Source of the DNA: a virus
Lineage: Duplodnaviria; Caudoviricetes
Virus record (IMG/VR): IMGVR_UViG_3300029258_003568
Coordinates: 1 to 56,274 of that record
Strand: one strand, 5' to 3'
Length of the DNA stretch: 56,274 nt
In this document: positions 1 to 56,274 of the stretch, piece by piece
Numbering within the stretch: the first letter of the stretch is position 1
Layout of the letters: every line of letters starts with the position of its first letter
Program-made: the position numbers and the translations under genes
The notes under the pieces: model-generated
The model's input: the letters and a program-made list of their open reading frames with translations, nothing else
Told to the model about the DNA's origin: nothing
Database searches by the model: none

Positions 1-144
1 GTCGTAGAGCAGAGCGATGGCACTGATGTGTTCACTGTGGACGATAGTGGGAATATCGTTGTGGTTGGCACCGGTGACCTGCAGGGAAATCTCAGTGATA
101 GTGGTGGTACTCTGACCGTCGCAGATAACCTGATGGTCGACGGG
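1..144. repeat. Terminal overlap identical to 56131-56274 (assembly circularity)
   Basis: Exact 144-bp match read directly. Confidence 0.95.
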
Positions 145-1227
145 GCTGCCGATGCCGCACAGCTGACTGTCCAGGGCCATACGACTCAGACGAACAATAT
201 ACTTGTTGTAGAGCAGAGCGATGGCACAGACAAATTCTACATCACAGATGATGGTCAGGTTACGATTGCTGGTGTGCCTGACAGTGATGATCAGAATTAT
301 GATCACGTCCTTACTATCAGCTACGAGATGTCGGGGACTGGAACAAAAGACCGAACTTATGGTCTCTTGATTGAAGGTACTCGGGCCGCCGGTCAGGAGT
401 TGATATCTGGAGATCACGATGAGGCGGGACTGAAAATCAGAGTAGACACGGAGGCTACGCGGACGACCGCCGGCACGGTCCTTCGAGGAGCAGACATCGA
501 AGCGAAGGCCGACAATCCGGACGGGGAAGTCTACAACCTCTATGGTGCGGCTATCACTGCAAAGAGCGATACCGGTGCAGGTGAAGTGTCGGAGATGATC
601 GCGCTCCAGACGAATGTGCAAAACAACGCCACCGTGACTACAACGCTGATCTCGGCCGACTTTCGCAACATGCGCCAGGCAGCGACGGAGCCGACAAGTG
701 AGTATGTGGTTCGTGTTCGTAATTCGTCGACCAGTGGGAGCGGTGCGGACGCCGGGATCTATCTGAGCAGCGATTATGGTAGCAGTGCGACGACGGACAG
801 CTTCGATTACGGAATCGATTTCTCCGGTGCGGCACTCAATACTGCCGAGATCAAGGGGGAAAACGGAGAAACTATCGACAACGGGACGGACACTGCCTGG
901 ACGATCGGCGGTTTCACCTCATTCGAGGAGGCTTCGGTTATTGATCTATCGGCGGATTTCACTATCACGGCAACCACTACGTACCAGCCACTGACCGTCA
1001 GCGGCGCCGGTACCATCACCTCCAGCGCAACAACAGCGATAGCTGATGGCCCCACTGCCGGGGCACTGTTGATTCTAGTCAATGAGGATGATCAGGACAT
1101 CGTCCTACAGGACGGAGCTAATATCTTGGCTGGAGGAAATATTACTCTGACAGCAAATGCCGACGACGCGGCCGTCTTTATCTGGGATGGCGCCGACTGG
1201 GTGATGTTGGCCTTCCACGATAACTAG
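1..1227 (+). CDS. 3' part of a ~662-aa repeat-containing putative head fibre/decoration protein (starts at 55369)
   Basis: Frame continuous with the ORF starting at 55369; acidic, Thr/Gly/Asp-rich; directly follows the capsid gene. Confidence 0.7.
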   Translation, partial: VVEQSDGTDVFTVDDSGNIVVVGTGDLQGNLSDSGGTLTVADNLMVDGAADAAQLTVQGHTTQTNNILVVEQSDGTDKFYITDDGQVTIAGVPDSDDQNYDHVLTISYEMSGTGTKDRTYGLLIEGTRAAGQELISGDHDEAGLKIRVDTEATRTTAGTVLRGADIEAKADNPDGEVYNLYGAAITAKSDTGAGEVSEMIALQTNVQNNATVTTTLISADFRNMRQAATEPTSEYVVRVRNSSTSGSGADAGIYLSSDYGSSATTDSFDYGIDFSGAALNTAEIKGENGETIDNGTDTAWTIGGFTSFEEASVIDLSADFTITATTTYQPLTVSGAGTITSSATTAIADGPTAGALLILVNEDDQDIVLQDGANILAGGNITLTANADDAAVFIWDGADWVMLAFHDN

Positions 1228-1228
1228 C

Positions 1229-1795
1229 ATGAACATCTTTGCTTACTGCACACTGCCGGCGCGCGACGCCGTGCACAAGGCAACCGGTGTTGAACCGATC
1301 ACCTCGCCGCCGATGGTGGCGCATGAATTCGATCCGAAAGAACTTCAAGACCGGGATCTCATCTACATCCGGCTGCACGGTTTTGAGGATATAGGTGATA
1401 CGTGGTTCGGCGAGGACCTGCGCGGGCCGAGGCTGCCGGCGTCGCTTCGAGCGGCAGCCATAAAGCCCTGGCCGGCATTAACGAGAGAGCACCTGAATGG
1501 GATCGATTTGGGCGGGGCTGCCGTCGTGCTGGCCAATTGCCACGGCGCGACCAGCCCAATGGTGCCGGCGCTCTATCGTGCCGGAGCCCAGGCGGTGGTC
1601 GCCGGGCCGGGTCCGAATCTGGCGGCAGGCGATCAGGTGGTCGGCACCGATACGCTGGTACGATGGATCATCCTCGCAGTGAGGTGCGGCCTTAGTATCC
1701 GCCGTGCAGTGCGGGTGGCAAAGATCCGGCTTGCGACAACTGCCTGGCGCGTCTCGGACCGGGATGCGCTGGGATTCAAAATCATGGAGGTTTGA
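1229..1795 (+). CDS. CHAT/caspase-like (clan CD) peptidase-like protein
   Basis: DLIYIRLHG (His-Gly), AVVLANCHG (Cys) and LYRAGAQAVVA match the CHAT-domain motif order. Confidence 0.6.
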   Translation: MNIFAYCTLPARDAVHKATGVEPITSPPMVAHEFDPKELQDRDLIYIRLHGFEDIGDTWFGEDLRGPRLPASLRAAAIKPWPALTREHLNGIDLGGAAVVLANCHGATSPMVPALYRAGAQAVVAGPGPNLAAGDQVVGTDTLVRWIILAVRCGLSIRRAVRVAKIRLATTAWRVSDRDALGFKIMEV

Positions 1796-1797
1796 TC

Positions 1798-2133
1798 ATG
1801 AACGAACGGTATATCGCATTTACCTTCCACGTTGGCGGCACATTGTCCGCCGATCAGACGTTTTACTGCGAGCTGCCAGTGCCCTGGACGCTTCTGGGCA
1901 TCAAGGCGGCGGCATCGAACGACAGTGACGCTACGCTGGCTGCATCCGGTGGTGCGACCATCTCGGCCACGGTCATCGGCGACAGCGGTGATCCCGCCTA
2001 CATCGAGCCCAGCAGCCCTGCGGCGATCGATGCCGATGAGCTGGTGACGCTGACGCTGGATCACGACGGTAGCACTGGCACGGCAGCGGATGACGTGTCG
2101 GTCATCGTCATCGGCCTCGTCGGTGACGGTTAA
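1798..2133 (+). CDS. Small acidic virion-associated protein
   Basis: GGAGG RBS; beta-rich acidic ORF in the head module. Confidence 0.6.
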   Translation: MNERYIAFTFHVGGTLSADQTFYCELPVPWTLLGIKAAASNDSDATLAASGGATISATVIGDSGDPAYIEPSSPAAIDADELVTLTLDHDGSTGTAADDVSVIVIGLVGDG

Positions 2134-2155
2134 AATTGGCCTCCCCCCTTAAGGC

Positions 2156-2192
2156 CAGGTGCCCGGCGCTTTGAAAAGCGTCCGGGCACCTG
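2156..2192 (+). terminator. Intergenic stem-loop (terminator or mRNA stability hairpin)
   Basis: caggtgcccgg-cgcttt...aaagcg-ccgggcacctg inverted repeat; no U-tract on + strand. Confidence 0.4.
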
Positions 2193-2210
2193 AAAAACCA
2201 GGGAGTGTTG

Positions 2211-2555
2211 ATGAAGGAGAGAATTTTAGCAGCGGCCTGCCGGCATCTGGATGTAGATGTGAATGACGTGCTGTCGTGGCGTGTCTACGACGATCGCGTC
2301 GTCATGATCGTTAATCGGGGCATCGCAGGTTGTCCCAAATACGAGGTCCCGCTGGCGCAGATCGAGACTCCTACACGTGGCAAGGTCTCCCATGAGGGGA
2401 TAAAAGTTTTGCTCGAGACGGGCCGGCTGCCGGTCGATGCCACGTCCTCTGCCCGGCGATTGGCGGAGGAGAAGGGGATCGATCTGACCGGGATCGAGGG
2501 CTCGGGCAAGGATGGCCGCATTACGATCGGGGATGTGAGGAGTGCACTATGTTGA
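2211..2555 (+). CDS. Protein with C-terminal E3-binding (peripheral subunit-binding) domain
   Basis: ATSSARRLAEEKGIDLTGIEGSGKDGRITIGDV matches the PSBD of 2-oxoacid dehydrogenase E2. Confidence 0.8.
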   Translation: MKERILAAACRHLDVDVNDVLSWRVYDDRVVMIVNRGIAGCPKYEVPLAQIETPTRGKVSHEGIKVLLETGRLPVDATSSARRLAEEKGIDLTGIEGSGKDGRITIGDVRSALC

Positions 2556-2824
2556 TAGCGGCTCATGCAGATGTAACTGAGGACGGCGCGGTAAAATCGG
2601 GGACGGGGGATCTTGTCGGTGTGCTGCTGACGGCCGGGAGCGCGGCTGCGACATTGATTCTCTATGATAACGCAAGTGAGGCCAGTGGTACGGTTTTGGC
2701 GTCGCTCAAGGCGGGGGCGAATACGATTGCATCATGGACGCCCGTGTTGCCGTATCCATTTGCAAACGGATGCTATGCCGACATCGGTGGCACCGGCGCA
2801 GAAGCGACCGTGGTTTATTTGTAG
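2549..2824 (+). CDS. Small virion-associated hypothetical protein
   Basis: Coupled ORF in the head module. Confidence 0.6.
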   Translation: MLIAAHADVTEDGAVKSGTGDLVGVLLTAGSAAATLILYDNASEASGTVLASLKAGANTIASWTPVLPYPFANGCYADIGGTGAEATVVYL

Positions 2825-2838
2825 ACCTGGAGGATAAC

Positions 2839-3432
2839 ATGCAGGGAATAATCGGAGCGAACGGCAAGTTGAAGATCAGACACATCCGGGCGCCGGGACC
2901 CGGGTTGCTGTGGAAATTGAGGAATTTTCCGAACGTGTGGCGGGGGGTGTGGCGCTTTGGCCTGGCGCAGTTGTTGGGCCTGCCGCATCTTGAGGGCCGG
3001 CTGTACATCCGGCATATTCTGGCCGGTGGCAAAGTGGTCAGTTATGGATTGGTCAGTACGCGCGTGGTCACGACCGCGTTCGTGAATTTTGTCGTTGACC
3101 AGCTTCAGACGGAGACGTCTGAGTTTGGCGATTTCAAATATCACGACAGCGGTGTTGGAACCACAGCTGCGGCCGTGGGTGACACGGACATCGAAACCAC
3201 CGACGAGGAGTCGCGTGCGACCGGCACGCAGACCGAAGGCGCGAGCGCGAACATTTACAAAAGCGTGGGAACAATCTCGTACACCACGACAAAGGCGATC
3301 ACCGAGCACGGTTTGTTCAGCCAGTCATCTGGCACAACGCTGATGGATCGTCATGTATTCAGCGCCATCAACGTCGTTAATGGCGATTCGATCGAGTTCA
3401 CTTATGAGCTGACAGTTTCTGCTGGCGGATAA
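2839..3432 (+). CDS. Putative fibre-anchor/structural protein
   Basis: GGAGG RBS; Thr-rich beta protein (AITEHGLFSQSSGTTLMDRHVF) preceding the long fibre gene. Confidence 0.55.
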   Translation: MQGIIGANGKLKIRHIRAPGPGLLWKLRNFPNVWRGVWRFGLAQLLGLPHLEGRLYIRHILAGGKVVSYGLVSTRVVTTAFVNFVVDQLQTETSEFGDFKYHDSGVGTTAAAVGDTDIETTDEESRATGTQTEGASANIYKSVGTISYTTTKAITEHGLFSQSSGTTLMDRHVFSAINVVNGDSIEFTYELTVSAGG

Positions 3433-3446
3433 TGATATATTGACAA

Positions 3447-6173
3447 ATGATTCCAACGACCCGGACCGAAATCAGTCATTCAACTGATGGAGCATGGACT
3501 GACGTCGATGTCAGCTCATACGTGGACGCCGGCAATACGGCCGGCGTTGTTCTGGAGATTGTGAACTCCACAGGTTCAGAGTACACCTGGGGTGTTCGCA
3601 AGAATGGCTCGACGGACGCATTGACCGGTGTTATCGAGGATACGGGTCATACCTGGGCGGCGGTCGGGGTGGACAGCAACGACGTTTTTGAGTTGTACTT
3701 GTCGGATGCGTCCGAGGTAGACGTCTACATTGTGGCGTACATCAGAGATAACGAGGGTGCATTTCTGACGAATGCAGCGTCGAAGACGCTCTCCAGCGCG
3801 TACACCTGGGAAGACATCGACATCAGCTCCGACACAGGTGACGACGCGGCTGTCTGCTCGTTCTGGCTGTGTTATACCAGCGGGACGGGCATGCGCCGCA
3901 CCGGGCTGAGGGAGAACGGCTCGACGGATGACCATTGGGGACGGCAATTTGGTGGTGATCTGCGTGGCTATATGATGTCGTGTGACAACAACGAGGTCGT
4001 AGAGGCGTACGTCGACGATACGGCGAATGTTACATACTATCTGTTGGGCTGGTTGACCGGAAACTTTACTTCATTCACCGACGCGAAGGATTACTCGACC
4101 AGCACCACCGGGAGCTGGGTCGATGTTGATTTCAGTGATGACATTCCATCTGGCAAGAACGGCGCCTTCTTCCATCTCCATGAACAGAATGTGGAGTATG
4201 CCGGTGGCATAAGGAAGAATGGTCTGGCGTATGACAACTACTACGACGTGTCGGAGCACCAATTTGGGTGGGTGGAGATCGATACCGATCGAGTCGCCGA
4301 ACAAAAGATAGAAAATGCGGGATTGGACTTGTTTTTGTGGGGTTACTCCTCCGGGGTGCAGCAGTATGACCAGAGTGTAGCAGGCGCGTTGAGCCCAGCG
4401 GGGACATTAGTTGGCCAGGCGAAGAAGGTTCTGGGTGGGACACTGAGCAGCGCGGGGACGATAGCACGCAAGACGGCAGCCCACCTGGCGGGGGTGTTGA
4501 GCAGCGCCGGGTCGATCGTCAAGGGAGTAACACGGACGCTGGCCGGGGCAGTGACTCCGGCGGGGACGCTGGCGGCAGCACGCACGGCCTACGCCAGCTT
4601 GGCCGGGGCGGTGACCTCAGCGGGGACATTAGTTGGCCAGGCAAAGAAGGTTCTGGGCGGGACACTGAGCAGCGCGGGGGCGATAACGCGCAAGACGGCG
4701 GCCCACCTGGCGGGGGTGTTGAGCAGCGCCGGGTCAGTTGTCAAGAGTGTGGCGCGGTCGCTGGTCGGGGCGGTGACCTCGGCGGGGACATTAGTTGGCC
4801 AGGCAAGGAAGGCACTGGGCGGGACACTGAGCAGCGCGGGGGCGATAACGCGCGAGACGGCGGCCCACCTGGCGGGAGTGTTGAGCAGCGCCGGGTCAGT
4901 CGTCAAGGGAGTAGCGCGGACGCTGGCTGGAACGTTGACCTCGGCGGGGACATTAGTTGGCCAAGCGAAGAAGGCACTGGGCGGGACACTGAGCAGCGCC
5001 GGGACGATAGCGCGCAAGACGGCGGCCCACCTGGCAGGGGTATTGAGCAGCGCCGGGTCGGTTGTCAAGGGAGTAGTGCGGACGCTGGCCGGGGCTGTGA
5101 CCTCGGCGGGGACACTGGCCGGCCAGGCGAAAAAGGTTCTGGGCGGGACACTGAACAGCGCGGGGACGATAGCACGCAAGACGGCAGCCCACCTGGCGGG
5201 GGTGTTGAGCAGCGCCGGGTCAGTTGTCAAGAGTGTGGCACGGTCGCTGGCCGGGGTGGTGACCTCAGCGGGGATGCTGACGACGGCACGTATGGCCTAC
5301 GCCAGCCTGACCGGGGTGGTGACCTCGGCGGGGACGCTGGCCGGCCAGGCGAAGAAGGCACTAGGCGGGACACTGACCAGCGCGGGGGCGATAACGCGCA
5401 AGACGGCGGCCCACCTGGCGGGGGTGTTGAGCAACGCCGGGTCAATCGTCAGGGGAGTGGCGCGGTCGCTGGCCGGGGCGGTGACCTCGGCGGGGACGCT
5501 GGCCGGCCAGGCGAAGAAGGCACTAGGCGGGACACTGACCAGCGCCGGGACGATAGCGCGCAAGACGGCGGCCCACCTGGCGGGGGTGTTGAGCAGTGCC
5601 GGGTCAGTCGTCAAGGGAGTGGCGCGGTCGCTGGCCGGGGCGGTGACCTCGGCGGGGACGCTGGCCGGCCAGGCAAAGAAGGCACTGGGCGGGACACTGA
5701 CCAGCGCCGGGACGATAGCGCGCAAGACGGCGGCCCACCTGGCGGGGGTGTTGAGCATCGCCGGGTCGGTTGTCAAGGGGGTAGCGCGGACGCTGGCCGG
5801 GGCGGTGACCTCGGCGGGGGCGCTGGTACGCCAGACGGCGCGGACACTGGCGGGGGCGGTGACCTCAGCGGGAGCGCTGGCACGCCAGACGGCGCGGACA
5901 CTGGCGGGGGTGGTGACCTCGGCGGGGGCGCTGGCACGCCAGACGGCGCGGACACTGGCGGGAGCGGTGACCTCAGCGGGGACGCTGGCACGCCAGACGG
6001 CGCGGACACTGGCGGGAGCGGTGAGCCTGGTGGGGGTGCTGAGTACAGTACATCGCGTCGTTGTGGGGCTGACGTTGAAGGTTCGTGATCTAGGGCTTTC
6101 GCTGAAGGAGCGTATTTTGGCACAAACGCTCAAAGTCCGCTCACGGTCGTTTACACTGAAGGATAGGGGATGA
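3447..6173 (+). CDS. Long repeat-containing fibre protein (908 aa)
   Basis: Three acidic ~100-aa N-terminal repeats (W-x-D-V/I-D motif) followed by ~31 basic 18-aa repeats. Confidence 0.7.
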   Translation: MIPTTRTEISHSTDGAWTDVDVSSYVDAGNTAGVVLEIVNSTGSEYTWGVRKNGSTDALTGVIEDTGHTWAAVGVDSNDVFELYLSDASEVDVYIVAYIRDNEGAFLTNAASKTLSSAYTWEDIDISSDTGDDAAVCSFWLCYTSGTGMRRTGLRENGSTDDHWGRQFGGDLRGYMMSCDNNEVVEAYVDDTANVTYYLLGWLTGNFTSFTDAKDYSTSTTGSWVDVDFSDDIPSGKNGAFFHLHEQNVEYAGGIRKNGLAYDNYYDVSEHQFGWVEIDTDRVAEQKIENAGLDLFLWGYSSGVQQYDQSVAGALSPAGTLVGQAKKVLGGTLSSAGTIARKTAAHLAGVLSSAGSIVKGVTRTLAGAVTPAGTLAAARTAYASLAGAVTSAGTLVGQAKKVLGGTLSSAGAITRKTAAHLAGVLSSAGSVVKSVARSLVGAVTSAGTLVGQARKALGGTLSSAGAITRETAAHLAGVLSSAGSVVKGVARTLAGTLTSAGTLVGQAKKALGGTLSSAGTIARKTAAHLAGVLSSAGSVVKGVVRTLAGAVTSAGTLAGQAKKVLGGTLNSAGTIARKTAAHLAGVLSSAGSVVKSVARSLAGVVTSAGMLTTARMAYASLTGVVTSAGTLAGQAKKALGGTLTSAGAITRKTAAHLAGVLSNAGSIVRGVARSLAGAVTSAGTLAGQAKKALGGTLTSAGTIARKTAAHLAGVLSSAGSVVKGVARSLAGAVTSAGTLAGQAKKALGGTLTSAGTIARKTAAHLAGVLSIAGSVVKGVARTLAGAVTSAGALVRQTARTLAGAVTSAGALARQTARTLAGVVTSAGALARQTARTLAGAVTSAGTLARQTARTLAGAVSLVGVLSTVHRVVVGLTLKVRDLGLSLKERILAQTLKVRSRSFTLKDRG
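4377..6062 (+). repeat. Coding tandem repeat, 54-bp units arranged in 162-bp higher-order units
   Basis: LAGAVTSAGTLAGQAKKA / LGGTLTSAGTIARKTAAH / LAGVLSSAGSVVKGVARS cycles. Confidence 0.9.
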
Positions 6174-6484
6174 CAGAATCCATTCGAGAGGTTGCCGAGG
6201 GCGTCAAGGTGCAGGGCGCTAACGAAAGGATCACATATGCCATCACGACGACTAACTGTGCGTCGGATCCGTCCAGCCCGTCGATGATCGTCGAGCGGAT
6301 GAGTGATGGCACAGATGTGACCGATGATGTCGTCACCGGTGACATTTCGGCGAACGGCGATGTCATCACACTCAAGGCTATCTCCGGATTAACGGCCGGT
6401 GAGCGATACAAGGTCAAAGTGCAATTCACGGCCACTGGCTTTGCACCGGCGGAATGTTTTTTCTACATCGATTGTGAGGCGTAA
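6170..6484 (+). CDS. Small Ig-like structural protein
   Basis: Translationally coupled to the fibre gene; beta-sandwich-like pattern. Confidence 0.55.
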   Translation: MTESIREVAEGVKVQGANERITYAITTTNCASDPSSPSMIVERMSDGTDVTDDVVTGDISANGDVITLKAISGLTAGERYKVKVQFTATGFAPAECFFYIDCEA

Positions 6485-6486
6485 AG

Positions 6487-7227
6487 ATGTCGACAGCGAT
6501 CAACACATTCCGGGCACAGACAGATCATCTCATCGGCGACGTGGACGAGGGCGAGCTGAGCCGGGACGCCAAGGATGGCCGCGTCAAGGCGGCCGTCGAG
6601 CGATACAGCCAGGACGCGCCGGACACGCGCACCGATGATGTATCCGGCGATGGGGGGCGATATTATGGGATCGCCGCCAGTTTGAGCGGCTGGGTCGAGG
6701 GATTCAGCCGGATCGTCAAGATCGAGTATCCGGCCGCCGACATTAGCGCGGATGAGACGCCAACGTACCTCGAGTCGGAAGATTGGCGGGACGATTATTG
6801 GAAGTCCGAGTCCGGCACACAGACGAGGTACCTCTATCTGCCGGCTCACTCGCCGGCAGCTACGGAGACGATGCGGATCACATATACTGTGCCGTACACG
6901 TGGAGCAGTTCGCCGGAAGCCACGGATACGCCGGCACAGGATTTCTTTGCTATCTGCCACCTGGCAGCCTCACTTTGCTGCCGGGCTTTGGCCGCGCGAT
7001 ACGCGCAGCTCGGCGATAGCACACTGGGCGCGGATGCGACGGCGCATACAACCAAAAGCTCGGAATATGCCAACCGCGCCAAAGAGTACATGACGATGTA
7101 TGAGAAGCATATGGGCCTGGGCCAGGAGGCCGATGCGCGGGCTGCTGGCGATTTTGTCGACTGGGATACGATGCCGGGGTGGCCCGGCGGTCGACAATTC
7201 ATTTTCCACGGGAAAGAGATCAGGTGA
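6487..7227 (+). CDS. Head-tail adaptor (neck) protein
   Basis: Position after the head module; typical size and C-terminal helices. Confidence 0.6.
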   Translation: MSTAINTFRAQTDHLIGDVDEGELSRDAKDGRVKAAVERYSQDAPDTRTDDVSGDGGRYYGIAASLSGWVEGFSRIVKIEYPAADISADETPTYLESEDWRDDYWKSESGTQTRYLYLPAHSPAATETMRITYTVPYTWSSSPEATDTPAQDFFAICHLAASLCCRALAARYAQLGDSTLGADATAHTTKSSEYANRAKEYMTMYEKHMGLGQEADARAAGDFVDWDTMPGWPGGRQFIFHGKEIR

Positions 7228-7232
7228 GTGCG

Positions 7233-7248
7233 TATTTCCCGGGAAATA
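7233..7248. promoter_or_regulatory. NBS/parS-like palindrome copy 1, TATTTCCCGGGAAATA
   Basis: Perfect 16-bp palindrome; intergenic if the next gene starts at GTG 7269. Confidence 0.8.
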
Positions 7249-7268
7249 AATATTCAGGAGGAACGCTT

Positions 7269-7814
7269 GTGGGCGGTGAATTCGAGCTTAGAATCGATTT
7301 CGACGACATTATGAGGCAGGCCGCTGCGTTCGATGCCGCGCCCGAGGTCGTGGCCGACGAGATGATGGCAGCCATGCAGGCCAGCCTGGACGTCATCGAA
7401 GCGGAGGTCGTCGTTCGCACGCCGGCAGTGATCGGCGTGTTGCGAGGCGGGATTGCGGACGAGATCCACGGCGACCCGCCGGATTTTTACGGAGAGGTCA
7501 TCGCCGGCGGACCGGGAGCGATTTATGGCTGGCCGGTCGAGCGCGGCCGGGCGGCAGGCAGGATGCCACCGCTGGACAATATCGAGTACTGGGTCAAGCG
7601 CAAAAAGTTGGATTGGAAGGATGGCCAGGGGCAGCAGATGAGCTCGCGGCGGATGGCATACATCATTGCCGTGGCCATCAGTCGGGGCCAAACGCGCCAC
7701 CAGAAAAAGGGCGGGGCAAAGATGTTCGAGGAGGGCCTGCGGTCGGCTGGGCCTCACGTCGAACGATTGTGGGAAGGTGCGGTGGAGGCCATCGCGGGGA
7801 GGATGACCGTATGA
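7269..7814 (+). CDS. HK97 gp10-like tail-completion protein
   Basis: AGGAGG then GTG; RTP..G.LR, YGWPVERGR and C-terminal K.MFE motifs. Confidence 0.65.
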   Translation: MGGEFELRIDFDDIMRQAAAFDAAPEVVADEMMAAMQASLDVIEAEVVVRTPAVIGVLRGGIADEIHGDPPDFYGEVIAGGPGAIYGWPVERGRAAGRMPPLDNIEYWVKRKKLDWKDGQGQQMSSRRMAYIIAVAISRGQTRHQKKGGAKMFEEGLRSAGPHVERLWEGAVEAIAGRMTV

Positions 7815-8278
7815 GTGAGGCGACCGCCAGGGCTGATATTTACAGCATTGTCTCGGGGGTGAGCAGCATCGGCCGGGTCCACGACTATGAGCGATGGGCC
7901 GTCAGATGGGCCGATCATTTGGATCTGTTCAAGACAACGATCGACGGTCAACAGCAGATCCGTGGATGGACGATTTCGTGCCGCTCTATGCCGCAAGGGC
8001 GGTTGGAATTTAGCGGTGCGAAATTGCGCACGTACACATATAAAATCCGGGGATATTTCGGGCTGGACGACGGTTCGGCCTCGGAGAAAACTGCCGTCGC
8101 GCTGGCGGAGGACGTTGTCGAAGCGTTGGACGCCAGCGATACATTGCACGACGGCGGATCGTACTATGATGCGCTGCCGGCCAGCATGGATGTGTTCGAG
8201 CCGCGCCTGTTTGGCGGTGTGCTCTGTCACTATGTCGAGATTTCGCAGGTTGTCCAGGAGGTCATGGATGGAACATGA
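7811..8278 (+). CDS. Tail terminator-like protein
   Basis: Position and size; coupled start. Confidence 0.55.
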   Translation: MSEATARADIYSIVSGVSSIGRVHDYERWAVRWADHLDLFKTTIDGQQQIRGWTISCRSMPQGRLEFSGAKLRTYTYKIRGYFGLDDGSASEKTAVALAEDVVEALDASDTLHDGGSYYDALPASMDVFEPRLFGGVLCHYVEISQVVQEVMDGT

Positions 8279-8468
8279 AGGATGCTATGTCAAACTAGCC
8301 GACGACCCGGCGTTCTGGCTCGTCCAGGACGGAATGCGCCTAATCGTTGCGTCGCCGGAGGAGATGTACCGGCATGGTCTGCGGCCTGTACATTGCGTGA
8401 CGGCTGAGGAGCTGGAGGCGATCCCGGTTGCGTCGGTGCTCGGTCCCACCACGGTCGACGAGGAGTGA
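8268..8468 (+). CDS. Small hypothetical protein
   Basis: AGGAGG RBS; MEHEGCYVKLADDPAFWLV... Confidence 0.5.
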   Translation: MEHEGCYVKLADDPAFWLVQDGMRLIVASPEEMYRHGLRPVHCVTAEELEAIPVASVLGPTTVDEE

Positions 8469-8469
8469 G

Positions 8470-9525
8470 ATGCGGATCTTGCTCGTTTATCCGGGCCATG
8501 CGTACTGTACGTTCGACGTGGCGCATGGCTACGAGTGCGCATTGCGCGCCTGCGGCCACCAGGTGCGGGCATTCAACTACCACAGCCACCTGAGTTTTTA
8601 CCAGGAGGCGATCAGCCACTGGGAGAAGCGAAATCCCGATTTTCGGCCACCTGACAACGCTTACCTGGTGCTGGCCAGCGAACGGGTGGCCATCGAGGCG
8701 GTGGATTTTGTGCCGGATGTGGTTCTCATAGTTACCGGCATGGCTCTCCACCGCCGGGCATTCGAGTTGTTGTACCGGTTGAACCTGCCGCTTGTCCTGC
8801 TGTTGACCGAGTCGCCATATTTAGACAGGCAGCAGGCAGTCATCGCCGAAAAAGGACATGTTGTGTTGGTCTTGGCGAACGATAAGGCCAGTGTCGTCCC
8901 GCTGCGCGAAGCAGCGGGCGTGCGGACGGAGTATCTGCCGCATAGTTTCGACTCGGCGCGACATTATCCGATGGATGTGGGTCCGGAATATCGGACGGAC
9001 GTCTTCTTCCACGGCACGCTCTGGCCGGAGCGGCGTGTCATGCTGGAATCGCTTCGATGCAACGGCCACCGGGTGCGCATCAGCGGTATAGATCCACACA
9101 TCATCGATCTCGATGATGTCGATGAGGTGCTGAAAAATCAGGTGGATAATGTCGAATTGGTGCGATGGTACAACGGCACCCGGATCGCGCTAAATCATCA
9201 CCGGACGTTCATCGGTGTGACGGAGCAGGGGGAGGAAAAACACATTTCTCATGCAGCCTGGAGCCTGGGGCCACGGGCGTACGAGATCGCCGCGTGTGGT
9301 GTGTTTCAGCTGTGCGACGATACACGGCCGGAGCTGGAAGTTTTTGGCGATACCGTGGCCACGTATCGCGATGCCAAAGACCTGCAGGCCAAGGTGGATT
9401 ATTACCTGGCTCACGATGACGAGAGGGAAGAGATGGGATGGGCCGCGTACGATCGAGTGCAGGCGTGCTCATTCGACGATCGGGCTGAACAAATTCTCAT
9501 TCCATTATTAAAGGAGGTTTTGTAG
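8470..9525 (+). CDS. Glycosyltransferase, GT-B fold (CgeB-like)
   Basis: MRILLVYPG N-terminus; DVFFHGT, RIALNHHR, PRAYEIAACG and C-terminal YYLAHDDEREEMG motifs. Confidence 0.8.
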   Translation: MRILLVYPGHAYCTFDVAHGYECALRACGHQVRAFNYHSHLSFYQEAISHWEKRNPDFRPPDNAYLVLASERVAIEAVDFVPDVVLIVTGMALHRRAFELLYRLNLPLVLLLTESPYLDRQQAVIAEKGHVVLVLANDKASVVPLREAAGVRTEYLPHSFDSARHYPMDVGPEYRTDVFFHGTLWPERRVMLESLRCNGHRVRISGIDPHIIDLDDVDEVLKNQVDNVELVRWYNGTRIALNHHRTFIGVTEQGEEKHISHAAWSLGPRAYEIAACGVFQLCDDTRPELEVFGDTVATYRDAKDLQAKVDYYLAHDDEREEMGWAAYDRVQACSFDDRAEQILIPLLKEVL

Positions 9526-9915
9526 ATGGGAGCACCATTTCATGGCAAGAACGGATTGATCTATGTCAGCGGTACCGAGATCACCGGGGCGAATGCCTGG
9601 AACGTCGCTATCACGCAGGACAGCGTGGAGACGCCGCAGTTCGGCGATTCGTGGAAAAAGCGGACCGTCGGGATGGGCGACTGGAGCGGCAGTATCACGG
9701 CCTGGCAACACGACGATGCCAAGCTGCTGGCCGACGCTGCGACCGCCGGTGCGTCAGTTGCACTGCTCATTTATCCCAGCAAGAACAGCCTGACCGACTA
9801 CTATTCGGGCAACGGCATCTTTGGATTTTCCAGCGACGGCGGGGTGGACGCTGCCGTCGGCACGACGGGCGATTTCGTCGGGGATGATACGCTGACGATC
9901 GCCGGATTTTCATAA
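9526..9915 (+). CDS. Major tail tube protein
   Basis: HGKNG start, FGDSWK...G..DWSGS motif; precedes chaperone and tape measure genes. Confidence 0.75.
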   Translation: MGAPFHGKNGLIYVSGTEITGANAWNVAITQDSVETPQFGDSWKKRTVGMGDWSGSITAWQHDDAKLLADAATAGASVALLIYPSKNSLTDYYSGNGIFGFSSDGGVDAAVGTTGDFVGDDTLTIAGFS

Positions 9916-9934
9916 TCTCTAAGGGGAGGCTTTT

Positions 9935-10357
9935 ATGGCTGGAGACAAGCCGAAATGGCGGCCGGCGACGCGCACCGTTTATGCCAATGACCTGGCGTTC
10001 GTCGACGATGCCGGCGAGACGCATTTCCCGCGCGCGGGCGAGTGGGTCCGGTTCAAGCGACGGTTCAAGATGAAACTGCTGCGCGTGGCCGCCCGTCTGG
10101 AGCGCCTCAACGACGACGACGCTGGCGTCGCCGAGGTGGAGGAGGCATTCGGCCGCCTGGCCGAACTGCTGGCCGAGCAGGTGGTGGACTGGAACTGGTC
10201 GGACCTCGACACCGAGCCGGATGAGGAGGACAATTACCCACCGCTGCCACCGCCCACCGTCGACGCGATGTGGGAATTGTCCCAGGACGAATTATTCTGG
10301 ATCCTGGACAACATGATGGAAGAGACCGAGGCGTCAAAAAACTCAGAGTCGCCGTAA
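9935..10357 (+). CDS. Tail assembly chaperone (G)
   Basis: Between tube and tape measure genes; slippery site near the 3' end. Confidence 0.75.
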   Translation: MAGDKPKWRPATRTVYANDLAFVDDAGETHFPRAGEWVRFKRRFKMKLLRVAARLERLNDDDAGVAEVEEAFGRLAELLAEQVVDWNWSDLDTEPDEEDNYPPLPPPTVDAMWELSQDELFWILDNMMEETEASKNSESP

Positions 10358-10596
10358 GCAAATTTGCTTACGGCGAAGGTCACACACCTTATCCGCTGCT
10401 CGAGGCGATGTTGTGCGAGGCGTACAGTTGTCTGCCGTCGCAGTTGGACGGCGAGGACGCCGGACGGCTGCTGGTTGGCCAGGAGGTGTTGGCGCTCTAC
10501 TATGCATTTGAGAAGTTGAAGCGGGGCGCCAAGCTCAGTTCGGCGGAAAAGAAGGCAATTGGTGAGGTCCTGGAGGCTGAATTAGAGAGAGGGTAA
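10336..10596 (+). other. -1 programmed frameshift site A AAA AAC and GT-type chaperone extension
   Basis: In-frame TCA AAA AAC at 10334-10342; -1 frame open to 10596. Confidence 0.75.
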
Positions 10597-13286
10597 TGGC
10601 AAAAGAGTCCGAACTTGGCATCACGTTGCGTGCCAAGGAATCTATCTCCCGAATTGTCAAAAAAGTAGGCGGAAGGTTCAAGAGCCTGGGCAAGCGGCTC
10701 GATGCTATCTCTGCTAAGGCCAGGTCGATGAACCAGGCGTTCAAAGACGGTATGAAGTCGGTGGCCGGGATGGCAGGTAAAGCTGCACTGGGCATCGGCG
10801 CGCTGGGCTTTGGGGCGAGTGAGGTACTCGGCCGGCTGGCCGAGCACAGCAACGATCTAGGCCGTGAGTGGGAGCGACTGGGTGGCATCGGTGGCAAACT
10901 GGCAGGGATGCTGGGGGACAAGTTAGCGCCCTACGTTGGCCTGGCGGCCGACGCTATGGAGGGATTGACAGAGAAGGCGGCCGGGGCGGGGGATTCGTTC
11001 CTGGGCCAGTTTGGCGCCAAGATGAGCCAGGCGGCCGACAATGCCCTGGAGTGGGGCGTTGACATCGTCGCCGAATTGGCATCGGGGATGGTCCAGGGGG
11101 CGGCATCGGCGCTCTCCTGGGCCATGGACATGATCGGCAATTTGTTATCCTCGTGGCTGTCGCCGGGCAGTCCGCCGAAGGTGGCGCCGAAGCTGGACAA
11201 GTGGGGAGCATCGGCGATGACCGAGTTCCTCAAAGGCTTTGGGGACGCCGAATTTGGCGTTTTGGAGAGCCTGCAGGGGCCGCTGCGATCGGCCCTGGAC
11301 ACATTGGCTGATCTAGGACAGACGGCAGCCGAGAAAGTGGGCCCGGCCTTCGCCCAGCTGTCGGGGGAGATTACCTCGTCGCTGGCTGAATTCCAAAAGA
11401 GCGGCAAGATGCCGCTGGACCTGTTCGACAAGCTGAAAAAGGCCGGCGGGCAATTCGGCGAGCAGCTCGCCGAGCTGGCCAGGAAAGAATTTGGTGTCGC
11501 GCGTGCGGTGCGTGACGTGGAGGCCGCACAGCGCAAGCTGGACCAGGCCCGCGCGGGCGAGGACAAGGCCCGCGACAAGATCAAGAAATTGCGGGCCGAG
11601 TACAAGGCGCTCCTCAAGGCGGGTGCTGACCCGGCGTTGGTCAAGGCCAAATTTGCTGAGATCAAGGCAGCCCAGGGGGGGCTGCGGGAGGCGAAAAAGA
11701 GCACAAAGGCCGCCGAGGAGGAAAAGAAAGCGGCCGAGGAGCGGCTGAAACCGCTGCAGAAACAATTACAGCTCCAGCAAAAGGTGGTAAATCAATTGCT
11801 GGAGGTGGCTCGGGCGCAGGTGAAGGCGGACAAAGCCGCTGGGGGATTGGGTGCGATCTCCATGCCTGAGCTGTCCGGTTTCACGCCGCCGACGAAGGCG
11901 TTCGAGAAAGCCAAGGAACGCATCCGCGAAAAATTAGCCGATCTCTTTTCTCCGCTCCGCAGGCGATGGGAGAACGAGATGAAGCCCGCGATCGAGGGCC
12001 TGGGCAAGAAATGGGAGGATTTCAGCACGCTGGTGAAACAGGCGTACGATGAGAAAATCGCTCCCGTCGTTCAGGATCTCAAGGCGCTTATACCTGACGA
12101 CCTGGTGAAAAATATCGGGGTCGTCTCCGGGGTTGTGCTAACTGCCGGCGGCGCATTCGGGGCGCTCAAGTTGGCCACCAGCCCGGTGGTGGCGGGGATC
12201 GGCGCGCTGACCAAGGCCATCAGCGGCGTGATCGGGGTCGTCAGCGCGATCGTCGGTGTTCTGGGCGGACCGCTGACGTTGGCGATCCTGGCCATCGGTG
12301 CAGTCGTGGCCGGGCTTTACCTGGCGTGGGAAAACAACTGGTTTGGCATCCGGGACAAATTAACTGAAATATGGGAATCGTTCATCAAGCCGACGTTCGA
12401 GACGTTGGTCGCCTGGCTGGAGGCCAACATCCCGATTGCTATCGAGACATTGAAAACTTTTTGGGAGGATACTCTCAAACCGGCGATAGAGACGGTCTGG
12501 CGATTCATTCAAGACAATGTTTTCCCGCTCTTTGAGACGCTGGTGGCCTGGCTGGCGACTAACATTCCGGCCGCTATCGAAACGCTGAAAGCATTCTGGG
12601 AAGAAACGCTCAAACCGGCGATAGAGGCAGTCTGGGCGTTTATCCAGGATTATCTGATCCCGCTTTTTGAATCGTTGGTGAATCTATTTGATGCGGTCCT
12701 CGGAGTGTCCATAGAGGCGTTGACCGGTCTGTGGCAGAATGTGCTGCTGCCGGCGATCACGGCGGTACACGATTTCATCAGAGATTTTTTGACGCCGATC
12801 ATAGACGATGTCAAACTAGGACTAGAGGCGTTGGGCACGTTCATCCGGGATACATTGGGTCCTATCCTGGATGCGTTCAAAATGTACACGATCGATGCGC
12901 TCAAAAAGAGCTTTGATAGCGTCAAGAATGCTATCAAGGGAGCGACCGATTTCATCAATACGTTGGCCGACAAGATCCGCAATTTTCAGCTGCCGGACTG
13001 GCTCACTCCCGGCTCGCCGACGCCGTTCGAGTTAGGCCTCCGGGGGATAGAAAAACAAATGGGCCGCCTGGCCAGGATGCAGATGCCGAAGGTTTTCTCC
13101 GGGGTGGGTCTGTCGCCATCGATGGCCGTGGCCGGGGGAGGAGGCGGGACGTATGCCACCGGCGCCGGTGGGAACATCAATTTGACGATAAATCTGAGCG
13201 GTGGCGCATCGCGGGAGGATGCGATGCGCGTAGCTGATGCGATCGAGCGTAAGCTGCGGCAGCGGGGCGTGAGGAGGAATTTCTGA
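10596..13286 (+). CDS. Tape measure protein
   Basis: 896 aa, Ala/Gly-rich and helical, Trp-periodic repeats, PGSP motifs, hydrophobic segment. Confidence 0.9.
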   Translation: MAKESELGITLRAKESISRIVKKVGGRFKSLGKRLDAISAKARSMNQAFKDGMKSVAGMAGKAALGIGALGFGASEVLGRLAEHSNDLGREWERLGGIGGKLAGMLGDKLAPYVGLAADAMEGLTEKAAGAGDSFLGQFGAKMSQAADNALEWGVDIVAELASGMVQGAASALSWAMDMIGNLLSSWLSPGSPPKVAPKLDKWGASAMTEFLKGFGDAEFGVLESLQGPLRSALDTLADLGQTAAEKVGPAFAQLSGEITSSLAEFQKSGKMPLDLFDKLKKAGGQFGEQLAELARKEFGVARAVRDVEAAQRKLDQARAGEDKARDKIKKLRAEYKALLKAGADPALVKAKFAEIKAAQGGLREAKKSTKAAEEEKKAAEERLKPLQKQLQLQQKVVNQLLEVARAQVKADKAAGGLGAISMPELSGFTPPTKAFEKAKERIREKLADLFSPLRRRWENEMKPAIEGLGKKWEDFSTLVKQAYDEKIAPVVQDLKALIPDDLVKNIGVVSGVVLTAGGAFGALKLATSPVVAGIGALTKAISGVIGVVSAIVGVLGGPLTLAILAIGAVVAGLYLAWENNWFGIRDKLTEIWESFIKPTFETLVAWLEANIPIAIETLKTFWEDTLKPAIETVWRFIQDNVFPLFETLVAWLATNIPAAIETLKAFWEETLKPAIEAVWAFIQDYLIPLFESLVNLFDAVLGVSIEALTGLWQNVLLPAITAVHDFIRDFLTPIIDDVKLGLEALGTFIRDTLGPILDAFKMYTIDALKKSFDSVKNAIKGATDFINTLADKIRNFQLPDWLTPGSPTPFELGLRGIEKQMGRLARMQMPKVFSGVGLSPSMAVAGGGGGTYATGAGGNINLTINLSGGASREDAMRVADAIERKLRQRGVRRNF

Positions 13287-16200
13287 TGGCGCTCTCGCTG
13301 CTCGTCAACAGTGTGGACCGCACCAGCGTGTTATTCCGTGATAGCCTCAATATCGAGCAGGCGGCGGATACATTCGCCAGTACCTGTTCGTTTTCGTTGC
13401 TCGATCGGAACGGTGGACTTACAGTCTCGGCCAGGGAAGAGATCGAGATCTCGGACAATGGCACGACGCTGTTCAAAGGAGAGGTGTCGGGCATTGAACG
13501 GGAGATCGTCATCATGGGCAGCAGCGAGCGGCTCATCCACGTGGAGGCGCAGGATTACAATATCCTCCTCGAGGAGACCGTCGTCGAGGAGGAACTCTAT
13601 GAGGCGGCGATGAACAGCGATAGTGCCATCATCGCTGATTTGATCGCCACATATCGATCGGATATCGGCGCCAGCACGTACGTCAGCACGTTGGATCCGG
13701 CCACCGAGGAATTGTTCTTTGAAGCGGTCACGCTGCGCCAGGCGCTGAGCGACCTGTGTGCCCTGACCGGCGGGACATTTTACGTCGACTTTGATAAGGA
13801 ACTGCATTATTTCAGCTCCGAATCGAACGTTGCGGCGTTCTATCTCTCGGACAGCCCTAGTGGCAATAATCCGCTGGGGTACGAGTCCATTCGGGAGCGA
13901 TCGGATGCCTCGATGCTGGCCAACCGGTTCTATATCCTCGGCAACGATGTATTGGATTGGGAAGAGGATGCAACCAGCGTCGCGGCATATGGCGAGCGCG
14001 AGGCACCGATCAAGGACAATGCGTTAGAGACCGATGCAGCGGTGAACGACAGAGGCTCATCGTTGCTGGCGACGTACAAGGACCCGCAGCTGAGCTACAC
14101 AGTCACGACAACAAATGGCGCGTTCCTGCGGGCCGGGATGGATATCCGGCTCGTTAACAGCGTCCTGGGGGTGGATACGACGCTGACGATCCGCCGACTG
14201 ACCATCGGGCTGCGTGAGGATGAGTTCGTCTATGAGCTGGAGATCGGGGCACCGGATTCGGGAGCAACAGGCGGCAGCCGCAGCATAGAGGATCGGATCA
14301 AGCGGATTGGCGACAATGTCGACCGCACGTCGCAGGCGGTTTTCGATACTGTTCCGCCGTCGGCGCCGACGCTGCTGACGGCTAACTTGACTACCGGCGT
14401 GGACATTGATGCTGACGGACATCAGATCGTTTATCTCCAGGTGACGTGGGGCAGCGTGAGCGCTGACGATCTGGATCACTATCAGGTGCAGGTCTCTACC
14501 TCGAGTGATTTCTCCGGTTACACCATCACTCGTGACCATCCGAGCGACGGCGACCGCCTCGAGCGGTTCGTGGGATTGTTGGGGAACACGACGTATTATG
14601 TCCGCGTGCGGGCGGTCGATTGGTCGGGAAACAATTCCGATTGGTCGACCACGCGGAATACGACGACGTCGGCGGACAGCACGCCCCCGGCACAGGTGAG
14701 TGGCTTGTCGGCGGGAAGTAGCCGGACGCTGGTCGGCCTGCAGTGGACGGCCAACACCGAGGCCGACCTGGCGGAATACGAGATTCAGCGAGCGCCCGAC
14801 AGTGGCGGCTCGCCGGGCGCGTGGTCCACTGTTGCGGTGGCGCGGCTGAATTTCTACGTCGACGAGGACTTTACCGACCAGGAGATCGTCGACCAGGACA
14901 CGTTTTGGTATCGCGTCCGGGCGACCGACACGTCAGGCAACGATGGCAGTTGGTCCAGCAATACCAGCGTGCAGCTGGGCCAGATTGACACGGATCACAT
15001 TGCGGCGTCGGCGATCACGGCAGATAAGATTGCGGCTAATACTATTACGGCCGATAAGATGAATGTGAGCCAGCTGTCGGCGATTGCCGCCGACATGGGG
15101 ACAATCACTGCTGGGGTGGTCACCGGTGCAACGATCCGCACGGCGGCCAGTGGTGCTCAGGTAGTGATGGACAGCACGGACGGGTTGCGCGGTTTCAATT
15201 CATCTGGTACAATGACATTCCAGCTGGACGTGGACGGGAGCGGCCAGCTGGGAGCCACGGGACAGGATCCGCTGATATGGAATAGCTCCGGACAATTAGA
15301 CAAGATAAACGCCAACCAGATTCAAATCAGTATGGGGGGAGGGAATCTCCTCTCGAACAGTGCCTTTCTGGTCGACGATAATGACGATGGTGTGCCCGAC
15401 GATTGGACGAGCGCCGGGACCGCCAGTCATTACGACGTGGATCAGGAAACCACGACTGTCTTGATCGGTGATTATTCGGTCAAGATGCAGCTGACGAGCG
15501 GGAACTCTTCCGATCAATACAGGGATTTGCGGCAGCTTATATCGACCGAGGACGTGGCCGTGGGAGATGCGTTCACGGCATCGGTTTACGTGAATGTGTC
15601 GGCGATCTCTAATGCTCGGGCGCGGATGTATCTTGTCGCGTATAGTGGAGGGGCCTATCACTCTGGGATTATCGGTGATTACGTCGACGAGACGACTAGT
15701 GGATGGCAACGGCTGACAGTATCGGGAACTGTGCCTTCCGGGGCAGACGGGGTTGGTGTTTGGCTACGAGTGCAGGCTACAGCGAACGATGGAACTGTAA
15801 CCGCCTATTTCGACGGAGTACAATTGGAACGAGGTGACTATGTTACCTCGTGGAAGCCAAGTTTGTTAGGGAACGTGAGTATCGACGCGGCGCGGGTGGA
15901 AGTGGTTGATGGAGATGGGTCGCGCGTGTGGATGGGCAAGTCGGGCTCGGATTTTGGTTTTTTCACGGCCAATGATGACGGTCAAAAGATGATCGGCATC
16001 CTGGCCGATGACGACGGCAGCGAGTACATCAAGCTCTACAACACAAGCGGGACAGTCATTGGCCGGATCGGCCGGTATTCGCTGGATTATTCCGAGGACG
16101 ATGTTGTGATCGAGCGCCTCGCCAGCACAGGTGCAACGCTAGTGCTAAAGTCGGGCCGCATCTGGGGATCGCCTGCGTTCGCGGCCAATCAATATCAAAT

Positions 16201-16405
16201 TGGTGACACCATCGTATCAGCAACCTGGGTGAGTGGGGCTCTGACGGTGGGTGAGGCATACATTGGAGGGACTGAGATCAGTGATCCCAGCGCCCCGTCC
16301 GCCAATCAGGGGCGGTTATACTTCCGGGACAACGGGGCAGGAAAGACACAATTGTGTGTCAGATTTAATACAGGTGCTATACAGGTCCTGGCGACTCAGC
16401 CATAG
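13286..16405 (+). CDS. Tail tip/hub and host-specificity protein with two FN3 domains and a CBM-like domain
   Basis: YYVRVRAVDWSGNNSDWS and WYRVRATDTSGNDGSWS (FN3); NLLSNSAF...YFDGVQLERG (CBM4_9-like). Confidence 0.8.
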   Translation: MALSLLVNSVDRTSVLFRDSLNIEQAADTFASTCSFSLLDRNGGLTVSAREEIEISDNGTTLFKGEVSGIEREIVIMGSSERLIHVEAQDYNILLEETVVEEELYEAAMNSDSAIIADLIATYRSDIGASTYVSTLDPATEELFFEAVTLRQALSDLCALTGGTFYVDFDKELHYFSSESNVAAFYLSDSPSGNNPLGYESIRERSDASMLANRFYILGNDVLDWEEDATSVAAYGEREAPIKDNALETDAAVNDRGSSLLATYKDPQLSYTVTTTNGAFLRAGMDIRLVNSVLGVDTTLTIRRLTIGLREDEFVYELEIGAPDSGATGGSRSIEDRIKRIGDNVDRTSQAVFDTVPPSAPTLLTANLTTGVDIDADGHQIVYLQVTWGSVSADDLDHYQVQVSTSSDFSGYTITRDHPSDGDRLERFVGLLGNTTYYVRVRAVDWSGNNSDWSTTRNTTTSADSTPPAQVSGLSAGSSRTLVGLQWTANTEADLAEYEIQRAPDSGGSPGAWSTVAVARLNFYVDEDFTDQEIVDQDTFWYRVRATDTSGNDGSWSSNTSVQLGQIDTDHIAASAITADKIAANTITADKMNVSQLSAIAADMGTITAGVVTGATIRTAASGAQVVMDSTDGLRGFNSSGTMTFQLDVDGSGQLGATGQDPLIWNSSGQLDKINANQIQISMGGGNLLSNSAFLVDDNDDGVPDDWTSAGTASHYDVDQETTTVLIGDYSVKMQLTSGNSSDQYRDLRQLISTEDVAVGDAFTASVYVNVSAISNARARMYLVAYSGGAYHSGIIGDYVDETTSGWQRLTVSGTVPSGADGVGVWLRVQATANDGTVTAYFDGVQLERGDYVTSWKPSLLGNVSIDAARVEVVDGDGSRVWMGKSGSDFGFFTANDDGQKMIGILADDDGSEYIKLYNTSGTVIGRIGRYSLDYSEDDVVIERLASTGATLVLKSGRIWGSPAFAANQYQIGDTIVSATWVSGALTVGEAYIGGTEISDPSAPSANQGRLYFRDNGAGKTQLCVRFNTGAIQVLATQP

Positions 16406-16415
16406 GGAGGCAAAA

Positions 16416-16667
16416 ATGAGAAAGGTTATTGTTCTGTCTATCGTGGCCGGTTTGCTCGCGGTGGTGTCTTTGTCCCGGATTGACGTGTTGGCATTTCAAT
16501 CACCGATTTCTCCCCTGCCGACGCCGTCTGGTCCCAACGGTCCTGACATTCATATACATGAACCAGGGCCTGCGGAGGTGCCGGAGCCGGCGACGATTTT
16601 GTTGTTCGGCGGAGGGATCGCCGGGATGATCGTCGCATGGAGGAAGAGAAGGCGTGGCCAAGGCTAG
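16416..16667 (+). CDS. Mini PEP-CTERM sorting-domain protein
   Basis: Signal peptide, Pro-rich linker, VPEPATILLFGGGIAGMIVAWRKRRR. Confidence 0.85.
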   Translation: MRKVIVLSIVAGLLAVVSLSRIDVLAFQSPISPLPTPSGPNGPDIHIHEPGPAEVPEPATILLFGGGIAGMIVAWRKRRRGQG

Positions 16668-16974
16668 GAAAACGCTGAGCCAGAAATTGAAGGAAGAACA
16701 GGCACGCTCCGACCGGCTACAGCAGGAGCTGGTCGTCCTCCAGAGTGCGCTGGCGGCTGATCAGGGGCCACTGGCGTTGACGATCGCTGTGAATCGGCTG
16801 ACCGGCCGGTTTTCGCGGACGATCGTGCTGGACCGGTCCAGTGCCGAGGCCGAATTGCGAATGTTGATCGAGGCGCTGCGGCAGGTGGAGGAGCAGTTGC
16901 AGGCGGAGCTGCTGCGCCTGGTCGAGATGCGCGCTCAAGCCCAGGCAGAAAGAGGAAAGGTCGAGAAAAAGTAA
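16654..16974 (+). CDS. Coiled-coil hypothetical protein
   Basis: Last ORF before the terminator. Confidence 0.55.
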   Translation: MAKARKTLSQKLKEEQARSDRLQQELVVLQSALAADQGPLALTIAVNRLTGRFSRTIVLDRSSAEAELRMLIEALRQVEEQLQAELLRLVEMRAQAQAERGKVEKK

Positions 16975-17004
16975 AAGCCCCCCTACCTACAGGGGGGCTT
17001 TTTT
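16973..17004. terminator. Bidirectional rho-independent terminator ending the late operon
   Basis: aaaagcccccct-acctac-aggggggctttttt. Confidence 0.85.
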
Positions 17005-17017
17005 GTTGCATACTATG

Positions 17018-17063
17018 TGGTCTTAGTTATCGGTGATTCACGGGTTACTGATAACTAGGACCA
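17018..17063. other. Candidate attP (46-bp imperfect inverted repeat)
   Basis: tggtcttagttatcggtga-N8-ttactgataactaggacca between two terminators, near the serine integrase. Confidence 0.45.
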
Positions 17064-17070
17064 GGAAGAG

Positions 17071-17103
17071 AGAAGCCAACCGTCCAAGGCGGTTGGCTTC
17101 TTT
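17071..17103. terminator. Terminator hairpin
   Basis: agaagccaaccg-tccaagg-cggttggcttcttt. Confidence 0.75.
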
Positions 17104-17107
17104 CGTC

Positions 17108-17302
17108 TCATCCTGATGTCTCACGTCGTCGCTGTTTCTGTTTCTCGTATGCGCGGCGGTTCTGGGTACTCCTCTTGCATCTGAGCGAACAGTATTTTTG
17201 TGTGTAGGTGTCCGTCCTGAAGGTTATTCCACAGCCGGGGCACACTTTTTTGAACCGGCCTGCGGGCACGACTGTGGGGTTCCCGTGGCCTTCCCTCGTC
17301 AT
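17108..17302 (-). CDS. Small zinc-finger protein
   Basis: CPGC...YCSLRC; AAGGAGG RBS. Confidence 0.6.
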   Translation of the reverse strand: MTREGHGNPTVVPAGRFKKVCPGCGITFRTDTYTQKYCSLRCKRSTQNRRAYEKQKQRRRETSG

Positions 17303-17315
17303 TGTATTTTCCTCC

Positions 17316-17846
17316 TTACATAGATTCCACGTCATGCTTGCTGACGAGCGTCCTCCGTTGCGGGTTTGGCTCGTCCGGGTTCACGAACCGCCGGAGGCGG
17401 CCCGCAGCCACAGCGTTGCTGATGGCTTGTAGGGATACACCTCGCAGCTTGGCGGCCTCACTGACGGTCACGAGCTCGTCATGCTGGATCCAGAGCAGCG
17501 CCCTGGCCACCATCCGGCCAAAATCCGTCTCCCAGAACAGGCCAGGGATGTCGTAAGCCGGTCCAAGGCCCGGAGGGGCGAACAGCCTCTCCATTAGGTC
17601 CTGGATACTTTCTTGTAGGATGCTCTCATTCTGTCCGTTTTGTTCTATAACCTCGCCGGCGGCGCGGGCGATGTCGCACAGCTGATCGGCTAATGCCGAG
17701 TTGTAGATCAGATCGTGTTGGATCAGCGGGATCTGGAGACCCAGGAACGCTTGCTCGAGTTCCCACCGCCTCCGGTTGTAATATTCCATGAGGAATCTCT
17801 GAATAATCTCTCGATACTGCTCAGGTGTGCGTTCCATCACCGACAT
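17316..17846 (-). CDS. Protein with C-terminal excisionase-like HTH
   Basis: LVTVSEAAKLRGVSLQAISNAVAAGRL. Confidence 0.65.
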   Translation of the reverse strand: MSVMERTPEQYREIIQRFLMEYYNRRRWELEQAFLGLQIPLIQHDLIYNSALADQLCDIARAAGEVIEQNGQNESILQESIQDLMERLFAPPGLGPAYDIPGLFWETDFGRMVARALLWIQHDELVTVSEAAKLRGVSLQAISNAVAAGRLRRFVNPDEPNPQRRTLVSKHDVESM

Positions 17847-18124
17847 GATTTTCTCCTGTCTAGCACCTCAGGCCAGAGCTCTTCGATCCGTTGCTTGAGT
17901 CCGTTGGCCTGGCGCTTGTGGTCATCTGTGATTGGCGATTTCCCAATTCGTATCGGTCCAGTGATCCGCCGGAGAAGCCTTTCGGCGTTCCCAAGGTGGG
18001 AGCGGATTTTGCGCACTGCCTGCCCGCGTTCTTGGCCACCGGCGGGCAAGTTGATAGATGCGGCCTCATTGATGAGGCCCCGAGCGCGCTGGAGCACTTC
18101 GTTGGGAGTTAGCGCTTTTGGCAT
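17837..18124 (-). CDS. Hypothetical protein
   Basis: AAGGAG RBS; downstream of its own promoter. Confidence 0.6.
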   Translation of the reverse strand: MPKALTPNEVLQRARGLINEAASINLPAGGQERGQAVRKIRSHLGNAERLLRRITGPIRIGKSPITDDHKRQANGLKQRIEELWPEVLDRRKSCR

Positions 18125-18170
18125 GGTAAATCTCCTTGCCAGGTTTTGTGCGTCAAATAAATTTAGTTAT

Positions 18171-18199
18171 ATTATACACCAACTTCATGTAATTGCCAA
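18171..18199 (-). promoter_or_regulatory. Sigma70-type promoter
   Basis: TTGGCA-17bp-TATAAT on the minus strand. Confidence 0.7.
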
Positions 18200-18250
18200 G
18201 GAGCAATTTGCTGTTCTATCAAATTTTTAAGGTTCTTGATCCTTGATCAC

Positions 18251-18284
18251 AAGAGCCAACCGTCAAGGCGGTTGGCTCTTCTTT
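18251..18284. terminator. Terminator after the integrase (near-copy of the 17071 hairpin)
   Basis: aagagccaaccg-tcaagg-cggttggctcttcttt. Confidence 0.75.
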
Positions 18285-18307
18285 GATGAAAATTCGCTGA
18301 TTTTGCT

Positions 18308-19753
18308 TTATTGGTGTGGTTCCAGCCGGATGTATGTTATCTGCCGGTTCTCTATTCCGATTCGGATGCCGATCTCGAGGAGTGCGGTGTTGATTTCCAG
18401 GTTGGTCATGTCGGGACGGTTGGCCAGGAGGTGAGTGATGGTTTGTTGGCTGACGCCCAGGTCCGGGATGTTGGTGAGTCGCGCCTCGAGGGTCGCTCTC
18501 TCTGTTTGTAGTTTGTCTAGATCCTCGAGTAGGATGTCGTCCGAGGTGCGATACATTTGCGGGTCGAGGTGGCCAGAGGCGAGGGCGAGGGCGAGGCGCT
18601 GTCGTTTTTGTTCGAGGTTCTCGAGGGTGCGTCCGATTTCGGCCAGGCGGGTGGGCAGGTCGCGGGTGTCGTGGGAGGTCAGGGCGGCGGCGAGGGCGTC
18701 CAGGTTATTGTGATCGGCCAACCAGGTGAGGAGGGTCTTCAGTACGAGGTCTTCTTTGATCTGGTTATTGTGGCAGGTGCGGCTGTGCTGATGTGTGCTG
18801 CATCGGAGCCGGTAAGCCCGGCTGCTTCTGCGGATCATGTTGCCGCCACAACGACTACAGATGGCTACCTGGTAAAGTGGCGAGCCGGCACCGCGCCGGC
18901 CCGTACGCTTCTCGCGCCGGCCGCGTTCTCTGAGGACGGCTCGATAGGTGTCGGTGTCCCAGAGCGCGGGAAAGTGAGCCGAGGGTTGGCTGTTCCTGAC
19001 GTCGCCGGCGGTGACGTAGCCGGCGTATATGTCGTTGAGCATCATGTCGCGGACTGTGCCATATCGCCAGGTCTGCGCGTAGGGCGGACGGTGGATTGAT
19101 GCGTCCAAGACGGTGGCAATGCTTTGATAGGTCTCGCCACGCAAGTACAGGCCGGTGGCGAGTTTGACAGCTCCGATGTGGTCGTCGAATTCGGCGCCGA
19201 TGGTTTTGCCTCGATCGTCGCGGACGGCGCGGTAGCCGAGTGGCCAGTGGTTGAGATGGAGTCCTCGCTGAATGCGTTTTCTGATGCCGGCTTTGTAGTA
19301 GCGCACCCGGCGCCGTTGCTCTTCGCCGGCGCGCACGCTTTGGATGGCGTAGACGTAGCGCGCGCCAACGGTCTTTTGACCAATGGTGTGTGGGGCGCTG
19401 GCCAGGTAGACTTCGGCGCCGGATTTTTCGACGAGGCTGACGACTTGGTTGGAGAGGGCGGGATCGCGGCCGAGCCGGTCGGGGTCGATGGCGTGGAGTA
19501 TGTCAAGGTTGGCGTTTTCGCAGTCCTGGCGGAGCTGGCGGTAGGCGGGCATGGTGGCTTCGGCGTCGGTCCAAAAGATGAGATCGCGGGTGTGACCGGG
19601 GATGCGGTAGATACGGACGATGTGGCCGCCGATGGCTCGGGCGAATTCCCGGCCGGCACGCTCTTGGTCTTCCAGGCTGATTTTGTCGTCGCCGGCCTGG
19701 TGCTTGGAGGAGACGGCGCACCAGATGGCGATGCGGACGGGCCGGTCGGTCAT
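18308..19753 (-). CDS. int: Large serine recombinase (integrase)
   Basis: N-terminal AIWCAVSS..Q, DPDRLGR, recombinase domain (PLGY, NDIYAG), Zn ribbon CSRC..RC..C, coiled coil. Confidence 0.9.
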   Translation of the reverse strand: MTDRPVRIAIWCAVSSKHQAGDDKISLEDQERAGREFARAIGGHIVRIYRIPGHTRDLIFWTDAEATMPAYRQLRQDCENANLDILHAIDPDRLGRDPALSNQVVSLVEKSGAEVYLASAPHTIGQKTVGARYVYAIQSVRAGEEQRRRVRYYKAGIRKRIQRGLHLNHWPLGYRAVRDDRGKTIGAEFDDHIGAVKLATGLYLRGETYQSIATVLDASIHRPPYAQTWRYGTVRDMMLNDIYAGYVTAGDVRNSQPSAHFPALWDTDTYRAVLRERGRREKRTGRRGAGSPLYQVAICSRCGGNMIRRSSRAYRLRCSTHQHSRTCHNNQIKEDLVLKTLLTWLADHNNLDALAAALTSHDTRDLPTRLAEIGRTLENLEQKRQRLALALASGHLDPQMYRTSDDILLEDLDKLQTERATLEARLTNIPDLGVSQQTITHLLANRPDMTNLEINTALLEIGIRIGIENRQITYIRLEPHQ

Positions 19754-19757
19754 GGCT

Positions 19758-19771
19758 ATTTCCCGGGAAAT
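19758..19771. promoter_or_regulatory. NBS/parS-like palindrome copy 2
   Basis: ATTTCCCGGGAAAT in the 21-bp gap before the integrase start. Confidence 0.8.
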
Positions 19772-19774
19772 GTG

Positions 19775-20875
19775 TCACTCATCATCTGCTGAGTATATGT
19801 CTGTGAGGTGAATGTTTTTCCCGTCGTAGGTCCCAATGATTACGACGTATTGTCCAAAATACGATCTGACTAGATCGTCTAGTCCTTCTTCTACTAATAC
19901 ATTGTATTCGTTGTCATCTGTGGTCAGGCCGATGATGTCTTTTTGTCGGGATGTTGCGTAATCGAGCAGTCCTTTTACTTTTATCGGGGTGTGTTTCACG
20001 TCCTTTTCATCGGATTCGGGGGGTGGCAATACGATGTCTCTGCGCTGTCTTGTCAGGGTGACAGATTGCTTTGTGCTGGCAAAGCCCACCAGGCTGACTT
20101 TTTCACCGTCGGGTGCTACATCTCGGGCCATAGATACAAAGTGTCGATAGTATGCTTGTTCGGGGATGCGTTCTTTTAGTTTGTCTTCGTTGGATTTGCT
20201 GATGTGTTCGATCCCTGTTAAAAATTCGTCGATCACTTGTGCTGCGTCGAAAAACAGGGGCATTTGTCTGTGGTCTTCTGTGCGTATGAGCTTGAAGGCT
20301 ATGGCAAAACTGTGTTGATCCGGGATTACTAATGCCTGGGTAAAGGGTTTATATATCTGTGCGACTCGGCCCGCTCGCTGATAGTTTCTGTGCATCAATC
20401 GCTGTACGGTCCGATCAATTAGGGAGCGGGTCTTTTCGATTCTGCTGATGAATTCGCTGTAGAGGATCATTCCAGGGCCGACGGCCTTGCCCTGCAGGGA
20501 TAATTGTAGGGCTTCATCTTCGAGCTCTTCTCCACGTTCTTGAAGGTGCAATTGGAATTCGATTTGTTCGTATAGATTTTTCAGGTCTTGTTCTGTTTTT
20601 GAAGGGGGATAGCCAGATAGGCCCTGGGCGACGAGTCGTTGGGCGGCATGGAGTTCTTTGCATTGATATGCGAGGGAGGCCGCGCTAAGATATAGGATGG
20701 AGCGTGTGGGTTCTGATGATGCATGATGTGGAATAAGGTCTGCCGCCTGGGATTCGTACTCATAGGCCTGGTATGCCAGGGTTGTGGTCTTTTCTAGATT
20801 TCCTTCATGATGGGCCACCATGGCCAGTTGGGCCAGTTTCATGGCTTCATTATGTAGCTCACGAACGTTGCTCAT
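19775..20875 (-). CDS. TPR-like N-domain protein, partner in a putative defence or toxin-antitoxin pair
   Basis: RELH..AM.LA...EPTRSILYLSAASLA helical domain; low GC; ATGA overlap with the upstream gene. Confidence 0.7.
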   Translation of the reverse strand: MSNVRELHNEAMKLAQLAMVAHHEGNLEKTTTLAYQAYEYESQAADLIPHHASSEPTRSILYLSAASLAYQCKELHAAQRLVAQGLSGYPPSKTEQDLKNLYEQIEFQLHLQERGEELEDEALQLSLQGKAVGPGMILYSEFISRIEKTRSLIDRTVQRLMHRNYQRAGRVAQIYKPFTQALVIPDQHSFAIAFKLIRTEDHRQMPLFFDAAQVIDEFLTGIEHISKSNEDKLKERIPEQAYYRHFVSMARDVAPDGEKVSLVGFASTKQSVTLTRQRRDIVLPPPESDEKDVKHTPIKVKGLLDYATSRQKDIIGLTTDDNEYNVLVEEGLDDLVRSYFGQYVVIIGTYDGKNIHLTDIYSADDE

Positions 20876-21423
20876 ACCTTTACCATCTTTGATCGAGGTT
20901 GGCTGAATTCAACGATGATAATAAATGCCGGTAGATCACTTTTGCGGTCCAAACGTCTTAATTTTTTTCTTATTCTTCCATCAATTGTGTTGTTCTCATT
21001 TTCTTCAAGTATCCCGGAGACTTCCAGGCGGGCTGCTCGATTGAAAATCAGGTTGTTGTCTTGACTTTGTGGTGTCAAATAGTAGTCGATGGTAGTTCCT
21101 GTTCTGGCTTGTTCTACTCCTGTGAATTCGGTCAGTTCTTCTAAAAGAAGTAGTGCGATGGCACATGCTGCGTTGTCGGTTGATCGCCGGAGATCTGCAT
21201 AGCATTTTACCAGTTGGTCCGTCACTTCACCCGACCAGCAAATCTCATAGATTGGGTTGGAATCTCGATAGTTTGCTGTTAGTTTTACCCCGCTCTTGTG
21301 GCTGTTATGGTGGAAGCAGATCATGCAGTTTTGTTTATAGAAGCCTGCTGCTCCTTGCGGGATGACGGGTACTCGATCCGCTAGGGATTCCAGTGCGAGT
21401 GTCCTGGTGGGGTTTACTTTCAT
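20872..21423 (-). CDS. Putative PD-(D/E)xK-like nuclease
   Basis: GTTIDYYL...ARLEVSGI acidic motif; low GC. Confidence 0.5.
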   Translation of the reverse strand: MKVNPTRTLALESLADRVPVIPQGAAGFYKQNCMICFHHNSHKSGVKLTANYRDSNPIYEICWSGEVTDQLVKCYADLRRSTDNAACAIALLLLEELTEFTGVEQARTGTTIDYYLTPQSQDNNLIFNRAARLEVSGILEENENNTIDGRIRKKLRRLDRKSDLPAFIIIVEFSQPRSKMVKV

Positions 21424-21434
21424 TTAGTATCCTC

Positions 21435-21463
21435 ATTATAGCATATTTGTTTCAAATTTTCAA
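21435..21463 (-). promoter_or_regulatory. Near-consensus sigma70 promoter of the moron
   Basis: TTGAAA-17bp-TATAAT with extended TG, 11 nt before the ATG. Confidence 0.75.
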
Positions 21464-21467
21464 CAGT

Positions 21468-22193
21468 TTACTTTGCGGTGATGCTAAATTCAACCGTTGT
21501 CATGTCGTCTTTGGGGGTGATGACCAGGATGATTTCGCGGTTGTTGTATGTGGTTTTTGATTCTCCCATATTGTTCAGGTTTTGGTTCAACCATGCGGTG
21601 CCCTCCGGCCAGTCCGGGGCGGCGATTGTTAGCAGTGTCGCCAGGTATGTCATGGTGCGTCCGGCCTGGCTTTCGGTCGGGGGTTTGGGTACGTTGATGG
21701 TGATGGATGCGCAGGTGATGTCTCCTTCGGGTCCGACCAGGTCGACGATGGCCAGGTCGTCGCTGATGGTTCCGATATAGTGCTGGTCGGTCTCCAGGTT
21801 GAAGGTGAATTCAAAGAGTTGATATGGCTGCGCGGCGTCGGCTCTGGTTGTGCCCAGGCCCGCCGGTGGGGGGGTGTCGGTGGGTGCGGGGGTGTGGGTG
21901 CTTGTGGGTTCTGGTGTGTTGGTCAGTTGGGGGGTGTCGGTGGGCTGGGGAGTGGGGGTTGGTTGGGGGGTGTCGGTAGGTTGAGGGGTAGCGGTGGGTG
22001 GGGGTGTGTCGGTGGGTTGAGGCGGCTCCGATGTTGGGGTGGCGGTGGGGATGGGTGTGCCGGTGGGCGGGGGGATGGATGTGTCGGTGGGTGCGGGTGT
22101 GTCGACGGGTGCGGGTGTGGCTGTGGGGGTTGGGTTGCAGCCGGTTGATAATGAGAGCAGGGCGATGAGCAGGATGGCGACTTTTGCTTTCAT
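21468..22193 (-). CDS. Pro/Thr-rich lipoprotein
   Basis: MKAKVAILLIALLSLSTGC lipobox, PTDTPQP repeats, AAGGAG RBS. Confidence 0.85.
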   Translation of the reverse strand: MKAKVAILLIALLSLSTGCNPTPTATPAPVDTPAPTDTSIPPPTGTPIPTATPTSEPPQPTDTPPPTATPQPTDTPQPTPTPQPTDTPQLTNTPEPTSTHTPAPTDTPPPAGLGTTRADAAQPYQLFEFTFNLETDQHYIGTISDDLAIVDLVGPEGDITCASITINVPKPPTESQAGRTMTYLATLLTIAAPDWPEGTAWLNQNLNNMGESKTTYNNREIILVITPKDDMTTVEFSITAK

Positions 22194-22225
22194 CGATGTG
22201 TTCTCCTTTTGGCTTTTTGGGGATG

Positions 22226-22281
22226 AAAAAACCGGCATTGAACACCACAGGCGGGTGTGCTGCTGTGGTGTTCAAGCCGGT
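22226..22281 (-). terminator. Long hairpin plus U6 upstream of the lipoprotein RBS
   Basis: accggc-a-ttgaacaccacag...ctgtggtgttcaa-gccggt. Confidence 0.65.
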
Positions 22282-22400
22282 GAGCGGGTGTGCAGGCCGG
22301 TTTGGTTGACATGTTCAAGCTCTTCGGTTTCTGGTTCAAAGGTTAAAAAAGGTTAGAATGGTTTGGCGAGTGAGGTTATGTGTGTTTGTGTTTCGGTTGT

Positions 22401-22577
22401 TTATGCAATTTCGATCAGTATTTGTTGCTCTAGTTCTTGCCTGGCGTCATAGATAGATGTTTCCAGAATGTCGAGTGCCCGCGCTCGGCGTTCTGGTGTG
22501 AGTGTGCTCAGCGAGGCAAGGATCTCTATCCATAGCCGGATGAGAGATGTTCTCTGGCCGAGCGATGTAACCTCCAA
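22401..22577 (-). CDS. 58-aa hypothetical protein (not in the ORF track)
   Basis: GGAGAGAGG then TTG; MEVTSLGQRTSLIRLWIEILASL... Confidence 0.45.
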   Translation of the reverse strand: MEVTSLGQRTSLIRLWIEILASLSTLTPERRARALDILETSIYDARQELEQQILIEIA

Positions 22578-22623
22578 CGTGCCTCTCTCCCTGCGTCCCC
22601 CCTATTAACTTGTGCCCATTATA

Positions 22624-23172
22624 TTATGCCCCCTCGTGCTTGTGGGGGTTTTTGATCTCCTCTCCTTCGGGTTGGTCGCCAAGTTCACGGACGAGTTGGC
22701 GCACGGCTAGCGCAAGTAGCGGTTTGGCGGCGTCTGGTGTTGCGTCCCAGATGCGGCTGAGGCGTGCGACCCAGGGTTCGAATGCTTCTTCAGGCAAGTG
22801 CTCTGATGGCGGGTAGTCGGGTTCTACGGGTTCTCTTTTCTGTTTTTCCTCTATGGTTGCTCGAAGTTGTGTTATGACGTCTTTCTTCTTCCAATTCGGG
22901 GTCACGTCCCATAATGCCTCAAAAGTCTCAAAACCTTCGGATGATCCTGAGATGAATCCAGCTTGTTCCCACAGTTGAGCCCAAGAGACCTGCAACGCGC
23001 GACATAGCCCCTCTGCCATTTCGACGGTAGGAAATTTGTGCGCGTTTTTGCGTTTGCCGATAGCCCCAGGGGCAAAGCCCGATCGCCTTTCCAATTCACG
23101 GAATGAGTTCAATCCAAGCTCATCTATTCGTCTGTTCACCCACTGCCAGAATTTGTCGACATCTTTCTTCAT
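22624..23172 (-). CDS. XRE-family HTH repressor (CI-like) 1
   Basis: SFRELERRSGFAPGAIGK...PTVEMAEGLCRALQV. Confidence 0.8.
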   Translation of the reverse strand: MKKDVDKFWQWVNRRIDELGLNSFRELERRSGFAPGAIGKRKNAHKFPTVEMAEGLCRALQVSWAQLWEQAGFISGSSEGFETFEALWDVTPNWKKKDVITQLRATIEEKQKREPVEPDYPPSEHLPEEAFEPWVARLSRIWDATPDAAKPLLALAVRQLVRELGDQPEGEEIKNPHKHEGA

Positions 23173-23232
23173 ATTGTAGCTTATTTTACACTAGTATCTG
23201 TAGAAATTGGGAAACAATTTTGATGAAAACTA

Positions 23233-23261
23233 TTGACAATGAAAGAAAGCTGTGGTATACT
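23233..23261 (+). promoter_or_regulatory. Rightward sigma70 promoter
   Basis: TTGACA-17bp-TATACT with extended TG. Confidence 0.85.
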
Positions 23262-23331
23262 GATTCCAGTAGTCCGTGTTATTGATGAAATATGGAATCA
23301 CATTTAATGCCTAATGATAGGAACCTGAGTT

Positions 23332-23526
23332 ATGGCCGTAGGCAACAATAGCAAGTGGGTGAACACTGAACTGAAGGGTGAGTTGGTGCAGGAGTTCGAG
23401 CTGGTCAAAAGGTATTATGGCATCGGCAGCAATGCGGACGTGGTCCGGTTTTTGATCAGGAAGGAGATCCGGCAGATTCAGTTGATGGCGCTGCCGGGTG
23501 AGGGTGTCGTCGAGGAGGCGGTGTGA
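23332..23526 (+). CDS. Ribbon-helix-helix-like regulator in a Cro position
   Basis: SNADVVRFLIRKE helix; divergent from the repressor. Confidence 0.65.
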   Translation: MAVGNNSKWVNTELKGELVQEFELVKRYYGIGSNADVVRFLIRKEIRQIQLMALPGEGVVEEAV

Positions 23527-23660
23527 CTTGGCTTTCGCCGCCTGGCCGTTGGGCCGGGCGGGGGCGGTCAAGGATGCCGCCTTCTTTTTCTCCTCCTTGT
23601 TCTGGGGCGAGGCCGGCCGGGGCACCCGGTCTCGCCCTCCATAGGAGATGGTATGATCAG

Positions 23661-23993
23661 CTACTGGCCTCTCAGCCGCCACTTTGCAAATTCCAAGACG
23701 AGATCTTGTTCTTCCTGGGGCAGCCGCCTCACTACTTCTGCCACTTCCTGGGCCGTCCGGTCGCCGCCGGGCAGAGAAGGCAACAACCCGGCTCGCCGGA
23801 GGACATATTCGGGTGGTTCTCTGAATGCGCGGGCGATGCCAAGGCAAAAGTCAAGACCAGGGTTAGACTGACCACCCAGGACCATAGAAATGGTGGAGGT
23901 CCTTAACTCAGCCCGTCTTGAGAGTTCTGACTGTGACCATCCATTTTCCCGGAGTGTATCTATAATCCATTTATTGAAAGAATTGTTCATCAT
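23661..23993 (-). CDS. XRE-family HTH repressor 2
   Basis: WSQSELSRRAELRTSTISMVLGGQSNPGLDFCLGIARAF. Confidence 0.85.
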   Translation of the reverse strand: MMNNSFNKWIIDTLRENGWSQSELSRRAELRTSTISMVLGGQSNPGLDFCLGIARAFREPPEYVLRRAGLLPSLPGGDRTAQEVAEVVRRLPQEEQDLVLEFAKWRLRGQ

Positions 23994-24047
23994 GCTGAAA
24001 GTATATCAGCAAACTTTATAGAAACATCGAGCAATTTGTTCAACTCC

Positions 24048-24076
24048 TTGACAAATACGCCAAACTGTGGTACAAT
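24048..24076 (+). promoter_or_regulatory. Second rightward sigma70 promoter
   Basis: TTGACA-17bp-TACAAT with extended TG. Confidence 0.85.
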
Positions 24077-24113
24077 GTTCAACAGAGCGAGTATTTTGCT
24101 AGAGGTAATGAAA

Positions 24114-24287
24114 ATGACCGACGAGAGGTTGACAGAAGCCATTAGGGTAAGAATGCCGCCCAGTTTGTTGAGAGCAATTGAAGAACAAGCCAAAAGGGAG
24201 CGGCGCAGTGTTTCGGCGATGGCTCGCATTCTGATGCAGCGTGCTATTACCTCTTGTGTACTACAAACCGCCTCGGACAAAGTATAG
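24114..24287 (+). CDS. Arc/CopG-like ribbon-helix-helix regulator
   Basis: IRVRMPPSLLRAIEEQAKRERRSVSAMARILM. Confidence 0.8.
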   Translation: MTDERLTEAIRVRMPPSLLRAIEEQAKRERRSVSAMARILMQRAITSCVLQTASDKV

Positions 24288-24299
24288 GAGGGAGATGAG

Positions 24300-24407
24300 A
24301 TGATCAAACGGATTTACGAGCTCGTTTGGGCGTGGATGAGGCGGCTTATTACGGGCAGGGAGCTTTCCCAGGAGTTAGGGTATCTGTTGATCGGGTTGTG
24401 GCTCTGA
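24300..24407 (+). CDS. 35-aa hydrophobic/amphipathic peptide
   Basis: AGGAGGGAG RBS; MIKRIYELVWAWMRRLITGRELSQELGYLLIGLWL. Confidence 0.45.
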   Translation: MIKRIYELVWAWMRRLITGRELSQELGYLLIGLWL

Positions 24408-24581
24408 TGACTCTCCCTCTTGGGCCGGTCTGGTTGGGGTGACCGGCCCAGGGGGGAGCGCCGGAGGAGGCGCTCTGCCAAATCCCCCCCCTTTTTACGC
24501 GCGCGGGTGGGACAACGAACTATCGGGATGCTTGTTTGGTTGGCTATGATGCAGGTCTCCCACCCGCGCGGTGGTTGAACT

Positions 24582-24830
24582 TTACAAATTCTCCTCGCTC
24601 GGGGATGGTAGGTTTTCGGGGCCGCCTATGATTTCAATAAAGTAGTTTCGTTGCTGCTTCAGTAAGTCAAATATCTCGGAAAAGATGTCGCGCAGCACTC
24701 CATCCGGCTCACCGTCTACCAATCCTCTGATGTGATTTGTGATTTCGGTTGTGATTCTGTCATAGTGTTCTATGTCCCGTTCTCGTCGGGCATGGGTCTG
24801 CTGTTTCAATTTGTCAACTTTGTTTTGCAT
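24582..24830 (-). CDS. Hypothetical helical protein
   Basis: AAGGAGG RBS before the ATG at 24830. Confidence 0.6.
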   Translation of the reverse strand: MQNKVDKLKQQTHARRERDIEHYDRITTEITNHIRGLVDGEPDGVLRDIFSEIFDLLKQQRNYFIEIIGGPENLPSPSEENL

Positions 24831-24907
24831 GGCAACCTCCTTGCTCGATATGGCTGGAATTTCTTTATATTCTATCATGATCCTTAAGGAAAAGAAAGGA
24901 GGCATTC

Positions 24908-25153
24908 ATGGCAGTTTCAAATGCAACGTTGCAGGAGTTGCGGGAGGCGAGTATAAAGAGGAAGAGGGACGAGATCACGGTCGAGTTGACGGTCAAGGAA
25001 TTCTGTGCGTTGAATCGGCTTCGATTGCCCGACGTTCGCTCTCACGGTGATGAAATCCGCTGGTTGATTCGGGAGGAGGCCAAACGGCGCGGGGTCTGGG
25101 AGTTGGACTCGCACGTTGAGGCTGGCCGGGAGGAGGAGCAGGATGAGAATTAA
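24908..25153 (+). CDS. RHH-like hypothetical regulator
   Basis: AAGGAGG RBS; SHGDEIRWLIREEA resembles the 23332 product. Confidence 0.55.
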   Translation: MAVSNATLQELREASIKRKRDEITVELTVKEFCALNRLRLPDVRSHGDEIRWLIREEAKRRGVWELDSHVEAGREEEQDEN

Positions 25154-25856
25154 GAGCGTGACGGTTGGGTTGGGTATAACTGAGAGTCTGCCGGGGACGT
25201 ACGGCAATGTCAAGCCGAGCCTGACGTTGACGGCCGAATTGGACCCGGGGGAGGATGCCAACAGGGTGATCCAGACCCTGGATGCACAGGTCACCGGCTA
25301 TTGTTATGCCAAGATAGATAACGCTCTGGAGATGGAGGGAGAGTCGCCCAAGTTCTACACGGGCACGCTTTTCCGACTGGCTTTCTGGTCGCAGCGGGGT
25401 GACTTGTACATTCTGCCGGCGGGTACTCGCCTGAAGGATCTGCCGGGGAAATGGTCCTGGCAGTGCCAGGGGATGCGCCTGCAAACGGTCCGCGCGCGGG
25501 CTGCCGCCACGCAAGACAAAGATATGGACGTGCTGGACCATTCCGACGGTAACTTTGACGAGATCCACGATTGGTGGGCGGCGCTGGATTGGTACGTGGT
25601 GTATCATCTCATCGTCTGGCGCGACAGGTGGGATTGGTATCCAAAGCAATTCATCCTCGTGCCTTACGATTTGGTGGAGGAAGGCGACGAGCCAGACGGT
25701 CTAGAGACGTTCGACATGACACCTCGCCTGTTGGAAGACCACACCCGCAAAATCGAGAAGGATTGGATCGTGGTGCGGGATCGTCAAAAACTGGACGACC
25801 TCGTGAGGGAGTGGGTGGCTGAGCATCCCCGGCCGTCGGACAGCCAGTTCCAGTAG
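25143..25856 (+). CDS. Hypothetical early protein
   Basis: GGAGGAG RBS; coupled ORF. Confidence 0.6.
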   Translation: MRIKSVTVGLGITESLPGTYGNVKPSLTLTAELDPGEDANRVIQTLDAQVTGYCYAKIDNALEMEGESPKFYTGTLFRLAFWSQRGDLYILPAGTRLKDLPGKWSWQCQGMRLQTVRARAAATQDKDMDVLDHSDGNFDEIHDWWAALDWYVVYHLIVWRDRWDWYPKQFILVPYDLVEEGDEPDGLETFDMTPRLLEDHTRKIEKDWIVVRDRQKLDDLVREWVAEHPRPSDSQFQ

Positions 25857-25867
25857 GATGTGTCGCC

Positions 25868-26086
25868 ATGCAGGTTACGGTGCAGCTGACGATGACAATC
25901 GAACAACAATCCGGGCCGTCGCCGGAAAAAAAGACCGGGATCTTTCAGGGGTACATTCCGGCGATTACGGAGGAGCAGGCGAGGATGCTGTTCGAGCGCA
26001 AGTATGGCCGGCCACCGGAGATGGTCGTCCGGACGGGAGGCTCGATCAATGCGGGTCCTCTGACGGAAGAGGAGGCCAAGCGGTGA
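25868..26086 (+). CDS. Hypothetical protein
   Basis: ORF in the early operon. Confidence 0.55.
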   Translation: MQVTVQLTMTIEQQSGPSPEKKTGIFQGYIPAITEEQARMLFERKYGRPPEMVVRTGGSINAGPLTEEEAKR

Positions 26087-26364
26087 ACAAGTGTCCCGGT
26101 TGCGGTGGGCCGACTTTTGTGGATGAATCGAATCCGCGTTACAGATGGTGTCCTGCTTGCCGGCGCCATGCGTGGATGGCGGTGAACGGTTTCACGGTCA
26201 ATGTGTGGATGGAACAGTCGCACGAGGAGCAGTTGCACTGGTTGGATCGAGTTGGTGTGGGTCGTCTCAGGGTAGGGATGGCAGGGCTGGTTCTCGCCCG
26301 GTCGTCGGGCGAGGCGCTGCCGCCTGGGCTGGAGGAGCACGTTAACAACAGGGTACAGAGGTAA
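26083..26364 (+). CDS. Zinc-ribbon hypothetical protein
   Basis: CPGC...CPAC; GTGA overlap. Confidence 0.55.
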   Translation: MNKCPGCGGPTFVDESNPRYRWCPACRRHAWMAVNGFTVNVWMEQSHEEQLHWLDRVGVGRLRVGMAGLVLARSSGEALPPGLEEHVNNRVQR

Positions 26365-26553
26365 ATACATCGCCGCTTTCATCGCCATCCTCCAGTCCAG
26401 CCGGCAGTGCTTGTTTGGTTGTTAATGTTCGTTGGGTGTTGGCTCGCCGAGGGTCTCGGGTGGGTTTTCAGATTGTGCGCTCAGGTATCGTGGGAGGGCG
26501 TACCCTCCGCTCTCCCTATTTTATCACGGCAGTACGTTTCGTGGGGGTTTTCG

Positions 26554-26898
26554 ATGGTTGATTTGGCGGACGTTTGTATCGCAGTCATCGTGGGGCTGCT
26601 GATGTGGGGTGGCCATCATATTCCGTGGAGTATTATCAGGAGCGCGATTGACGAGAACGGGCTTCTCCGAAGGCCGATGGCGTACGCCTGGGGCAGCGGC
26701 TGGATCTTGGTGGCCGTGTGGGCCTGGGCGGCGCGCCGGGCAGCGTGGGACGTGGCGCTGTATGTGTCGATTGTGACGGTGGCGGCGGGGATCGGGACGA
26801 TGATCCCCCGGCTGCTGAAGGTGCTGGTAGAGCTGCCGCGCTTGCAGGAGGACCGCGAGGAGCTGCTGAGGCGGGTCGACCGCAAGGAGAAGGAGTGA
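26554..26898 (+). CDS. Membrane protein (about three TM segments)
   Basis: Hydrophobic helices. Confidence 0.6.
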   Translation: MVDLADVCIAVIVGLLMWGGHHIPWSIIRSAIDENGLLRRPMAYAWGSGWILVAVWAWAARRAAWDVALYVSIVTVAAGIGTMIPRLLKVLVELPRLQEDREELLRRVDRKEKE

Positions 26899-27080
26899 TG
26901 CTCGACACCGACTATAGTTTCCTGGGCAAGTTTTTGGAGCGGCTTTCTCGCATTGACGGATTCTCAGTCCGGCGTGTGAGCAACCACGCCGCCGGGCGGC
27001 AGCCGAAGGCCGATGGCCGGAAGAAGCGCAAGAGGAAACGGAAGCAGGCAAAGGACAGTCGCCGGCGTAATTGGAAGTAA
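26898..27080 (+). CDS. Small protein with Arg/Lys-rich C-terminus
   Basis: RKKRKRKRKQAKDSRRRNWK; AAGGAG RBS. Confidence 0.6.
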   Translation: MLDTDYSFLGKFLERLSRIDGFSVRRVSNHAAGRQPKADGRKKRKRKRKQAKDSRRRNWK

Positions 27081-27125
27081 GGACGGCCGCCGTCGTCCAG
27101 GCTTCATCGTAGAAAGGCGGTCAAC

Positions 27126-27323
27126 ATGGCACATTATCAATCTGGGCGTCCTATCTCGTACAAGGATTGGGCACACTGGCTGGAGTTGAGTACACAGGTG
27201 GCCAGGGCGGGATGGGTGCGAGATGTGGAGACGCCAGAGGTGAGGGTGGAAGAGTCGATGGGAGATGGTGGAGGTTTTTCCCGTCAGGTCGCTGTGGAGA
27301 GCACGGCGGCCGGGCGGGGGTAG
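27126..27323 (+). CDS. Hypothetical protein
   Basis: ORF with AAAGG RBS. Confidence 0.5.
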   Translation: MAHYQSGRPISYKDWAHWLELSTQVARAGWVRDVETPEVRVEESMGDGGGFSRQVAVESTAAGRG

Positions 27324-27496
27324 CCGCACCCCCCTCCTCCTTTTGCTGGGGCAGGATCGGGTCAGTCAGGCTGCCGGTCCTGCCCGAATCATCCGCCGAT
27401 GTTGCTGCCCGCTAGCCCGACCGCGATACCAAAAGTGGAGCCGCTGGAGCGAACGCGGTAAGTTCCAGAGCGGGCAGGAGGATCGGATGGAAGGAT

Positions 27497-27510
27497 ATTT
27501 CCCGGGAAAT
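27497..27510. promoter_or_regulatory. NBS/parS-like palindrome copy 3
   Basis: ATTTCCCGGGAAAT, intergenic, before the tyrosine recombinase gene pair. Confidence 0.8.
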
Positions 27511-27525
27511 GTAGGGGGGAATTGA

Positions 27526-27783
27526 GTGGGACGACCACGAAGTGATGAGGAGAGGGTTCTCGAGTGTGCGGAGGGGATATCGGCGACGCTGATCAATTTG
27601 GCGGAGCTGGCCGTCATCCAGGACGTGCTACTCAGGCAGGTGCGCCGGCGGGTGTTTGGGACGTCGACGATGGACTCGGTCGCACCGGCGATCGAGCAAT
27701 TGGAAACGATCGCCGCCGAAATTCAGACGGCACGTAGCCTGGCGTTCGAGATGCTGAAAACATTGCAAGAGGGGAGGCAATGA
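27526..27783 (+). CDS. Hypothetical helical protein
   Basis: Coupled to the recombinase gene. Confidence 0.55.
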   Translation: MGRPRSDEERVLECAEGISATLINLAELAVIQDVLLRQVRRRVFGTSTMDSVAPAIEQLETIAAEIQTARSLAFEMLKTLQEGRQ

Positions 27784-28727
27784 GCGTGAGTGAGTCGAGG
27801 AGTATTCGACCCCAGCAGGGTCGGGAGCTGGATCAAAATCCAGCGGCCGTTTACCTGGCCGGCCTGGGTCGGGGCAGCCGGCGGGCGATGCGGCACGCCC
27901 TGGACGTCGTCGCCGACCTGGCCAGCAATGGCCGGGCCGGCATCTGGGATCTCGAGTGGTCCGCGCTGAGGTTTCAGCACACACAGGCGATCCGCAGCCG
28001 GCTGACCGAGGTCTATGCGCCGGCGACGGCTAACAAGACATTGTGCGCGTTGCGCGGAGTACTAAAGTCGGCCTGGCGGCTGGGCCTGATGACTGCCGAG
28101 GATTACCAACGAGCCGCCGACGTGGCGCAGGTGCCGGGCGAGGCACTGCCGGCCGGCCGGCACATCGGCCGGGAGGAGCTGGTTGCGCTGAGAGATGCGT
28201 GCCTCCGTGATCCCGGTGCGGCGGGAGCGCGGGACGCGGCCATCGTTGGGCTGCTGTACACCTGCGGGCTGCGGCGGTCGGAGGTCGTGAGCCTCGACCT
28301 GGCGGACTATGATCGGGAGAGCGGGGCGCTGGCGATCCGGCGCTCCAAGCGGGGCCGGGAGCGGCTGGTCCACGTGGTCAATGGTGCGGCGTCGGCGTTG
28401 GGCGATTGGCTGGCGGCACGTGGCCTCGAGGACGGGCCGCTCTTTTGTCCCGTCCGCAAGGGTGGCCGTCTGGCCGCTGGCCGGATGAGCGGGCAGGCGA
28501 TCTATAACCTGCTCAAGCGCCGGGCCAGCCAGGCGAACCTCGGCGAGGATGTGACCATCCACGACTTTCGCCGGACGTTCATCGGTGAGCTGCTCGATGC
28601 CGGCGCCGACATTGTGACAGTGCAGCAGCTCGCCGGTCATGCCAGCCCGACAACGACGGCGAGGTATGATCGCCGGCCGGAGAAGGTGCGGCGGCGGGCT
28701 GCCGAATTGCTGCATTTTCCCTACTAG
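27780..28727 (+). CDS. Tyrosine recombinase (XerC/D-like)
   Basis: GLRRSE, HDFRRT, LAGHASPTTTARY: complete R-H-R-H-Y catalytic set. Confidence 0.92.
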   Translation: MSVSESRSIRPQQGRELDQNPAAVYLAGLGRGSRRAMRHALDVVADLASNGRAGIWDLEWSALRFQHTQAIRSRLTEVYAPATANKTLCALRGVLKSAWRLGLMTAEDYQRAADVAQVPGEALPAGRHIGREELVALRDACLRDPGAAGARDAAIVGLLYTCGLRRSEVVSLDLADYDRESGALAIRRSKRGRERLVHVVNGAASALGDWLAARGLEDGPLFCPVRKGGRLAAGRMSGQAIYNLLKRRASQANLGEDVTIHDFRRTFIGELLDAGADIVTVQQLAGHASPTTTARYDRRPEKVRRRAAELLHFPY

Positions 28728-29131
28728 GCCCATGTTTCCTGTAGTAAAGCCCGCGCCGCGGAACCCGCGCGCGGGCTATCAAAACCAACCCGGTTCACCC
28801 TGTCGATGAGAGCAGAACTAAAACAATGTCATTGGAGCGACGGTCAAGCGACACTAATTTCGGGATTCGAGAGCGGTTTTGCCAACCACACGCGGCTGGC
28901 GCTCGCGCCCGTCGCGAAAATTTCGGCGCTCGTGCTGGGCAAATTTCGGCGCCGTTGGTGAACATAATTCGATTATGAGAATGAAAATTCTCGATACACA
29001 TCTGGTCACGACGACCCAACCCAAGTCGCGGCGCCGGGGGGGGTGGGTCGTTTCGGCCAGAGAGACGCCAAGGTGTTCGTTTTGGTGCGCGGCTAACGCA
29101 CCAGTTTTGTAGAAAAGTCGGAGACGTTGAA

Positions 29132-29686
29132 ATGGATGACGGATTGGTGGCCGAGGATCTAGGTCCAAACGACCTGCTCCTCTTGTCCTACGACAACAAA
29201 CTGTACGTAATGCCTGCGCCAGATGCAGAGCCCGTAGCGATATTTGATGCACAGCAGGTCATCGAAGCATTAGGGGCCGCAGCGTGCAACAACCAGACCA
29301 AGATCGCAACTCTGAAGGGAATACAGGGCTATACCGTGCAACGATTTGGCGGACCTGAACGATATCGGGCAGCACAAGCTATCAAGATCGCCGAGGAAGC
29401 ATTGGAACTGGCGCTGAGGGTTCTGATTCGCGATACGTCCCTGGAACGAGCTACAAGGAGCGTACAATTACGGTTGCAGGTGATGTTCGACCGGCTGACC
29501 AATGGGGAGGAGGTCCTCTTGAAGCTGGATGACCTCGGCAGTGATCAACTAGCCGGAGAACGCGCGGATGTGTTGATGGCACTGTGTTGCGCCGCCGAGG
29601 TTGATGGCCAGGACCTTATGGTCGACGGTGTCAAGAGAGCCAATAGAGATGTCGGTCGCGGAATGAGATGGACGTTAAAGCTGTAA
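29132..29686 (+). CDS. MazG-like NTP pyrophosphohydrolase domain protein
   Basis: KIAEEALELA...LAGERADVL acidic helix pair. Confidence 0.5.
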   Translation: MDDGLVAEDLGPNDLLLLSYDNKLYVMPAPDAEPVAIFDAQQVIEALGAAACNNQTKIATLKGIQGYTVQRFGGPERYRAAQAIKIAEEALELALRVLIRDTSLERATRSVQLRLQVMFDRLTNGEEVLLKLDDLGSDQLAGERADVLMALCCAAEVDGQDLMVDGVKRANRDVGRGMRWTLKL

Positions 29687-29868
29687 ACCATTGTGAAGCG
29701 GCCATAGCCGAAGTGATCGCCGCTGCACGCCAGTTGGATAACATCCATCGGATGATCGAAAGGTTCCACTTTGTCTCTGGCCATCAGGAGGCTAAACGTC
29801 GTTTGAGGTATGCACTGGAATGGCTAGATCGGGAGGAGAATAGTCCGGGCGCGGGTTCCGGCACGTGA
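29668..29868 (+). CDS. Hypothetical protein
   Basis: Overlapping coupled ORF. Confidence 0.5.
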   Translation: MDVKAVNHCEAAIAEVIAAARQLDNIHRMIERFHFVSGHQEAKRRLRYALEWLDREENSPGAGSGT

Positions 29869-29896
29869 GGATGGTTACACGAAAGGGAACAACATC

Positions 29897-30298
29897 ATGG
29901 GACATTACGCCTGCATTGACGATGATTGCCGAAAACGACCAGGACTCGCGATCAAGCTCTACTGTCCTCGCTGCCAGGCATGTGCGTGTGTTTTCGATGG
30001 ATTGACTCCAGCGAAGCACATCGAACGAATAAAAAGACAGCTAAACCAGGGTCGGAAACCGATGGGAGATTCTCCGCTCTTGTCCACGTTGGTTCAAGTG
30101 AATCAACAGGAAAGACAGGAGCAGATCTTGGAGACAATGACGAACGCTAACGGCACAATAGAGCTACAAGAATTGGTTGAACTTCTCCAACTGTCTCCTT
30201 ACATGATCAGAAATGATCTGTCGACAATGAAACAAAGAGGGTTGGTCACTCAACGGGGGCGAGGGCCCGCCACACGATGGGTGCTGATTGAGAAATAG
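29897..30298 (+). CDS. Zn-finger plus DeoR-like winged-HTH protein
   Basis: C..C/CPRC N-terminus; LQELVELLQLSPYMIRNDLSTMKQRGLV. Confidence 0.7.
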   Translation: MGHYACIDDDCRKRPGLAIKLYCPRCQACACVFDGLTPAKHIERIKRQLNQGRKPMGDSPLLSTLVQVNQQERQEQILETMTNANGTIELQELVELLQLSPYMIRNDLSTMKQRGLVTQRGRGPATRWVLIEK

Positions 30299-30333
30299 CG
30301 GAGACATCGCATAGGAGCAATAGGAGCACATCT

Positions 30334-31212
30334 GTGGGAGCATACCTGCAGGAACTAGGAAAAAGCATCTCATTTGGCCGATTGTCGCTGATGGGCAAGG
30401 TATTGTGGCCGATGCTCCTGGCCGCGTCGGACGATCAGGGCCGGGGACTGGCCGACGCGGATGTTCTCAAGTGGACGGTCTGCCCAAATGTGGCCGAAAT
30501 CACGATCGATGACATTCCCACCATCCTGGACGAGATGGTAGCCCAAAAGATGATCGTGCTGTACGAGGACTCCCGTGGGCGAGCAATATACCAGATCATC
30601 AACTGGTGGGTTCATCAAAAACGACGGTTCGCTCGCCCATCACTGTACGACGCCCCCGAGGGATGGACGGACCGCGTCAGATTACAACAGGGACGAAAAC
30701 AAACCCTGATAAACTGGGACCAACCGGGGGGATTTATCGGCCAGGAGAGTCTGCCTGAGCCTGAGACGAATAGTGGTAAACAAAACAACGGACAATACGG
30801 TGGACAATACGGTGAGCAATACGAGGGACAACACGGGGGACCTGAACTAAACCGATCTGAACTAAACCAACCTAAACCACCCCCCCCTACCCCCCCCGAG
30901 GGCGGTGGTGGTGGTGGAGATTCTCTAGGACAATGGCTGGAAATCTACGAACAAAACATAACCGAACAAATCCGGCCGGCAGCACGAGAGCAAATTGAGA
31001 CCGTGTTCCGAGATCCACACGTGAATTACGAATTGTGGTCGGATGCCATCGGTATCGCTGTGGCAAACAACCAGTTAAAGCTCTCATACGTGCTGGGAGT
31101 CATCCGCAAGCGCAGAAATGGCAGCGGACCCGGACCGCCCGCTACCGGTAAGAAACCTATCAAGCTGACGGGTAGTTTACCGGGACGAGGGAGACGAGAT
31201 GAGCCAGACTGA
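30334..31212 (+). CDS. Phage replication initiator (DnaD-like C-terminus)
   Basis: SDDQGRG and YQIINWW..Q N-domain; LSYVLGVIRK; precedes dnaB; internal direct repeats. Confidence 0.75.
   Translation: MGAYLQELGKSISFGRLSLMGKVLWPMLLAASDDQGRGLADADVLKWTVCPNVAEITIDDIPTILDEMVAQKMIVLYEDSRGRAIYQIINWWVHQKRRFARPSLYDAPEGWTDRVRLQQGRKQTLINWDQPGGFIGQESLPEPETNSGKQNNGQYGGQYGEQYEGQHGGPELNRSELNQPKPPPPTPPEGGGGGGDSLGQWLEIYEQNITEQIRPAAREQIETVFRDPHVNYELWSDAIGIAVANNQLKLSYVLGVIRKRRNGSGPGPPATGKKPIKLTGSLPGRGRRDEPD
30778..30879. repeat. Iteron-like repeats within the initiator gene (candidate origin)
   Basis: 12-bp ggacaatacggt-type units x4, then ctgaactaaacc x2. Confidence 0.65.
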
Positions 31213-32632
31213 AGCGTTGTTATCCAACCAAGAAGCCGAGCAGAGTGTCCTCGGGGCGTTGCTAATCGACCCGGCGGCGATCTCGAAAGTTTTGACGACA
31301 TTGTATCCCGGTGACTTTTGGGTCAAGCGAAACGAGTGGGTGTACCAGGCGATCTTGGACCTGCACCACGCCGGCACACCGGTGGATCCCGTTACGCTAG
31401 CCGACCGGTTGGAAGCCACTGGGCAGTTGAAGGAACTGGGTGGCGCGGCGTACTTGGCCGAGCTTTTCACGGCCACGCCGACGAGCTTGCATGTAGTGCA
31501 CTATGCCAACATTGTCAGCCGTCTGGCGACCTCACGGAAGCTGGTGCAGGCGGCGACCCGGATCGCCCAGCTGGCACACGACCAGAATAACGACCTGGAT
31601 GCTGTCTTTGCACAAGCCCGCTCGTTGATAGACAGTGTGGCGCCGCTTGATTTGGGCCGGGCGGTGCTATTTTGGCAGGACGCGCTGTCGTGGTACCTGG
31701 ACCGCCAGGGCGAGCGGACCGAGGAGGTCGAGGCCCAGGCTTCGGGCGAGCAGCTCGAGCGGTTGACGTTCCCGTGGATGGCATTGCGGGAGCGGGTGAG
31801 CTGGATTAGGCCGGGCATGATTGTGCTGGTCGGCGCCGAGTCGGGCGTGGGTAAGACAATGTTCCTCGAGTGCTGCGCAGAAGAGTGGGCCAAGCAGGGG
31901 TATCGCGTCGTTTTCTTTCACTTTGAACTCTCTCACCAGGTAATGCTCGACCGGCTGATGTGCCGCCAGGCAGGTGTGCCGATGGCGGAACTGGAGACCG
32001 GAGCACTAGACAACCGGGTGACTGAAACGGTCGCCGAGTTATACGATTGGATTGGCCGGATCAATTACGTGCATTGTCCCGGCTGGCCGATGAGCCGCGT
32101 TGTTGGCACAGCGCGGCAGCTGGCTGCCAAGGGTGAGTGTGACGTGATTATGGTCGATTATCTCCAGAAGGCGTATCTGCCGGCAAAGACGGCAGGCCTG
32201 ACGCCTGCACAGGTCCGTGGCCAGCAGGTGGAGGTCCTTAAGACATTGGCGGAGCAGATGGAGATGCCGATCCTACTGACGTCACAGCTCAACAGGACGT
32301 CGCAGCAATACGGCCGCAAGGTGAGGTTCTCCATCAGAGACACGGGGGAGGCCGACGAGAAGGCGAATGTCGTCCTGCTGCTGGACCGAGAGATCCTGGA
32401 TGCAGACGCCACGATGGAATATGACCTGGATGAGCACCGGCGGGTCACCGTTGAGGCGGAATGTGGAGAATTGTCGCCTATCTTAAAGGTGCGGTGCGAC
32501 AAAAACACCCTCGGTCGAACGGGGGACGATGAACTGTTGATGGATCCGTCCAGATTTTGGATTATGGATAAAGCGAATGTCGCGCAACGGCCTCTGAGTT
32601 GGGACCGGTCGGCGACGATGGAAGCTCTATAA
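31199..32632 (+). CDS. dnaB: Replicative DNA helicase
   Basis: EAEQSVLGALL N-domain, GAESGVGKT Walker A, MVDYLQ, TSQLNR. Confidence 0.92.
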   Translation: MSQTEALLSNQEAEQSVLGALLIDPAAISKVLTTLYPGDFWVKRNEWVYQAILDLHHAGTPVDPVTLADRLEATGQLKELGGAAYLAELFTATPTSLHVVHYANIVSRLATSRKLVQAATRIAQLAHDQNNDLDAVFAQARSLIDSVAPLDLGRAVLFWQDALSWYLDRQGERTEEVEAQASGEQLERLTFPWMALRERVSWIRPGMIVLVGAESGVGKTMFLECCAEEWAKQGYRVVFFHFELSHQVMLDRLMCRQAGVPMAELETGALDNRVTETVAELYDWIGRINYVHCPGWPMSRVVGTARQLAAKGECDVIMVDYLQKAYLPAKTAGLTPAQVRGQQVEVLKTLAEQMEMPILLTSQLNRTSQQYGRKVRFSIRDTGEADEKANVVLLLDREILDADATMEYDLDEHRRVTVEAECGELSPILKVRCDKNTLGRTGDDELLMDPSRFWIMDKANVAQRPLSWDRSATMEAL

Positions 32633-32646
32633 AAGGAGAAAGTAAG

Positions 32647-33183
32647 ATGAGCATTGTAACGACACAGACGACACAGACAATGTCTCGAGCAGAGATCGCC
32701 GTGATGACACACCTTTTCAAGGTGGGCGATATTTCACCGATAGTCAGCATGCCGGCTCCTGCAGACATTGTGCCACGGCACAATTCGCCGGATTGGGCAG
32801 ATAATTTAGCTATCTTGGTGGCTCATATCATTGGGAATCCACTAGATGAGCGCCATCAGCCGAAAGTCAAGGCGACCTGTGGTCGGTTCGTGCAAGTTGA
32901 ATATACTCCTCTGCGGCAGGATGATCCGGACATCATCGTCTGTCTGAGCCAGGGTGCGGCGGCCTTCCATCGCGCCATGATGAAATTCCAGGAGGCCCGG
33001 TCGTTGGTTGATCGTGAGACGCGGAGGAGCAAATTCATGTCGCTGGGAGAGTGGTACACTGCTGCCAAAAAGGCGGCAATGAGGTTGATCGAACCGTTGC
33101 GATTGCTCGGAGTCTCCCAGCAAGAGTTTCTTTTCGTCATGCGCTGGGCGCTTCTCTGCTGCACTTACCGCCACACGACATGA
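32647..33183 (+). CDS. Hypothetical protein
   Basis: AAGGAG RBS. Confidence 0.6.
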   Translation: MSIVTTQTTQTMSRAEIAVMTHLFKVGDISPIVSMPAPADIVPRHNSPDWADNLAILVAHIIGNPLDERHQPKVKATCGRFVQVEYTPLRQDDPDIIVCLSQGAAAFHRAMMKFQEARSLVDRETRRSKFMSLGEWYTAAKKAAMRLIEPLRLLGVSQQEFLFVMRWALLCCTYRHTT

Positions 33184-33289
33184 AAGGAAACATAGATGCC
33201 TCGTTATTGTCGTTGGTGCACCAAGGCTGTAGACAAATGGTGTGACGCTGACGGGTGCAGCCATGCCACCTTGCTAAGGGAGGGATGGG

Positions 33290-33538
33290 ATGACAAAGAA
33301 GTGGAGACCGAGAGGTACGAGAGGTGATCCTTGTACCTATTGCACAAAGCGGCACGGCGATCCGTGCAATCAGGGAGACTGTCACCTTGCGCAGGTCGCG
33401 CATGATGCAGATGCGCCGCCGGTGGCGACGTTGTGCAGCAGGTGTACTGAGTGTGGTCGCCCGATATACTCACCCAGTAGCGCGAAACCCGGACTGTGCA
33501 TCAATTGCAGGAACGGGGGATACGATTATTACGGGTAG
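33290..33538 (+). CDS. Cys-rich zinc-binding protein
   Basis: Multiple CxxC; GGAGG RBS. Confidence 0.55.
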   Translation: MTKKWRPRGTRGDPCTYCTKRHGDPCNQGDCHLAQVAHDADAPPVATLCSRCTECGRPIYSPSSAKPGLCINCRNGGYDYYG

Positions 33539-33556
33539 AGGTAGCGAGGTTTTACG

Positions 33557-34180
33557 ATGAGAGGATTCGTGTTCGTCTCCGGGCTTCTGGTAGTTGGAAT
33601 AGCTGCTTTCGTCCTGGTAAATGTCGCCAGCAGCAGCGGTCCATCGCCGAGTTACCAGGCGGCGATGGAGGCACAGCGGCTGGAGACGGCGGCCAGGATG
33701 TGCCATCTCAAGGTCGTATTTTGGTACGTTCTGGCGGGGATCACCCTGCTCGGCCTGGCCGGATTGGCGGTGGCAGCCGTGCGGGCGACCTGGTCCAGGT
33801 CCGGCTGGATTCGACCCGACGACCGGGGACTCTACCCGGTGGTGCGTGGCCAGGTGGGCAGGCAAACTTATTACCACGACCCGAATCGCCAGCTGGCCGG
33901 GGCGGTCGCTTACACGGCTGGCCGTGATGGCCTGAAGATCCAGCAGATGCTGCCGGCGGGCGCAGAGCACGAACAACTCCGGGTGACCACGCAGGCCCAG
34001 GCGGCGCAGGTCGTCGCGGCGGCCGGGCGCAGCCAGGAGATGAGGCCCAACGCGCGGCGCCTGGTCGAGCGGATGACCGAGCCGCAGCCCGGCCCACCTC
34101 GGTTGCCGGAAGTAGTGACGGAATTGGATGGATCGGAGCGCCACCTGTTGGAGGCGATCCGGCAGGATTGGGATGATTGA
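33557..34180 (+). CDS. Two-TM membrane protein coupled to FtsK
   Basis: Two hydrophobic helices; overlaps the FtsK start. Confidence 0.7.
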   Translation: MRGFVFVSGLLVVGIAAFVLVNVASSSGPSPSYQAAMEAQRLETAARMCHLKVVFWYVLAGITLLGLAGLAVAAVRATWSRSGWIRPDDRGLYPVVRGQVGRQTYYHDPNRQLAGAVAYTAGRDGLKIQQMLPAGAEHEQLRVTTQAQAAQVVAAAGRSQEMRPNARRLVERMTEPQPGPPRLPEVVTELDGSERHLLEAIRQDWDD

Positions 34181-35577
34181 TGCGATTAGGTTCGAGTCAA
34201 AGACGGAATTTAGACAGTATCTTTCGCGGTGTGCGGCATACACTACTCAACCGGGGATTGTATCGCAAATTGGGCAGCGGCGGTGGCGTCCAGGAAGTAG
34301 CCTGGAAGCGGGCCATCGTGCTGGACGATCTCGGGGTCGTCGCGTTTGAAGTAGACACTTTGCGATTGCCGGTCAAGATCGAGCAGCTGCTCGACCCGGA
34401 CGTCACCCATCAGATGCAGGCCGCCCTGGGCGGCCGGCAGGTCAGGGTGACCAACTCGCGCGGGCTGGTCTTTAGCGTTCAGCTTCAACCGGACCCGGGT
34501 CGGCAACTGTCCCGCCTCCCCCGCCGCGTGCGCCTCGACCTCGACGCGCGGCCGGACGGGGTGTACCTCGTGCCGGTGGGCCAGGGTCGGGAGGGCCCGG
34601 TGTGGCGCAGCCTCCTGGAGACGGGCCACATCCTCGTGGGCGGCGAGAGCGGCAGTGGCAAGAGCACCTGGCTCAATGCGATGCTGGCCGCGCTGCTGGC
34701 CGGCCATTCGCCGGAAGAGTTGCAGGTGGCCATTGTTGACCCGAAGCAGGTTGAGTTCCAGGCTTATCGTGGCCTGCCTCACCTGTTCGAGGACCTGGCC
34801 ACCGAAGTGGACCAGGCCGAGGCGTTGCTGGCTCGAGTGCTGTTCGAGATGGATCGGCGGGCGGTTTTGTTCTCTGGAGTTGGGGCGAAGAACCTGGGCT
34901 TGTACAACGACAGAGTTGACGAGCCGTTGTCTCTGGTTCTGCTGGTCATCGACGAGGTGACTGACATTGCCCTGCAGGCCGGACTCAAGAGTGACTTTTA
35001 TCGGGACCTCATCCGCCTGGCCAGCAAGGGCCGCGCCTTTGGCCTCGTCCTCGTCCTCGCCACCCAGAACCCCAAGGCCGAGGTGCTCAACACGCTGATC
35101 CGGGGGAACTTGAGCACGCGGATCGCTTTTCGGGTGACGACCGTCGAGCACTCGCGGGTCATCCTCGGCGAGGGCGGCGCGCAGACGCTGCCGCGTACGA
35201 TCCGAGGGCGGATGGTGACCCGGCTCGGAGGTGATGAGCTGGAAGAGCTCCAGGGCTTTTACATCTCCGACACTGAGATCGCGGCGCTGGCCGGCCGGCT
35301 GCGCGATGACGGGAAGGATGCACAGGCAATGGTGATCTCGGACCTGGAACGAGAGATGGCGCTGTTCGCGGTGGAAGAGTTGGCCGGAGAGTTCCACACT
35401 GACACGATCTGGCAAGAATTCACCGACCGCGTTTCGAGGCGGGAGGTGCAGCGCCTGGCCAGGCGGTGGGAGCACCTGGGATGGCTGACGCTGCAGCGTA
35501 ATCCGGCGGAGGCGCGTTGGGTGACAGATAAGCTACTTGATTTGGTCACCGGAGAGGAGGCCAATGATGAGGGATAG
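34177..35577 (+). CDS. FtsK/SpoIIIE-family DNA translocase (TraB-like)
   Basis: HILVGGESGSGKS, VDPK, LLVIDE, GRAFG..LVLATQ, C-terminal winged helix. Confidence 0.92.
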   Translation: MMRLGSSQRRNLDSIFRGVRHTLLNRGLYRKLGSGGGVQEVAWKRAIVLDDLGVVAFEVDTLRLPVKIEQLLDPDVTHQMQAALGGRQVRVTNSRGLVFSVQLQPDPGRQLSRLPRRVRLDLDARPDGVYLVPVGQGREGPVWRSLLETGHILVGGESGSGKSTWLNAMLAALLAGHSPEELQVAIVDPKQVEFQAYRGLPHLFEDLATEVDQAEALLARVLFEMDRRAVLFSGVGAKNLGLYNDRVDEPLSLVLLVIDEVTDIALQAGLKSDFYRDLIRLASKGRAFGLVLVLATQNPKAEVLNTLIRGNLSTRIAFRVTTVEHSRVILGEGGAQTLPRTIRGRMVTRLGGDELEELQGFYISDTEIAALAGRLRDDGKDAQAMVISDLEREMALFAVEELAGEFHTDTIWQEFTDRVSRREVQRLARRWEHLGWLTLQRNPAEARWVTDKLLDLVTGEEANDEG

Positions 35578-35741
35578 AGTGGTGCCAAAGATCGCATCCT
35601 ACGCCCGACGAATCCGACGTGACCCGGCGGGGAATGTGTACCGCCGAAGGGCTTTTCTTTTTCCTGCCGGCCGGAAAATCGTTCAACGTTTGAGTCAGGC
35701 TGGATTGAGGCCCGAGCGGGGATCGACCGGGAGTAACGACT

Positions 35742-36284
35742 ATGCTTTGTGATGGGTGTCTGCTTTTGATAGGAAATGGTTTGTCAGAGGAAGTGAGACG
35801 AGTTCTCTATCGTCTGAATACCCTGAAAGAGACGACCATCCGTGACCTGGCCAGGGACATGGATCAGAGCGTCTACGAGACGCGAAAGGCCTTGGTCTAT
35901 CTCAAGGGAGCAACTCTGAGCTGGGGGGATTGGTCGGCCTACAGTGTCTCTCCGGCAGGTGAGAAATTTATTGAACTACAGGTTCAGGCTGAAAAGCCCG
36001 AGGTGATCGCCGATATGCTATGCGACACTTGTCTGTTGGAGATCGGTGAGGCGCTCTCGGAACGAGAGGCCGATATCTTGGGGTGTTTTTCAAGTCGGCC
36101 GATAACGCGCCATCAGCTTGTGGTGGACACGGGACTCAGCCTGCACAAGGTGCGGGAAGGTCTTATGCTTCTGCAAGGTGCGCGCTTGGTAGGAGTGCGC
36201 TCTTCCCGCGTGTTTCACCTTTCTCCAGAGGGACAACGATTGGATTATTTGTTGCGTAAGCAGCTGGTTTCATCGGGAGGATAA
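35742..36284 (+). CDS. Tandem winged-helix protein (TubR-like position)
   Basis: Two ~90-aa repeats, each MLCDxCLL-x-IG followed by wHTH and SPxG wing. Confidence 0.7.
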   Translation: MLCDGCLLLIGNGLSEEVRRVLYRLNTLKETTIRDLARDMDQSVYETRKALVYLKGATLSWGDWSAYSVSPAGEKFIELQVQAEKPEVIADMLCDTCLLEIGEALSEREADILGCFSSRPITRHQLVVDTGLSLHKVREGLMLLQGARLVGVRSSRVFHLSPEGQRLDYLLRKQLVSSGG

Positions 36285-36285
36285 T

Positions 36286-37533
36286 ATGAATAAAAATCGA
36301 AGTGTGGACTATTCATTCGTGGGGGCCGGCGAGGGCGGGGGCCGGATCGCGGCGACTTTTGGCCGGATGGGCTACGTCGCCGGTGCGATCAATACGTCCT
36401 CCAGCGACCTAGATGGCCTGAAACGGTTGCCGGCCAGTCACCGGCTGCACATCCACACCGGCCTGGGGGTCGGTGGGGCGGGGCGAGATCCATCGGTGGG
36501 CCGCGATGCGGTGCTGGCGCACGAGGTGGAGATCCGCGATTTCATGCGCGACCTCGTGAGCCAGGCAGACCACGTCATGCTATGCGTCGGTGGTGGCGGG
36601 GGCACCGGCACCGGGTCGATGGGCGACCTGGCCCGCATCCTGATCCGGGATCTTGGCCGACCGGTGGGAATCATTTACACGCTGCCCGGCGACGAGGGGA
36701 CGTCAGCTCTGGCTAATTCTGTCCGGGGGCTGCGCGGGCTCTACCAGCTCGCCGAGGCGGGGTCCGTTTCGCCTCTGGTGCTGGTGGACAACGCTCGTGT
36801 CGAGGAGCTCTTTCCCGAGGTGAGTGTAGGCCACCTTTGGGGCAAGATCAACCAGCACATTGCTGACGTGTGGGACTCATTCAACAGGTTGAGCACCCGC
36901 CGGGGCTGGCAGGTCGCCACTCTCGACAGCATGGACTATTATCTGAATGTGGTCCAGGCCGGCAAGTGCGCCTCGTTGGGCCGGGCTATCATCCAGGATC
37001 TCAAGAGTCCGTTGGCTCTAAAGCGAGGGGTGAGCGAGGCGATGGCCTCACTGGTGCGGGGCTACGACCTGGCCACGGCCTCGGCGATCGGCGTCATCGT
37101 CATCGGCTCGGAGGGTACGTTGAACCATCTGCCGAAAGATTATCTCGGAGATGGGTTCAGAGCCATCGAAAGCATCTTGAGCGGGGGACATATTGTGCGG
37201 GGGGTTTATGCCGACGAGCGATACCGTCACCTGCACGTGTACGTGTTCGCCAGCGGGCTAGACCTGCCGGCGAGGGTCCACGACCTGGCCGCTGAGGCTC
37301 AGGTGCAAATGAACGCGCTGCGTGAAAAGATGTCACAGCGGAGCGACCCGCTGGACATGGACTTTTTGGAGAACAACTGGCTGGGCTTGTCGCGTCAGCA
37401 GCAGGGCAACGGCAACGGCCTGGACACGGCGTTCTCGTGGATGGACGGGGGCGGTGGCTCGGGCCGGCGGTTGCCGGCGAGGAGTGGGCTGGCGGCGTTG
37501 GCGGAGCGGAAAAAGAGGAGAGGAGGGAGGTAA
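36286..37533 (+). CDS. Tubulin/FtsZ-superfamily GTPase (TubZ/RepX-like)
   Basis: GAGEGGGRIA, AINTS..DL, GGAGRDP..G, GGGGGTGTG signature, LVDN, T7-like TLDSMD, basic C-tail. Confidence 0.92.
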   Translation: MNKNRSVDYSFVGAGEGGGRIAATFGRMGYVAGAINTSSSDLDGLKRLPASHRLHIHTGLGVGGAGRDPSVGRDAVLAHEVEIRDFMRDLVSQADHVMLCVGGGGGTGTGSMGDLARILIRDLGRPVGIIYTLPGDEGTSALANSVRGLRGLYQLAEAGSVSPLVLVDNARVEELFPEVSVGHLWGKINQHIADVWDSFNRLSTRRGWQVATLDSMDYYLNVVQAGKCASLGRAIIQDLKSPLALKRGVSEAMASLVRGYDLATASAIGVIVIGSEGTLNHLPKDYLGDGFRAIESILSGGHIVRGVYADERYRHLHVYVFASGLDLPARVHDLAAEAQVQMNALREKMSQRSDPLDMDFLENNWLGLSRQQQGNGNGLDTAFSWMDGGGGSGRRLPARSGLAALAERKKRRGGR

Positions 37534-37534
37534 G

Positions 37535-37840
37535 ATGCAAAAGATCATTCATAAGGGCAGGACATTCGTGGCGTACGCCGTAAAGGAGCTCGTCCGCAGG
37601 ACGGGACGGGGACGGTCTGCGTGGGCGCGCTACCTGGTAGGCCGGTTGGCCGGTGGCACGCGGTTCGAGTTTCTGTTGGGCTTCCTCTCGGCGGCTGAGG
37701 TGCGGGCTTATGTTGGCCGGCTGCCGGCAGGCTGGTCGGCAGTCCGGGCGATGTGGAATCAGATGATCGAGCGGCTGGGCGTGGCGCAGGCGCTGGTTCT
37801 CGGCGATGGGCTGCGGGAGAACGTGCTGGCTTTGGTTTAG
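37535..37840 (+). CDS. Basic hypothetical protein
   Basis: GGAGG RBS; lies between the tubulin and ParB genes. Confidence 0.6.
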   Translation: MQKIIHKGRTFVAYAVKELVRRTGRGRSAWARYLVGRLAGGTRFEFLLGFLSAAEVRAYVGRLPAGWSAVRAMWNQMIERLGVAQALVLGDGLRENVLALV

Positions 37841-37852
37841 GGAGGAAAGGCA

Positions 37853-40084
37853 ATGGCTCGTCCAACTCACAAGGCTGTCGCCGACGAATTGAACGTGCCC
37901 ATCAGCTCGGTGGCTATCGTGAGGGAAGTGCTGGCCGGCACGTCCGCTGATGCCGTGCGAGCCCGGCGGGATCGCGGCATATCAGATGCCGCCCGTTGGC
38001 TGGCGGAACGTCGACGCTGTGCGGATGCGGCGGCCGCCATCTGCAATTCTGTAATCGCAGCGATACGGGAGATCGATGGAATCCCGATGGAGGAAATCAT
38101 GAGAACTGGAACACTTTTTATCAGGGTATCCTTGGACAGGATCGAAGACAATCCATTCCAAACGCGGATCGAGTATGGCGACGTCGGTGAGTTGGCCGAA
38201 TCGTTGCTCAAGATGCGGCCTGTCCGACCCGAAACCTCCGGCCTTCTCCAGGTACCGCCGGCGAGGATCGTCCTCAATGGCCACGTACTCAACCCCGCCG
38301 AATACGGCGGCGTCGCCCCCTGCCTCGGCGACGAACCCCACGCCCGCGTCCAACTCGCCGCCGGCCACCGGCGTTATCGGGCGTTTCAGTCTCTTCACGA
38401 AGGACGCGACGAGTATGCTACTTTTCCTGTCGACGTCCAGGTGTTGGACGACCGGGCGATGGCCGACATCGCCTGGGAGGAAAATGCCAAACGTAAGAAC
38501 TTGAACGCAATCGAGGAGGCGCAGGCGTTGCGCCGGGCTATGGAGCGTTTCGGCTGGAGCCAAGCCAAGGTGGGCCTGCGGTGGGGGTTGAGCCAATCGG
38601 CAGTGGCAAACAAGCTTAGATTGTTGGGGCTTCCCGAGGATGCACAGGCGGCTATTCGTAGCGGCCAGATCTCGGAGCGGCACGGTCGCGCTCTTCTCAA
38701 AGCTGCCGGCAAATCGGAGCGCATCTACGAGCGTGCAGCTGAGGATATCCTCCCGCCGATGGTTGTTCTTGAAATAGAGAAGAAGGCGGAGGCGCATTCG
38801 TTGGTGAGTAAACAGCATTTTTGGAAGGTGACTGCCGAGGGCGATCCTCGATGTCGGGTTTGTGGTGAGTCGGCAGCCGCCATGACTTCGGGGAAGGTGT
38901 ATTGGGATGGGAAGGAGGATTTTCTTTGCCTGGCGTGCTATCGGGCTGCGACCGGTTGGGTGCCTCCATCTGTGGCTCAGGCTGAACAGGTTATCAAACG
39001 GGCGATCCAGGCTGAAAGCCGGCGGCTGGATATGGCCGAGTGGCCGTTTGATGTGGTGGTCGGCCAGGGCGATTCCCAGATCAGATCGGCGAGGTGTGTT
39101 GACTGTCAGTTTCGGGAGGCACAAGATGATGTGGAGTGGTGTTTGGATGCGGCATGTTTCAAGAGAAAGAGAGTACATTGGTATGGTTATCTCAGGGCCC
39201 GGCTGCACGAACATCTCCTGAAAATTTTCGGAGATACTGCGCCGGTAGATGATGGATATGACGGGTATGACCTGCGCAGCACCGACGAGGTCGACGTTGC
39301 GCTGGTGAGGGATGGCATTTGTGCGCCGGGCAAGTGCAAGCGGCTCAGATTCCGGTATTACACGTATAAGACAGTGCATTGTCTCAAGCCGTGCGCCGAG
39401 TTGCCGTTTGGCTACAATTGCAACAACAGTTCGTCACACCGGGCTTGCCAGCAGCGGTATCTCAAGTCTTTGCAGAATAAGGATGAGGCGGTAGCCGAGG
39501 ACCAGGCCCGGCAGGAAGCTGCCGGGCGGCGGGAAAGGGTGGGGCAATATCTGGCTCGGGCGCAACAAAGCTTGGCCCGGGCATTGCTGGATAAACATGA
39601 TGGAGCATGGCGGGGGTTAATTCGGCTGTTTGATAGTCCAGTGCCGGGGAAGGATCAATCGGCAAGCGATTCGGCAATGCAGATTGCCAGACGGATGCTT
39701 GATGCACAGGCCAAGTATATCGAGTGGACTATCTGGAACGATGAGGATTCCGTTGAACAGGCCATTGGTCGGGTGAGGGATCATATGGCAAAGCTGGGGG
39801 TGGCCATGTTGCCCAGCCTCGATGATTTGATTCGCAAACTCGAGCGGATCGAACGCTTTGTCCTCTACGATGCTTTTCATCCGCGATCCGATCTGACCCT
39901 GGAGCAGGTCGACGGCAACATGGATAATGTGGACAAGATAGGCGTCCAGCTGGAGGAGATGTACCAGGCACAGCAGATCTCGGCTGATGATTACGATCTT
40001 TTTGCCAAGCGTCTGGCGGCACTCGAGCAGGCCCTGAATATTTCCCGGGAAATGGCTCGTATAGACTCGGCGGATTCTGAATAG
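37853..40084 (+). CDS. ParB/Noc-family CTPase with long Cys-rich C-terminal extension
   Basis: NPFQTR, AGHRRYRA, ENAKRKNLNAIEEA, HTH SQSAVANKLRLL...SERHGRAL. Confidence 0.9.
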   Translation: MARPTHKAVADELNVPISSVAIVREVLAGTSADAVRARRDRGISDAARWLAERRRCADAAAAICNSVIAAIREIDGIPMEEIMRTGTLFIRVSLDRIEDNPFQTRIEYGDVGELAESLLKMRPVRPETSGLLQVPPARIVLNGHVLNPAEYGGVAPCLGDEPHARVQLAAGHRRYRAFQSLHEGRDEYATFPVDVQVLDDRAMADIAWEENAKRKNLNAIEEAQALRRAMERFGWSQAKVGLRWGLSQSAVANKLRLLGLPEDAQAAIRSGQISERHGRALLKAAGKSERIYERAAEDILPPMVVLEIEKKAEAHSLVSKQHFWKVTAEGDPRCRVCGESAAAMTSGKVYWDGKEDFLCLACYRAATGWVPPSVAQAEQVIKRAIQAESRRLDMAEWPFDVVVGQGDSQIRSARCVDCQFREAQDDVEWCLDAACFKRKRVHWYGYLRARLHEHLLKIFGDTAPVDDGYDGYDLRSTDEVDVALVRDGICAPGKCKRLRFRYYTYKTVHCLKPCAELPFGYNCNNSSSHRACQQRYLKSLQNKDEAVAEDQARQEAAGRRERVGQYLARAQQSLARALLDKHDGAWRGLIRLFDSPVPGKDQSASDSAMQIARRMLDAQAKYIEWTIWNDEDSVEQAIGRVRDHMAKLGVAMLPSLDDLIRKLERIERFVLYDAFHPRSDLTLEQVDGNMDNVDKIGVQLEEMYQAQQISADDYDLFAKRLAALEQALNISREMARIDSADSE
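40040..40053. promoter_or_regulatory. NBS/parS-like palindrome copy 4
   Basis: ATTTCCCGGGAAAT in the 3' end of the parB-like gene. Confidence 0.75.
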
Positions 40085-40094
40085 AGACACAACT

Positions 40095-41189
40095 ATGAAA
40101 CAGCAGCTTTCTCTTCTCGAGAATATGAGACTCGATTTAGAGGGTGCAATGGAACTGAGTCTCGACAGCCTGCAGGAATATGGCCGGCGATACCGTCACT
40201 GGGCTGTGGCTTACAGCGGCGGAAAGGACAGCTCAAGTACCGTAACCTTTGTGGCCTGGGCCATTCGATCTGGTCTGGTGCCGCGCCCGGAAACACTGAC
40301 TGTGCTCTATGTTGATACGCGAATGGAGTTGCCACCACTGCAACAGACGGCGATGTGTTTGATGAGAACACTGGAAAGCCAGAAATTCAATACTCAGGTG
40401 GTCGTGCCAGAGATGGATAGCCGGTTCATGGTCTACATGCTTGGGTACGGCGTGCCGCCTCCATCGAACACATTCCGTTGGTGTACGTCCAAGATCAAGG
40501 TCGAGCCGATGTATGCAGTATTGGATGGATTGAGGCGAGAGCATGACGAAAAGTTTTTGATGATTACCGGTGTTCGCCTCGGCGAGAGTGAGGCACGGGA
40601 CCAGCGCATTGCCATCAGCTGTTCGAAGAAGAGCGGTGAGTGTGGCCAGGGTTGGTTTCAGATCTCACCACCCGATAGCGTGGCTGATGTACTTGCTCCG
40701 TTGCTGCATTGGCGTTTGTGTCATGTATACAATTGGCTCTACGATGACGGCTCTATCGGTCATGGATACGATGTGCGAGACATCGGCGTCGTCTATGGAC
40801 TTGGGGAAGTGCGTACCGGTTGTGTTGGATGTCCACTGGCCTCGCGAGACGTGGCGCTCGAGCGGTTGTTGTGGCAGGATGAAGAAAATGGTTGCACGTG
40901 GCAGCATCTCCGGTCGCTGCTTGAACTCAAACCGTTGTATCGTGAGTTAAAGAAGCCACGTTGGCGCAAACGGAAAGCGAAACCGGAGAAACGCCAGGAT
41001 GGCCAGTGGTCAAAGAATGTTCAGCGGATGGGTCCGCTTACGATGGAGGGCCGCGCTTATGGCCTGGAGCAGGTGTTGAACATCCAAGAAAGATCGCGAG
41101 TTGATCTCATCAATGCAGAGGAAGAGACGCGAATTCGTGAGATGTGGTCATTGGATATGTGGCCACACCAATACCGGCTATCCGGCTGA
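40095..41189 (+). CDS. PAPS-reductase-family (DndC-like) protein
   Basis: AYSGGKDSS PP-loop, RWCT..IK, GVRLGES..R, RTGCVGC. Confidence 0.85.
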   Translation: MKQQLSLLENMRLDLEGAMELSLDSLQEYGRRYRHWAVAYSGGKDSSSTVTFVAWAIRSGLVPRPETLTVLYVDTRMELPPLQQTAMCLMRTLESQKFNTQVVVPEMDSRFMVYMLGYGVPPPSNTFRWCTSKIKVEPMYAVLDGLRREHDEKFLMITGVRLGESEARDQRIAISCSKKSGECGQGWFQISPPDSVADVLAPLLHWRLCHVYNWLYDDGSIGHGYDVRDIGVVYGLGEVRTGCVGCPLASRDVALERLLWQDEENGCTWQHLRSLLELKPLYRELKKPRWRKRKAKPEKRQDGQWSKNVQRMGPLTMEGRAYGLEQVLNIQERSRVDLINAEEETRIREMWSLDMWPHQYRLSG

Positions 41190-41240
41190 CAAGCGATGGC
41201 AAATTGGTAGAGCAGGCGCTTTTGTTGTGAGGGTATATTG

Positions 41241-42101
41241 ATGAAACCACGGCCGGCATTGCGGTATTTCGGAGGAAAATGGCGACTTGCGCCGTGGATC
41301 ATCGGTCATTTTCCCGACCACGTTTGCTACGTCGAGCCGTTCTGTGGTGCGGCTTCGGTGTTTCTGCGAAAGAGGCCTGCTCAGTTCGAGGTGATCAACG
41401 ATCTCGATGGTGAGGTCGTCAATTTCTTTCGGATGCTGCGGGATCGCACTGATGAGTTCATTTATGCTATCCAGGCGACGCCGTACAGCCGGCGGGAATA
41501 CGAGCTGGCCTGGGAGTGGGAGAACATTGGCTCGGAGCTTGATCCGCTGGAGCGGGCCCGGCTATTCTACATTCGGTCATGGCAGGGCTGGGCATTCCGG
41601 GAGGCTCAGAGGGGGAGAGGGGATGTTGTTGTATATCCTACCTGGCGGATCCAGCATTCAAACAATCGCGGGAAGTCGGTAATAACTGACTGGAACAAGG
41701 TCGATCACTTGCCTGCACTCGCCGGGCGGCTCAAGATGGCGTTTATCGAGAACGATGATGCTATCGACATCATTGGACGGTATGACCGACCCGAGACGTT
41801 ATTCTACCTGGACCCGCCGTATCTGTCCGAACTGCGGTCGGAGCGATGGCGGCGGGCGTATCATTGCGAGGTGGACCGCGACTATCACGTCCGGCTTCTG
41901 GACCTCCTGATGGAGATCCGGGGGATGGCGATCATCAGCGGTTATCCGTCCGGGCTGTACAACGAGACGTTGGCGGGTTGGCACCGTTTCGAGACGCGGT
42001 CTCGGACGACAAATACGTCGAATCCGACGACTGAGGTGATCTGGGTATCGCCGTCGGCAACCGAAGCTAGGCTGCCGTTGTTTCAGAATTGCGGCGTGTA
42101 A
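41241..42101 (+). CDS. DNA adenine methyltransferase (Dam/D12 class)
   Basis: YFGGK, YVEPFCG, DPPY. Confidence 0.92.
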   Translation: MKPRPALRYFGGKWRLAPWIIGHFPDHVCYVEPFCGAASVFLRKRPAQFEVINDLDGEVVNFFRMLRDRTDEFIYAIQATPYSRREYELAWEWENIGSELDPLERARLFYIRSWQGWAFREAQRGRGDVVVYPTWRIQHSNNRGKSVITDWNKVDHLPALAGRLKMAFIENDDAIDIIGRYDRPETLFYLDPPYLSELRSERWRRAYHCEVDRDYHVRLLDLLMEIRGMAIISGYPSGLYNETLAGWHRFETRSRTTNTSNPTTEVIWVSPSATEARLPLFQNCGV

Positions 42102-42126
42102 GGGTCAAAGATGAAAGGAGAGAAAA

Positions 42127-42378
42127 GTGGAAGTGGGCGATTATTTTCGTTTTGCAATCGGCGATCTGGCGCGGCACGTGACGGATGGAAACGAGAGAGC
42201 AATCCGGCTGATGCTGGTCGGTCTGGGCGCGGAGATAGATCGGCATACTATAGATCCGGGTGAAATGGTGCACCGCGACTTTGTCATTGGTCTGTTGGCA
42301 ACATACGGGGGCACCGAAACCGGCGACCGCTTGAGAAAAGTTTTAGGCTACAGACTACCCATTAACGGGGAACGCTAA
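42127..42378 (+). CDS. Hypothetical protein
   Basis: AAGGAG RBS. Confidence 0.55.
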   Translation: MEVGDYFRFAIGDLARHVTDGNERAIRLMLVGLGAEIDRHTIDPGEMVHRDFVIGLLATYGGTETGDRLRKVLGYRLPINGER

Positions 42379-42431
42379 TTATGGAGTCCATAATGTTGAT
42401 GAGAAGATTTTATGATGGGAGGGAGTGAGCG

Positions 42432-42839
42432 ATGGATGAGAGAACGCAGAAGCTATTCTATATTGGGGCAGATGTCTATTTCGATCTTGATATCGTCAAG
42501 GTTGACGCGATTTTGGAGAAGGCAGGATTAAATGCTGTGGCAGATGACCTGGAGGTATGCCAAGAGGCGGTCAGGACCGCTATTGGTGAGGTTCATTTCG
42601 GAAATAGGATGCGGGCATTTGGGGGACTGGTGATCGTGGGGTCGCGTCTATCAGCATTCACCAAGTTAAAAACGGAACTCGCTGCGCTTTTTTTCGCAGA
42701 GCCAACTATTCAGCTATCGTTGAGCCCACTGGAGGCATGGTGCATTCTATCTGTGAGAACTATCCAGAGCGTTGTCGCCAAGACGCCAGCGCTGCGGGCT
42801 GTTGCCGATGACGGTTGGGGCGGTGTTGCGGGGGAGTAG
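42432..42839 (+). CDS. Hypothetical protein
   Basis: GGAG RBS. Confidence 0.55.
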   Translation: MDERTQKLFYIGADVYFDLDIVKVDAILEKAGLNAVADDLEVCQEAVRTAIGEVHFGNRMRAFGGLVIVGSRLSAFTKLKTELAALFFAEPTIQLSLSPLEAWCILSVRTIQSVVAKTPALRAVADDGWGGVAGE

Positions 42840-42842
42840 AGG

Positions 42843-43307
42843 ATGGCAATAGTAAAGGCGATAACGCTCTGGCAACCCTGGGCCAGCCTCGTTGTTCATG
42901 GCCTGAAAGAATATGAAACGAGGTCGTGGTATACAAGGTACCGGGGTCCACTGGTCATCCATGCTGCAATGCGATCAGTAAGAAAAAGCGATTTCAATTT
43001 TTATTATGATCTGTTGGAAAGGTGCAATCTCTGGAAGAAAGAATTGGTGCCCCGTGCTGCCCTCGTTGGAATCGTGGAATTGGAAAATATTTTTCCTGCG
43101 GAGGATGTAACAGTAGGCAAATGGGAATTGCATTTGGGTGATTATTCTAGCGGGCGGTTTGCCTGGAAGCTTGTGAATCCTCGTCCATTGCCTTGTTCCA
43201 TACCTATGCGTGGCCAGCAAGGGTTGTGGTCTGTTGTCTGGGATGACGACTGGCTATCTAATCCTCCGGTAAAGATGAAAGAAGATTTTCGTGATTACCG
43301 TTGGTAA
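42843..43307 (+). CDS. ASCH domain protein
   Basis: KAITLWQPWASL..GLKEYETRSW, RGPLVIHA, RGQQGLW. Confidence 0.88.
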   Translation: MAIVKAITLWQPWASLVVHGLKEYETRSWYTRYRGPLVIHAAMRSVRKSDFNFYYDLLERCNLWKKELVPRAALVGIVELENIFPAEDVTVGKWELHLGDYSSGRFAWKLVNPRPLPCSIPMRGQQGLWSVVWDDDWLSNPPVKMKEDFRDYRW

Positions 43308-43782
43308 GGTGAGATTGATTATTTCTCAGGTCGGTCACATTTTTATGCGAGTTGGTATTTTTCCTGGGCGCTGTGGCCGCGATTATTATTTGCAGAGGAT
43401 TGGTAGAGTGCGGGCAAGAGAGCTACTCGCACATATGGGTGCCGGTGATGAGATCCAGGCTGAGTATATCGAGGCTGACGATGTATTGTTATTTAGCCAG
43501 CCAAGGGGCTAATAGGGAAGAGATGATGGCAGAACGGGGAACAACCAGCAAAATACTACTTATCGGGGTTGTTAGTTTTGTAGAGTCAATGCGTGTCCTC
43601 GACGAGGTCACCGTTCGTTATAAGCAGCGTGACAACGATGGTCAAGCCATCTGGATCGAAGTTGGGAATAGCGCCAGTGGTATCGTCATCCAGGTGGAGC
43701 GGTTCAATGGTGAGACGTTCGAGATCGACGCAGCGCTGACAGCCGAAGCGATCTGGGTCGTGGCAAAGCATCTGGATGCGCG

Positions 43783-44091
43783 ATGACTACAGTACGCGAA
43801 CTACATGACAAAGCAATGTTTCTAGCTCAGCTGGCTGTGGTAGCGCGTGACCGGGACAAGGACGAAGCCCGCGCACGTGATCTAGCGCGGCGGGCGTATG
43901 AGCTAGAGCGACAAGCTGCTGAGCTAGTCCCGGTGACCAAAGAGTCAGAGCCTACCCGGTCTGTACTTTATCGCAGTGCTGCCTCTCTGGCCTACCAATG
44001 CCGGGAATTCGAGGCTGCTCTGGAGCTCGTCGCTGAGGGAGTTACGGTTGCAGATCCAGGTCAGACAAGCCTGGGCTGGATCACACGATGA
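43783..44091 (+). CDS. Stand-alone paralog of the N-terminal domain of 19775-20875
   Basis: VRELH..AM.LAQLA...SEPTRS.LY.SAASLAYQC.E shared. Confidence 0.85.
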   Translation: MTTVRELHDKAMFLAQLAVVARDRDKDEARARDLARRAYELERQAAELVPVTKESEPTRSVLYRSAASLAYQCREFEAALELVAEGVTVADPGQTSLGWITR

Positions 44092-44103
44092 AGGGAGGTA
44101 TAT

Positions 44104-44331
44104 GTGATAGAGGGGGTTGATTATCTTTTATGGGCGTTCAAATTTCACCTGACAAAAGATCTCGATCCGGTGGATGCCTGGCACGAGGCTCTCGGAAATT
44201 TTGCTGAGGTGTACGACCCCGGAGCCGATCCGAGGCCGATAACAACTTTGTCGAGGGCGATAGAGGTGACTCTGCGGTATATCGGTTCACAAGAGGACGA
44301 TAAGGGTGAGGAGAAGGGAGAAAGTGAGTAG
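44104..44331 (+). CDS. Hypothetical protein
   Basis: GGAGG RBS. Confidence 0.5.
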   Translation: MIEGVDYLLWAFKFHLTKDLDPVDAWHEALGNFAEVYDPGADPRPITTLSRAIEVTLRYIGSQEDDKGEEKGESE

Positions 44332-44788
44332 GAATATACGGCTGAGATACCGTGATGATTATAGGACCAACCAGGTAATGATTTTAGAGTGGCGACTGCA
44401 CGAAAAGGGTATTGAGCTGCTCGTTGGGGGACCTGGTTTTGAGATCGGTGGATTCAGTATTGGTATCTATGCACGGCGGCAGATACAAAATGTATTGGAT
44501 ACATTCACTAACCAGCACTCTATTCCCAAGTACGATTGGGTGGAGCACCCAAGGCTGTACACGGCCATTTATACATTTACCAAGCCGGTAAAGTTTGCGT
44601 CATATCAGGGTCACAAAACACGGCTGGCAATTCATGCCGAGGAATGGACGGAGTATGATTCAATTGCCAGAACCGTCACCGTCCATGAGCAGGGCGAGCG
44701 GAGCTGGTGGCGGTGGTTAGGCCGCTATCGGTTTTGGGACGCGTGTGAATTTCTGAGGCATGGTATTGCCATAGGAGAGGAGAGGTAA
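44306..44788 (+). CDS. Hypothetical protein
   Basis: ORF in the early operon; exact start uncertain. Confidence 0.5.
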   Translation: MRRREKVSRNIRLRYRDDYRTNQVMILEWRLHEKGIELLVGGPGFEIGGFSIGIYARRQIQNVLDTFTNQHSIPKYDWVEHPRLYTAIYTFTKPVKFASYQGHKTRLAIHAEEWTEYDSIARTVTVHEQGERSWWRWLGRYRFWDACEFLRHGIAIGEER

Positions 44789-44790
44789 GG

Positions 44791-45192
44791 ATGGCAAAGC
44801 AAGAAAAAAAGCTGGATCTATCAAAAGTATTCCAGTCCTTAGTTGAGATAGCGAACAGAGGATACAGTTGCAGTTGGGATGAGGGAAGAGAGGTAAGGGT
44901 CGAACGCCGTCTGCTACTTGGGGAAGTTTTCTGGGATGATGAGGTGAAACCCGTCGATGCCGCGATCACTTACAGGAAGGACAGCGTGGACGGGGGTGGA
45001 ACAATACAGATTTCTCCCTTTGGAAACTCTGAAATCAAGGTGGACCTCCTCATTACAGGCAAGGAGTTCCTGATGATCGTCAGGTTTCTATGTGAGGAAG
45101 GATTCGAGGAGCTCGGTGGGTACTTGATGGGAGAGAGGCATGGCGAGAGAATTCAGGATAGAGGAATTAGTGAGGATAAAAAAGACAGGTGA
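44791..45192 (+). CDS. Hypothetical protein
   Basis: GAGG RBS. Confidence 0.55.
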   Translation: MAKQEKKLDLSKVFQSLVEIANRGYSCSWDEGREVRVERRLLLGEVFWDDEVKPVDAAITYRKDSVDGGGTIQISPFGNSEIKVDLLITGKEFLMIVRFLCEEGFEELGGYLMGERHGERIQDRGISEDKKDR

Positions 45193-45334
45193 GTTGGTGA
45201 AGATCATGCAAGTCGGCGGCAAGTACTGCTTGAGGTACCGTGTCGGATCCGTCACGAACCCGGCTCAAGAGGGTTGGGCGTACGAAACCGATTTGGATCT
45301 TCCTCTCCTACAGGAGTGCAGTGATGGGCATTAA
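45140..45334 (+). CDS. Small SH3-like hypothetical protein
   Basis: FRIEELVRIKKTGELVKI pattern. Confidence 0.45.
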   Translation: MAREFRIEELVRIKKTGELVKIMQVGGKYCLRYRVGSVTNPAQEGWAYETDLDLPLLQECSDGH

Positions 45335-46166
45335 GACCCAGATCGAGTGGGCGGATAGTACTCAGAACCTGATGATGGGATGCGATGGCTGCGAGTTGTG
45401 GTCCAGAACGCGGGGAGGTACCTGCTACGCGGCGGATATAATCCGTCGGTACGCCGGCCGGCGGGGCTATCCGCCGGCGTTCGACCGGCCAACCGTTTTC
45501 CCCGCGCGCCTCGGTGCCATGCTGCGCTGGCCGGACTTGACCGGGACAGAGCGGCCGGATAAGCCCTGGCTCAACGGTTATCCTCGTATTGTTTTCCTGA
45601 ATGACATGGGGGACACCTGGACTGAGAGCCTCCCTCTGGATTGGCTCGATCCCTACGTTGAGCCGATGGCCACAAGTCCTCACATTTATATGATCCTGAC
45701 GAAGCGTGCCCGGCGCATGGCAGCCTATTTCCAGCGCCTTGGTTTTGTCCCGGCCAATTTCTGGCTGGGTGTGACGGTCACTGGCCGGGCCACTCTGGCC
45801 CGGTGGCGTACCCTGCAGGCCGTGCCGGATGCTACCCGGTTCTTGTCCGTCGAGCCGCTGCTCGAGGACCTGGGTCAGCTGGATCTCTCTGGCCTTGGTG
45901 CAGTCCTGGTGGGTGCCGAGTCCGGCTCTGGGGCCCGGCGGATGGAGCCCGCCTGGGTCGACAATGTGTTCGATGCTGCCAGGGTTGCCGGGATCAACTT
46001 CTTTTTCAAGCAATGGGGAAAGTTGGCCAACAATCCGGATCCGGCAGATCCCACGGCCAGGAAAAATGGCGGGATCTCGAAGGGTGGAGCTCAATATCGG
46101 GGTCGAACCTGGCGGGAGATGCCCCCTATAAGGAAATCATCAGAGAAAAAGTTGATTGACAAGTGA
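45324..46166 (+). CDS. DUF5131 (phage Gp37/Gp68) family protein
   Basis: TQIEWADST.N..GC.GC..CYA, NDMGD, LTKR, FLSVEPLL, GAESG, FFFKQWG. Confidence 0.88.
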   Translation: MGIKTQIEWADSTQNLMMGCDGCELWSRTRGGTCYAADIIRRYAGRRGYPPAFDRPTVFPARLGAMLRWPDLTGTERPDKPWLNGYPRIVFLNDMGDTWTESLPLDWLDPYVEPMATSPHIYMILTKRARRMAAYFQRLGFVPANFWLGVTVTGRATLARWRTLQAVPDATRFLSVEPLLEDLGQLDLSGLGAVLVGAESGSGARRMEPAWVDNVFDAARVAGINFFFKQWGKLANNPDPADPTARKNGGISKGGAQYRGRTWREMPPIRKSSEKKLIDK

Positions 46167-46184
46167 GAACTTGTATGGTATCAT
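46156..46184 (+). promoter_or_regulatory. Promoter upstream of the late operon
   Basis: TTGACA-17bp-TATCAT with extended TG. Confidence 0.75.
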
Positions 46185-46225
46185 ATTGTGAGATGAGTCG
46201 TGGGCGGGGGGAACTATGGAGATGA

Positions 46226-46381
46226 ATGGCCAACAACGACGCAATCGACGAGGCAATAAAAAAGCTGCGGGACAAGCGGGCGCTATTGATGCGTCTGCAA
46301 CCGTGTACTGTTGTTGTCCATCTCCCGCCACCTGGTGAGCAAAAAAAAGTTCACATTGAGGTGACCGCCAGGTTGAATTGA
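46226..46381 (+). CDS. 51-aa leader ORF (not in the ORF track)
   Basis: GGAG RBS; MANNDAIDEAIKKLRDKRALLMRLQPCTVVVHLPPPGEQKKVHIEVTARLN. Confidence 0.5.
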   Translation: MANNDAIDEAIKKLRDKRALLMRLQPCTVVVHLPPPGEQKKVHIEVTARLN

Positions 46382-46510
46382 GATACAAAATTTTTAATGG
46401 CTATTGTGAGATGAGGACAGTCCCGGCCTGACTGATCTCACGGCTAGCTAGCGACGAGGGGCACTCACAGGCTGGGATAATGTGAGTGCCAGCGGTGTGA
46501 CCCGGAAAGG

Positions 46511-46555
46511 AGCGCCGCCTTCCCCGAGGAGGGGAGGGCGGCGCTTTTTGTTTTT
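46511..46555 (+). terminator. Rho-independent terminator in the late leader
   Basis: agcgccgccttcccc...ggggagggcggcgct followed by ttttgttttt. Confidence 0.85.
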
Positions 46556-46585
46556 ATCCATTCGAGATCGAGAAGGAGGCTTATC

Positions 46586-46957
46586 GTGATTGATTGGGGT
46601 CAGATCATTCAAACGGTGCTGGAGGCGGTGTTGACGATAGCGCTGCCGGTCGTTGTCGGATATGCGGTCACGTGGCTGCGGACGCAACGGGAATCGCTGC
46701 TGGCGCGCCTCGACGAGAAGGCACGGTTCATGGTCCAGGACGCCGTGCGGATCGCAGTGCAGGCAGCGGAGCAGAGCGGCCTGGCAAAGCACATCGCTGA
46801 CAAGGCCGAGGAAAAGAAGCGATTTGCCCTGGATTTTGCCGAGAAGTACCTGGCAGAGTGGGGCCTCGAGATGGACCTGGATGTATTGGCCGATATGATC
46901 GAGGCCGAGGTGCACCGGCAGTTCAAAGATCCGCAGCGGGTTGTAGCATTCAGGTAA
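46586..46957 (+). CDS. Holin, LL-H-like
   Basis: One N-terminal TM, AVQAAEQ...EEKK.FA...MIEAEV. Confidence 0.75.
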   Translation: MIDWGQIIQTVLEAVLTIALPVVVGYAVTWLRTQRESLLARLDEKARFMVQDAVRIAVQAAEQSGLAKHIADKAEEKKRFALDFAEKYLAEWGLEMDLDVLADMIEAEVHRQFKDPQRVVAFR

Positions 46958-46958
46958 G

Positions 46959-47483
46959 ATGGACTTTGCCGAGCTATTGCGCAATCCCTCGGCCTGGACG
47001 CTGATAGCGCTCCTGGCGTATGCCATCTACAAGGAGCGCGGGCGTATTTTCGGCTTGTTCGAGCGCCGGGCTGATGCATCGCGCGAGCGGGACAAGGCCG
47101 ATCTGCATTTTGACGAGTTAGCCCGGCAAAAGGTGTTGCGGGATGGCGATTATAGTCACGAGTTGATGCAATTTTTCCTGCAGATCTTTGAGACGGAGCG
47201 GATGGAACGGCGCTCCGTCATCCGGGAGGCAATGGACCAGACGGGGACGACGCGGCACCTGGCGGATGAGGCCATAACGGTGATGAAGGATTTTGCCGAC
47301 ATTGCGCGGCGAATGGTGGACCACCAGGACAGGCGGGACGTCGAATTGCTCAAAATAGAGGAGACGCTGCGCGCCGTGGGGTTCGTATTGGCTAAACTCT
47401 ATTTCAGACAACAGGGACAACAGAGGGGATATTCTGACTTGGTCGTAGAGATGGAGGCTGATGATGTCCAAGGCGGCGGATGA
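46959..47483 (+). CDS. Single-TM coiled-coil protein (lysis-associated?)
   Basis: N-terminal TM segment; follows the holin. Confidence 0.55.
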   Translation: MDFAELLRNPSAWTLIALLAYAIYKERGRIFGLFERRADASRERDKADLHFDELARQKVLRDGDYSHELMQFFLQIFETERMERRSVIREAMDQTGTTRHLADEAITVMKDFADIARRMVDHQDRRDVELLKIEETLRAVGFVLAKLYFRQQGQQRGYSDLVVEMEADDVQGGG

Positions 47484-47760
47484 GCATACCCGGCAATATT
47501 TGTTCAAACTGATGAGCCAGGTGCCAGGTGAGTTGAAGGAGCTGGCCGAGGTGCTGCGCACGCTGAGCAATCTGCTGCACCAACGCGCTAATCGCGTGCG
47601 TGACGACTCGGACAAACTGCGATTTGACTCGGACCAGTTGATGGAATGTGTGGTCAAGCTGCGCGCCATAGTTAATGATCTATTAGATACGACCAACAAG
47701 ACTGTATCCATTGAGCCGATGATGAATATGTTGGAAGACGACTCGGAAGAAAAAGCATGA
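47461..47760 (+). CDS. Coiled-coil hypothetical protein
   Basis: GGAGG RBS. Confidence 0.55.
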   Translation: MMSKAADEHTRQYLFKLMSQVPGELKELAEVLRTLSNLLHQRANRVRDDSDKLRFDSDQLMECVVKLRAIVNDLLDTTNKTVSIEPMMNMLEDDSEEKA

Positions 47761-48320
47761 CGTGGGTCGATCAAGAAGAGTCGTTGCCCTGGGAGCAGCG
47801 GCTCGATGAGACGACAGAGCAATACCGCGCATTTTGCGATTACCGGGATATGGCCAAGGCCAGTCTTAACGCGCTTTGGGAATATTACCGGTCCACTTGC
47901 GCCGATCCACCGACCAAACGTCTGCGGACGCTCGCCGAGTGGAGCAGCAACTTCAGCTGGGTGGCTCGGCGAAAAGAGTGGTGGGCATTTGCCGACGAGA
48001 TCAAGAGGGAAGCGGCCCTGTTGGCCACCAGGGAGATGGGCGAGCGTCAGGCTCGCGACGCCGTCAAGATCCAATCGGCGGCGATGGCAATTCTCGATCT
48101 ATTGGCCGGCTACGACGAGATGACCGGAGAGTTCGTTTTGAGAGAGGATGCCGAATACCGGTTCCAGGACGTGGTGCGGCTTTTCAAGACCGGCGTGGAG
48201 GCTGAACGCGTCGCCCGTGGCGAGGCGGCGACCATCATTGAGAAGCGCCGGCGGAAAACAGATCTCTCTCAACTCTCCGATGAGGAGCTGGATGCGTTGG
48301 CCGACGAGGAGGACGACTAA
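47757..48320 (+). CDS. terS: Terminase small subunit (putative)
   Basis: PWEQ..ET..QY.AF..YRDM, WS..FSWVAR, DLSQLSDEEL; directly upstream of terL. Confidence 0.7.
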   Translation: MTWVDQEESLPWEQRLDETTEQYRAFCDYRDMAKASLNALWEYYRSTCADPPTKRLRTLAEWSSNFSWVARRKEWWAFADEIKREAALLATREMGERQARDAVKIQSAAMAILDLLAGYDEMTGEFVLREDAEYRFQDVVRLFKTGVEAERVARGEAATIIEKRRRKTDLSQLSDEELDALADEEDD

Positions 48321-49888
48321 TGGCGACTTCCTCTGCGCTGCGGGAATTGGCCCAGCGCGAGCGCGCCCGCCGGCGGTTTTATCATTACTGCCGCCGGGTC
48401 AATCCTCATTATCCTGATGATGCTCCACACCTGCGATTGTTGTGCAGGACATTGGAACAGGTCGAGCGGTTTGTGGTCACGGAAGGTGCGGAAGGTATCG
48501 GCAGATTGATGATCTTTATGCCACCGCGACACTGGAAGTCGCAGACCTCGAGCGTGCTATTTCCGACGTGGATCTTGGGCCGCAATCCGGATGTGCCGAT
48601 CATCATGGCCAGCTATGCTGGCGATCTGGCGCATAAACATTCGCGGCAGGCGCGCAATATTATTCTGCTCGATAACGAGTTCTCGGTGCTCTTTGGAAAA
48701 AAGAGCGACCGAAAGGAGCCTGTGAGTCTCTCGGCCGACTCGCAGGCAGTACAAGAATGGTCGATTGACCGTCACATCGGGGGGATGCGCGCTGCCGGCG
48801 TAGGTGGCGGTATCACCGGGAGTGGATGTCGTATCCTCATCATCGATGATCCGCACAAGGACAGAAAAGAGGCGGAGAGCAAGACCATTCGGGATGATAT
48901 AGATGATTGGTTCCGGTCGACGGCTTATACGCGAGTCGAGGGCAACGGGGCCATCATCATTATCATGACGCGGTGGCACCGCGATGATGAGGCCGGGCGG
49001 CTGCTGAAGCGGATGAAGGAAGATCCTCTCGCCGATCAATGGCATGTGCTCAAGCTGCCGGCGTTGGCCACCGAAAGCGATCCGCTGTCCCGGCAGCCCG
49101 GCGAAGCGCTGTGGCCGGAATATCAATCTGTCGAAAAGTTGCATGCGATCCGGGCCAATACGTTGCGGTACGAGTTCAATTCGTTGTTCCAGCAGGAACC
49201 GATCTCGCCCGAGGACAGTGTGGTCAATCCTGCGTGGTTTGAGACTGTAGACCACGCACCTGCAGGATTGCGCTGGATGCGGTATTGGGACCTGGCCGTG
49301 TCGACCAAAAAGCGCGCCGATTTTACGGCTAGTGCACGGGGAGCGCTATCCAGCGATGGCTATCTCTACATCGCCGACATGGTGCGGGGCCGGTGGGAAT
49401 GGCCCGACGCACACGGTCAGATCGTCGCTCTGGCCGCCATGGAGCCCGGTGTTGCTATCGGGGTGGAGACAAACGCATTTCAGCTGGCCGCGTTCCAGCA
49501 GTTGATGCGCGAGCCGGCGCTGGCGAATCGTGAGATCCGCCAGGTGCATTCAGAAAGTGACAAGCTCTCGCGAATGTTACCCTGGGCACGGCGGGCAAAG
49601 GTCGGCAAGGTGCGGCTCGTGCGGGGACCATGGATCGCCGCCTTCCTGGAGGAGGCCACCGATTTCCCGGCCGGACAGAACGACGACCAGGTGGACGTCG
49701 TCAGCGGCATCACCGAGATGCTGGCCAACACCGGGCCGGCGGCCGGTCAAATAATCAATGAAATAGACCCGGCAATCTACAAGAACAACCCTGCCGAACG
49801 CTATGGCTGGCGCTACGGCTGGCGTGTTCCCGATGATACGAGTCTGTTTCCTAAGCGGAAGGCATGTCTATGGCAAAGAAGGGGCTGA
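48320..49888 (+). CDS. terL: Terminase large subunit
   Basis: MPPRHWKS, ILIIDDP, MTRWH.DD, YWDLA, NDDQVD. Confidence 0.95.
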   Translation: MATSSALRELAQRERARRRFYHYCRRVNPHYPDDAPHLRLLCRTLEQVERFVVTEGAEGIGRLMIFMPPRHWKSQTSSVLFPTWILGRNPDVPIIMASYAGDLAHKHSRQARNIILLDNEFSVLFGKKSDRKEPVSLSADSQAVQEWSIDRHIGGMRAAGVGGGITGSGCRILIIDDPHKDRKEAESKTIRDDIDDWFRSTAYTRVEGNGAIIIIMTRWHRDDEAGRLLKRMKEDPLADQWHVLKLPALATESDPLSRQPGEALWPEYQSVEKLHAIRANTLRYEFNSLFQQEPISPEDSVVNPAWFETVDHAPAGLRWMRYWDLAVSTKKRADFTASARGALSSDGYLYIADMVRGRWEWPDAHGQIVALAAMEPGVAIGVETNAFQLAAFQQLMREPALANREIRQVHSESDKLSRMLPWARRAKVGKVRLVRGPWIAAFLEEATDFPAGQNDDQVDVVSGITEMLANTGPAAGQIINEIDPAIYKNNPAERYGWRYGWRVPDDTSLFPKRKACLWQRRG

Positions 49889-51534
49889 GAGGATTGGGAG
49901 AGCGGATCATCTCCGCTCTGGGTGGAATCACAAAGTCAGAGAAGAGTGAAATCGCCCGCCGGGCGTACGAGGCGGGTTATGGCGATGGCAATGACGATCC
50001 CCAGAGCGGCGACATTGCGCCGGGAGGATTCGGGTACCGCCGGGCCACAACCGGTGGGCTGCGCGATTTCACCCGGATCGACCACGATCGTATCCTCGGA
50101 ATTGTCTGGACGCTCTATCAGTCCAATCCCATTGCTAAACGTGCTCTCAAAATTATCACCAGCTATATCCTCGGTGACGGTGTCAAATTGCAGATCGAGG
50201 ACGACGATCTGACGGCCATTATCGAGGATTTTTGGCGCATCAATCAGCTTGATCTCCGTTTGGAAAAATTCATCCTGCAGCTATCGCTGTGGGGCGAGCA
50301 GATTTTCCCCGTTTTTGTCCGTCGTTCCGATGGGCGCGTCCGACTGGGATATGTGGACCCGGCCGATGTGGACAACATCATCGCACATCCTGAGAATTCT
50401 ATGGAGCATTGGGCTGTCGTCGTCCGGCCGTACACCAGCGCGACCGAAAACTGGCGCGTCTACCGCGTGATCCGGGAAGACGATGACGTTGTGATGAGTG
50501 TCGGTGTCGAGCTCGATGGCGATGATTCACCTGTGTCATTCGAGCAGGTGCAAAAGGCCAGGAATCCTGGAAAGTTGGTCACCGCCGATCAAGCCAATTT
50601 GGAGACCTGGGAAAAAGAAATGCTGGCCAAACACGGTCTGGAGACCTACTCCGGCTCGTGTTTTCTTTTCCAGGTGAACAACGTCAGCAATCAACCGCGC
50701 GGCTTTTCCGATCTGCTCCAGGAGGCGGATTGGATGGATCAGCACGACGAGACGCTCTTTGCTCTCGCCGATCGGGAGCAGATGGCGGGCTACTTTTCCT
50801 GGGACGTCACGGTCGAGGGAGCTGATGAGGCGCGGGTTAAAAGCCGGGCAGCGGAATTACGGGCCAATCCGCCCAAGCGGGGCAGCGTCAACGTCCATAA
50901 TGAGAAAGAATCGTGGAACTTTAATTATCCTGACCTGAAACAGGCGCCCACCATCGCAACCGCCGACGCGCTTTTGAAGTTCATTCTCGGTGGTTTGGGG
51001 TTGCCGAAGCACTGGTATGGCTCCGGCGACGAGACGAATCGCGCGACGGCGCAGGCGCAGGGTGATCCGACTTGGAAAACGCTCAAGCGCCGGCAGGCCT
51101 ACGTACGTCACATGATTTTGTTCATGTTGCGTTTTGCGCGCGACCAGGCAGAGATTGCCGGTGCCTGGCGGCCGCGCATGAACGACAGCGGCCGGGCGAT
51201 GGATAAAATTGTCGCTGTCATGCCCGAGATGACCGTCAAGGACATCTCGGCCATCACCGGCGCTATGATCAGCATGACCTCCTCGTTGATGATCGCGGTC
51301 GAACAGGGATTGATGTCGTACGCGCACGCGGTAGAGACCTGGGCCAAGTTGATGGCCGAACTCAACATCCATATCGATCCCGAGGCCGAGATAGTTGCGA
51401 TCGAGGAGGAGCGCAGAAAAGACGACCTGACCGTCACCGCAAATCGCAACAGTTGGTTTGCCAAGCATGGTTCGCTTGCTGACGACGGCGATGATGCGAT
51501 AGCGGCATCTGTGCCGCCAGCGAAAACGACGTGA
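49870..51534 (+). CDS. Portal protein
   Basis: Follows terL; PRGFSDL and ETNRATA motifs; ~555 aa. Confidence 0.85.
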   Translation: MAKKGLRGLGERIISALGGITKSEKSEIARRAYEAGYGDGNDDPQSGDIAPGGFGYRRATTGGLRDFTRIDHDRILGIVWTLYQSNPIAKRALKIITSYILGDGVKLQIEDDDLTAIIEDFWRINQLDLRLEKFILQLSLWGEQIFPVFVRRSDGRVRLGYVDPADVDNIIAHPENSMEHWAVVVRPYTSATENWRVYRVIREDDDVVMSVGVELDGDDSPVSFEQVQKARNPGKLVTADQANLETWEKEMLAKHGLETYSGSCFLFQVNNVSNQPRGFSDLLQEADWMDQHDETLFALADREQMAGYFSWDVTVEGADEARVKSRAAELRANPPKRGSVNVHNEKESWNFNYPDLKQAPTIATADALLKFILGGLGLPKHWYGSGDETNRATAQAQGDPTWKTLKRRQAYVRHMILFMLRFARDQAEIAGAWRPRMNDSGRAMDKIVAVMPEMTVKDISAITGAMISMTSSLMIAVEQGLMSYAHAVETWAKLMAELNIHIDPEAEIVAIEEERRKDDLTVTANRNSWFAKHGSLADDGDDAIAASVPPAKTT

Positions 51535-52445
51535 CGGTAAAAAAGCAGCAATACATTGACAAACTGGACAGCATCGCTGCGCGATACGGCAAGATGGAGG
51601 ATCAGACCATCCGTCGATCGATCTCTATGCTCAAGGATCTACGCCGGCAGATCGCTGCCGAATTGGCGACGGCAGAGAATTTCTCGGCTTACCGGCTCGG
51701 CGAATTGAATCGCAGCCTGGAGCGGCTGATCGCCGAGTACGAGGTTGAGCTGACGGCCCAAGTGCGCGGGGCATTCGAGCAGGCCGTGGCGGATGGCGCA
51801 CAATCCGTCGTCGAGCCGCTGCGATCGATCGGGTTGACGACGGCTTTTTACCAGCCCAGCCGCGCTCAGATCAATACCGTGCTCGATTTCAGCGTGGATC
51901 TGATCAAAAACATTGCGGATGAGGTCCGGTCCAAGGTTAACACTCAAATACGGCTCGCCGTGCTGGGCGAGCGGAGCCCGCTGGATGCGATGCGGGGGAT
52001 CACCGATGCTCTCGGCGTCGAAGCGCGGGCGGGCGTGTGGGCCAAGCGCAAGCCGGTTGTCAAGGGGGTCGCTGCGCGGGCCGAGGCGGATCTGCGCACC
52101 GAGATGCAGCGCGTCTTCAACCTGAGCAGCCACGCCCAGCAACGTGATACGGCACGGGTGGTGCCGGGATTGCTCAAGCGGTGGATCTCTGCCGGTGGCC
52201 GCAATTCGCGGGAAAGTCATCTACGACTGCATCATGAAACGCGCATCAATCCTATTCCCATCAGCAAACCGTTCGTCATGCGCGACCAGCGGGGCACGGC
52301 AAAGTTGATGTATCCCGGCGACCCCAGCGCGCCGGCCTGGGCAGTGGTGAACTGCCGGTGCCGGATGGCGACAATCCATCCGACGATCGGAGTTATCGGC
52401 AGCAATCTCGATGGCCGGATTGCTGCGGAATTGGAGAGGCGGTAG
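51531..52445 (+). CDS. MuF/SPP1 gp7-like minor head protein
   Basis: RTE, KRW...R.SH, LMYPGDP...VNCRC. Confidence 0.85.
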   Translation: MTVKKQQYIDKLDSIAARYGKMEDQTIRRSISMLKDLRRQIAAELATAENFSAYRLGELNRSLERLIAEYEVELTAQVRGAFEQAVADGAQSVVEPLRSIGLTTAFYQPSRAQINTVLDFSVDLIKNIADEVRSKVNTQIRLAVLGERSPLDAMRGITDALGVEARAGVWAKRKPVVKGVAARAEADLRTEMQRVFNLSSHAQQRDTARVVPGLLKRWISAGGRNSRESHLRLHHETRINPIPISKPFVMRDQRGTAKLMYPGDPSAPAWAVVNCRCRMATIHPTIGVIGSNLDGRIAAELERR

Positions 52446-52447
52446 CA

Positions 52448-55342
52448 ATGTCCCAATTTACCTGGGATGAATGCATGGCCAGGATGAAAAAGGAAGGCTA
52501 TTCTCAGGAACAGGCTGAGAAAATTTGTGGCTCGATCTGTTCCAAGAAGGAAGCCGTTGCCGTTGGTCCGGACGAGGAACACACCGGCGTCATGGTGGCA
52601 TTTTTCCTGCCTCCGGACGTGGCGCAGGAATTGGCTGTACCTGGTGGAGAGAAGCCGGAGGCATTGCACATCACCCTGGCCTACCTGGGTGATGTGGACG
52701 GGATCAGTGACCCAGATCGATTGAAAGCGGTTCTACGGGCCTGGGCGGCCCGGCGTCCATTCATCGAGGGAACGATCTCGGGGACGGGCCGGTTCGATGC
52801 TGGCGAGGACGGCATGGAGGCATTTTACGCTTCGTTCGATGCACCTGCACTGCCTGCCTGGCGGCAGGAGTTGGTCGGCGAGCTCGAGGCCCACGCCTTT
52901 CCGGTCAGGAAGGATCATGGTTTCACGCCTCATATAACACTGGCCTATTTGGAGAAAGGCCAGCCGGCGCCGGTCGATGGAGTCAAGTCGCAGAAGGTGC
53001 GGTTTGACCGGCTGGCGTTGGCGCTGGGGGAGGATGTGGTCCAGTTCGATCTGGTAGCACTCGAGCGGCAAACAGAGTATCACGAGGTGGCTATCGCGCC
53101 GGCGGCGCCAGATGGTCTCACCGGCCGAACGTGGGATGTGACGATCATCGGAGCGAAATCGGCCGGGGATGTGGTCGCGATCGGTGGACGGGAATATATC
53201 CGGAGCAAGAATGGTCGATTCTATTCCTGCGACGCGCTCAAAGAGAGCGTGCCGCTTTGGGATGGTGTCAAGGTTTACGATAATCATCTTACTGACGAGG
53301 AATTCGAGAAGCGTCAGGGGATGCGCTCTGTCGAGGGCGAGTGGTTGGGCAACATTGTCCAGCCCCGGTGGGAAGAAGCCACGAGGAGGCTGTGTGGAAT
53401 TTTCAAGGTTGTGGATGATGGATTAGCCAAAAAGTTAAAGAACGCCTGGGATCAAAAGATCTTGGGCGTGATCGGACTCAGCATTGATACTCTTCCGGTA
53501 GGGCGGCAGATGATGTTTGAGGGCAAATCTGTTCCCCTGACCGAGGGGTTTAGGCAAGTTTACTCCGTTGACTTGGTTTCAGAACCGGCCGCAGGTGGGG
53601 GCTTTAACCGTCTCATTGCGGCTGCAACAGAACGAAAGGAGATCGACATGGATCGTGAAGAGATTGTCCAACTCGTTCGCGAGATTGTTGCGGAAGCCCT
53701 TGACGCGAACAACGCTCAAGAACAACAGACTGAGCCGCCGGCTGTGGAGCCTGAGGAGGTGGTCGAGCAGGTGCAGCAGGCTGCTGCTGCTGCCGCTGCT
53801 GAAGTCGTTGAGGAAGTGCCGCCCGAGGCCGCTCCGGCGACTGTCGCTCAGGCTGCTGCCGATGCGGCGGCTGTCGCTGCGCAGCAAGCTGCCGATGATA
53901 TAGCCGAGGAAGAAGAATCAGCTATGGAGGCCGTGCGGCGGCTGGAATGTCGCCTTATGCTGCGAGATCGTCTGGATGCTGCTCAACTGCCGGCGCCGAT
54001 GAGTGCGCTCGTCCAGACCACATTTGGCAACCGAGTGTTTGAGGAGGCCGAGTTGAATGACTTTATCAAACGCGCCAAGGAGGCCCAGGCCGCGCTGGAC
54101 ACAACTGGTCGTGTGAGCGGCACCGGCCAGGCTCGTGGCAGCGTGCAGGTGGGTCTGGCACCTCGAGACGTGGCGGAGATCGAGTTCATGCGCCTCATGA
54201 TGGGCAACACAGAATTCCGGGCGCTGGAGCACGTCGATGCTGAGTACGTCCAGGAGCGCGTGGCCGAGGCATACAAGGGGTGGATTCGCGCCGGGCGGCC
54301 GCGCTACAGCACGCGGCGAATCTCAGAGTGGGTCTACAACCTGCTCGACGGCGATCCGTTCACCGACCAGCGTGCATCCGAGGCGGTGACCACGTCCGGG
54401 ATGACGAGCATTGTCAAGAATGCACTTAATGTCATGTTGGCAGCCAACTATGCCAAGAAGCATCTTTGGTGGGAGCCGGTTGTCCGGTCGGAGGAGGTTG
54501 ATACTATCGACCAGGCGACGCTGGTGCGAGTTTACGGATTCGATACGCTCGACGTTGTAGAGGCTGGACAGCCCTACACCGAGTTGAGCTGGCGAGACGA
54601 CGAGGAGACGGCAGACTTTCACAAACGGGGGAACTATGTGGGCGTTCACCTCGAGACGTTGCTCAGCGATAAGCTCAACATTGTCCGCAGCATCCCCGAG
54701 CGCCTGTCCATGTCCTGGTACAACACCATTTCGAGCCTGGTCTCCGCAGTATTCACGACGAACACTGCAGCCGGCCCGGTCCTGGGTGATACCGGTGCGC
54801 TGTTCAATGCCACGGCCGTCACCACTGCCGGTGGACATGCCAACCTGCTGACGGCCGCTTTGAGTTTTACCTCGTACGGCGCGGCTCGCACGGCGATGAT
54901 GAAGCAGACCGATCAGTATTCCGGTGGCGGAACGCTGAAAGGCCAGAGAAGCCTTATTCAACCCAAATTCATGTTCGTGCCGGTCGACCTGGAAACTGCT
55001 GCGTTGCAGATCCGGAACTCGGAGTGCATCCCCGGCAGCGCGAACAACGACGTCAACCCCCATCATCAAAAGTTCGAGGTGGTGGTGGTGCCGAACTGGA
55101 CCGACACCAACAACTGGGCGTTGCTCGCCGACCCGGTCGAATTCCCCGCCATCTGGCTCATTTTCTTGAGGGGTAAAAAGGTGCCGGAGCTGTTTACGGC
55201 TGACAGTGAGACGCAAGGCAGCATGTTCACCAACGACACGTTGCGCTACAAGGTCCGGATGATGACCTGGCGATTCAGTTCGACGTATGACTGTGCACCG
55301 GTCAGCGATTGGCGGCCGTTGCACAAGAACAACGTCAGCTGA
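52448..55342 (+). CDS. Polyprotein: 2H phosphoesterase + prohead protease + scaffold + Mu gpT-like major capsid
   Basis: LHITL and PHITL; SKNGRFY..YDNH..GLSID..SVDLVSEPAAGG; Ala/Glu linker; capsid C-terminus (VPVDLE, FLRG..PELF, YKVR). Confidence 0.85.
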   Translation: MSQFTWDECMARMKKEGYSQEQAEKICGSICSKKEAVAVGPDEEHTGVMVAFFLPPDVAQELAVPGGEKPEALHITLAYLGDVDGISDPDRLKAVLRAWAARRPFIEGTISGTGRFDAGEDGMEAFYASFDAPALPAWRQELVGELEAHAFPVRKDHGFTPHITLAYLEKGQPAPVDGVKSQKVRFDRLALALGEDVVQFDLVALERQTEYHEVAIAPAAPDGLTGRTWDVTIIGAKSAGDVVAIGGREYIRSKNGRFYSCDALKESVPLWDGVKVYDNHLTDEEFEKRQGMRSVEGEWLGNIVQPRWEEATRRLCGIFKVVDDGLAKKLKNAWDQKILGVIGLSIDTLPVGRQMMFEGKSVPLTEGFRQVYSVDLVSEPAAGGGFNRLIAAATERKEIDMDREEIVQLVREIVAEALDANNAQEQQTEPPAVEPEEVVEQVQQAAAAAAAEVVEEVPPEAAPATVAQAAADAAAVAAQQAADDIAEEEESAMEAVRRLECRLMLRDRLDAAQLPAPMSALVQTTFGNRVFEEAELNDFIKRAKEAQAALDTTGRVSGTGQARGSVQVGLAPRDVAEIEFMRLMMGNTEFRALEHVDAEYVQERVAEAYKGWIRAGRPRYSTRRISEWVYNLLDGDPFTDQRASEAVTTSGMTSIVKNALNVMLAANYAKKHLWWEPVVRSEEVDTIDQATLVRVYGFDTLDVVEAGQPYTELSWRDDEETADFHKRGNYVGVHLETLLSDKLNIVRSIPERLSMSWYNTISSLVSAVFTTNTAAGPVLGDTGALFNATAVTTAGGHANLLTAALSFTSYGAARTAMMKQTDQYSGGGTLKGQRSLIQPKFMFVPVDLETAALQIRNSECIPGSANNDVNPHHQKFEVVVVPNWTDTNNWALLADPVEFPAIWLIFLRGKKVPELFTADSETQGSMFTNDTLRYKVRMMTWRFSSTYDCAPVSDWRPLHKNNVS

Positions 55343-55368
55343 GTGGGCATAAGAAAGGAGTAACGAAC

Positions 55369-56274
55369 ATGAAGAGTTGGAGTGAATTGAACCGGGGAGC
55401 CAAGATTGGTCTCGTGTTGGGCGGTATTCTGGCTTTGGTCTTGGGAATCTTTCTGCTGACGCCGGATTATCAGGAGATGGGAGTTACCAACCTGTCCAGC
55501 CTGCACTTGAGCGATACTGGAGAGACGGCAACGCCGGTGCTGCTGGTGAATCAGGACGGTGCCGGCAAGGTGGTCGAATTCCAGGACGGTGGCACGCCGG
55601 TCTGGTCGTTGACCAATGGTGGCTCGGTAGAACAATCGGGTGGTCAAACGTACAGCAATTGGCTCCGAGTGGCAGCTCCGACGGCGATCGCGACGGCCAC
55701 GCCGGCGGTCGTGGTGGACAGCGCCGGTGTGTCAAATATCCTGGAGGTTCGAGACGGTGCAACGCCAGTGTGGTACGTGAGCAACGGCGGGACGTGGGTC
55801 TCAACAGGAGAAGGCACTCACAGCGGCGGCCAGACAGTCAACAATTGGAGTGAGGTCGCGGCGCCGACGGCGATCGCGACGGCCACGCCGGCGCTTGTGG
55901 TGGACAGCGCGGGGGTATCAAACATCCTGGAGGTTCGAGACGGTGCAACGCCAGTGTGGTACGTGAGCAATGGTGGGGACCTCGTCGCGGTAGGCGCATC
56001 GGACCTCCAGGGGAATCTCGGTGACAGCGGCGGTACTCTGACCGTCGCAGATGACCTGATGGTCGACGGAGCCGCCGACGCCACACAGCTGACTGTCCAG
56101 GGCCACACGACCCAAACGAACGATACACTTGTCGTAGAGCAGAGCGATGGCACTGATGTGTTCACTGTGGACGATAGTGGGAATATCGTTGTGGTTGGCA
56201 CCGGTGACCTGCAGGGAAATCTCAGTGATAGTGGTGGTACTCTGACCGTCGCAGATAACCTGATGGTCGACGGG
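55369..56274 (+). CDS. 5' part of the ~662-aa head fibre/decoration protein with N-terminal TM segment
   Basis: AAAGGAG RBS; MKSWSELNRGAKIGLVLGGILALVLGIFLL; internal 62-aa and 68-aa repeats; continues at position 1. Confidence 0.75.
   Translation, partial: MKSWSELNRGAKIGLVLGGILALVLGIFLLTPDYQEMGVTNLSSLHLSDTGETATPVLLVNQDGAGKVVEFQDGGTPVWSLTNGGSVEQSGGQTYSNWLRVAAPTAIATATPAVVVDSAGVSNILEVRDGATPVWYVSNGGTWVSTGEGTHSGGQTVNNWSEVAAPTAIATATPALVVDSAGVSNILEVRDGATPVWYVSNGGDLVAVGASDLQGNLGDSGGTLTVADDLMVDGAADATQLTVQGHTTQTNDTLVVEQSDGTDVFTVDDSGNIVVVGTGDLQGNLSDSGGTLTVADNLMVDG

What the first reader, a model, noticed from the sequence alone, without database searches (positions are those of the whole stretch)
7233..40053. 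Four perfect Noc-binding-sequence palindromes and a phage ParB with Noc-type specificity residues
Seen: ATTTCCCGGGAAAT at 7234, 19758, 27497 and 40040, each preceded by T, three apparently intergenic and all dispersed. A given 14-mer is expected roughly 2e-4 times in 56 kb under a uniform model. Known: this is the Bacillus subtilis Noc-binding consensus, a variant of parS (TGTTTCACGTGAAACA). As I recall, ParB versus Noc specificity maps to four HTH residues (R/T/A/G versus Q/K/K/R). Seen: the phage HTH reads S-Q-SAVAN-K-LRLL-G-LP...SE-R-H, i.e. Q/K/G/R, three of four Noc-type. Inference: a cognate phage-encoded CTPase clamp and site pair with no ParA, used as centromere, as nucleoid-occlusion-like shield for phage DNA, or as a regulator. 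I do not know of this being described in a phage.
Basis: partly seen in the sequence, partly recalled or inferred. Interest (0 to 1): 0.92.

Follow-up and report, generated by a model that had tools for sequence, protein, structure and literature searches.

The report
Phage ParB clamp with Noc-type sites
A 56-kb temperate phage encodes its own ParB-family DNA clamp that carries the DNA-reading residues of the bacterial protein Noc, and the matching 16-base palindrome sits at four gene junctions around the phage genome, so this looks like a self-contained protein-and-site system of a kind so far known from chromosomes and plasmids.

Summary
Observation confirmed. ATTTCCCGGGAAAT occurs exactly 4 times (7234, 19758, 27497, 40040), with no further copy at up to 2 mismatches and 0 of 100 shuffles reaching even one. 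It is the only recurring 14-nt palindrome.

The 743-aa ORF 37853-40084 is a ParB-family protein. Its best solved relatives are Noc, and its HTH has Q/K/G/R at the four specificity positions. Published work shows that Q and R plus one K suffice for NBS preference.

Relatives support a cognate pair:
- 14 loci with Q at the first position hold 27 A-type sites and no G-type site.
- 8 loci with R there hold 5 GTTTCC..GGAAAC sites and no A-type site.
- The same split appears in peptides encoded by a site embedded in the gene's own 3' end: 29 versus 0, and 0 versus 8.
- Only about 4 independent switches underlie this pattern.

It is not a Noc orthologue. It lacks the N-terminal membrane peptide, has a 450-aa cysteine-rich C-terminal domain of unknown fold, and falls outside the chromosomal clade.

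The window has no ParA, but a TubZ-like tubulin gene lies just upstream. Related phages hold 3-10 sites, mostly at operon junctions.

Function is inferred: a CTP-gated clamp acting in cis, most likely as a KorB-like organiser or regulator. Partition is the main rival.

The parts
7233..7248 (.). Site 1, the perfect 16-mer TATTTCCCGGGAAATA, in the 41-nt gap between two structural genes
19757..19772 (.). Site 2, TATTTCCCGGGAAATG. It fills the 21-nt gap between the stop of 19775-20875 (-) and the ATG of the serine recombinase (-).
27496..27511 (.). Site 3, 15 nt upstream of GTG 27526 (an 85-aa ORF that precedes the tyrosine recombinase)
40039..40054 (.). Site 4, embedded in the last 15 codons of the ParB gene (codes NISREM), 41 nt upstream of the next gene's ATG
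37853..40084 (+). ParB/Noc-like gene, 743 aa, RBS AGGGAGG 4 nt upstream of the ATG
37853..38107 (+). N-terminal extension (residues 1-85), absent from most relatives, with a weak second-HTH signal (KorB domain, E 0.003, below cut-off)
38114..38494 (+). ParB N-terminal (CTP-binding type) domain, residues 88-214. It has DNPFQTR, GHRRYRA and EENAKR boxes and an insertion between the first two.
38495..38737 (+). HTH_ParB DNA-binding domain, residues 215-295, with Q248, K254, G259 and R276
38705..40081 (+). C-terminal domain of about 450 aa: cysteine-rich first half, helical second half, no known fold
36286..37533 (+). TubZ-like tubulin/FtsZ-family GTPase (GGGGGTGTG). It is a neighbour; a functional link to ParB is unproven.
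35742..36284 (+). 180-aa protein made of two repeats, with a weak winged-helix signal; possible TubR-like partner of the tubulin
37535..37840 (+). 101-aa ORF with its own RBS between the tubulin and ParB genes; no family found
18308..19753 (-). Large serine recombinase (integrase PHROG) whose start codon lies 4 nt from site 2

Best explanation
The phage encodes an orphan ParB-family protein together with its own loading sites.

Shown:
- There are four identical NBS-type palindromes.
- The protein has the ParB N-domain boxes and a ParB HTH with Noc-type reading residues.
- Across relatives, the residue at the first specificity position (Q or R) tracks the outer variable base of the site (A or G).
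- R at the fourth position goes with C at the inner variable base.
- One site is usually in or beside the gene itself.

Inferred from the ParB/Noc/KorB family:
- Dimers nucleate on each palindrome.
- They bind CTP through the conserved boxes.
- They close into a clamp and slide onto neighbouring phage DNA. This would give four protein-coated zones around the genome, and up to ten in relatives.

Inferred from anatomy, and the least certain step:
- The output works in cis on phage DNA at operon junctions, in the manner of KorB of plasmid RK2.
- It would hold or block transcription and organise the genome. This would include the recombinase gene that abuts site 2 and, in relatives, the parB gene itself.
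- The unknown C-terminal domain would be the effector.

It is not a Noc-style membrane tether and not a ParA-driven centromere.
For: Site statistics.

Family and residues:
- HTH_ParB scores 82.5 bits against a cut-off of 22.6.
- The three best solved matches are Noc, with E 1.6e-18 to 2.5e-18. The residue-by-residue alignment puts Q, K, G and R at Caulobacter ParB positions 173, 179, 184 and 201.
- Passages of PMC7383237: Q173 reads adenine 1, R201 reads cytosine 6, and a single K at 179 or 184 licenses binding.
- The boxes N100 P101 Q103 R105, G171 H172 R173 R174 A177 and E210 N211 R214 are invariant or over 90% conserved in 41 relatives.

Covariation at DNA level:
- 14 distinct Q-type loci (203.6 kb) hold 27 ATTTCC..GGAAAT, 0 GTTTCC..GGAAAC and 0 canonical parS.
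- 8 R-type loci (34.6 kb) hold 0 A-type sites, 3 G-type 14-mers and 2 G-type palindromes with a centre one base shorter.

Covariation at peptide level, in the 69 proteins P0001-P0069:
- Of 49 Q-type proteins, 29 have IS.E[IM] in the last 110 residues, 0 have the G-type peptide and 20 have neither.
- Of 17 R-type proteins, 8 have VS.ET or VS[GR]K., 1 has both and 8 have neither.
- The uncorrected Fisher p is 2.6e-8.

Engineered RxxR variants switched to a hybrid site in the paper.

Dispersal is a family trait. Whole records hold 10 sites (53.9 kb), 8 (56.7 kb), 3 (49 kb) and 3 (30.7 kb), with 0 for the reversed control pattern. By comparison, 1.52 Mb around chromosomal Noc genes holds 14 sites.

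Junction placement:
- All 4 window sites lie 4-41 nt upstream of a start codon.
- In the two complete relatives, many sites abut an RBS and start codon or a terminator hairpin.
- A site sits in the parB leader in L007, L008, L037 and L040.

No ParA was found in the window or in the two complete relatives. There is no ParA-binding peptide and no Noc-type N-terminal peptide.
Against: - No binding, CTP or clamp experiment exists. All mechanism is by analogy.
- Pfam ParB_N scores only 16.5 bits against a cut-off of 26.3, and solved-structure alignments start at residue 154. The N-domain call therefore rests on motifs.
- The covariation traces to few events: 4 changes of residue state on the tree and 2 to 4 independent pairs, all concordant but too few for a sign test.
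- 20 of 49 Q-type and 8 of 17 R-type proteins show no embedded site peptide.
- 5 short loci show no site at all.
- Distant ParA-linked relatives (L016 and L017 with R/R, L010 with E/K) carry GTTTTCCCAGGAAAA[CG], which the code does not explain.

Against a regulator:
- No sigma-70-like promoter lies within about 150 nt of any of the 4 window sites. Host promoter types are unknown.
- Gene junctions are also simply where a 16-nt palindrome costs least.
- No KorA-like partner was identified.

For partition instead:
- Distant family members sit in parA-parB pairs.
- This phage has a tubulin gene next door.
Confidence: 0.55

Rival explanations
1. The four sites are centromeres. The ParB clamp marks phage DNA for segregation or positioning, of a plasmid-like prophage or of replicating genomes. 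In this phage the neighbouring TubZ-like tubulin replaces ParA as the motor.
For: - The tubulin gene is immediately upstream: Pfam Tubulin 38.9 bits against a cut-off of 33, and its best solved match is the pXO1 TubZ homologue RepX at 2e-14.
- Distant relatives have parA directly upstream of parB (L010, L016, L017), and L009 has one 4.8 kb away.
- The phage also has a replication initiator, DnaB, a tyrosine recombinase and an FtsK-like gene.
- A parB-proximal site is typical of parS (recalled for B. subtilis spo0J).
- No iteron array that could serve as a separate tubulin centromere was found near the tubulin gene.
Against: - No tubulin was found in any of the 38 relative loci.
- 0 of 18 viral loci with relatives of this tubulin hold a ParB or ParA gene within 8 kb.
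- The complete relatives G001 and G002 have neither ParA nor tubulin, yet hold 10 and 8 sites.
- There is no ParA-interaction peptide.
- A large serine recombinase suggests integration.
- The 180-aa two-repeat protein upstream of the tubulin may be its own adaptor.
Confidence: 0.2
2. The system is aimed at the host. Either the phage sites recruit the host's own Noc, or the phage protein occupies host NBS sites or mixes with host Noc or ParB to disturb division or segregation.
For: - The site is identical to the Noc-binding sequence.
- Chromosomal Noc neighbourhoods hold the same 14-mers, including the CCCAGG centre.
- Held together, the phage family and chromosomal Noc give a better likelihood than the free tree (p-AU 0.94).
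Against: - The host is unknown. No relative was found in 185,579 species genomes, and the nearest cultured terminases are at most 42% identical and come from many phyla.
- The site base changes with the phage protein's own residue. Sites serving a host protein would not be expected to do that.
- The phage family is split from chromosomal ParB plus Noc with 99% support.
- Site density on the phage is 8-20 times that around noc genes.
Confidence: 0.1
3. The palindrome is unrelated to ParB. It could be a restriction or methylation target (it contains CCCGGG), a phage promoter or terminator element, or a recombination site.
For: - A DNA methyltransferase gene lies 1.2 kb downstream.
- Sites sit at gene junctions.
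- Site 2 abuts a recombinase gene.
Against: - The centre varies (CCCGGG, CCCAGG, CCGGGG) while the arms are kept.
- The arms match the solved Noc target, and the outer base covaries with the HTH residue.
- No T-run or long stem follows the site, and no promoter consensus is present.
- The same motif occurs in phages that share no other detectable genes with the window apart from an FtsK-like gene in some, a tyrosine recombinase in L012 and L018-L020, and single terminase, portal and methyltransferase hits in L012, L021 and L022.
Confidence: 0.03

Closest known systems
Noc and its NBS sites (Bacillus subtilis nucleoid occlusion; PMC7383237 passages and section 11 read, PMC8429893 abstract only)
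   Same: - The 14-nt core is identical, and one copy matches the full 16-mer.
- It has Q, K and R at three of the four specificity positions, which the paper shows is sufficient.
- It has the ParB-type N-domain boxes and HTH.
- Noc chains are its best solved sequence matches.
   Different: - It is phage-borne and acts on its own 56-kb genome.
- It has no N-terminal membrane peptide of the MK.(T/P)FSRFFG type seen in three Bacillales chromosomal Noc ORFs (L119, L124, L128).
- It has an extra 450-aa cysteine-rich C-terminal domain.
- It is split from chromosomal ParB plus Noc in the tree (99%).
- Site density is 1 per 14 kb here and 1 per 5-7 kb in relatives, against 1 per 108 kb around noc genes.
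KorB and its OB operators on plasmid RK2 (PMC11790492, abstract and passages)
   Same: - It is a ParB-family CTPase on a mobile element.
- It has several identical palindromic sites spread over the element, close to gene starts.
- It is a sliding clamp used for gene control rather than segregation alone.
- The N-terminal extension gives a weak KorB-domain hit (E 0.003, below cut-off).
   Different: - KorB works with a ParA (IncC) and with the clamp-locking KorA. I found neither here, though a KorA-like partner was not searched for systematically.
- The site sequence differs.
- The number of OB sites is recalled, not seen in the passages read.
Engineered ParB-to-Noc intermediates (PtoN variants, PMC7383237)
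   Same: The R-type relatives (R at 173, R at 201, usually K at 179) carry GTTTCC..GGAAAC. This is G from parS and C from NBS, the kind of hybrid site to which RTAR, RKAR and RTKR variants switched in vitro.
   Different: These are natural proteins with natural sites. [quoted passage not shown] RKKR was promiscuous in vitro.
Phage and plasmid ParABS/SopABC centromeres (P1 ParB; N15 SopB with sites IR1-4, PMC7205306 passages)
   Same: It is a temperate-phage ParB-family protein with a few copies of an inverted repeat on the phage genome. N15 has four (IR1-4). That the N15 sites are dispersed is recalled.
   Different: Those systems have a ParA/SopA partner and serve plasmid prophages. The window has no ParA and encodes a serine recombinase.
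Type III TubZ-TubR-tubC partition (abstracts of PMC7762940 and PMC6009700 in a search listing)
   Same: A TubZ-like GTPase gene sits next to a DNA-binding-protein gene on a temperate phage.
   Different: The known adaptor, TubR, is a small winged-helix protein on iterons, not a ParB clamp. The tubulin is absent from all ParB relatives examined.

Membership tests
ParB/Spo0J CTPase family | HTH_ParB DNA-binding domain | tested here: met
   Pfam PF17762 E 2.6e-23, 82.5 bits against a cut-off of 22.6. 12 solved ParB or Noc chains matched at E 1e-8 or better.
ParB/Spo0J CTPase family | N-terminal ParB domain with the nucleotide-binding boxes (NP.Q.R, G.RR.RA, EN..R) | tested here: inconclusive
   All three boxes are present and over 90% conserved in 41 relatives. 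However, Pfam ParB_N reaches only 16.5 bits against a cut-off of 26.3, and an insertion splits the domain.
ParB/Spo0J CTPase family | CTP binding and hydrolysis, clamp closure, C-terminal dimerisation | not testable with these tools
   Needs biochemistry. The C-terminal domain has no known fold.
Noc (nucleoid occlusion protein) | NBS-specific residues Q173, R201 and at least one K at 179 or 184 | tested here: met
   Q248, K254 and R276, with G259 at the fourth position. The rule comes from PMC7383237.
Noc (nucleoid occlusion protein) | N-terminal amphipathic membrane-targeting peptide | tested here: not met
   Three Bacillales chromosomal Noc ORFs (L119, L124, L128) begin with MK.(T/P)FSRFFG. 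The phage relatives shown that have an intact start begin at most 10 residues before the first box, and the window protein has an unrelated 85-aa extension.
Noc (nucleoid occlusion protein) | Chromosomal gene of Bacillota beside the soj-spo0J genes; member of the Noc clade | tested here: not met
   It is a virus record. 85 viral rows are split from 89 chromosomal rows at 99%. An AU test does not reject viral plus Noc on one side of a branch (p 0.94), so kinship with Noc is possible but orthology is not.
Type I ParABS partition system | Partner ParA ATPase and a ParA-stimulating N-terminal peptide | tested here: not met
   An HMM built from 7 Soj proteins finds no ParA in the window, G001 or G002. 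The motif [LFI]G[KR]G[LFI] is absent.
KorB-type global regulator | Several operators at or near promoters, and a clamp-locking partner (KorA or TrbA) | tested here: inconclusive
   Sites lie at gene junctions, but no sigma-70-like promoter was found within about 150 nt. No partner was identified.
Type III TubZRC partition system | TubZ GTPase, TubR adaptor and tubC iterons | tested here: inconclusive
   The TubZ-like gene is present. The candidate adaptor gives only sub-threshold winged-helix hits and a model with pLDDT 49.6. No iterons were found.

The most novel reading that the evidence does not exclude
A hybrid DNA-positioning machine. A tubulin-family filament (TubZ-like, 36286-37533) would move or anchor phage genomes through a ParB/Noc-type CTP clamp loaded at four dispersed NBS-type centromeres. 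The clamp's unknown 450-aa C-terminal domain would be the coupling. This would join the motor of type III systems to the adaptor of type I systems, a pairing I found in no paper (search).
Probability: 0.1. Interest if true: 0.85.

Novelty: new variant of a known kind. Interest (0 to 1): 0.7.

Why it matters
1. It places the Noc-type DNA code, so far tied to chromosomal Noc of Bacillota in the papers I read, in a phage-borne protein family with its own sites. NBS-like motifs in metagenomes therefore need not mean Noc.

2. The family holds natural counterparts of the engineered ParB-to-Noc intermediates. R173/R201 proteins are paired with G1/C6 sites, next to Q173/R201 proteins paired with A1/C6 sites. 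This gives a natural test bed for how DNA specificity is reprogrammed. Together with the AU result, it raises the question of whether Noc and these mobile-element proteins share an R201 ancestor.

3. Because a site is embedded in the gene's own last codons, protein sequence alone reports the cognate site. That is a useful trick for mining.

4. Orphan ParB clamps with 3-10 sites at operon junctions of phage genomes suggest a KorB-like layer of phage gene control or genome organisation that has not been studied.

5. The protein and site pair could serve as an orthogonal DNA-labelling pair, as ParB-parS and Noc-NBS already do (PMC11109969, abstract).

Tried and rejected
- Megablast of 36000-42000 against cultured phages found no match.
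- A single-protein scan of viral contigs found no relative. The alignment-based scan then worked.
- The genome-contig scan found no prophage relative, only chromosomal Noc or ParB at about 1e-25. Host assignment therefore failed. Terminase similarity and tRNA search (none) did not help either.
- Folding the C-terminal domain gave pLDDT 71.9 and pTM 0.38. It had no match at E 0.001 or better in PDB or BFVD. The Atlas gave nothing above 0.81.
- Complex prediction on two copies of the C-terminal domain gave no verdict: score 0.37, mark 0.42. It counts neither for nor against dimerisation.
- The model of the 180-aa neighbour had pLDDT 49.6, too poor for a fold search, so none was run.
- Sequence searches of the 180-aa and 101-aa neighbours against PDB and Pfam gave nothing above threshold.
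- The ~400-445-aa genes upstream of parB in relatives are not cryptic tubulins. They are AAA_24 or AAA_25 ATPases, or a DnaA_N protein.
- The PAPS-reductase-like gene downstream is not a conserved partner. It is not found beside parB in relatives.
- Promoter and terminator scans at the four sites found no promoter.
- The sign test on independent pairs is underpowered at 2-4 pairs.
- I considered and dropped a reading of the motif as a hairpin terminator: the stem is 7 bp at most and no T-run follows.
- Supplementary files of the papers were not opened. The full 16 x 16 affinity table of PMC7383237 (figure and supplement) could refine what QKGR and RKxR variants prefer.

Full report
**The observation**

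The 14-mer ATTTCCCGGGAAAT occurs four times, at 7234, 19758, 27497 and 40040. Allowing two mismatches adds nothing, and none of 100 dinucleotide-preserving shuffles holds an exact copy. Base composition predicts 1.2e-4 copies. Among the 11 occurrences of perfect 14-nt palindromes in the window, this is the only one that recurs. Each copy is preceded by T, and one is followed by A, which gives one perfect 16-mer and three 15-of-16 copies. The flanks do not align.

The window is a complete virus record with 144-bp terminal repeats and about 58% G+C.

**The phage**

PHROG and Pfam scans show a temperate siphovirus layout:
- terminase 48320, portal 49864 and a protease-capsid fusion at 52358;
- tape measure 10596 and a tail protein at 13286;
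- a large serine recombinase at 18308-19753 on the minus strand;
- a tyrosine recombinase at 27780, a replication initiator at 30334 and DnaB at 31199;
- an FtsK/SpoIIIE-like ATPase at 34177;
- the ParB-like gene at 37853-40084;
- a PAPS-reductase-like gene at 40095 and a DNA methyltransferase at 41238.

**Where the sites lie**

All four sites lie at gene junctions, 4 to 41 nt upstream of a start codon.
- Site 1 lies between two structural genes, upstream of a strong RBS.
- Site 2 fills the gap between a stop codon and the ATG of the serine recombinase.
- Site 3 precedes the small ORF in front of the tyrosine recombinase.
- Site 4 lies inside the last 15 codons of the ParB gene, where it codes NISREM.

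A consensus scan finds no sigma-70-like promoter within about 150 nt of any site.

**The protein**

Pfam gives HTH_ParB at 2.6e-23 and a sub-threshold ParB_N hit. The three nucleotide-binding boxes of ParB N-domains are present (DNPFQTR, GHRRYRA, EENAKR). They are invariant or over 90% conserved in 41 full-length relatives.

The three best solved sequence matches are Noc chains, followed by Caulobacter ParB. Those alignments, and my column mapping, put Q248, K254, G259 and R276 at the positions that are R/T/A/G in Caulobacter ParB and Q/K/K/R in Noc.

The passages and section 11 of PMC7383237 that I read say three things:
- Q173 reads adenine 1 and R201 reads cytosine 6.
- One lysine at 179 or 184 is enough.
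- Variants of the RxxR type switch to a site with features of both parS and NBS.

The phage protein is therefore predicted to prefer the NBS-type site.

**Relatives and covariation**

A protein search found about 40 full-length relatives (600-740 aa). It also found about 28 shorter ones that share only the ParB part. Alignment-based scans brought DNA for 19 viral and 80 metagenomic loci.

At DNA level:
- After removing two duplicates, 14 loci whose protein has Q at the first position (203.6 kb) hold 27 ATTTCC..GGAAAT sites. They hold no GTTTCC..GGAAAC site and no canonical parS.
- The two Q-type loci without a site are fragments of 1.3 and 2.6 kb that cut the gene.
- Eight loci whose protein has R at the first position and R at the fourth (34.6 kb) hold no A-type site. 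They hold three GTTTCC..GGAAAC 14-mers and two with a centre one base shorter.
- Three short R-type loci hold none.

At peptide level: the site often lies in the gene's last codons, so the peptide reports it. The counts cover the 69 proteins P0001-P0069.
- Of 49 Q-type proteins, 29 end with IS.E[IM] and none with the G-type peptide.
- Of 17 R-type proteins, 8 end with VS.ET or VS[GR]K., one has both, and none has only the A-type peptide.

All sites have C at the inner variable base, and nearly all proteins have R (a few K) at the fourth position.

This is the pattern the published code predicts, but it rests on few events. The tree needs 4 changes of the residue and yields only 2 to 4 independent pairs, all concordant.

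More distant, ParA-linked relatives carry GTTTTCCCAGGAAAA[CG], which the code does not explain.

**Dispersal**

Whole related records hold 10, 8, 3 and 3 sites, and the reversed control pattern gives none. In the two complete relatives, the sites extend to AATTATTTCC..GGAAATAATT. Many of them abut an RBS and start codon or a terminator hairpin.

A site lies in or next to parB in most loci:
- in the 3' end in the window, L006, L024, L029, L033 and L036;
- 4 nt after the stop in L025;
- in the leader in L007, L008, L037 and L040.

For scale, 108 chromosomal loci with Noc-type genes (1.52 Mb) hold 14 such sites.

**What it is not**

- There is no ParA in the window or in the two complete relatives, although ParA is found beside parB in L010, L016 and L017.
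- There is no ParA-stimulating peptide.
- Three Bacillales chromosomal Noc ORFs begin with an MK.(T/P)FSRFFG peptide. The phage relatives shown that have an intact start begin right at the first box, and the window protein has an unrelated 85-aa extension with a weak HTH signal.
- In a quick maximum-likelihood tree (174 rows, 122 columns, the four specificity columns removed), 85 viral rows are split from 89 chromosomal ParB and Noc rows at 99%.
- Holding the viral rows and chromosomal Noc together gave a better likelihood than the free search (p-AU 0.94). Kinship with Noc is therefore compatible with the data. Direction and root are unknown, and the free search was evidently shallow.

**The C-terminal domain**

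About 450 residues follow the HTH. They include 11 cysteines invariant in 41 sequences and 12 in the 8-sequence alignment. The model has a well-predicted first part, a poorly predicted middle and a helical end. No fold match was found in PDB or BFVD.

**Neighbours**

The gene just upstream (36286-37533) is a tubulin/FtsZ-family GTPase. Its best solved match is the pXO1 TubZ homologue RepX, and its only cultured-phage match is Bacillus phage G.

It is preceded by a 180-aa two-repeat protein with sub-threshold winged-helix hits. It is followed by a 101-aa ORF.

No relative locus holds a tubulin. None of 18 viral loci with relatives of this tubulin holds a ParB or ParA. In relatives the gene upstream of parB is a RecA-like ATPase or a DnaA_N protein, so parB sits in the replication module.

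**Reading**

Well supported: the phage carries a cognate ParB-type protein and site pair with Noc-type specificity.

By analogy with ParB, Noc and KorB: the protein loads at the sites as a CTP-gated clamp and spreads.

Less certain is the output. I favour a KorB-like action in cis at operon junctions (confidence about 0.55 for the whole statement), for these reasons:
- the junction placement of the sites;
- the site that abuts the recombinase start;
- the sites in parB leaders in relatives;
- the orphan status of the protein;
- the high site number in complete relatives that lack any motor.

Partition or positioning, perhaps with the tubulin, is the main rival (0.2). A host-directed role (0.1) and a motif unrelated to ParB (0.03) follow.

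**Literature**

Searches found no description of a phage-encoded Noc-type ParB or of NBS-type sites on a phage. The 2025 survey of the ParB-CTPase fold (PMC12704722, passages read) reports orphan ParB proteins on prophages. In its main text the word search found no 'NBS' and no 'tubulin'.

Noticed in passing
window 36286-37533 (+): A TubZ-like tubulin/FtsZ-family GTPase in a 56-kb temperate phage. It has about 30 metagenomic relatives at 30-55% identity on phage-sized contigs. The best solved match is the pXO1 TubZ homologue.
   Followed up: partly
window 35742-36284 (+): A 180-aa protein built of two ~90-aa repeats, each starting MLCD.CLL. It has sub-threshold winged-helix hits and only one homologue in the protein database. 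It may be a TubR-like adaptor.
   Followed up: partly
window 37535-37840 (+): A basic 101-aa ORF with its own AGGGAGG ribosome-binding site between the tubulin and ParB genes. No family or solved relative was found.
   Followed up: partly
window 4600-6041, inside ORF 3447-6173: Long in-frame tandem repeats (162 nt, 54 aa, 88-94% alike) make up much of a 908-aa protein that matches no PHROG.
   Followed up: no
window 30790-30841: A 12-nt unit, GGACAATACGGG, is repeated 4.3 times inside the putative replication-initiator gene. These may be origin iterons.
   Followed up: no
window 52358-55342 (+): One 994-aa ORF combines an RNA-ligase-like N-terminal part (residues 60-236) with head-protease and major-head PHROG matches.
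   Followed up: no
window 40095-42101 (+): A PAPS-reductase-like gene and a DNA methyltransferase directly follow ParB. ParB-like plus PAPS-reductase pairs are known elsewhere (IbrA/IbrB, recalled), but relatives of this ParB do not keep the pairing.
   Followed up: partly
L005:4041 and L028:2902: Two R-type relatives carry a palindrome with the same arms but a centre one base shorter (15-mers). This would change the half-site spacing.
   Followed up: no
L010, L016, L017 (parA-parB pairs): Distant relatives with a ParA directly upstream carry GTTTTCCCAGGAAAA[CG] palindromes. The two-residue code does not account for these.
   Followed up: partly
G001:28372-29919, G002:23819-24856, L040:18382-19317: Related phages carry a second, much more distant ParB-like gene. 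The window has only one.
   Followed up: no
L021:12941: One viral locus with a distant ParB relative carries a single canonical parS 16-mer. Its HTH residues could not be read with my pattern.
   Followed up: no
L043-L183 (108 loci with a chromosomal Noc-type gene): Chromosomal neighbourhoods of Noc-type genes hold 14 ATTTCCNNGGAAAT sites in 1.52 Mb, including CCCAGG centres. The centre variant seen in phages is therefore within natural NBS variation.
   Followed up: yes

Follow-up and report, generated by a model that had tools for sequence, protein, structure and literature searches.

Genes for a two-pass membrane (2TM) protein, an FtsK-type translocase, a winged-helix (wHTH) protein, a tubulin and a Noc-like ParB follow one another in a phage genome, which raises the question of whether they make up a single DNA-positioning system. 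The first-pass annotation proposed a hybrid in which a CTP clamp is coupled to a tubulin motor, or a phage kit for controlling septation and pumping its DNA between cells, which would amount to a third lifestyle next to lysis and integration. Our analysis of the window, the whole stretch of 56,274 bp, points instead to two modules (Table 1). We give an even chance to the reading that 33557-37533 holds a mobile cassette of four genes, complete in itself and made of a type III TubZRC-like pair and a membrane-anchored FtsK-type dsDNA pump. The ParB protein and its four NBS-type palindromes appear to form a second, independent module, a CTP clamp without ParA.

Table 1. Positions of the features discussed in the text.
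Feature	Coordinates	Strand	Remarks
ParB site 1	7234-7247	.	perfect ATTTCCCGGGAAAT palindrome
Large serine integrase	18308-19753	-	missing from the first-pass annotation
ParB site 2	19758-19771	.	ATTTCCCGGGAAAT; within the 21-nt gap before the serine integrase start
ParB site 3	27497-27510	.	ATTTCCCGGGAAAT; upstream of the tyrosine recombinase unit
Xer-like tyrosine recombinase	27780-28727		PF00589, 1.1e-28
Two-pass membrane protein, 207 aa	33557-34180	+	hydropathy: hydrophobic segments at residues 1-29 and 48-78
FtsK/SpoIIIE-type P-loop DNA translocase, 466 aa	34177-35577	+	PF01580 FtsK_SpoIIIE, E 1.2e-30
Spacer, 164 nt	35578-35741	.	between the FtsK and wHTH genes
TubR-like tandem winged-helix (wHTH) protein, 180 aa	35742-36284	+	AlphaFold2 fold
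TubZ/RepX-like tubulin GTPase, 415 aa	36286-37533	+	PF00091 Tubulin, 38.9 bits (cut-off 33)
Small ORF, 101 aa	37535-37840	+	no family match
Long ParB/Noc-type CTP-clamp relative, 743 aa	37853-40084	+	HTH_ParB, E 2.6e-23
ParB site 4	40040-40053	.	ATTTCCCGGGAAAT; within the 3' end of the ParB gene

Genome and gene order

The window is a complete siphovirus-like genome with direct terminal repeats, rated 100% complete, and the phage is temperate and tailed. Judged solely from relatives, its host is probably a filamentous, Chloroflexi-type bacterium, likely of the Anaerolineae or Caldilineae. Members of these two groups grow as multicellular filaments.

The gene set claimed for the locus is present where it had been placed, with all six genes on the + strand and gaps of -4 to 164 nt. 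The 2TM and FtsK genes are translationally coupled, the stop of the first overlapping the start of the second (TTGATG); 1 nt separates the wHTH gene from the tubulin gene, 1 nt the tubulin gene from the small ORF and 12 nt the small ORF from the ParB gene. A single operon is plausible because the gaps are short and a search of the + strand between 33000 and 41333 found no terminator-like site; the tight spacing stands, and the common transcript is deduced from it. The claimed Xer-like recombinase does lie upstream, but the dif-like site said to accompany it was not recovered by an inverted-repeat scan of 26900-29200, which returned just short GC palindromes within genes. The reported absence of ParA/MinD holds for this complete genome: PF01656 gave only 13-bit P-loop matches, within DnaB and FtsK (cut-off, 25.4), and PF13614 had zero matches genome-wide, while both profiles detected their family in 14 of 14 control genomes. 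As the genome carries a serine integrase, a third lifestyle is not supported.

A cassette of four conserved genes

The 2TM protein has no family match in Pfam, PHROG, NCBIfam or PADLOC. Homologous two-TM proteins of 183-207 aa nevertheless lie directly upstream of FtsK in all six relatives examined and share RG(F/L)(A/Y)P and NPN motifs and an acidic C-terminus; we propose that the protein is the membrane anchor of the translocase. The FtsK-type protein itself is predicted to be soluble, with no membrane domain of its own, its hydropathy scan revealing no hydrophobic segment (maximum, 1.49). It matches phrog_1358 (6.3e-66) and, in the PDB, the FtsK motor 2ius (1.5e-35) and the "DNA translocase coupling protein" 6o1z (2.7e-22), and the motifs Walker A (GSGKS) and Walker B (DE) do not vary among the 8 aligned sequences. 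An N-terminal domain and the motor domain are followed by a C-terminal domain of ~90 aa, probably a winged helix, whose sole Pfam match is a weak one to HTH_29 (E 0.093). A predicted complex of FtsK with residues 79-207 of the 2TM protein, scoring 0.43 against 0.00 for the best of three controls, hints that the two proteins may bind each other; in calibration, 58 of 80 solved complexes attained the mark, as did 2 of 110 mismatched pairs, and scores of 0.60 or lower that reached it came from 7 of the 80 solved complexes and from both mismatched pairs that passed. Runs agreed in at least 53% of contacts, with a partner pLDDT of at least 45 and an uncertain partner fold.

For the wHTH protein, Pfam offers only DprA_WH, at 18.8 bits (below the cut-off of 22.9). 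Its AlphaFold2 model (mean pLDDT 91.2, pTM 0.86) contains two H-H-H-H-E-E-H winged-helix repeats, each beginning with a CxxC, and superposes on TubR (3m8f_B; VIA-align) with a Z of 12.4 and an rmsd of 2.0 over 89 of 99 residues; the top structural match is RosR (Z 12.9), so that TubR ties with RosR and MarR-type repressors. From this model we take the protein to be a TubR-like centromere-binding protein, a single-chain tandem duplicate, with a TubR match tied with those of RosR/MarR-type repressors. One-repeat versions of 86-91 aa occur in three relatives (L116, L117 and L098).

The spacer before the wHTH gene holds, where relatives carry tubC-like arrays of four to six iterons, only an imperfect 20-bp palindrome (35659-35678, TTTTCCTGCC/GGCCGGAAAA) that is unique in the genome; tandem or clustered repeats were looked for in the spacer and none was found. 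The arrays upstream of the wHTH gene consist of four GATGATTTG-type units plus GCCATCN runs in 11 loci, of six copies of GGTCACACG in L114, and of GGAGTAACTC and CAGAATCGAAT units in L116 and L117, respectively; the window and its closest relative, L095, lack them. Iterons ahead of the wHTH gene are also the layout of type III TubZRC loci, and we consider the arrays in the relatives to be putative centromeres.

The tubulin family profile finds RepX (4ei7, 2.7e-41), FtsZ (1.5e-32) and Bacillus thuringiensis TubZ (5e-27) in the PDB. All 20 sequences compared keep the GGGGGTGTG loop and D214/D217 unchanged, and the C-terminal tail is basic. Among the matches listed, the 33 closest homologs have no FtsZ_C domain, unlike true FtsZs, which are listed lower. 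The ORF that follows, an accessory gene, has a single relative found (L114, 36% identity); Pfam, PHROG, PADLOC and NCBIfam contain no family for it, and an Atlas search gave no usable match.

The first-pass annotation had suggested a check of conserved co-occurrence, which bears out the group of 2TM, FtsK, wHTH and tubulin genes. In 30 loci with a tubulin 41-81% identical, searched by tblastn (E <= 1e-3), the wHTH gene is directly upstream of the tubulin gene in 21 of the 21 with at least 400 bp upstream, and FtsK is linked in 9 of the 10 that continue for 1 kb or more past the wHTH gene; the short contigs L095 and L107 stop within FtsK. Linkage survives a rearranged order in L116, where FtsK is downstream of tubulin, whereas L099 retains wHTH-tubulin but has lost FtsK; a recombination break lies ~2.4 kb into that locus. 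Purifying selection acts on all four genes, with median dN/dS values of 0.135 for tubulin (15 pairs), 0.18 for FtsK (15 pairs), 0.21 for wHTH (21 pairs) and 0.29 for 2TM (10 pairs). Together these comparisons argue that 2TM-FtsK-wHTH-tubulin is a conserved unit.

The flanks are wholly different between loci: DJ-1, GH113, aldehyde ferredoxin oxidoreductase, prismane, P-type ATPase, acetyl-CoA synthetase or histidine kinase genes downstream, and upstream two serine recombinases (L114), a TumE toxin, GntR regulator and NACHT protein (L088) or a SIR2 protein (L094). The cassette therefore moves as a unit, and gene neighborhoods show its transfer as one piece among unrelated settings: this phage and, in genomes of Anaerolineae and Caldilineae, elements that adjoin serine recombinases or cellular genes. 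Of the 401 genomes of the class, 4 carry the tubulin, a rarity to be expected of a mobile element.

The linkage is confined to one tubulin clade: FtsK is absent from 7 metagenome/genome loci with tubulins at 26-38% identity and from 80 IMG/VR loci at 29-35%, and so it could reflect inheritance rather than function. TubRZ would then be an ordinary partition locus, and FtsK with 2TM an unrelated accessory of a sort common among phages of Gram-positive-type hosts, traveling along by descent. The 341 phage records with FtsK-like genes, mostly without tubulin, and the loss of FtsK in L099 agree with such a history; we nonetheless find it very unlikely, given a linkage that persists across 33-55% FtsK divergence, the order change in L116 and complete flank turnover.

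What the cassette might do

We propose that the single-chain TubR-like protein would mark the DNA of the element, which TubZ filaments would then move by way of the basic C-terminal tail. The two-pass partner would tether the FtsK motor to the membrane or to the closing septum, and there FtsK might pump any copy that still straddles the septum, leaving every cell of a filamentous host with one.

In the window, the cassette sits in a long rightward replication/early block, with the replication initiator, DnaB, DNA-modification genes and terminase on the same strand and no terminator-like site; in an integrase-bearing phage, this location means that its role may lie in the lytic cycle and not in inheritance. 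PhuZ of jumbo phages positions replicating phage DNA. The actin-like pair AlpC/AlpA reportedly has the same role in the integrated Corynebacterium prophage CGP3. TubR/TubZ and the membrane FtsK would, on such a model, act after induction or infection and take replicating phage DNA to the cell center or a membrane site, a possibility that we rate as unlikely. A prophage integrated by the serine integrase may not need partition, and, in four runs of three studies, difference-free contigs are unbroken over the integrase region (5995-20000; word depths, 7-68), so that the free form is abundant, although such contigs are compatible with an integrated form as well. A hot-spring mat study further describes FtsK/SpoIIIE and tubulin/FtsZ protein clusters enriched after mitomycin C induction (PMC8597652). 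In relatives, however, the cassette stands alone amid cellular genes, with no visible phage genes, and is still under purifying selection, which fits better a role in the maintenance or transfer of a small element, and the iteron-TubR-TubZ layout is that of a plasmid partition locus.

Transfer of another kind, the DNA pumping between cells raised by the first-pass annotation, in which a TraB-like motor and an Spd-like 2TM protein would move dsDNA through septa or cell contacts of the filament independently of virions, with TubZ delivering it to the pore, seems to us distinctly unlikely. Like Streptomyces TraB, the cassette FtsK combines a motor with a C-terminal DNA-binding-like domain and has no relaxase nearby; the L114 and L116 cassettes adjoin large serine recombinases, as small integrative elements do, and the probable Anaerolineae/Caldilineae hosts are filamentous. 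In intramycelial spreading, TraB and Spd membrane proteins assemble into a multiprotein translocation complex (PMC4447253), and Pathria et al. (PMC3357382) propose a phage "DNA translocation operon" for cell-to-cell phage propagation. Yet the cassette FtsK falls far short of the NCBIfam TraB equivalog (24.5 bits; cut-off, 800) and is closer to FtsK and EssC motors than to TraB; no peptidoglycan-binding or pore-forming partner was recognized, and virion production makes such spread less necessary for a phage.

The ParB gene and its four sites

ParB consists of an extra N-terminal HTH-like region of 82-87 aa, the N-domain, the HTH, three Cys clusters and a helical C-terminal region; the DNPFQTR, GHRRYRA and EENAKR boxes and 12 Cys are conserved. 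ParB_N reaches just 16.5 bits (cut-off, 26.3), whereas NCBIfam parB_part reaches 76.8 (58.45) and nucleoid_noc 111.5, below its cut-off of 315; the PDB match is Noc (7ol9, 1.6e-18). Foldseek aligned the model (pLDDT 85.4) with Noc, ParB and KorB (5e-10 to 3e-5 over ~200 columns) and gave, for residues 300-743, no match among those listed. Of 21 aligned homologs, 20 begin at residue 88, and GGAGG-type ribosome sites precede both ATG 37853 and ATG 38099.

The matching palindromes said to be spread around the genome are indeed there: four exact ATTTCCCGGGAAAT copies, against 0.18 expected, a number reached in 0 of 100 shuffles. The notion that ParB at these sites is the cargo adaptor or co-adaptor of tubulin, replacing ParA, would explain the missing tubC iterons, and it draws on the gaps of 1 and 12 nt by which ParB trails tubulin and the small ORF, on a genome without ParA, and on scattered ParB sites where the window and L095 have no iterons before wHTH. 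A viral contig (L123) moreover has the order FtsK, ParA, ParB relative, its ParA lying directly upstream of ParB and filling the slot that the wHTH-tubulin pair fills in the window. Still, we hold this coupling to be highly improbable. Eleven relatives have 1.5 kb or more of downstream sequence, and in none of them does ParB adjoin tubulin; a canonical ParB stands 7.5 kb away at one locus. The long ParB (E <= 1e-30) is absent from all four tubulin-bearing genomes of the 401, and tubulin gives no match in G192, the single genome where a long ParB ORF occurs. The window also keeps its wHTH adaptor intact, and other ATPases partner ParB relatives, which on other viral contigs lie beside ParA or an AAA_25 ATPase, not tubulin. 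The coupling of CTP clamp and tubulin motor is thus not borne out, and ParB does not appear to be the tubulin's adaptor.

Tubulin-less viral contigs with ParB relatives (L118, L120 and L123) also carry FtsK and a small membrane protein. ParB more likely silences or positions DNA by loading at the four predicted sites, two of which precede recombinase units.

The four-gene cassette and its inheritance

The first-pass annotation had described six contiguous genes and read five of their products, a membrane protein, an FtsK, a winged-helix protein, a tubulin and a Noc-like ParB, as one hybrid DNA-positioning system. All six genes are present, all on the + strand, and they are tightly spaced: the stop codon of the gene for the two-pass membrane protein (2TM) overlaps the start of the FtsK gene, the later gaps measure 164, 1, 1, and 12 nt, and no terminator-like site was found on the + strand across the cassette up to position 41334. 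Comparison with other loci divides the proposed system. On the evidence of gene content and divergence, a TubZRC-type locus, an FtsK motor, and a dedicated membrane protein are shown to behave as one inherited, selected, and mobile unit, and this four-part cassette stands. The ParB gene, adjacent to the tubulin gene in none of the 11 relatives with at least 1.5 kb of sequence downstream of tubulin, is an independent module and drops out of the tubulin system.

Coordinates of the cassette, of the ParB gene with its sites, and of other features of the phage genome
Feature	Position	Strand	Remark
2TM protein gene	33557-34180	+	cassette
FtsK gene	34177-35577	+	cassette
Spacer before the winged-helix gene	35578-35741
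Imperfect 20-bp palindrome	35659-35678		in the spacer
Winged-helix (TubR-like) gene	35742-36284	+	cassette
Tubulin (TubZ-like) gene	36286-37533	+	cassette
Small ORF	37535-37840	+	101 aa
ParB gene	37853-40084	+	743 aa
ParB site 1	7234-7247		sites 12-16 kb apart
ParB site 2	19758-19771
ParB site 3	27497-27510
ParB site 4	40040-40053
Terminal joint	1-204		left end
162-nt repeat array	4600-6041		in gene 3447-6173
Tape measure	10596-13286
Large serine integrase	18308-19753	-
Tyrosine recombinase	27780-28727	+
Three repeats	28856-28953		spacer after tyrosine recombinase
DnaD-like initiator	30334-31212		replication block
12-nt repeats	30790-30841		in initiator gene
DnaB	31199-32632		replication block
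DndC-like and Dam-type genes	40095-42101		directly after ParB
DUF5131 gene	45240-46166
Large terminase	48320-49888
Protease-capsid fusion	52358-55342

Metagenome and genome collections were each scanned once, yielding 37 loci, and for 30 of these the tubulin is 41 to 81% identical to that of the window. The conserved co-occurrence that the first-pass annotation had named as a check holds in these 30 loci for FtsK, winged-helix protein, and tubulin, with one exception, wherever there is room to see it: the winged-helix gene lies directly upstream of tubulin in all 21 loci with at least 400 bp on that side, of the 10 loci that extend 1 kb or more past the winged-helix gene, 9 have FtsK, and 2TM homologs with the same topology and motifs are found 5' of FtsK in 6/6 relatives examined, although the independent cases are fewer than these counts, since some loci are near duplicates (L088/L089 and L081/L105). 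In one locus (L116) FtsK lies downstream of tubulin, beside a serine recombinase, so that the linkage survives a change of gene order. The exception, L099, is 95% identical to another locus, L086, from just past the FtsK gene onward and unrelated to it before that point, which indicates that L099 lost FtsK by recombination. All four cassette genes have dN/dS values of 0.13 to 0.29. The flanks of the loci have nothing in common; downstream lie ordinary cellular genes, and upstream are serine recombinases, toxin-antitoxin genes, and NACHT or SIR2 genes.

A role of the cassette in defense was considered and set aside as unsupported. PADLOC returned only generic FtsK-domain matches (SspH C-terminus and HerA) and nothing for the 2TM protein, the winged-helix protein, tubulin, the small ORF, or ParB. 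Genes for NACHT, SIR2, and TumE proteins do occur near some relatives of the cassette.

The tubulin matches PF00091 at 38.9 bits (cut-off, 33) and ends in a short basic tail; its glycine-rich nucleotide loop, GGGGGTGTG, and a T7-type acidic pair (D214/D217) are invariant in 20/20 sequences. Its 33 closest homologs in a large protein collection, each either unnamed or labeled FtsZ at its source, lack the FtsZ_C domain (0 of 33) that true FtsZs carry lower in the list. A 20-sequence profile searched against the PDB ranked RepX of pXO1 (4ei7, 2.7e-41) ahead of the best FtsZ (1.5e-32) and of Bacillus thuringiensis TubZ (5e-27). By this comparison the protein appears nearer to TubZ/RepX than to FtsZ, with a modest margin over FtsZ, and it shares only about 25% identity with the RepX-type tubulins of plasmids.

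More distant tubulins occur in other settings. A family of viral tubulins, 29 to 35% identical, was found on at least 179 IMG/VR contigs, many of them marine; in the 80 loci kept (L001 to L080), the gene is flanked by small membrane proteins, a terminase is close by, and no match to FtsK, the winged-helix protein, or ParB was found in any of them (0/80). Because of these neighbors we regard them as another system, apparently an undescribed context for a phage tubulin. A deltaproteobacterial locus (L117, positions 10296 to 13654) joins a single-repeat TubR-like gene to a tubulin 26 to 27% identical, with no FtsK; its tubulin is followed by a DUF5131 gene, 32% identical to that of the window, and then by a tyrosine recombinase. 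The link with FtsK is absent from seven loci whose tubulins are 26 to 38% identical as well as from the 80 IMG/VR loci and, judged by these neighborhoods, is limited to the tubulin clade of the window.

The FtsK protein (466 aa) is a canonical FtsK/SpoIIIE motor (PF01580 at 1.2e-30) with Walker A and B motifs invariant in 8/8 sequences and PDB matches to FtsK (2ius, 1.5e-35) and to a clostridial "DNA translocase coupling protein" (2.7e-22). It scores below the equivalog cut-offs for FtsK (123.7 of 1566 bits), TraB (24.5 of 800), and EssC (90 of 778), and its membership among the FtsK/SpoIIIE/TraB translocases, as read from these profiles, is at domain level only. FtsK-like genes are found in 341 phage records. 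One close comparison is with the FtsK/SpoIIIE-like genes of cluster J mycobacteriophages and Bacillus phages, annotated "FtsK-like DNA translocase," whose motors are 24 to 38% identical among the matches listed, none of which covers 80% of the query; in contrast to these other phage FtsKs, the N-terminal domain, the C-terminal domain, and the 2TM partner are features of the clade of the window protein. The FtsK profile found a single distant relative in IMG/VR. The last 90 residues gave only a weak winged-helix match (HTH_29, E = 0.093), and in two relatives, L084 and L085, a further copy of this C-terminal piece stands as an ORF of its own in the interval from FtsK to the iterons. A paralogous relation of this domain to the TubR-like repeats was rejected (hhalign probability, 0.1).

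The motor has no membrane domain of its own (hydropathy over 19 residues peaks at 1.49, and no segment exceeds 1.6). Directly 5' of it is encoded the 2TM protein, a two-pass protein that belongs to no known family and for which an Atlas search gave no usable match. A complex prediction for FtsK with the cytoplasmic tail of 2TM scored 0.43, compared with 0.00 for the best of three controls; at least 53% of contacts agreed between runs and the partner pLDDT was at least 45. The mark set for this procedure was reached by 58/80 solved complexes and 2/110 mismatched pairs, and scores of 0.60 or under, the range of the present one, comprised 7/80 solved complexes and both of the mismatched pairs that passed. 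The model weakly suggests that 2TM may serve in trans as the membrane anchor of FtsK.

The winged-helix protein (180 aa) is an internal duplication with a CxxC motif at the start of each half; three more distant relatives consist of a single repeat of 86 to 91 aa. Its AlphaFold2 model, built from 16 sequences, has a pLDDT of 91.2 and two winged-helix units. Foldseek returned only weak tandem-winged-helix rows (ScpB and RPC62 among them, at about E = 1e-3), and a VIA comparison aligned TubR (3m8f_B) over 89/99 residues at an rmsd of 2.0 and a Z of 12.4 against 12.9 for the top row, with other TubR structures (3m9a, 3m8e, and 6aht) within one Z unit of that row. Since these scores are tied with those of RosR and MarR-type repressors, the match is not specific to TubR: the modeled fold fits TubR, and it is the layout of the locus that singles TubR out.

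In the relatives, plain iteron arrays with units that differ by lineage lie 5' of the TubR-like gene, giving an order of iterons, TubR-like gene, and tubulin gene that equals the tubC-tubR-tubZ order of type III loci. Exceptions are the window and L095, the relative closest to it: no tandem or clustered repeats were found near the window cassette, its 164-nt spacer included, where a unique imperfect palindrome of 20 bp is the lone candidate site. Across L082 to L113, when the same locus pairs are compared, synonymous and nonsynonymous divergence are both about twice as high in the TubR-like gene as in the neighboring genes for tubulin and FtsK. This faster divergence would fit a centromere binder that diversifies together with its iterons and looks like a diversification of specificity. 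For the small ORF that follows tubulin, an Atlas search gave no usable match.

The ParB protein and its four sites

The ParB protein matches parB_part at 76.8 bits (cut-off, 58.45) and HTH_ParB at 2.6e-23; two further models, Pfam ParB_N (16.5 against 26.3) and the nucleoid_noc equivalog (111.5 against 315 bits), fall short of their cut-offs. The three N-domain boxes (including GHRRYRA and EENAKR), the HTH, and a helical C-terminal region are conserved in a family of about 40 full-length members with 34 to 57% identity, as are 12 cysteines in three clusters. In the model (pLDDT, 85.4), Foldseek alignments of about 200 columns were obtained with Noc, ParB, and KorB, those to Noc/ParB at 5e-10, and residues 300 to 743 had no match among the matches listed. 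The protein thus resembles the CTP clamps Noc, chromosomal ParB, and KorB in its N-domain boxes, its HTH, and a 14-bp site core identical to that of B. subtilis Noc; unlike them, it has a 440-residue C-terminal extension with the 12 conserved cysteines, has no ParA, and is phage-borne.

The N terminus also departs from the homologs, most of which lack the peptide region found there: 20/21 aligned homologs start at window residue 88. The extra 82 to 87 residues (positions 37853 to 38113) give a weak KorB-domain match (17.9 bits) and recur at the C terminus of one homolog, P0124. GGAGG-type ribosome sites precede both the ATG at 37853 and the ATG at 38099, so that long and short forms of the protein are possible.

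The matching palindromes that the first-pass annotation had seen around the genome are borne out: ATTTCCCGGGAAAT occurs four times exactly, against 0.18 occurrences expected with up to two mismatches, and 0/100 shuffled genomes reach four. This 14-mer is the core of the B. subtilis Noc-binding site as quoted in the literature. In an alignment with the published specificity residues (Caulobacter numbering), Q173, K179, and R201 are of Noc type and the lysine of position 184 is replaced by G; one lysine, at 179 or at 184, is described as sufficient (PMC7383237). ParB probably binds the four 14-mers, judging from these residues and sites. Site 2 fills the gap before the start of the serine integrase, site 3 precedes the tyrosine recombinase unit, and site 4 lies inside the 3' end of the ParB gene itself, a layout that points to regulation in the manner of KorB no less than to partition. 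The palindrome was found in 1 of 126 other loci (L120).

The claim that the genome has no ParA or MinD holds as well: PF01656 and PF13614, both of which ring in 14/14 control genomes, have no match over cut-off in the complete genome, and the ParA/MinD-type ATPase partner that marks type I partition (ParABS) was not found in the window. Among the 401 genomes sampled from the class, four carry the tubulin; the long-ParB profile gave 11 matches in the same 401 genomes, ten in ORFs of about 290 to 390 aa and one in an ORF of 615 aa (genome G192), and none in the four tubulin-bearing genomes. In one cassette locus, L082, a short ParB of canonical type lies 7.5 kb from tubulin. In viral contigs, relatives of ParB follow ParA (L123) or an AAA_25 ATPase (L118 and L120), and in all three an FtsK-like gene and a small membrane protein gene lie 2 to 4 kb upstream of the ParB relative. 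FtsK with a membrane partner thus recurs beside different partition modules, the one observation that keeps alive the motor-swap idea of the first-pass annotation, in which a CTP clamp is coupled to a tubulin motor. As a ParA-less protein of Noc specificity with a large cysteine-rich extension and four dispersed perfect sites, ParB is of separate interest.

Directly after ParB lie a gene for a DndC-like PAPS reductase (phrog_12882 at 1.8e-110; DndC at 1e-32) and one for a Dam-type N6-adenine methyltransferase, a DNA-modification pair that was not found beside ParB relatives elsewhere.

Relation to type III partition and to DNA transfer systems

The cassette is closest to type III partition, the TubZ/TubR/tubC systems (with TubY) of pBtoxis, pXO1 (RepX), pBc10987, and the Clostridium botulinum phage c-st. 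With these it shares a tubulin whose best match is RepX, a winged-helix gene directly upstream, iterons in the relatives, and a basic tubulin tail; like c-st, cited as a phage with type III partition (PMC8597652), the window places the cassette on a phage. It differs in that the TubR-like protein is a single-chain tandem duplicate with a CxxC in each repeat, in having a soluble FtsK motor and a two-TM protein as conserved partners, in that the window itself is without iterons, and in a host phylum that is probably Chloroflexota, not Bacillota. No MerR-like TubY was recognized with the cassette. TubY is reported to connect type III systems to membranes (PMC7762940), so that systems of this kind have a precedent for a second component bound to the membrane. 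Our literature search found no paper naming TubZ, TubR, and FtsK together and, among the papers listed for the Chloroflexi, none naming TubZ.

Another likeness is with TraB/Spd of Streptomyces (pSVH1) and with actinomycete integrative conjugative elements, which also have an FtsK-like motor and small membrane partners. We know of no tubulin in elements of the TraB/Spd type, the window FtsK falls far below the TraB model, and the carrier here is a tailed phage. Both the cassette and TraB/Spd belong to small mobile elements of filamentous hosts and do without a relaxase, as TraB/Spd is described (PMC4447253).

A Paenibacillus polymyxa plasmid, pSb31l (L148, positions 3911 to 11314), carries a gene of TubR size, a TubZ-like gene, and a MerR (TubY-like) gene amid conjugation genes for a replication-relaxation protein, a TcpE-family membrane protein, and a type IV coupling protein. 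It is another tubulin partition locus beside DNA-transfer ATPases.

The nearest phage precedent is the "DNA translocation operon" of Bacillus phage 0305phi8-36, present in part in SPO1, Gamma, Cherry, and WBeta, which comprises a translocase, membrane anchors, and an MreB/actin-like gene, is described as nonessential in the laboratory, and was proposed to move DNA between cells for virion-free spread (Pathria et al. 2012, PMC3357382). Like the cassette, it is a phage block that joins a translocase, a membrane protein, and a cytoskeletal gene. It differs in a relaxase-like first gene, a VirB6-like protein, and an actin-fold rather than tubulin-fold protein; the available text of that study describes no centromere binder or iterons and does not contain the words FtsK or tubulin (PMC3357382). 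A hot-spring mat study reported that FtsK/SpoIIIE and tubulin/FtsZ clusters were enriched after induction and described a Chloroflexi-associated virus with FtsK/SpoIIIE; in the available text, the two genes are not linked (PMC8597652). Three phage records were checked for a tubulin together with FtsK, and none (0/3) has both: SPBc2 and phi3T lack a Pfam match to either, and phage G carries a tubulin while no FtsK match exceeds the cut-off. Searching with TubZ of a Paenibacillus plasmid retrieved phage G alone. A paper on IME8 deals with a tubZ replicon of a plasmid and nothing more, and a Tyrovirus paper does not contain the words TubZ, FtsK, tubulin, or translocase.

The available text of two studies mentions phage FtsK-like genes only as accessory, with no tested role (bioRxiv 10.1101/2024.02.16.580700; PMC8597652). 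What is new here is an FtsK motor genetically tied, with a dedicated membrane partner, to a tubulin partition locus, whose logic is understood; because the whole is compact, at 4 kb, and can be transferred as one piece to a test replicon, the role of a phage FtsK becomes directly testable. Type III partition would extend to the Chloroflexota and would gain a single-chain TubR and a second motor. With a further phylum and other membrane parts, the cassette adds to the phage cases in which a filament that moves DNA is found together with an ATPase at the membrane (Pathria et al. 2012), and a recurring functional pairing of the two in phages would be suggested.

The phage, its host, and possible uses of the cassette

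The window is a full virus contig of 56,274 bp with direct terminal repeats and a completeness rating of 100%. Its virion genes are siphovirus-like, with a large terminase, a portal, a protease-capsid fusion, a tape measure, and a tail tip protein, and its replication block consists of a DeoR-type HTH, a DnaD-like initiator, and DnaB. No DNA similarity to known phages was found. Judging from relatives, the host phylum would be Chloroflexota: the closest relatives of the tubulin are in genome bins titled Anaerolineales, Anaerolineae, and Caldilineae, and for two ParB relatives the named sources are bins of Chloroflexi and Anaerolineae. A dif-like site, which the first-pass annotation had placed upstream of the cassette, was searched for and not found. 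The spacer after the tyrosine recombinase holds three repeats containing AATTTCGG. A 12-nt unit repeated 4.3 times within the initiator gene is a likely origin.

In such a host, the TubR-like protein would bind the DNA of the element, TubZ filaments would move the TubR-bound element, and FtsK, tethered by 2TM, would clear or transfer DNA at the septum of the filamentous cells. This may serve vertical inheritance of an extrachromosomal state, positioning during the lytic cycle, or spread from cell to cell. Action after induction is favored by the position in the early block, by the integrase, and by an abundant, unbroken free form in four sequencing runs; maintenance or transfer of small elements is favored by the stand-alone cassettes in cellular contexts. 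No junction of an integrated form was seen in the run contigs, which are a kind of data that cannot show its absence. Five runs were listed as containing the sequence, none of them RNA, and any of the five may be a source of this DNA. Contigs of the four runs have a joint at the left end that goes back from 204 to 1, probably a terminal repeat or a circular junction of the assembly.

The most elaborate reading joins all these parts, ParB included, in a cytoskeleton-plus-pump machine that would send phage double-stranded DNA through the septa of a multicellular filament and so spread it without virions. The TubR-like protein would mark the DNA, TubZ filaments would carry it to the cross-wall, 2TM-anchored FtsK would pump it into the neighboring cell, and the ParB clamp at its four Noc-type sites would prevent septum closure over DNA in transit, or expression of that DNA. 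Taken as a whole, we consider this reading a long shot.

The protease-capsid fusion matches, in its N-terminal residues 75 to 236, PHROG families annotated RNA ligase (phrog_14859, 2.8e-26). Near the left end, a gene for a 908-aa protein of no known family contains a long array of 162-nt units (54 aa each) repeated in tandem and in frame, in about four plus three copies with 88 to 94% identity.

What the first reader, a model, noticed from the sequence alone, without database searches (positions are those of the whole stretch)
43783..44091. Stand-alone copy of the moron partner's N-domain in the lytic operon: built-in antidote or decoy
Seen: about 50 of 87 aligned residues (hand count) are identical to the N-terminus of 19775-20875; the copy ends right after this domain, lies about 23 kb away and is on the lytic strand. 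Known: temperate phages often encode inhibitors of their own defence systems, and orphan antitoxin mimics act as anti-defence. Inference: this domain neutralises the putative nuclease, so the phage carries defence plus self-immunity, or counters related host systems.
Basis: partly seen in the sequence, partly recalled or inferred. Interest (0 to 1): 0.8.

Follow-up and report, generated by a model that had tools for sequence, protein, structure and literature searches.

The report
Phage stand-alone copy of nuclease-partner domain
A phage carries a short stand-alone copy of the helical domain that normally links a partner protein to a nuclease-like protein, and this copy may switch such two-gene systems off, though no binding has been shown.

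Summary
ORF 43783-44091 (102 aa) matches the N-terminus of ORF 19775-20875 (366 aa) at 53/95 identical residues, E 1e-30.

The shared part is a TPR-like helical domain of a large unnamed family: 3144 cluster representatives at E<=1e-3. In bacteria this domain is the constant N-terminus of genes that follow a homologue of the 183-aa nuclease-like gene 20872-21423.
- 72 of 82 domain genes in 80 genome loci have that upstream gene.
- 10 of 10 U183 homologues found in 401 Chloroflexota genomes are followed by such a partner.
- The C-terminus varies: none, a ~250-aa part ending in a beta-barrel (OB-like), helicases, or a weak TIR-like match.

In the 5 other viral records the domain stands alone without U183 (Fisher p 8e-5). 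It lies near DNA methyltransferases or between replication genes and terminase.

The window copy is intact and translationally coupled. It keeps all 11 invariant residues but lacks the fifth helix.

Best reading, confidence 0.42: a decoy or antidote that occupies U183-type nucleases. Binding is untested. Chromosomal orphans in genomes without U183 argue for caution. The scan had not noted this domain on other DNA.

The parts
43783..44091 (+). Stand-alone N-domain gene (102 aa). It has four TPR-like helices plus a 16-residue tail unlike the family, and lacks helix 5.
43352..43786 (+). Upstream ORF (up to 144 aa, no family). Its stop overlaps the ATG of the 102-aa gene (ATGA).
44104..44331 (+). 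Downstream ORF (75 aa, no family). GTG start 13 nt after the stop of the 102-aa gene, preceded by AAGGGAGG. Same reading frame as the 102-aa gene.
19775..20875 (-). 366-aa partner protein: N-domain, a middle alpha/beta part and a C-terminal beta-barrel (OB-like).
20525..20875 (-). N-domain of the 366-aa protein (residues 1-117, five helices). This is the paralogue of the 102-aa gene.
20872..21423 (-). U183, a 183-aa nuclease-like protein. Its stop overlaps the start of the 366-aa gene by 4 nt. D113, E134 and K154 are invariant.
21435..21463 (-). Promoter-like site (TTGAAA, 17 nt, TATAAT, with TG) just upstream of U183.
41238..42101 (+). Context: DNA methyltransferase 1.7 kb upstream of the 102-aa gene, in the same gene array.
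42843..43307 (+). Context: ASCH-domain gene.
45240..46166 (+). Context: DUF5131 / phrog_2045 gene. Homologues lie within a few kb of the orphan copies in L003, L090 and L017.

Best explanation
The 102-aa gene encodes a minimal, free-standing version of the TPR-like domain through which partner proteins are coupled to U183-type nuclease-like proteins. It would be made from the rightward (lytic) gene array and would occupy the site on U183-type proteins that normally holds the partner's N-terminus. This would keep the nuclease silent or cut it off from the partner's sensing C-terminus.

The targets would be related systems of the host (counter-defence). In this phage they could also include its own integrase-adjacent U183 plus 366-aa pair during lytic growth.

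Shown: homology, intactness, the genomic coupling of the domain to U183, and orphan copies in phages.
Inferred: physical binding, inhibition, timing of expression, and that the U183 pair is an immune or toxic module.
For: 1. The domain is the constant element next to U183.
- 72 of 82 domain genes in 80 genome loci have a U183 homologue directly upstream (55 full length, 17 fragments or cut at a contig end), usually with overlapping stop and start.
- In metagenome loci the figure is 71 of 81.
- 10 of 10 U183 homologues found in 401 Chloroflexota genomes are followed by a partner with this N-terminus.

2. The C-terminus is interchangeable: none (25 short U-linked genes), ~250 aa, SNF2/DEAD helicase with NOV_C, DEAD helicase with a sub-threshold Cas3-like C-terminal match, or weak sub-threshold TIR-like and DUF5919 matches. 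The N-domain is therefore the coupling module.

3. Genes without U183 are all short forms. The one exception is L066, the second gene of a tandem pair.

4. In viral records the domain is always an orphan: 0 of 5 are U-linked and there is no U183 in the whole records, against 72 of 82 in genomes, Fisher p 8.1e-5.

5. The orphans sit in phage accessory regions.
- DNA methyltransferases lie near the window copy, L017 and L106.
- The orphans lie between replication genes and the large terminase in the window (4.2 kb upstream of it) and L006; L003 has the terminase 3.1 kb downstream.

6. The orphans arose several times: 6 changes on the careful tree, at least 3 forced by well-supported branches.

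7. The window copy is not decaying. It has all 11 invariant residues, scores 1.40 bits per profile position against a median of 1.28 (rank 133 of 157), has an ATGA overlap upstream, and shows no difference in the contigs of 4 sequencing runs from 3 studies.
Against: - No binding, toxicity, defence or expression data exist.
- The copy lacks helix 5 and differs at 3 of the 15 nearly invariant positions, which the U-linked short forms examined keep.
- Chromosomal orphans lie among housekeeping genes.
- 6 of 10 genomes with N-domain genes that lack a full upstream U183 have no U183 match at all. One of them is the host of the prophage-like locus L017. N-only proteins may therefore work without U183.
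- The U183 pair matches no PADLOC model.
- The viral sample is small (5 records, only 1 of them at least 90% complete). It was found through a pattern that demands the EPTRS motif.
- The window copy is not specially close to its own 366-aa gene (56% against up to 65% to others).
Confidence: 0.42

Rival explanations
1. The 102-aa protein is a working small TPR-like protein whose role does not involve U183. It might bind the same ligand or trigger (a phage or host protein) that the domain recognises in the long forms, or act as an adaptor or chaperone for something else.
For: - Short orphans occur in bacterial chromosomes among housekeeping genes: M20 peptidase, aspartate carbamoyltransferase, MacB/FtsX and a response regulator.
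- 6 of 10 genomes with such genes have no U183 match.
- The fold resembles peptide-binding TPR modules, though only weakly.
Against: - In 72 of 82 genome cases the domain is glued to U183.
- U183 was not found without it (10 of 10).
- MAG genomes are incomplete, so a missing U183 is weak evidence.
Confidence: 0.28
2. The 102-aa protein is an alternative partner, not an inhibitor. In lytic growth it would pair with the phage's own U183 to form a 'short-form' system like the U183 plus ~127-aa pairs of cyanobacteria, giving the nuclease another regulation or target.
For: - 25 U-linked short forms show that U183 plus the N-domain alone is a complete unit.
- Some loci carry two N-domain genes behind one U183: L044, L066 and L157.
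Against: - The other phage records with orphans have no U183.
- The window copy lacks helix 5, which the U-linked short forms examined keep.
- U183 sits behind its own promoter in the leftward integrase-side array.
Confidence: 0.12
3. The gene is a leftover of an older, lost copy of the system and has no function.
For: - It is truncated before helix 5.
- Its GC3 of 0.495 is unlike the core genes at 0.69-0.77.
- One similar truncated copy (L116) is the sister of a long form and may be a recent break.
- The cassette that holds the gene may be missing in some co-occurring strains (weak).
Against: - The frame is intact and all invariant residues are kept.
- The profile score is above the family median.
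- It is translationally coupled in a tight operon, and no remnants lie nearby.
- Orphans recur in several phage lineages.
Confidence: 0.1

Closest known systems
Phage orphan antitoxin-like counter-defence: AdfN against DarTG1 (PMC11825919; search listing and abstract seen)
   Same: A phage carries, without the toxin, a homologue of the component that keeps a two-gene defence module harmless. Divergent copies occur in unrelated phages.
   Different: AdfN is an enzyme that reverses the toxin's DNA modification. Here the orphan is a non-enzymatic helical domain that would act by occupancy. The target system is uncharacterised, and this phage also carries the full system.
Viral cas-gene homologues acting as anti-CRISPRs (bioRxiv 10.1101/2023.06.24.545427; search listing and abstract seen)
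   Same: Orphan homologues of defence-complex subunits sit in viral genomes within putative anti-defence clusters. Some assemble into defective complexes.
   Different: A different system. Here only one domain of a subunit is copied, and nothing has been tested.
Toxin-antitoxin and nuclease-plus-regulator defence pairs such as Hachiman HamA/HamB (recalled, not read here)
   Same: A small nuclease-like gene is translationally coupled to a partner. In some family members that partner is a helicase.
   Different: U183 hits no DUF1837/HamA model in Pfam or PADLOC. No DNA-binding antitoxin domain was found. Toxicity is untested.
TPR peptide-binding modules (Hop TPR2A, Sgt2, designed CTPR)
   Same: Antiparallel helix pairs. 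Foldseek gives weak matches (E 0.03-0.1), and a profile hit to a designed CTPR has E 5.6e-6.
   Different: No Pfam TPR family is matched. The EPTRS..SAASLA motif is particular to this family.

Membership tests
Unnamed N-domain family (N-terminus of U183 partners) | Significant match to the family profile over helices 1-4 | tested here: met
   Profile E 3.7e-39 over positions 1-93. 133 short and 187 long relatives. The profile includes the query as 1 of its 40 rows.
Unnamed N-domain family (N-terminus of U183 partners) | Invariant residues H8, E42, A45, E56, P57, T58, R59, L62, S65, A66, A70 | tested here: met
   All 11 are present in the 102-aa protein.
Unnamed N-domain family (N-terminus of U183 partners) | Fifth helix after the G-x-P-P turn | tested here: not met
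   The 102-aa protein ends in a tail unlike the family. Positions 87, 89 and 91 differ.
Unnamed N-domain family (N-terminus of U183 partners) | U183 homologue directly upstream | tested here: not met
   No U183 match near 43783. The only one in the window is at 20875-21423.
Phage orphan antitoxin-like / defence-subunit mimic (AdfN type, viral cas type) | Homologue of a defence-module component encoded in a phage without the rest of the module | tested here: inconclusive
   5 of 5 other viral records carry the domain without U183, but this phage carries U183 elsewhere. That the module is a defence system is unproven.
Phage orphan antitoxin-like / defence-subunit mimic (AdfN type, viral cas type) | Neutralises the cognate system | not testable with these tools
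   This needs co-expression and infection assays.
Type II toxin-antitoxin pair (for U183 plus partner) | Two adjacent, coupled genes | tested here: met
   4-nt overlap in the window. Adjacency in 72 of 82 cases.
Type II toxin-antitoxin pair (for U183 plus partner) | Antitoxin with a DNA-binding domain for autoregulation | tested here: not met
   No HTH, RHH or other DNA-binding family in Pfam for the 102-aa or 366-aa proteins.
Type II toxin-antitoxin pair (for U183 plus partner) | Toxin arrests growth and the antitoxin rescues it | not testable with these tools
   No computation can stand in for this assay.
PD-(D/E)xK nuclease fold (for U183) | Core fold with acidic residues and a lysine at the active site | tested here: inconclusive
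   The model is confident (pLDDT 94.1). D113, E134 and K154 are invariant. The Foldseek hits are endonuclease-like (tRNA-splicing endonuclease, SPARDA, MGME1, Hjc), but the best E is 1.8e-3 with TM 0.3. No Pfam hit.
Hachiman (HamA/HamB) | HamA (DUF1837) nuclease model match | tested here: not met
   No Pfam or PADLOC match at E<=0.1.
Pfam TPR families | Match to a TPR profile above threshold | tested here: not met
   No Pfam family for either protein. There is only fold-level resemblance.

The most novel reading that the evidence does not exclude
U183 plus an N-domain partner is a large, unnamed family of modular immune systems: a small nuclease held by a TPR-like adaptor that carries exchangeable sensor or effector domains. 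Phages have repeatedly captured the bare adaptor as a four- or five-helix decoy, which would be a new anti-defence protein family. This temperate phage carries both. It would arm its lysogen with the system and switch it, or the host's versions, off when it goes lytic.
Probability: 0.3. Interest if true: 0.8.

Novelty: new variant of a known kind. Interest (0 to 1): 0.6.

Why it matters
If true, this would name two things at once.
- A widespread two-gene nuclease-plus-adaptor system that no library yet describes.
- A phage inhibitor derived from that system's own adaptor domain.

That would add a clear case to the idea that counter-defence genes evolve by copying pieces of defence systems. It would also give a 102-residue tool to switch the system off.

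The presence of weapon and antidote in one temperate phage would bear on how prophage-borne defences avoid hitting their own phage. All of this can be tested with simple co-expression assays.

Tried and rejected
- **Complex prediction** of U183 (alignment A2) with the 102-aa protein (alignment A1): no verdict. Score 0.30 against a mark of 0.32, second run 0.00, controls not run. It counts neither for nor against binding.
- **Family libraries:** Pfam, PHROGs, NCBIfam and PADLOC gave nothing usable for the 102-, 366- and 183-aa proteins. PDB sequence-profile searches gave only a designed-TPR hit. The ESM Atlas gave only 'hypothetical protein' clusters.
- **Viral scans with single proteins** found nothing. 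I searched the five viral records directly instead.
- **GenBank phages (INPHARED):** no tblastn match for the 102-aa or U183 proteins.
- **Expression:** no RNA holder was listed.
- **Selection by dN/dS:** not possible. The contigs of the 4 runs laid (3 studies) show no difference in the stretch, and the nearest homologues are only 53-66% identical.
- **Host:** not determined. The relatives of the large terminase carry no organism names.
- **AU test** of one clade for five phage orphans: not finished in the time allowed.
- **Remnants:** a search for a fragmented long-form gene or a second U183 around 43783 found none, so 'piece of a broken long gene' is rejected.
- **Recent internal duplication:** rejected. 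The two copies are 56% identical and are not sisters on either tree.
- **Literature:** only two searches were run, and neither could target this unnamed family. I do not claim it is absent from print. Supplementary files were not consulted.

Full report
**The record.** The window is a complete viral record of 56,274 bp with direct terminal repeats. The rightward (+) array holds these genes:
- a DnaB-like helicase at 31199-32632;
- a DNA methyltransferase at 41238-42101;
- an ASCH gene at 42843-43307;
- a DUF5131 gene at 45240-46166;
- the large terminase at 48320-49888, followed by structural genes.

The leftward (-) array holds a serine integrase at 18308-19753, the 366-aa gene at 19775-20875 and the 183-aa gene at 20872-21423. 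A near-consensus promoter-like site lies just upstream of the 183-aa gene.

**The observation.** The 102-aa product of 43783-44091 aligns with residues 1-94 of the 366-aa protein at 53/95 identities, E 1e-30. There is no third copy.

The gene overlaps the stop of the upstream ORF (ATGA). A Shine-Dalgarno-like AAGGGAGG and the GTG of the next ORF follow 13 nt later. No remnant of the rest of the 366-aa protein, and no second 183-aa gene, lies elsewhere in the window. It is therefore a stand-alone gene, not a shard of a broken long gene.

**What the domain is.** None of Pfam, PHROGs, NCBIfam or PADLOC names the 102-, 366- or 183-aa proteins. The domain family is nevertheless large.
- 187 long relatives of about 365 aa.
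- 133 short relatives of 56-179 aa.
- 3144 cluster representatives at E<=1e-3 and 2429 at E<=1e-10 in an exhaustive profile search. In the 150 best listed, the domain is nearly always at the extreme N-terminus.

An alignment of 40 short forms shows 11 invariant residues centred on an EPTRS..SAASLA motif.

The AlphaFold model of the 366-aa protein is confident (pLDDT 90.9, pTM 0.88). It shows five N-terminal helices, a middle alpha/beta part and a C-terminal beta-barrel. Foldseek gives only weak matches, to TPR modules and to lysyl-tRNA synthetases. I read the latter as matches to the barrel (OB-like), but the aligned residue ranges were not shown, so this is inference.

The 102-aa protein has helices 1-4 and all 11 invariant residues. 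It lacks helix 5 and differs at 3 of the 15 nearly invariant positions.

**What the domain goes with.** I fetched 80 genome loci, the best of 204 confirmed matches among 208 pattern hits. I searched them with profiles of the 183-aa protein (U183) and of the domain.
- Of 82 domain genes, 72 have a U183 homologue directly upstream. 55 of these are full length. 17 are fragments or cut by a contig end; seven of the 17 were recognised only in a stop-to-stop fragment search.
- 10 have none. 9 of these have at least 600 bp of upstream sequence.
- Long forms are U-linked in 42 of 43 cases. The exception is the second gene of a tandem pair (L066).
- Short forms are U-linked in 25 cases and unlinked in 9. 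Five genes cut by contig ends are all U-linked.
- In 79 metagenome loci (81 genes; L111 was dropped because it is the same record as L003), 71 are U-linked. Only 2 of the 10 unlinked genes have at least 600 bp upstream.

The reciprocal test agrees. U183 homologues were found in 10 of 401 sampled Chloroflexota genomes. All 10 are followed by a gene that matches the long-form profile from its N-terminus. 9 of these also match the short N-domain profile at E<=1e-3.

The C-terminus behind the domain varies:
- nothing;
- the ~250-aa part seen in this phage;
- an SNF2/DEAD helicase with a NOV_C domain (L010, 1262 aa);
- a DEAD helicase with a sub-threshold Cas3-like C-terminal match (L042, 987 aa);
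- weak, sub-threshold matches to TIR-like and nucleoside 2-deoxyribosyltransferase models plus DUF5919 (L029, 476 aa).

The constant unit is therefore U183 plus the N-domain, and the domain behaves as the coupling module. This is genomic evidence for a functional link. It is not proof of contact.

**U183.** Its model is very confident (pLDDT 94.1). D113, E134, G137, K154 and F173 are invariant in 43 sequences. The Foldseek hits are all endonuclease-like folds: tRNA-splicing endonucleases, the SPARDA nuclease, MGME1 and Hjc. They are weak, with best E 1.8e-3 and TM about 0.3. 'Nuclease-like' is a fair label. The substrate and the chemistry are unknown.

**Orphans in phages.** Pattern scans of IMG/VR with the short-form and long-form alignments found five other viral records with the domain.
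- In all five the gene is short: 108, 112, 117, 119 and 221 aa.
- Each has at least 1.2 kb of upstream sequence and no U183 there.
- The whole records hold no U183. Their estimated completeness is 52, 97, 14, 70 and 68%.
- 0 of 5 against 72 of 82 gives Fisher p 8.1e-5.

The sample is small. It was drawn with a pattern that requires the EPTRS motif, so motif conservation in these five cannot be counted as evidence.

Three further cases sit beside phage-type genes.
- Locus L017, from a Chloroflexota MAG, has an orphan flanked by two DNA methyltransferase-like genes, a DUF5131 gene and a DnaB-like helicase homologous to the window's.
- L106, a 90-aa orphan, lies 450 bp upstream of a phage-type DNA methyltransferase.
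- L146 lies next to a phage-type radical SAM gene.

The orphans lie upstream of the large terminase in the window, L003 and L006. In the window and L006 they follow replication genes. DUF5131 homologues lie within a few kb in the window, L003, L090 and L017.

**Origin.** Two trees were built.
- The quick tree has 152 N-domain rows. Rows whose profile match started after position 8 or ended before position 85 were dropped, as were the duplicate loci L087-L089 and L111. The window's two copies fall in one well-supported set of 35 rows with the long forms whose named members come from Chloroflexota MAGs. They are not sisters.
- The careful tree has 48 rows that I chose: that set, outgroups, and the truncated orphans L106 and L116. 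The 9 orphan rows need 6 changes, at least 3 of them forced by strongly supported branches. The window copy groups weakly with L004 and L017. L106 groups with the window's own 366-aa gene. L116 is sister to a long form.

Orphans therefore arose repeatedly. The window copy is not a recent internal duplicate. Its best identity is 65%, to a foreign long form, against 56% to its own.

**State of the window copy.**
- It scores 1.40 bits per profile position, against a median of 1.28, ranking 133 of 157. The profile holds it as 1 of 40 rows.
- Its GC3 is 0.495. This is like its accessory neighbours (0.47-0.59) and the U183 pair (0.45-0.50), and unlike the core genes (0.69-0.77).
- The stretch is held by five DNA runs from four studies. 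In the four runs laid (three studies) their contigs show no difference, so no dN/dS can be computed.

**What argues for caution.**
- Chromosomal orphans lie among ordinary genes.
- Of 10 genomes holding N-domain genes with no full upstream U183, 6 show no U183 match, 2 show only fragments and 2 show a full copy elsewhere. These are mostly MAGs, so absence is weak evidence. N-only proteins may still have a life of their own.
- The window copy lacks helix 5.
- Nothing shows that U183 pairs are toxic or protective.

**Verdict.** Its key inference, that this domain is what ties the partner to the nuclease-like protein, gains strong comparative support. The requested orphan copies in other phages exist. 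The most likely mechanism is occupancy of U183-type proteins by a free adaptor domain. That would serve as counter-defence in general and possibly as self-immunity in this phage. I give this 0.42.

The closest known cases are phage orphan antitoxin-like AdfN (PMC11825919; abstract) and viral cas homologues that act as anti-CRISPRs (bioRxiv 10.1101/2023.06.24.545427; abstract). I rate it a new variant of a known kind, on an uncharacterised system, and directly testable.

Noticed in passing
window 41885-45292: In runs X4 and X5 one contig joins 41885 to 45292, skipping 3406 bp, with the letters between unknown and only 30 letters on the shorter side. Contigs break at 41856/41885 and 45292/45321. 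Depth is about 29 inside the stretch against 46-54 in the flanks. The cassette with the ASCH gene, the 102-aa gene and five small ORFs may be absent or replaced in some co-occurring strains. This is weak evidence.
   Followed up: partly
window 44089-44106: The TGA stop of the 102-aa gene and the GTG start of the next ORF (44104-44331) are in the same frame, 321 nt from start to start. Read-through would give a product of about 180 aa. The same frame is expected by chance one time in three, and a Shine-Dalgarno-like AAGGGAGG lies between them.
   Followed up: no
L044 5974-6735; L066 787-2092; L157; L140 4272-6648: Some bacterial loci carry two N-domain genes in tandem behind one U183 homologue, or two whole pairs in tandem.
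   Followed up: no
L010 724-4512; L042 2633-5596; L029 6001-7431: The N-domain is fused to an SNF2/DEAD helicase with NOV_C, to a DEAD helicase with a sub-threshold Cas3-like C-terminal match, and to a part with weak TIR-like and DUF5919 matches. Each follows a U183 homologue. The architecture resembles modular defence systems.
   Followed up: partly
window 19775-20875 (model): In the viral structure library the 366-aa model matches an uncharacterised 381-aa protein of Leptospira phage LE1 (E 1e-5, 352 columns) and a 270-aa Myoviridae protein (E 2.3e-4).
   Followed up: no
G017:C19:173187-173466: One Chloroflexia genome with a full pair also holds, 6.5 kb away on the other strand, two adjacent fragments of an N-domain. 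It looks like a broken copy.
   Followed up: no
window 46507-46549: A strong terminator-like hairpin (19 pairs) and a near-consensus promoter-like site at 46156-46184 separate the accessory gene array from the packaging genes.
   Followed up: no
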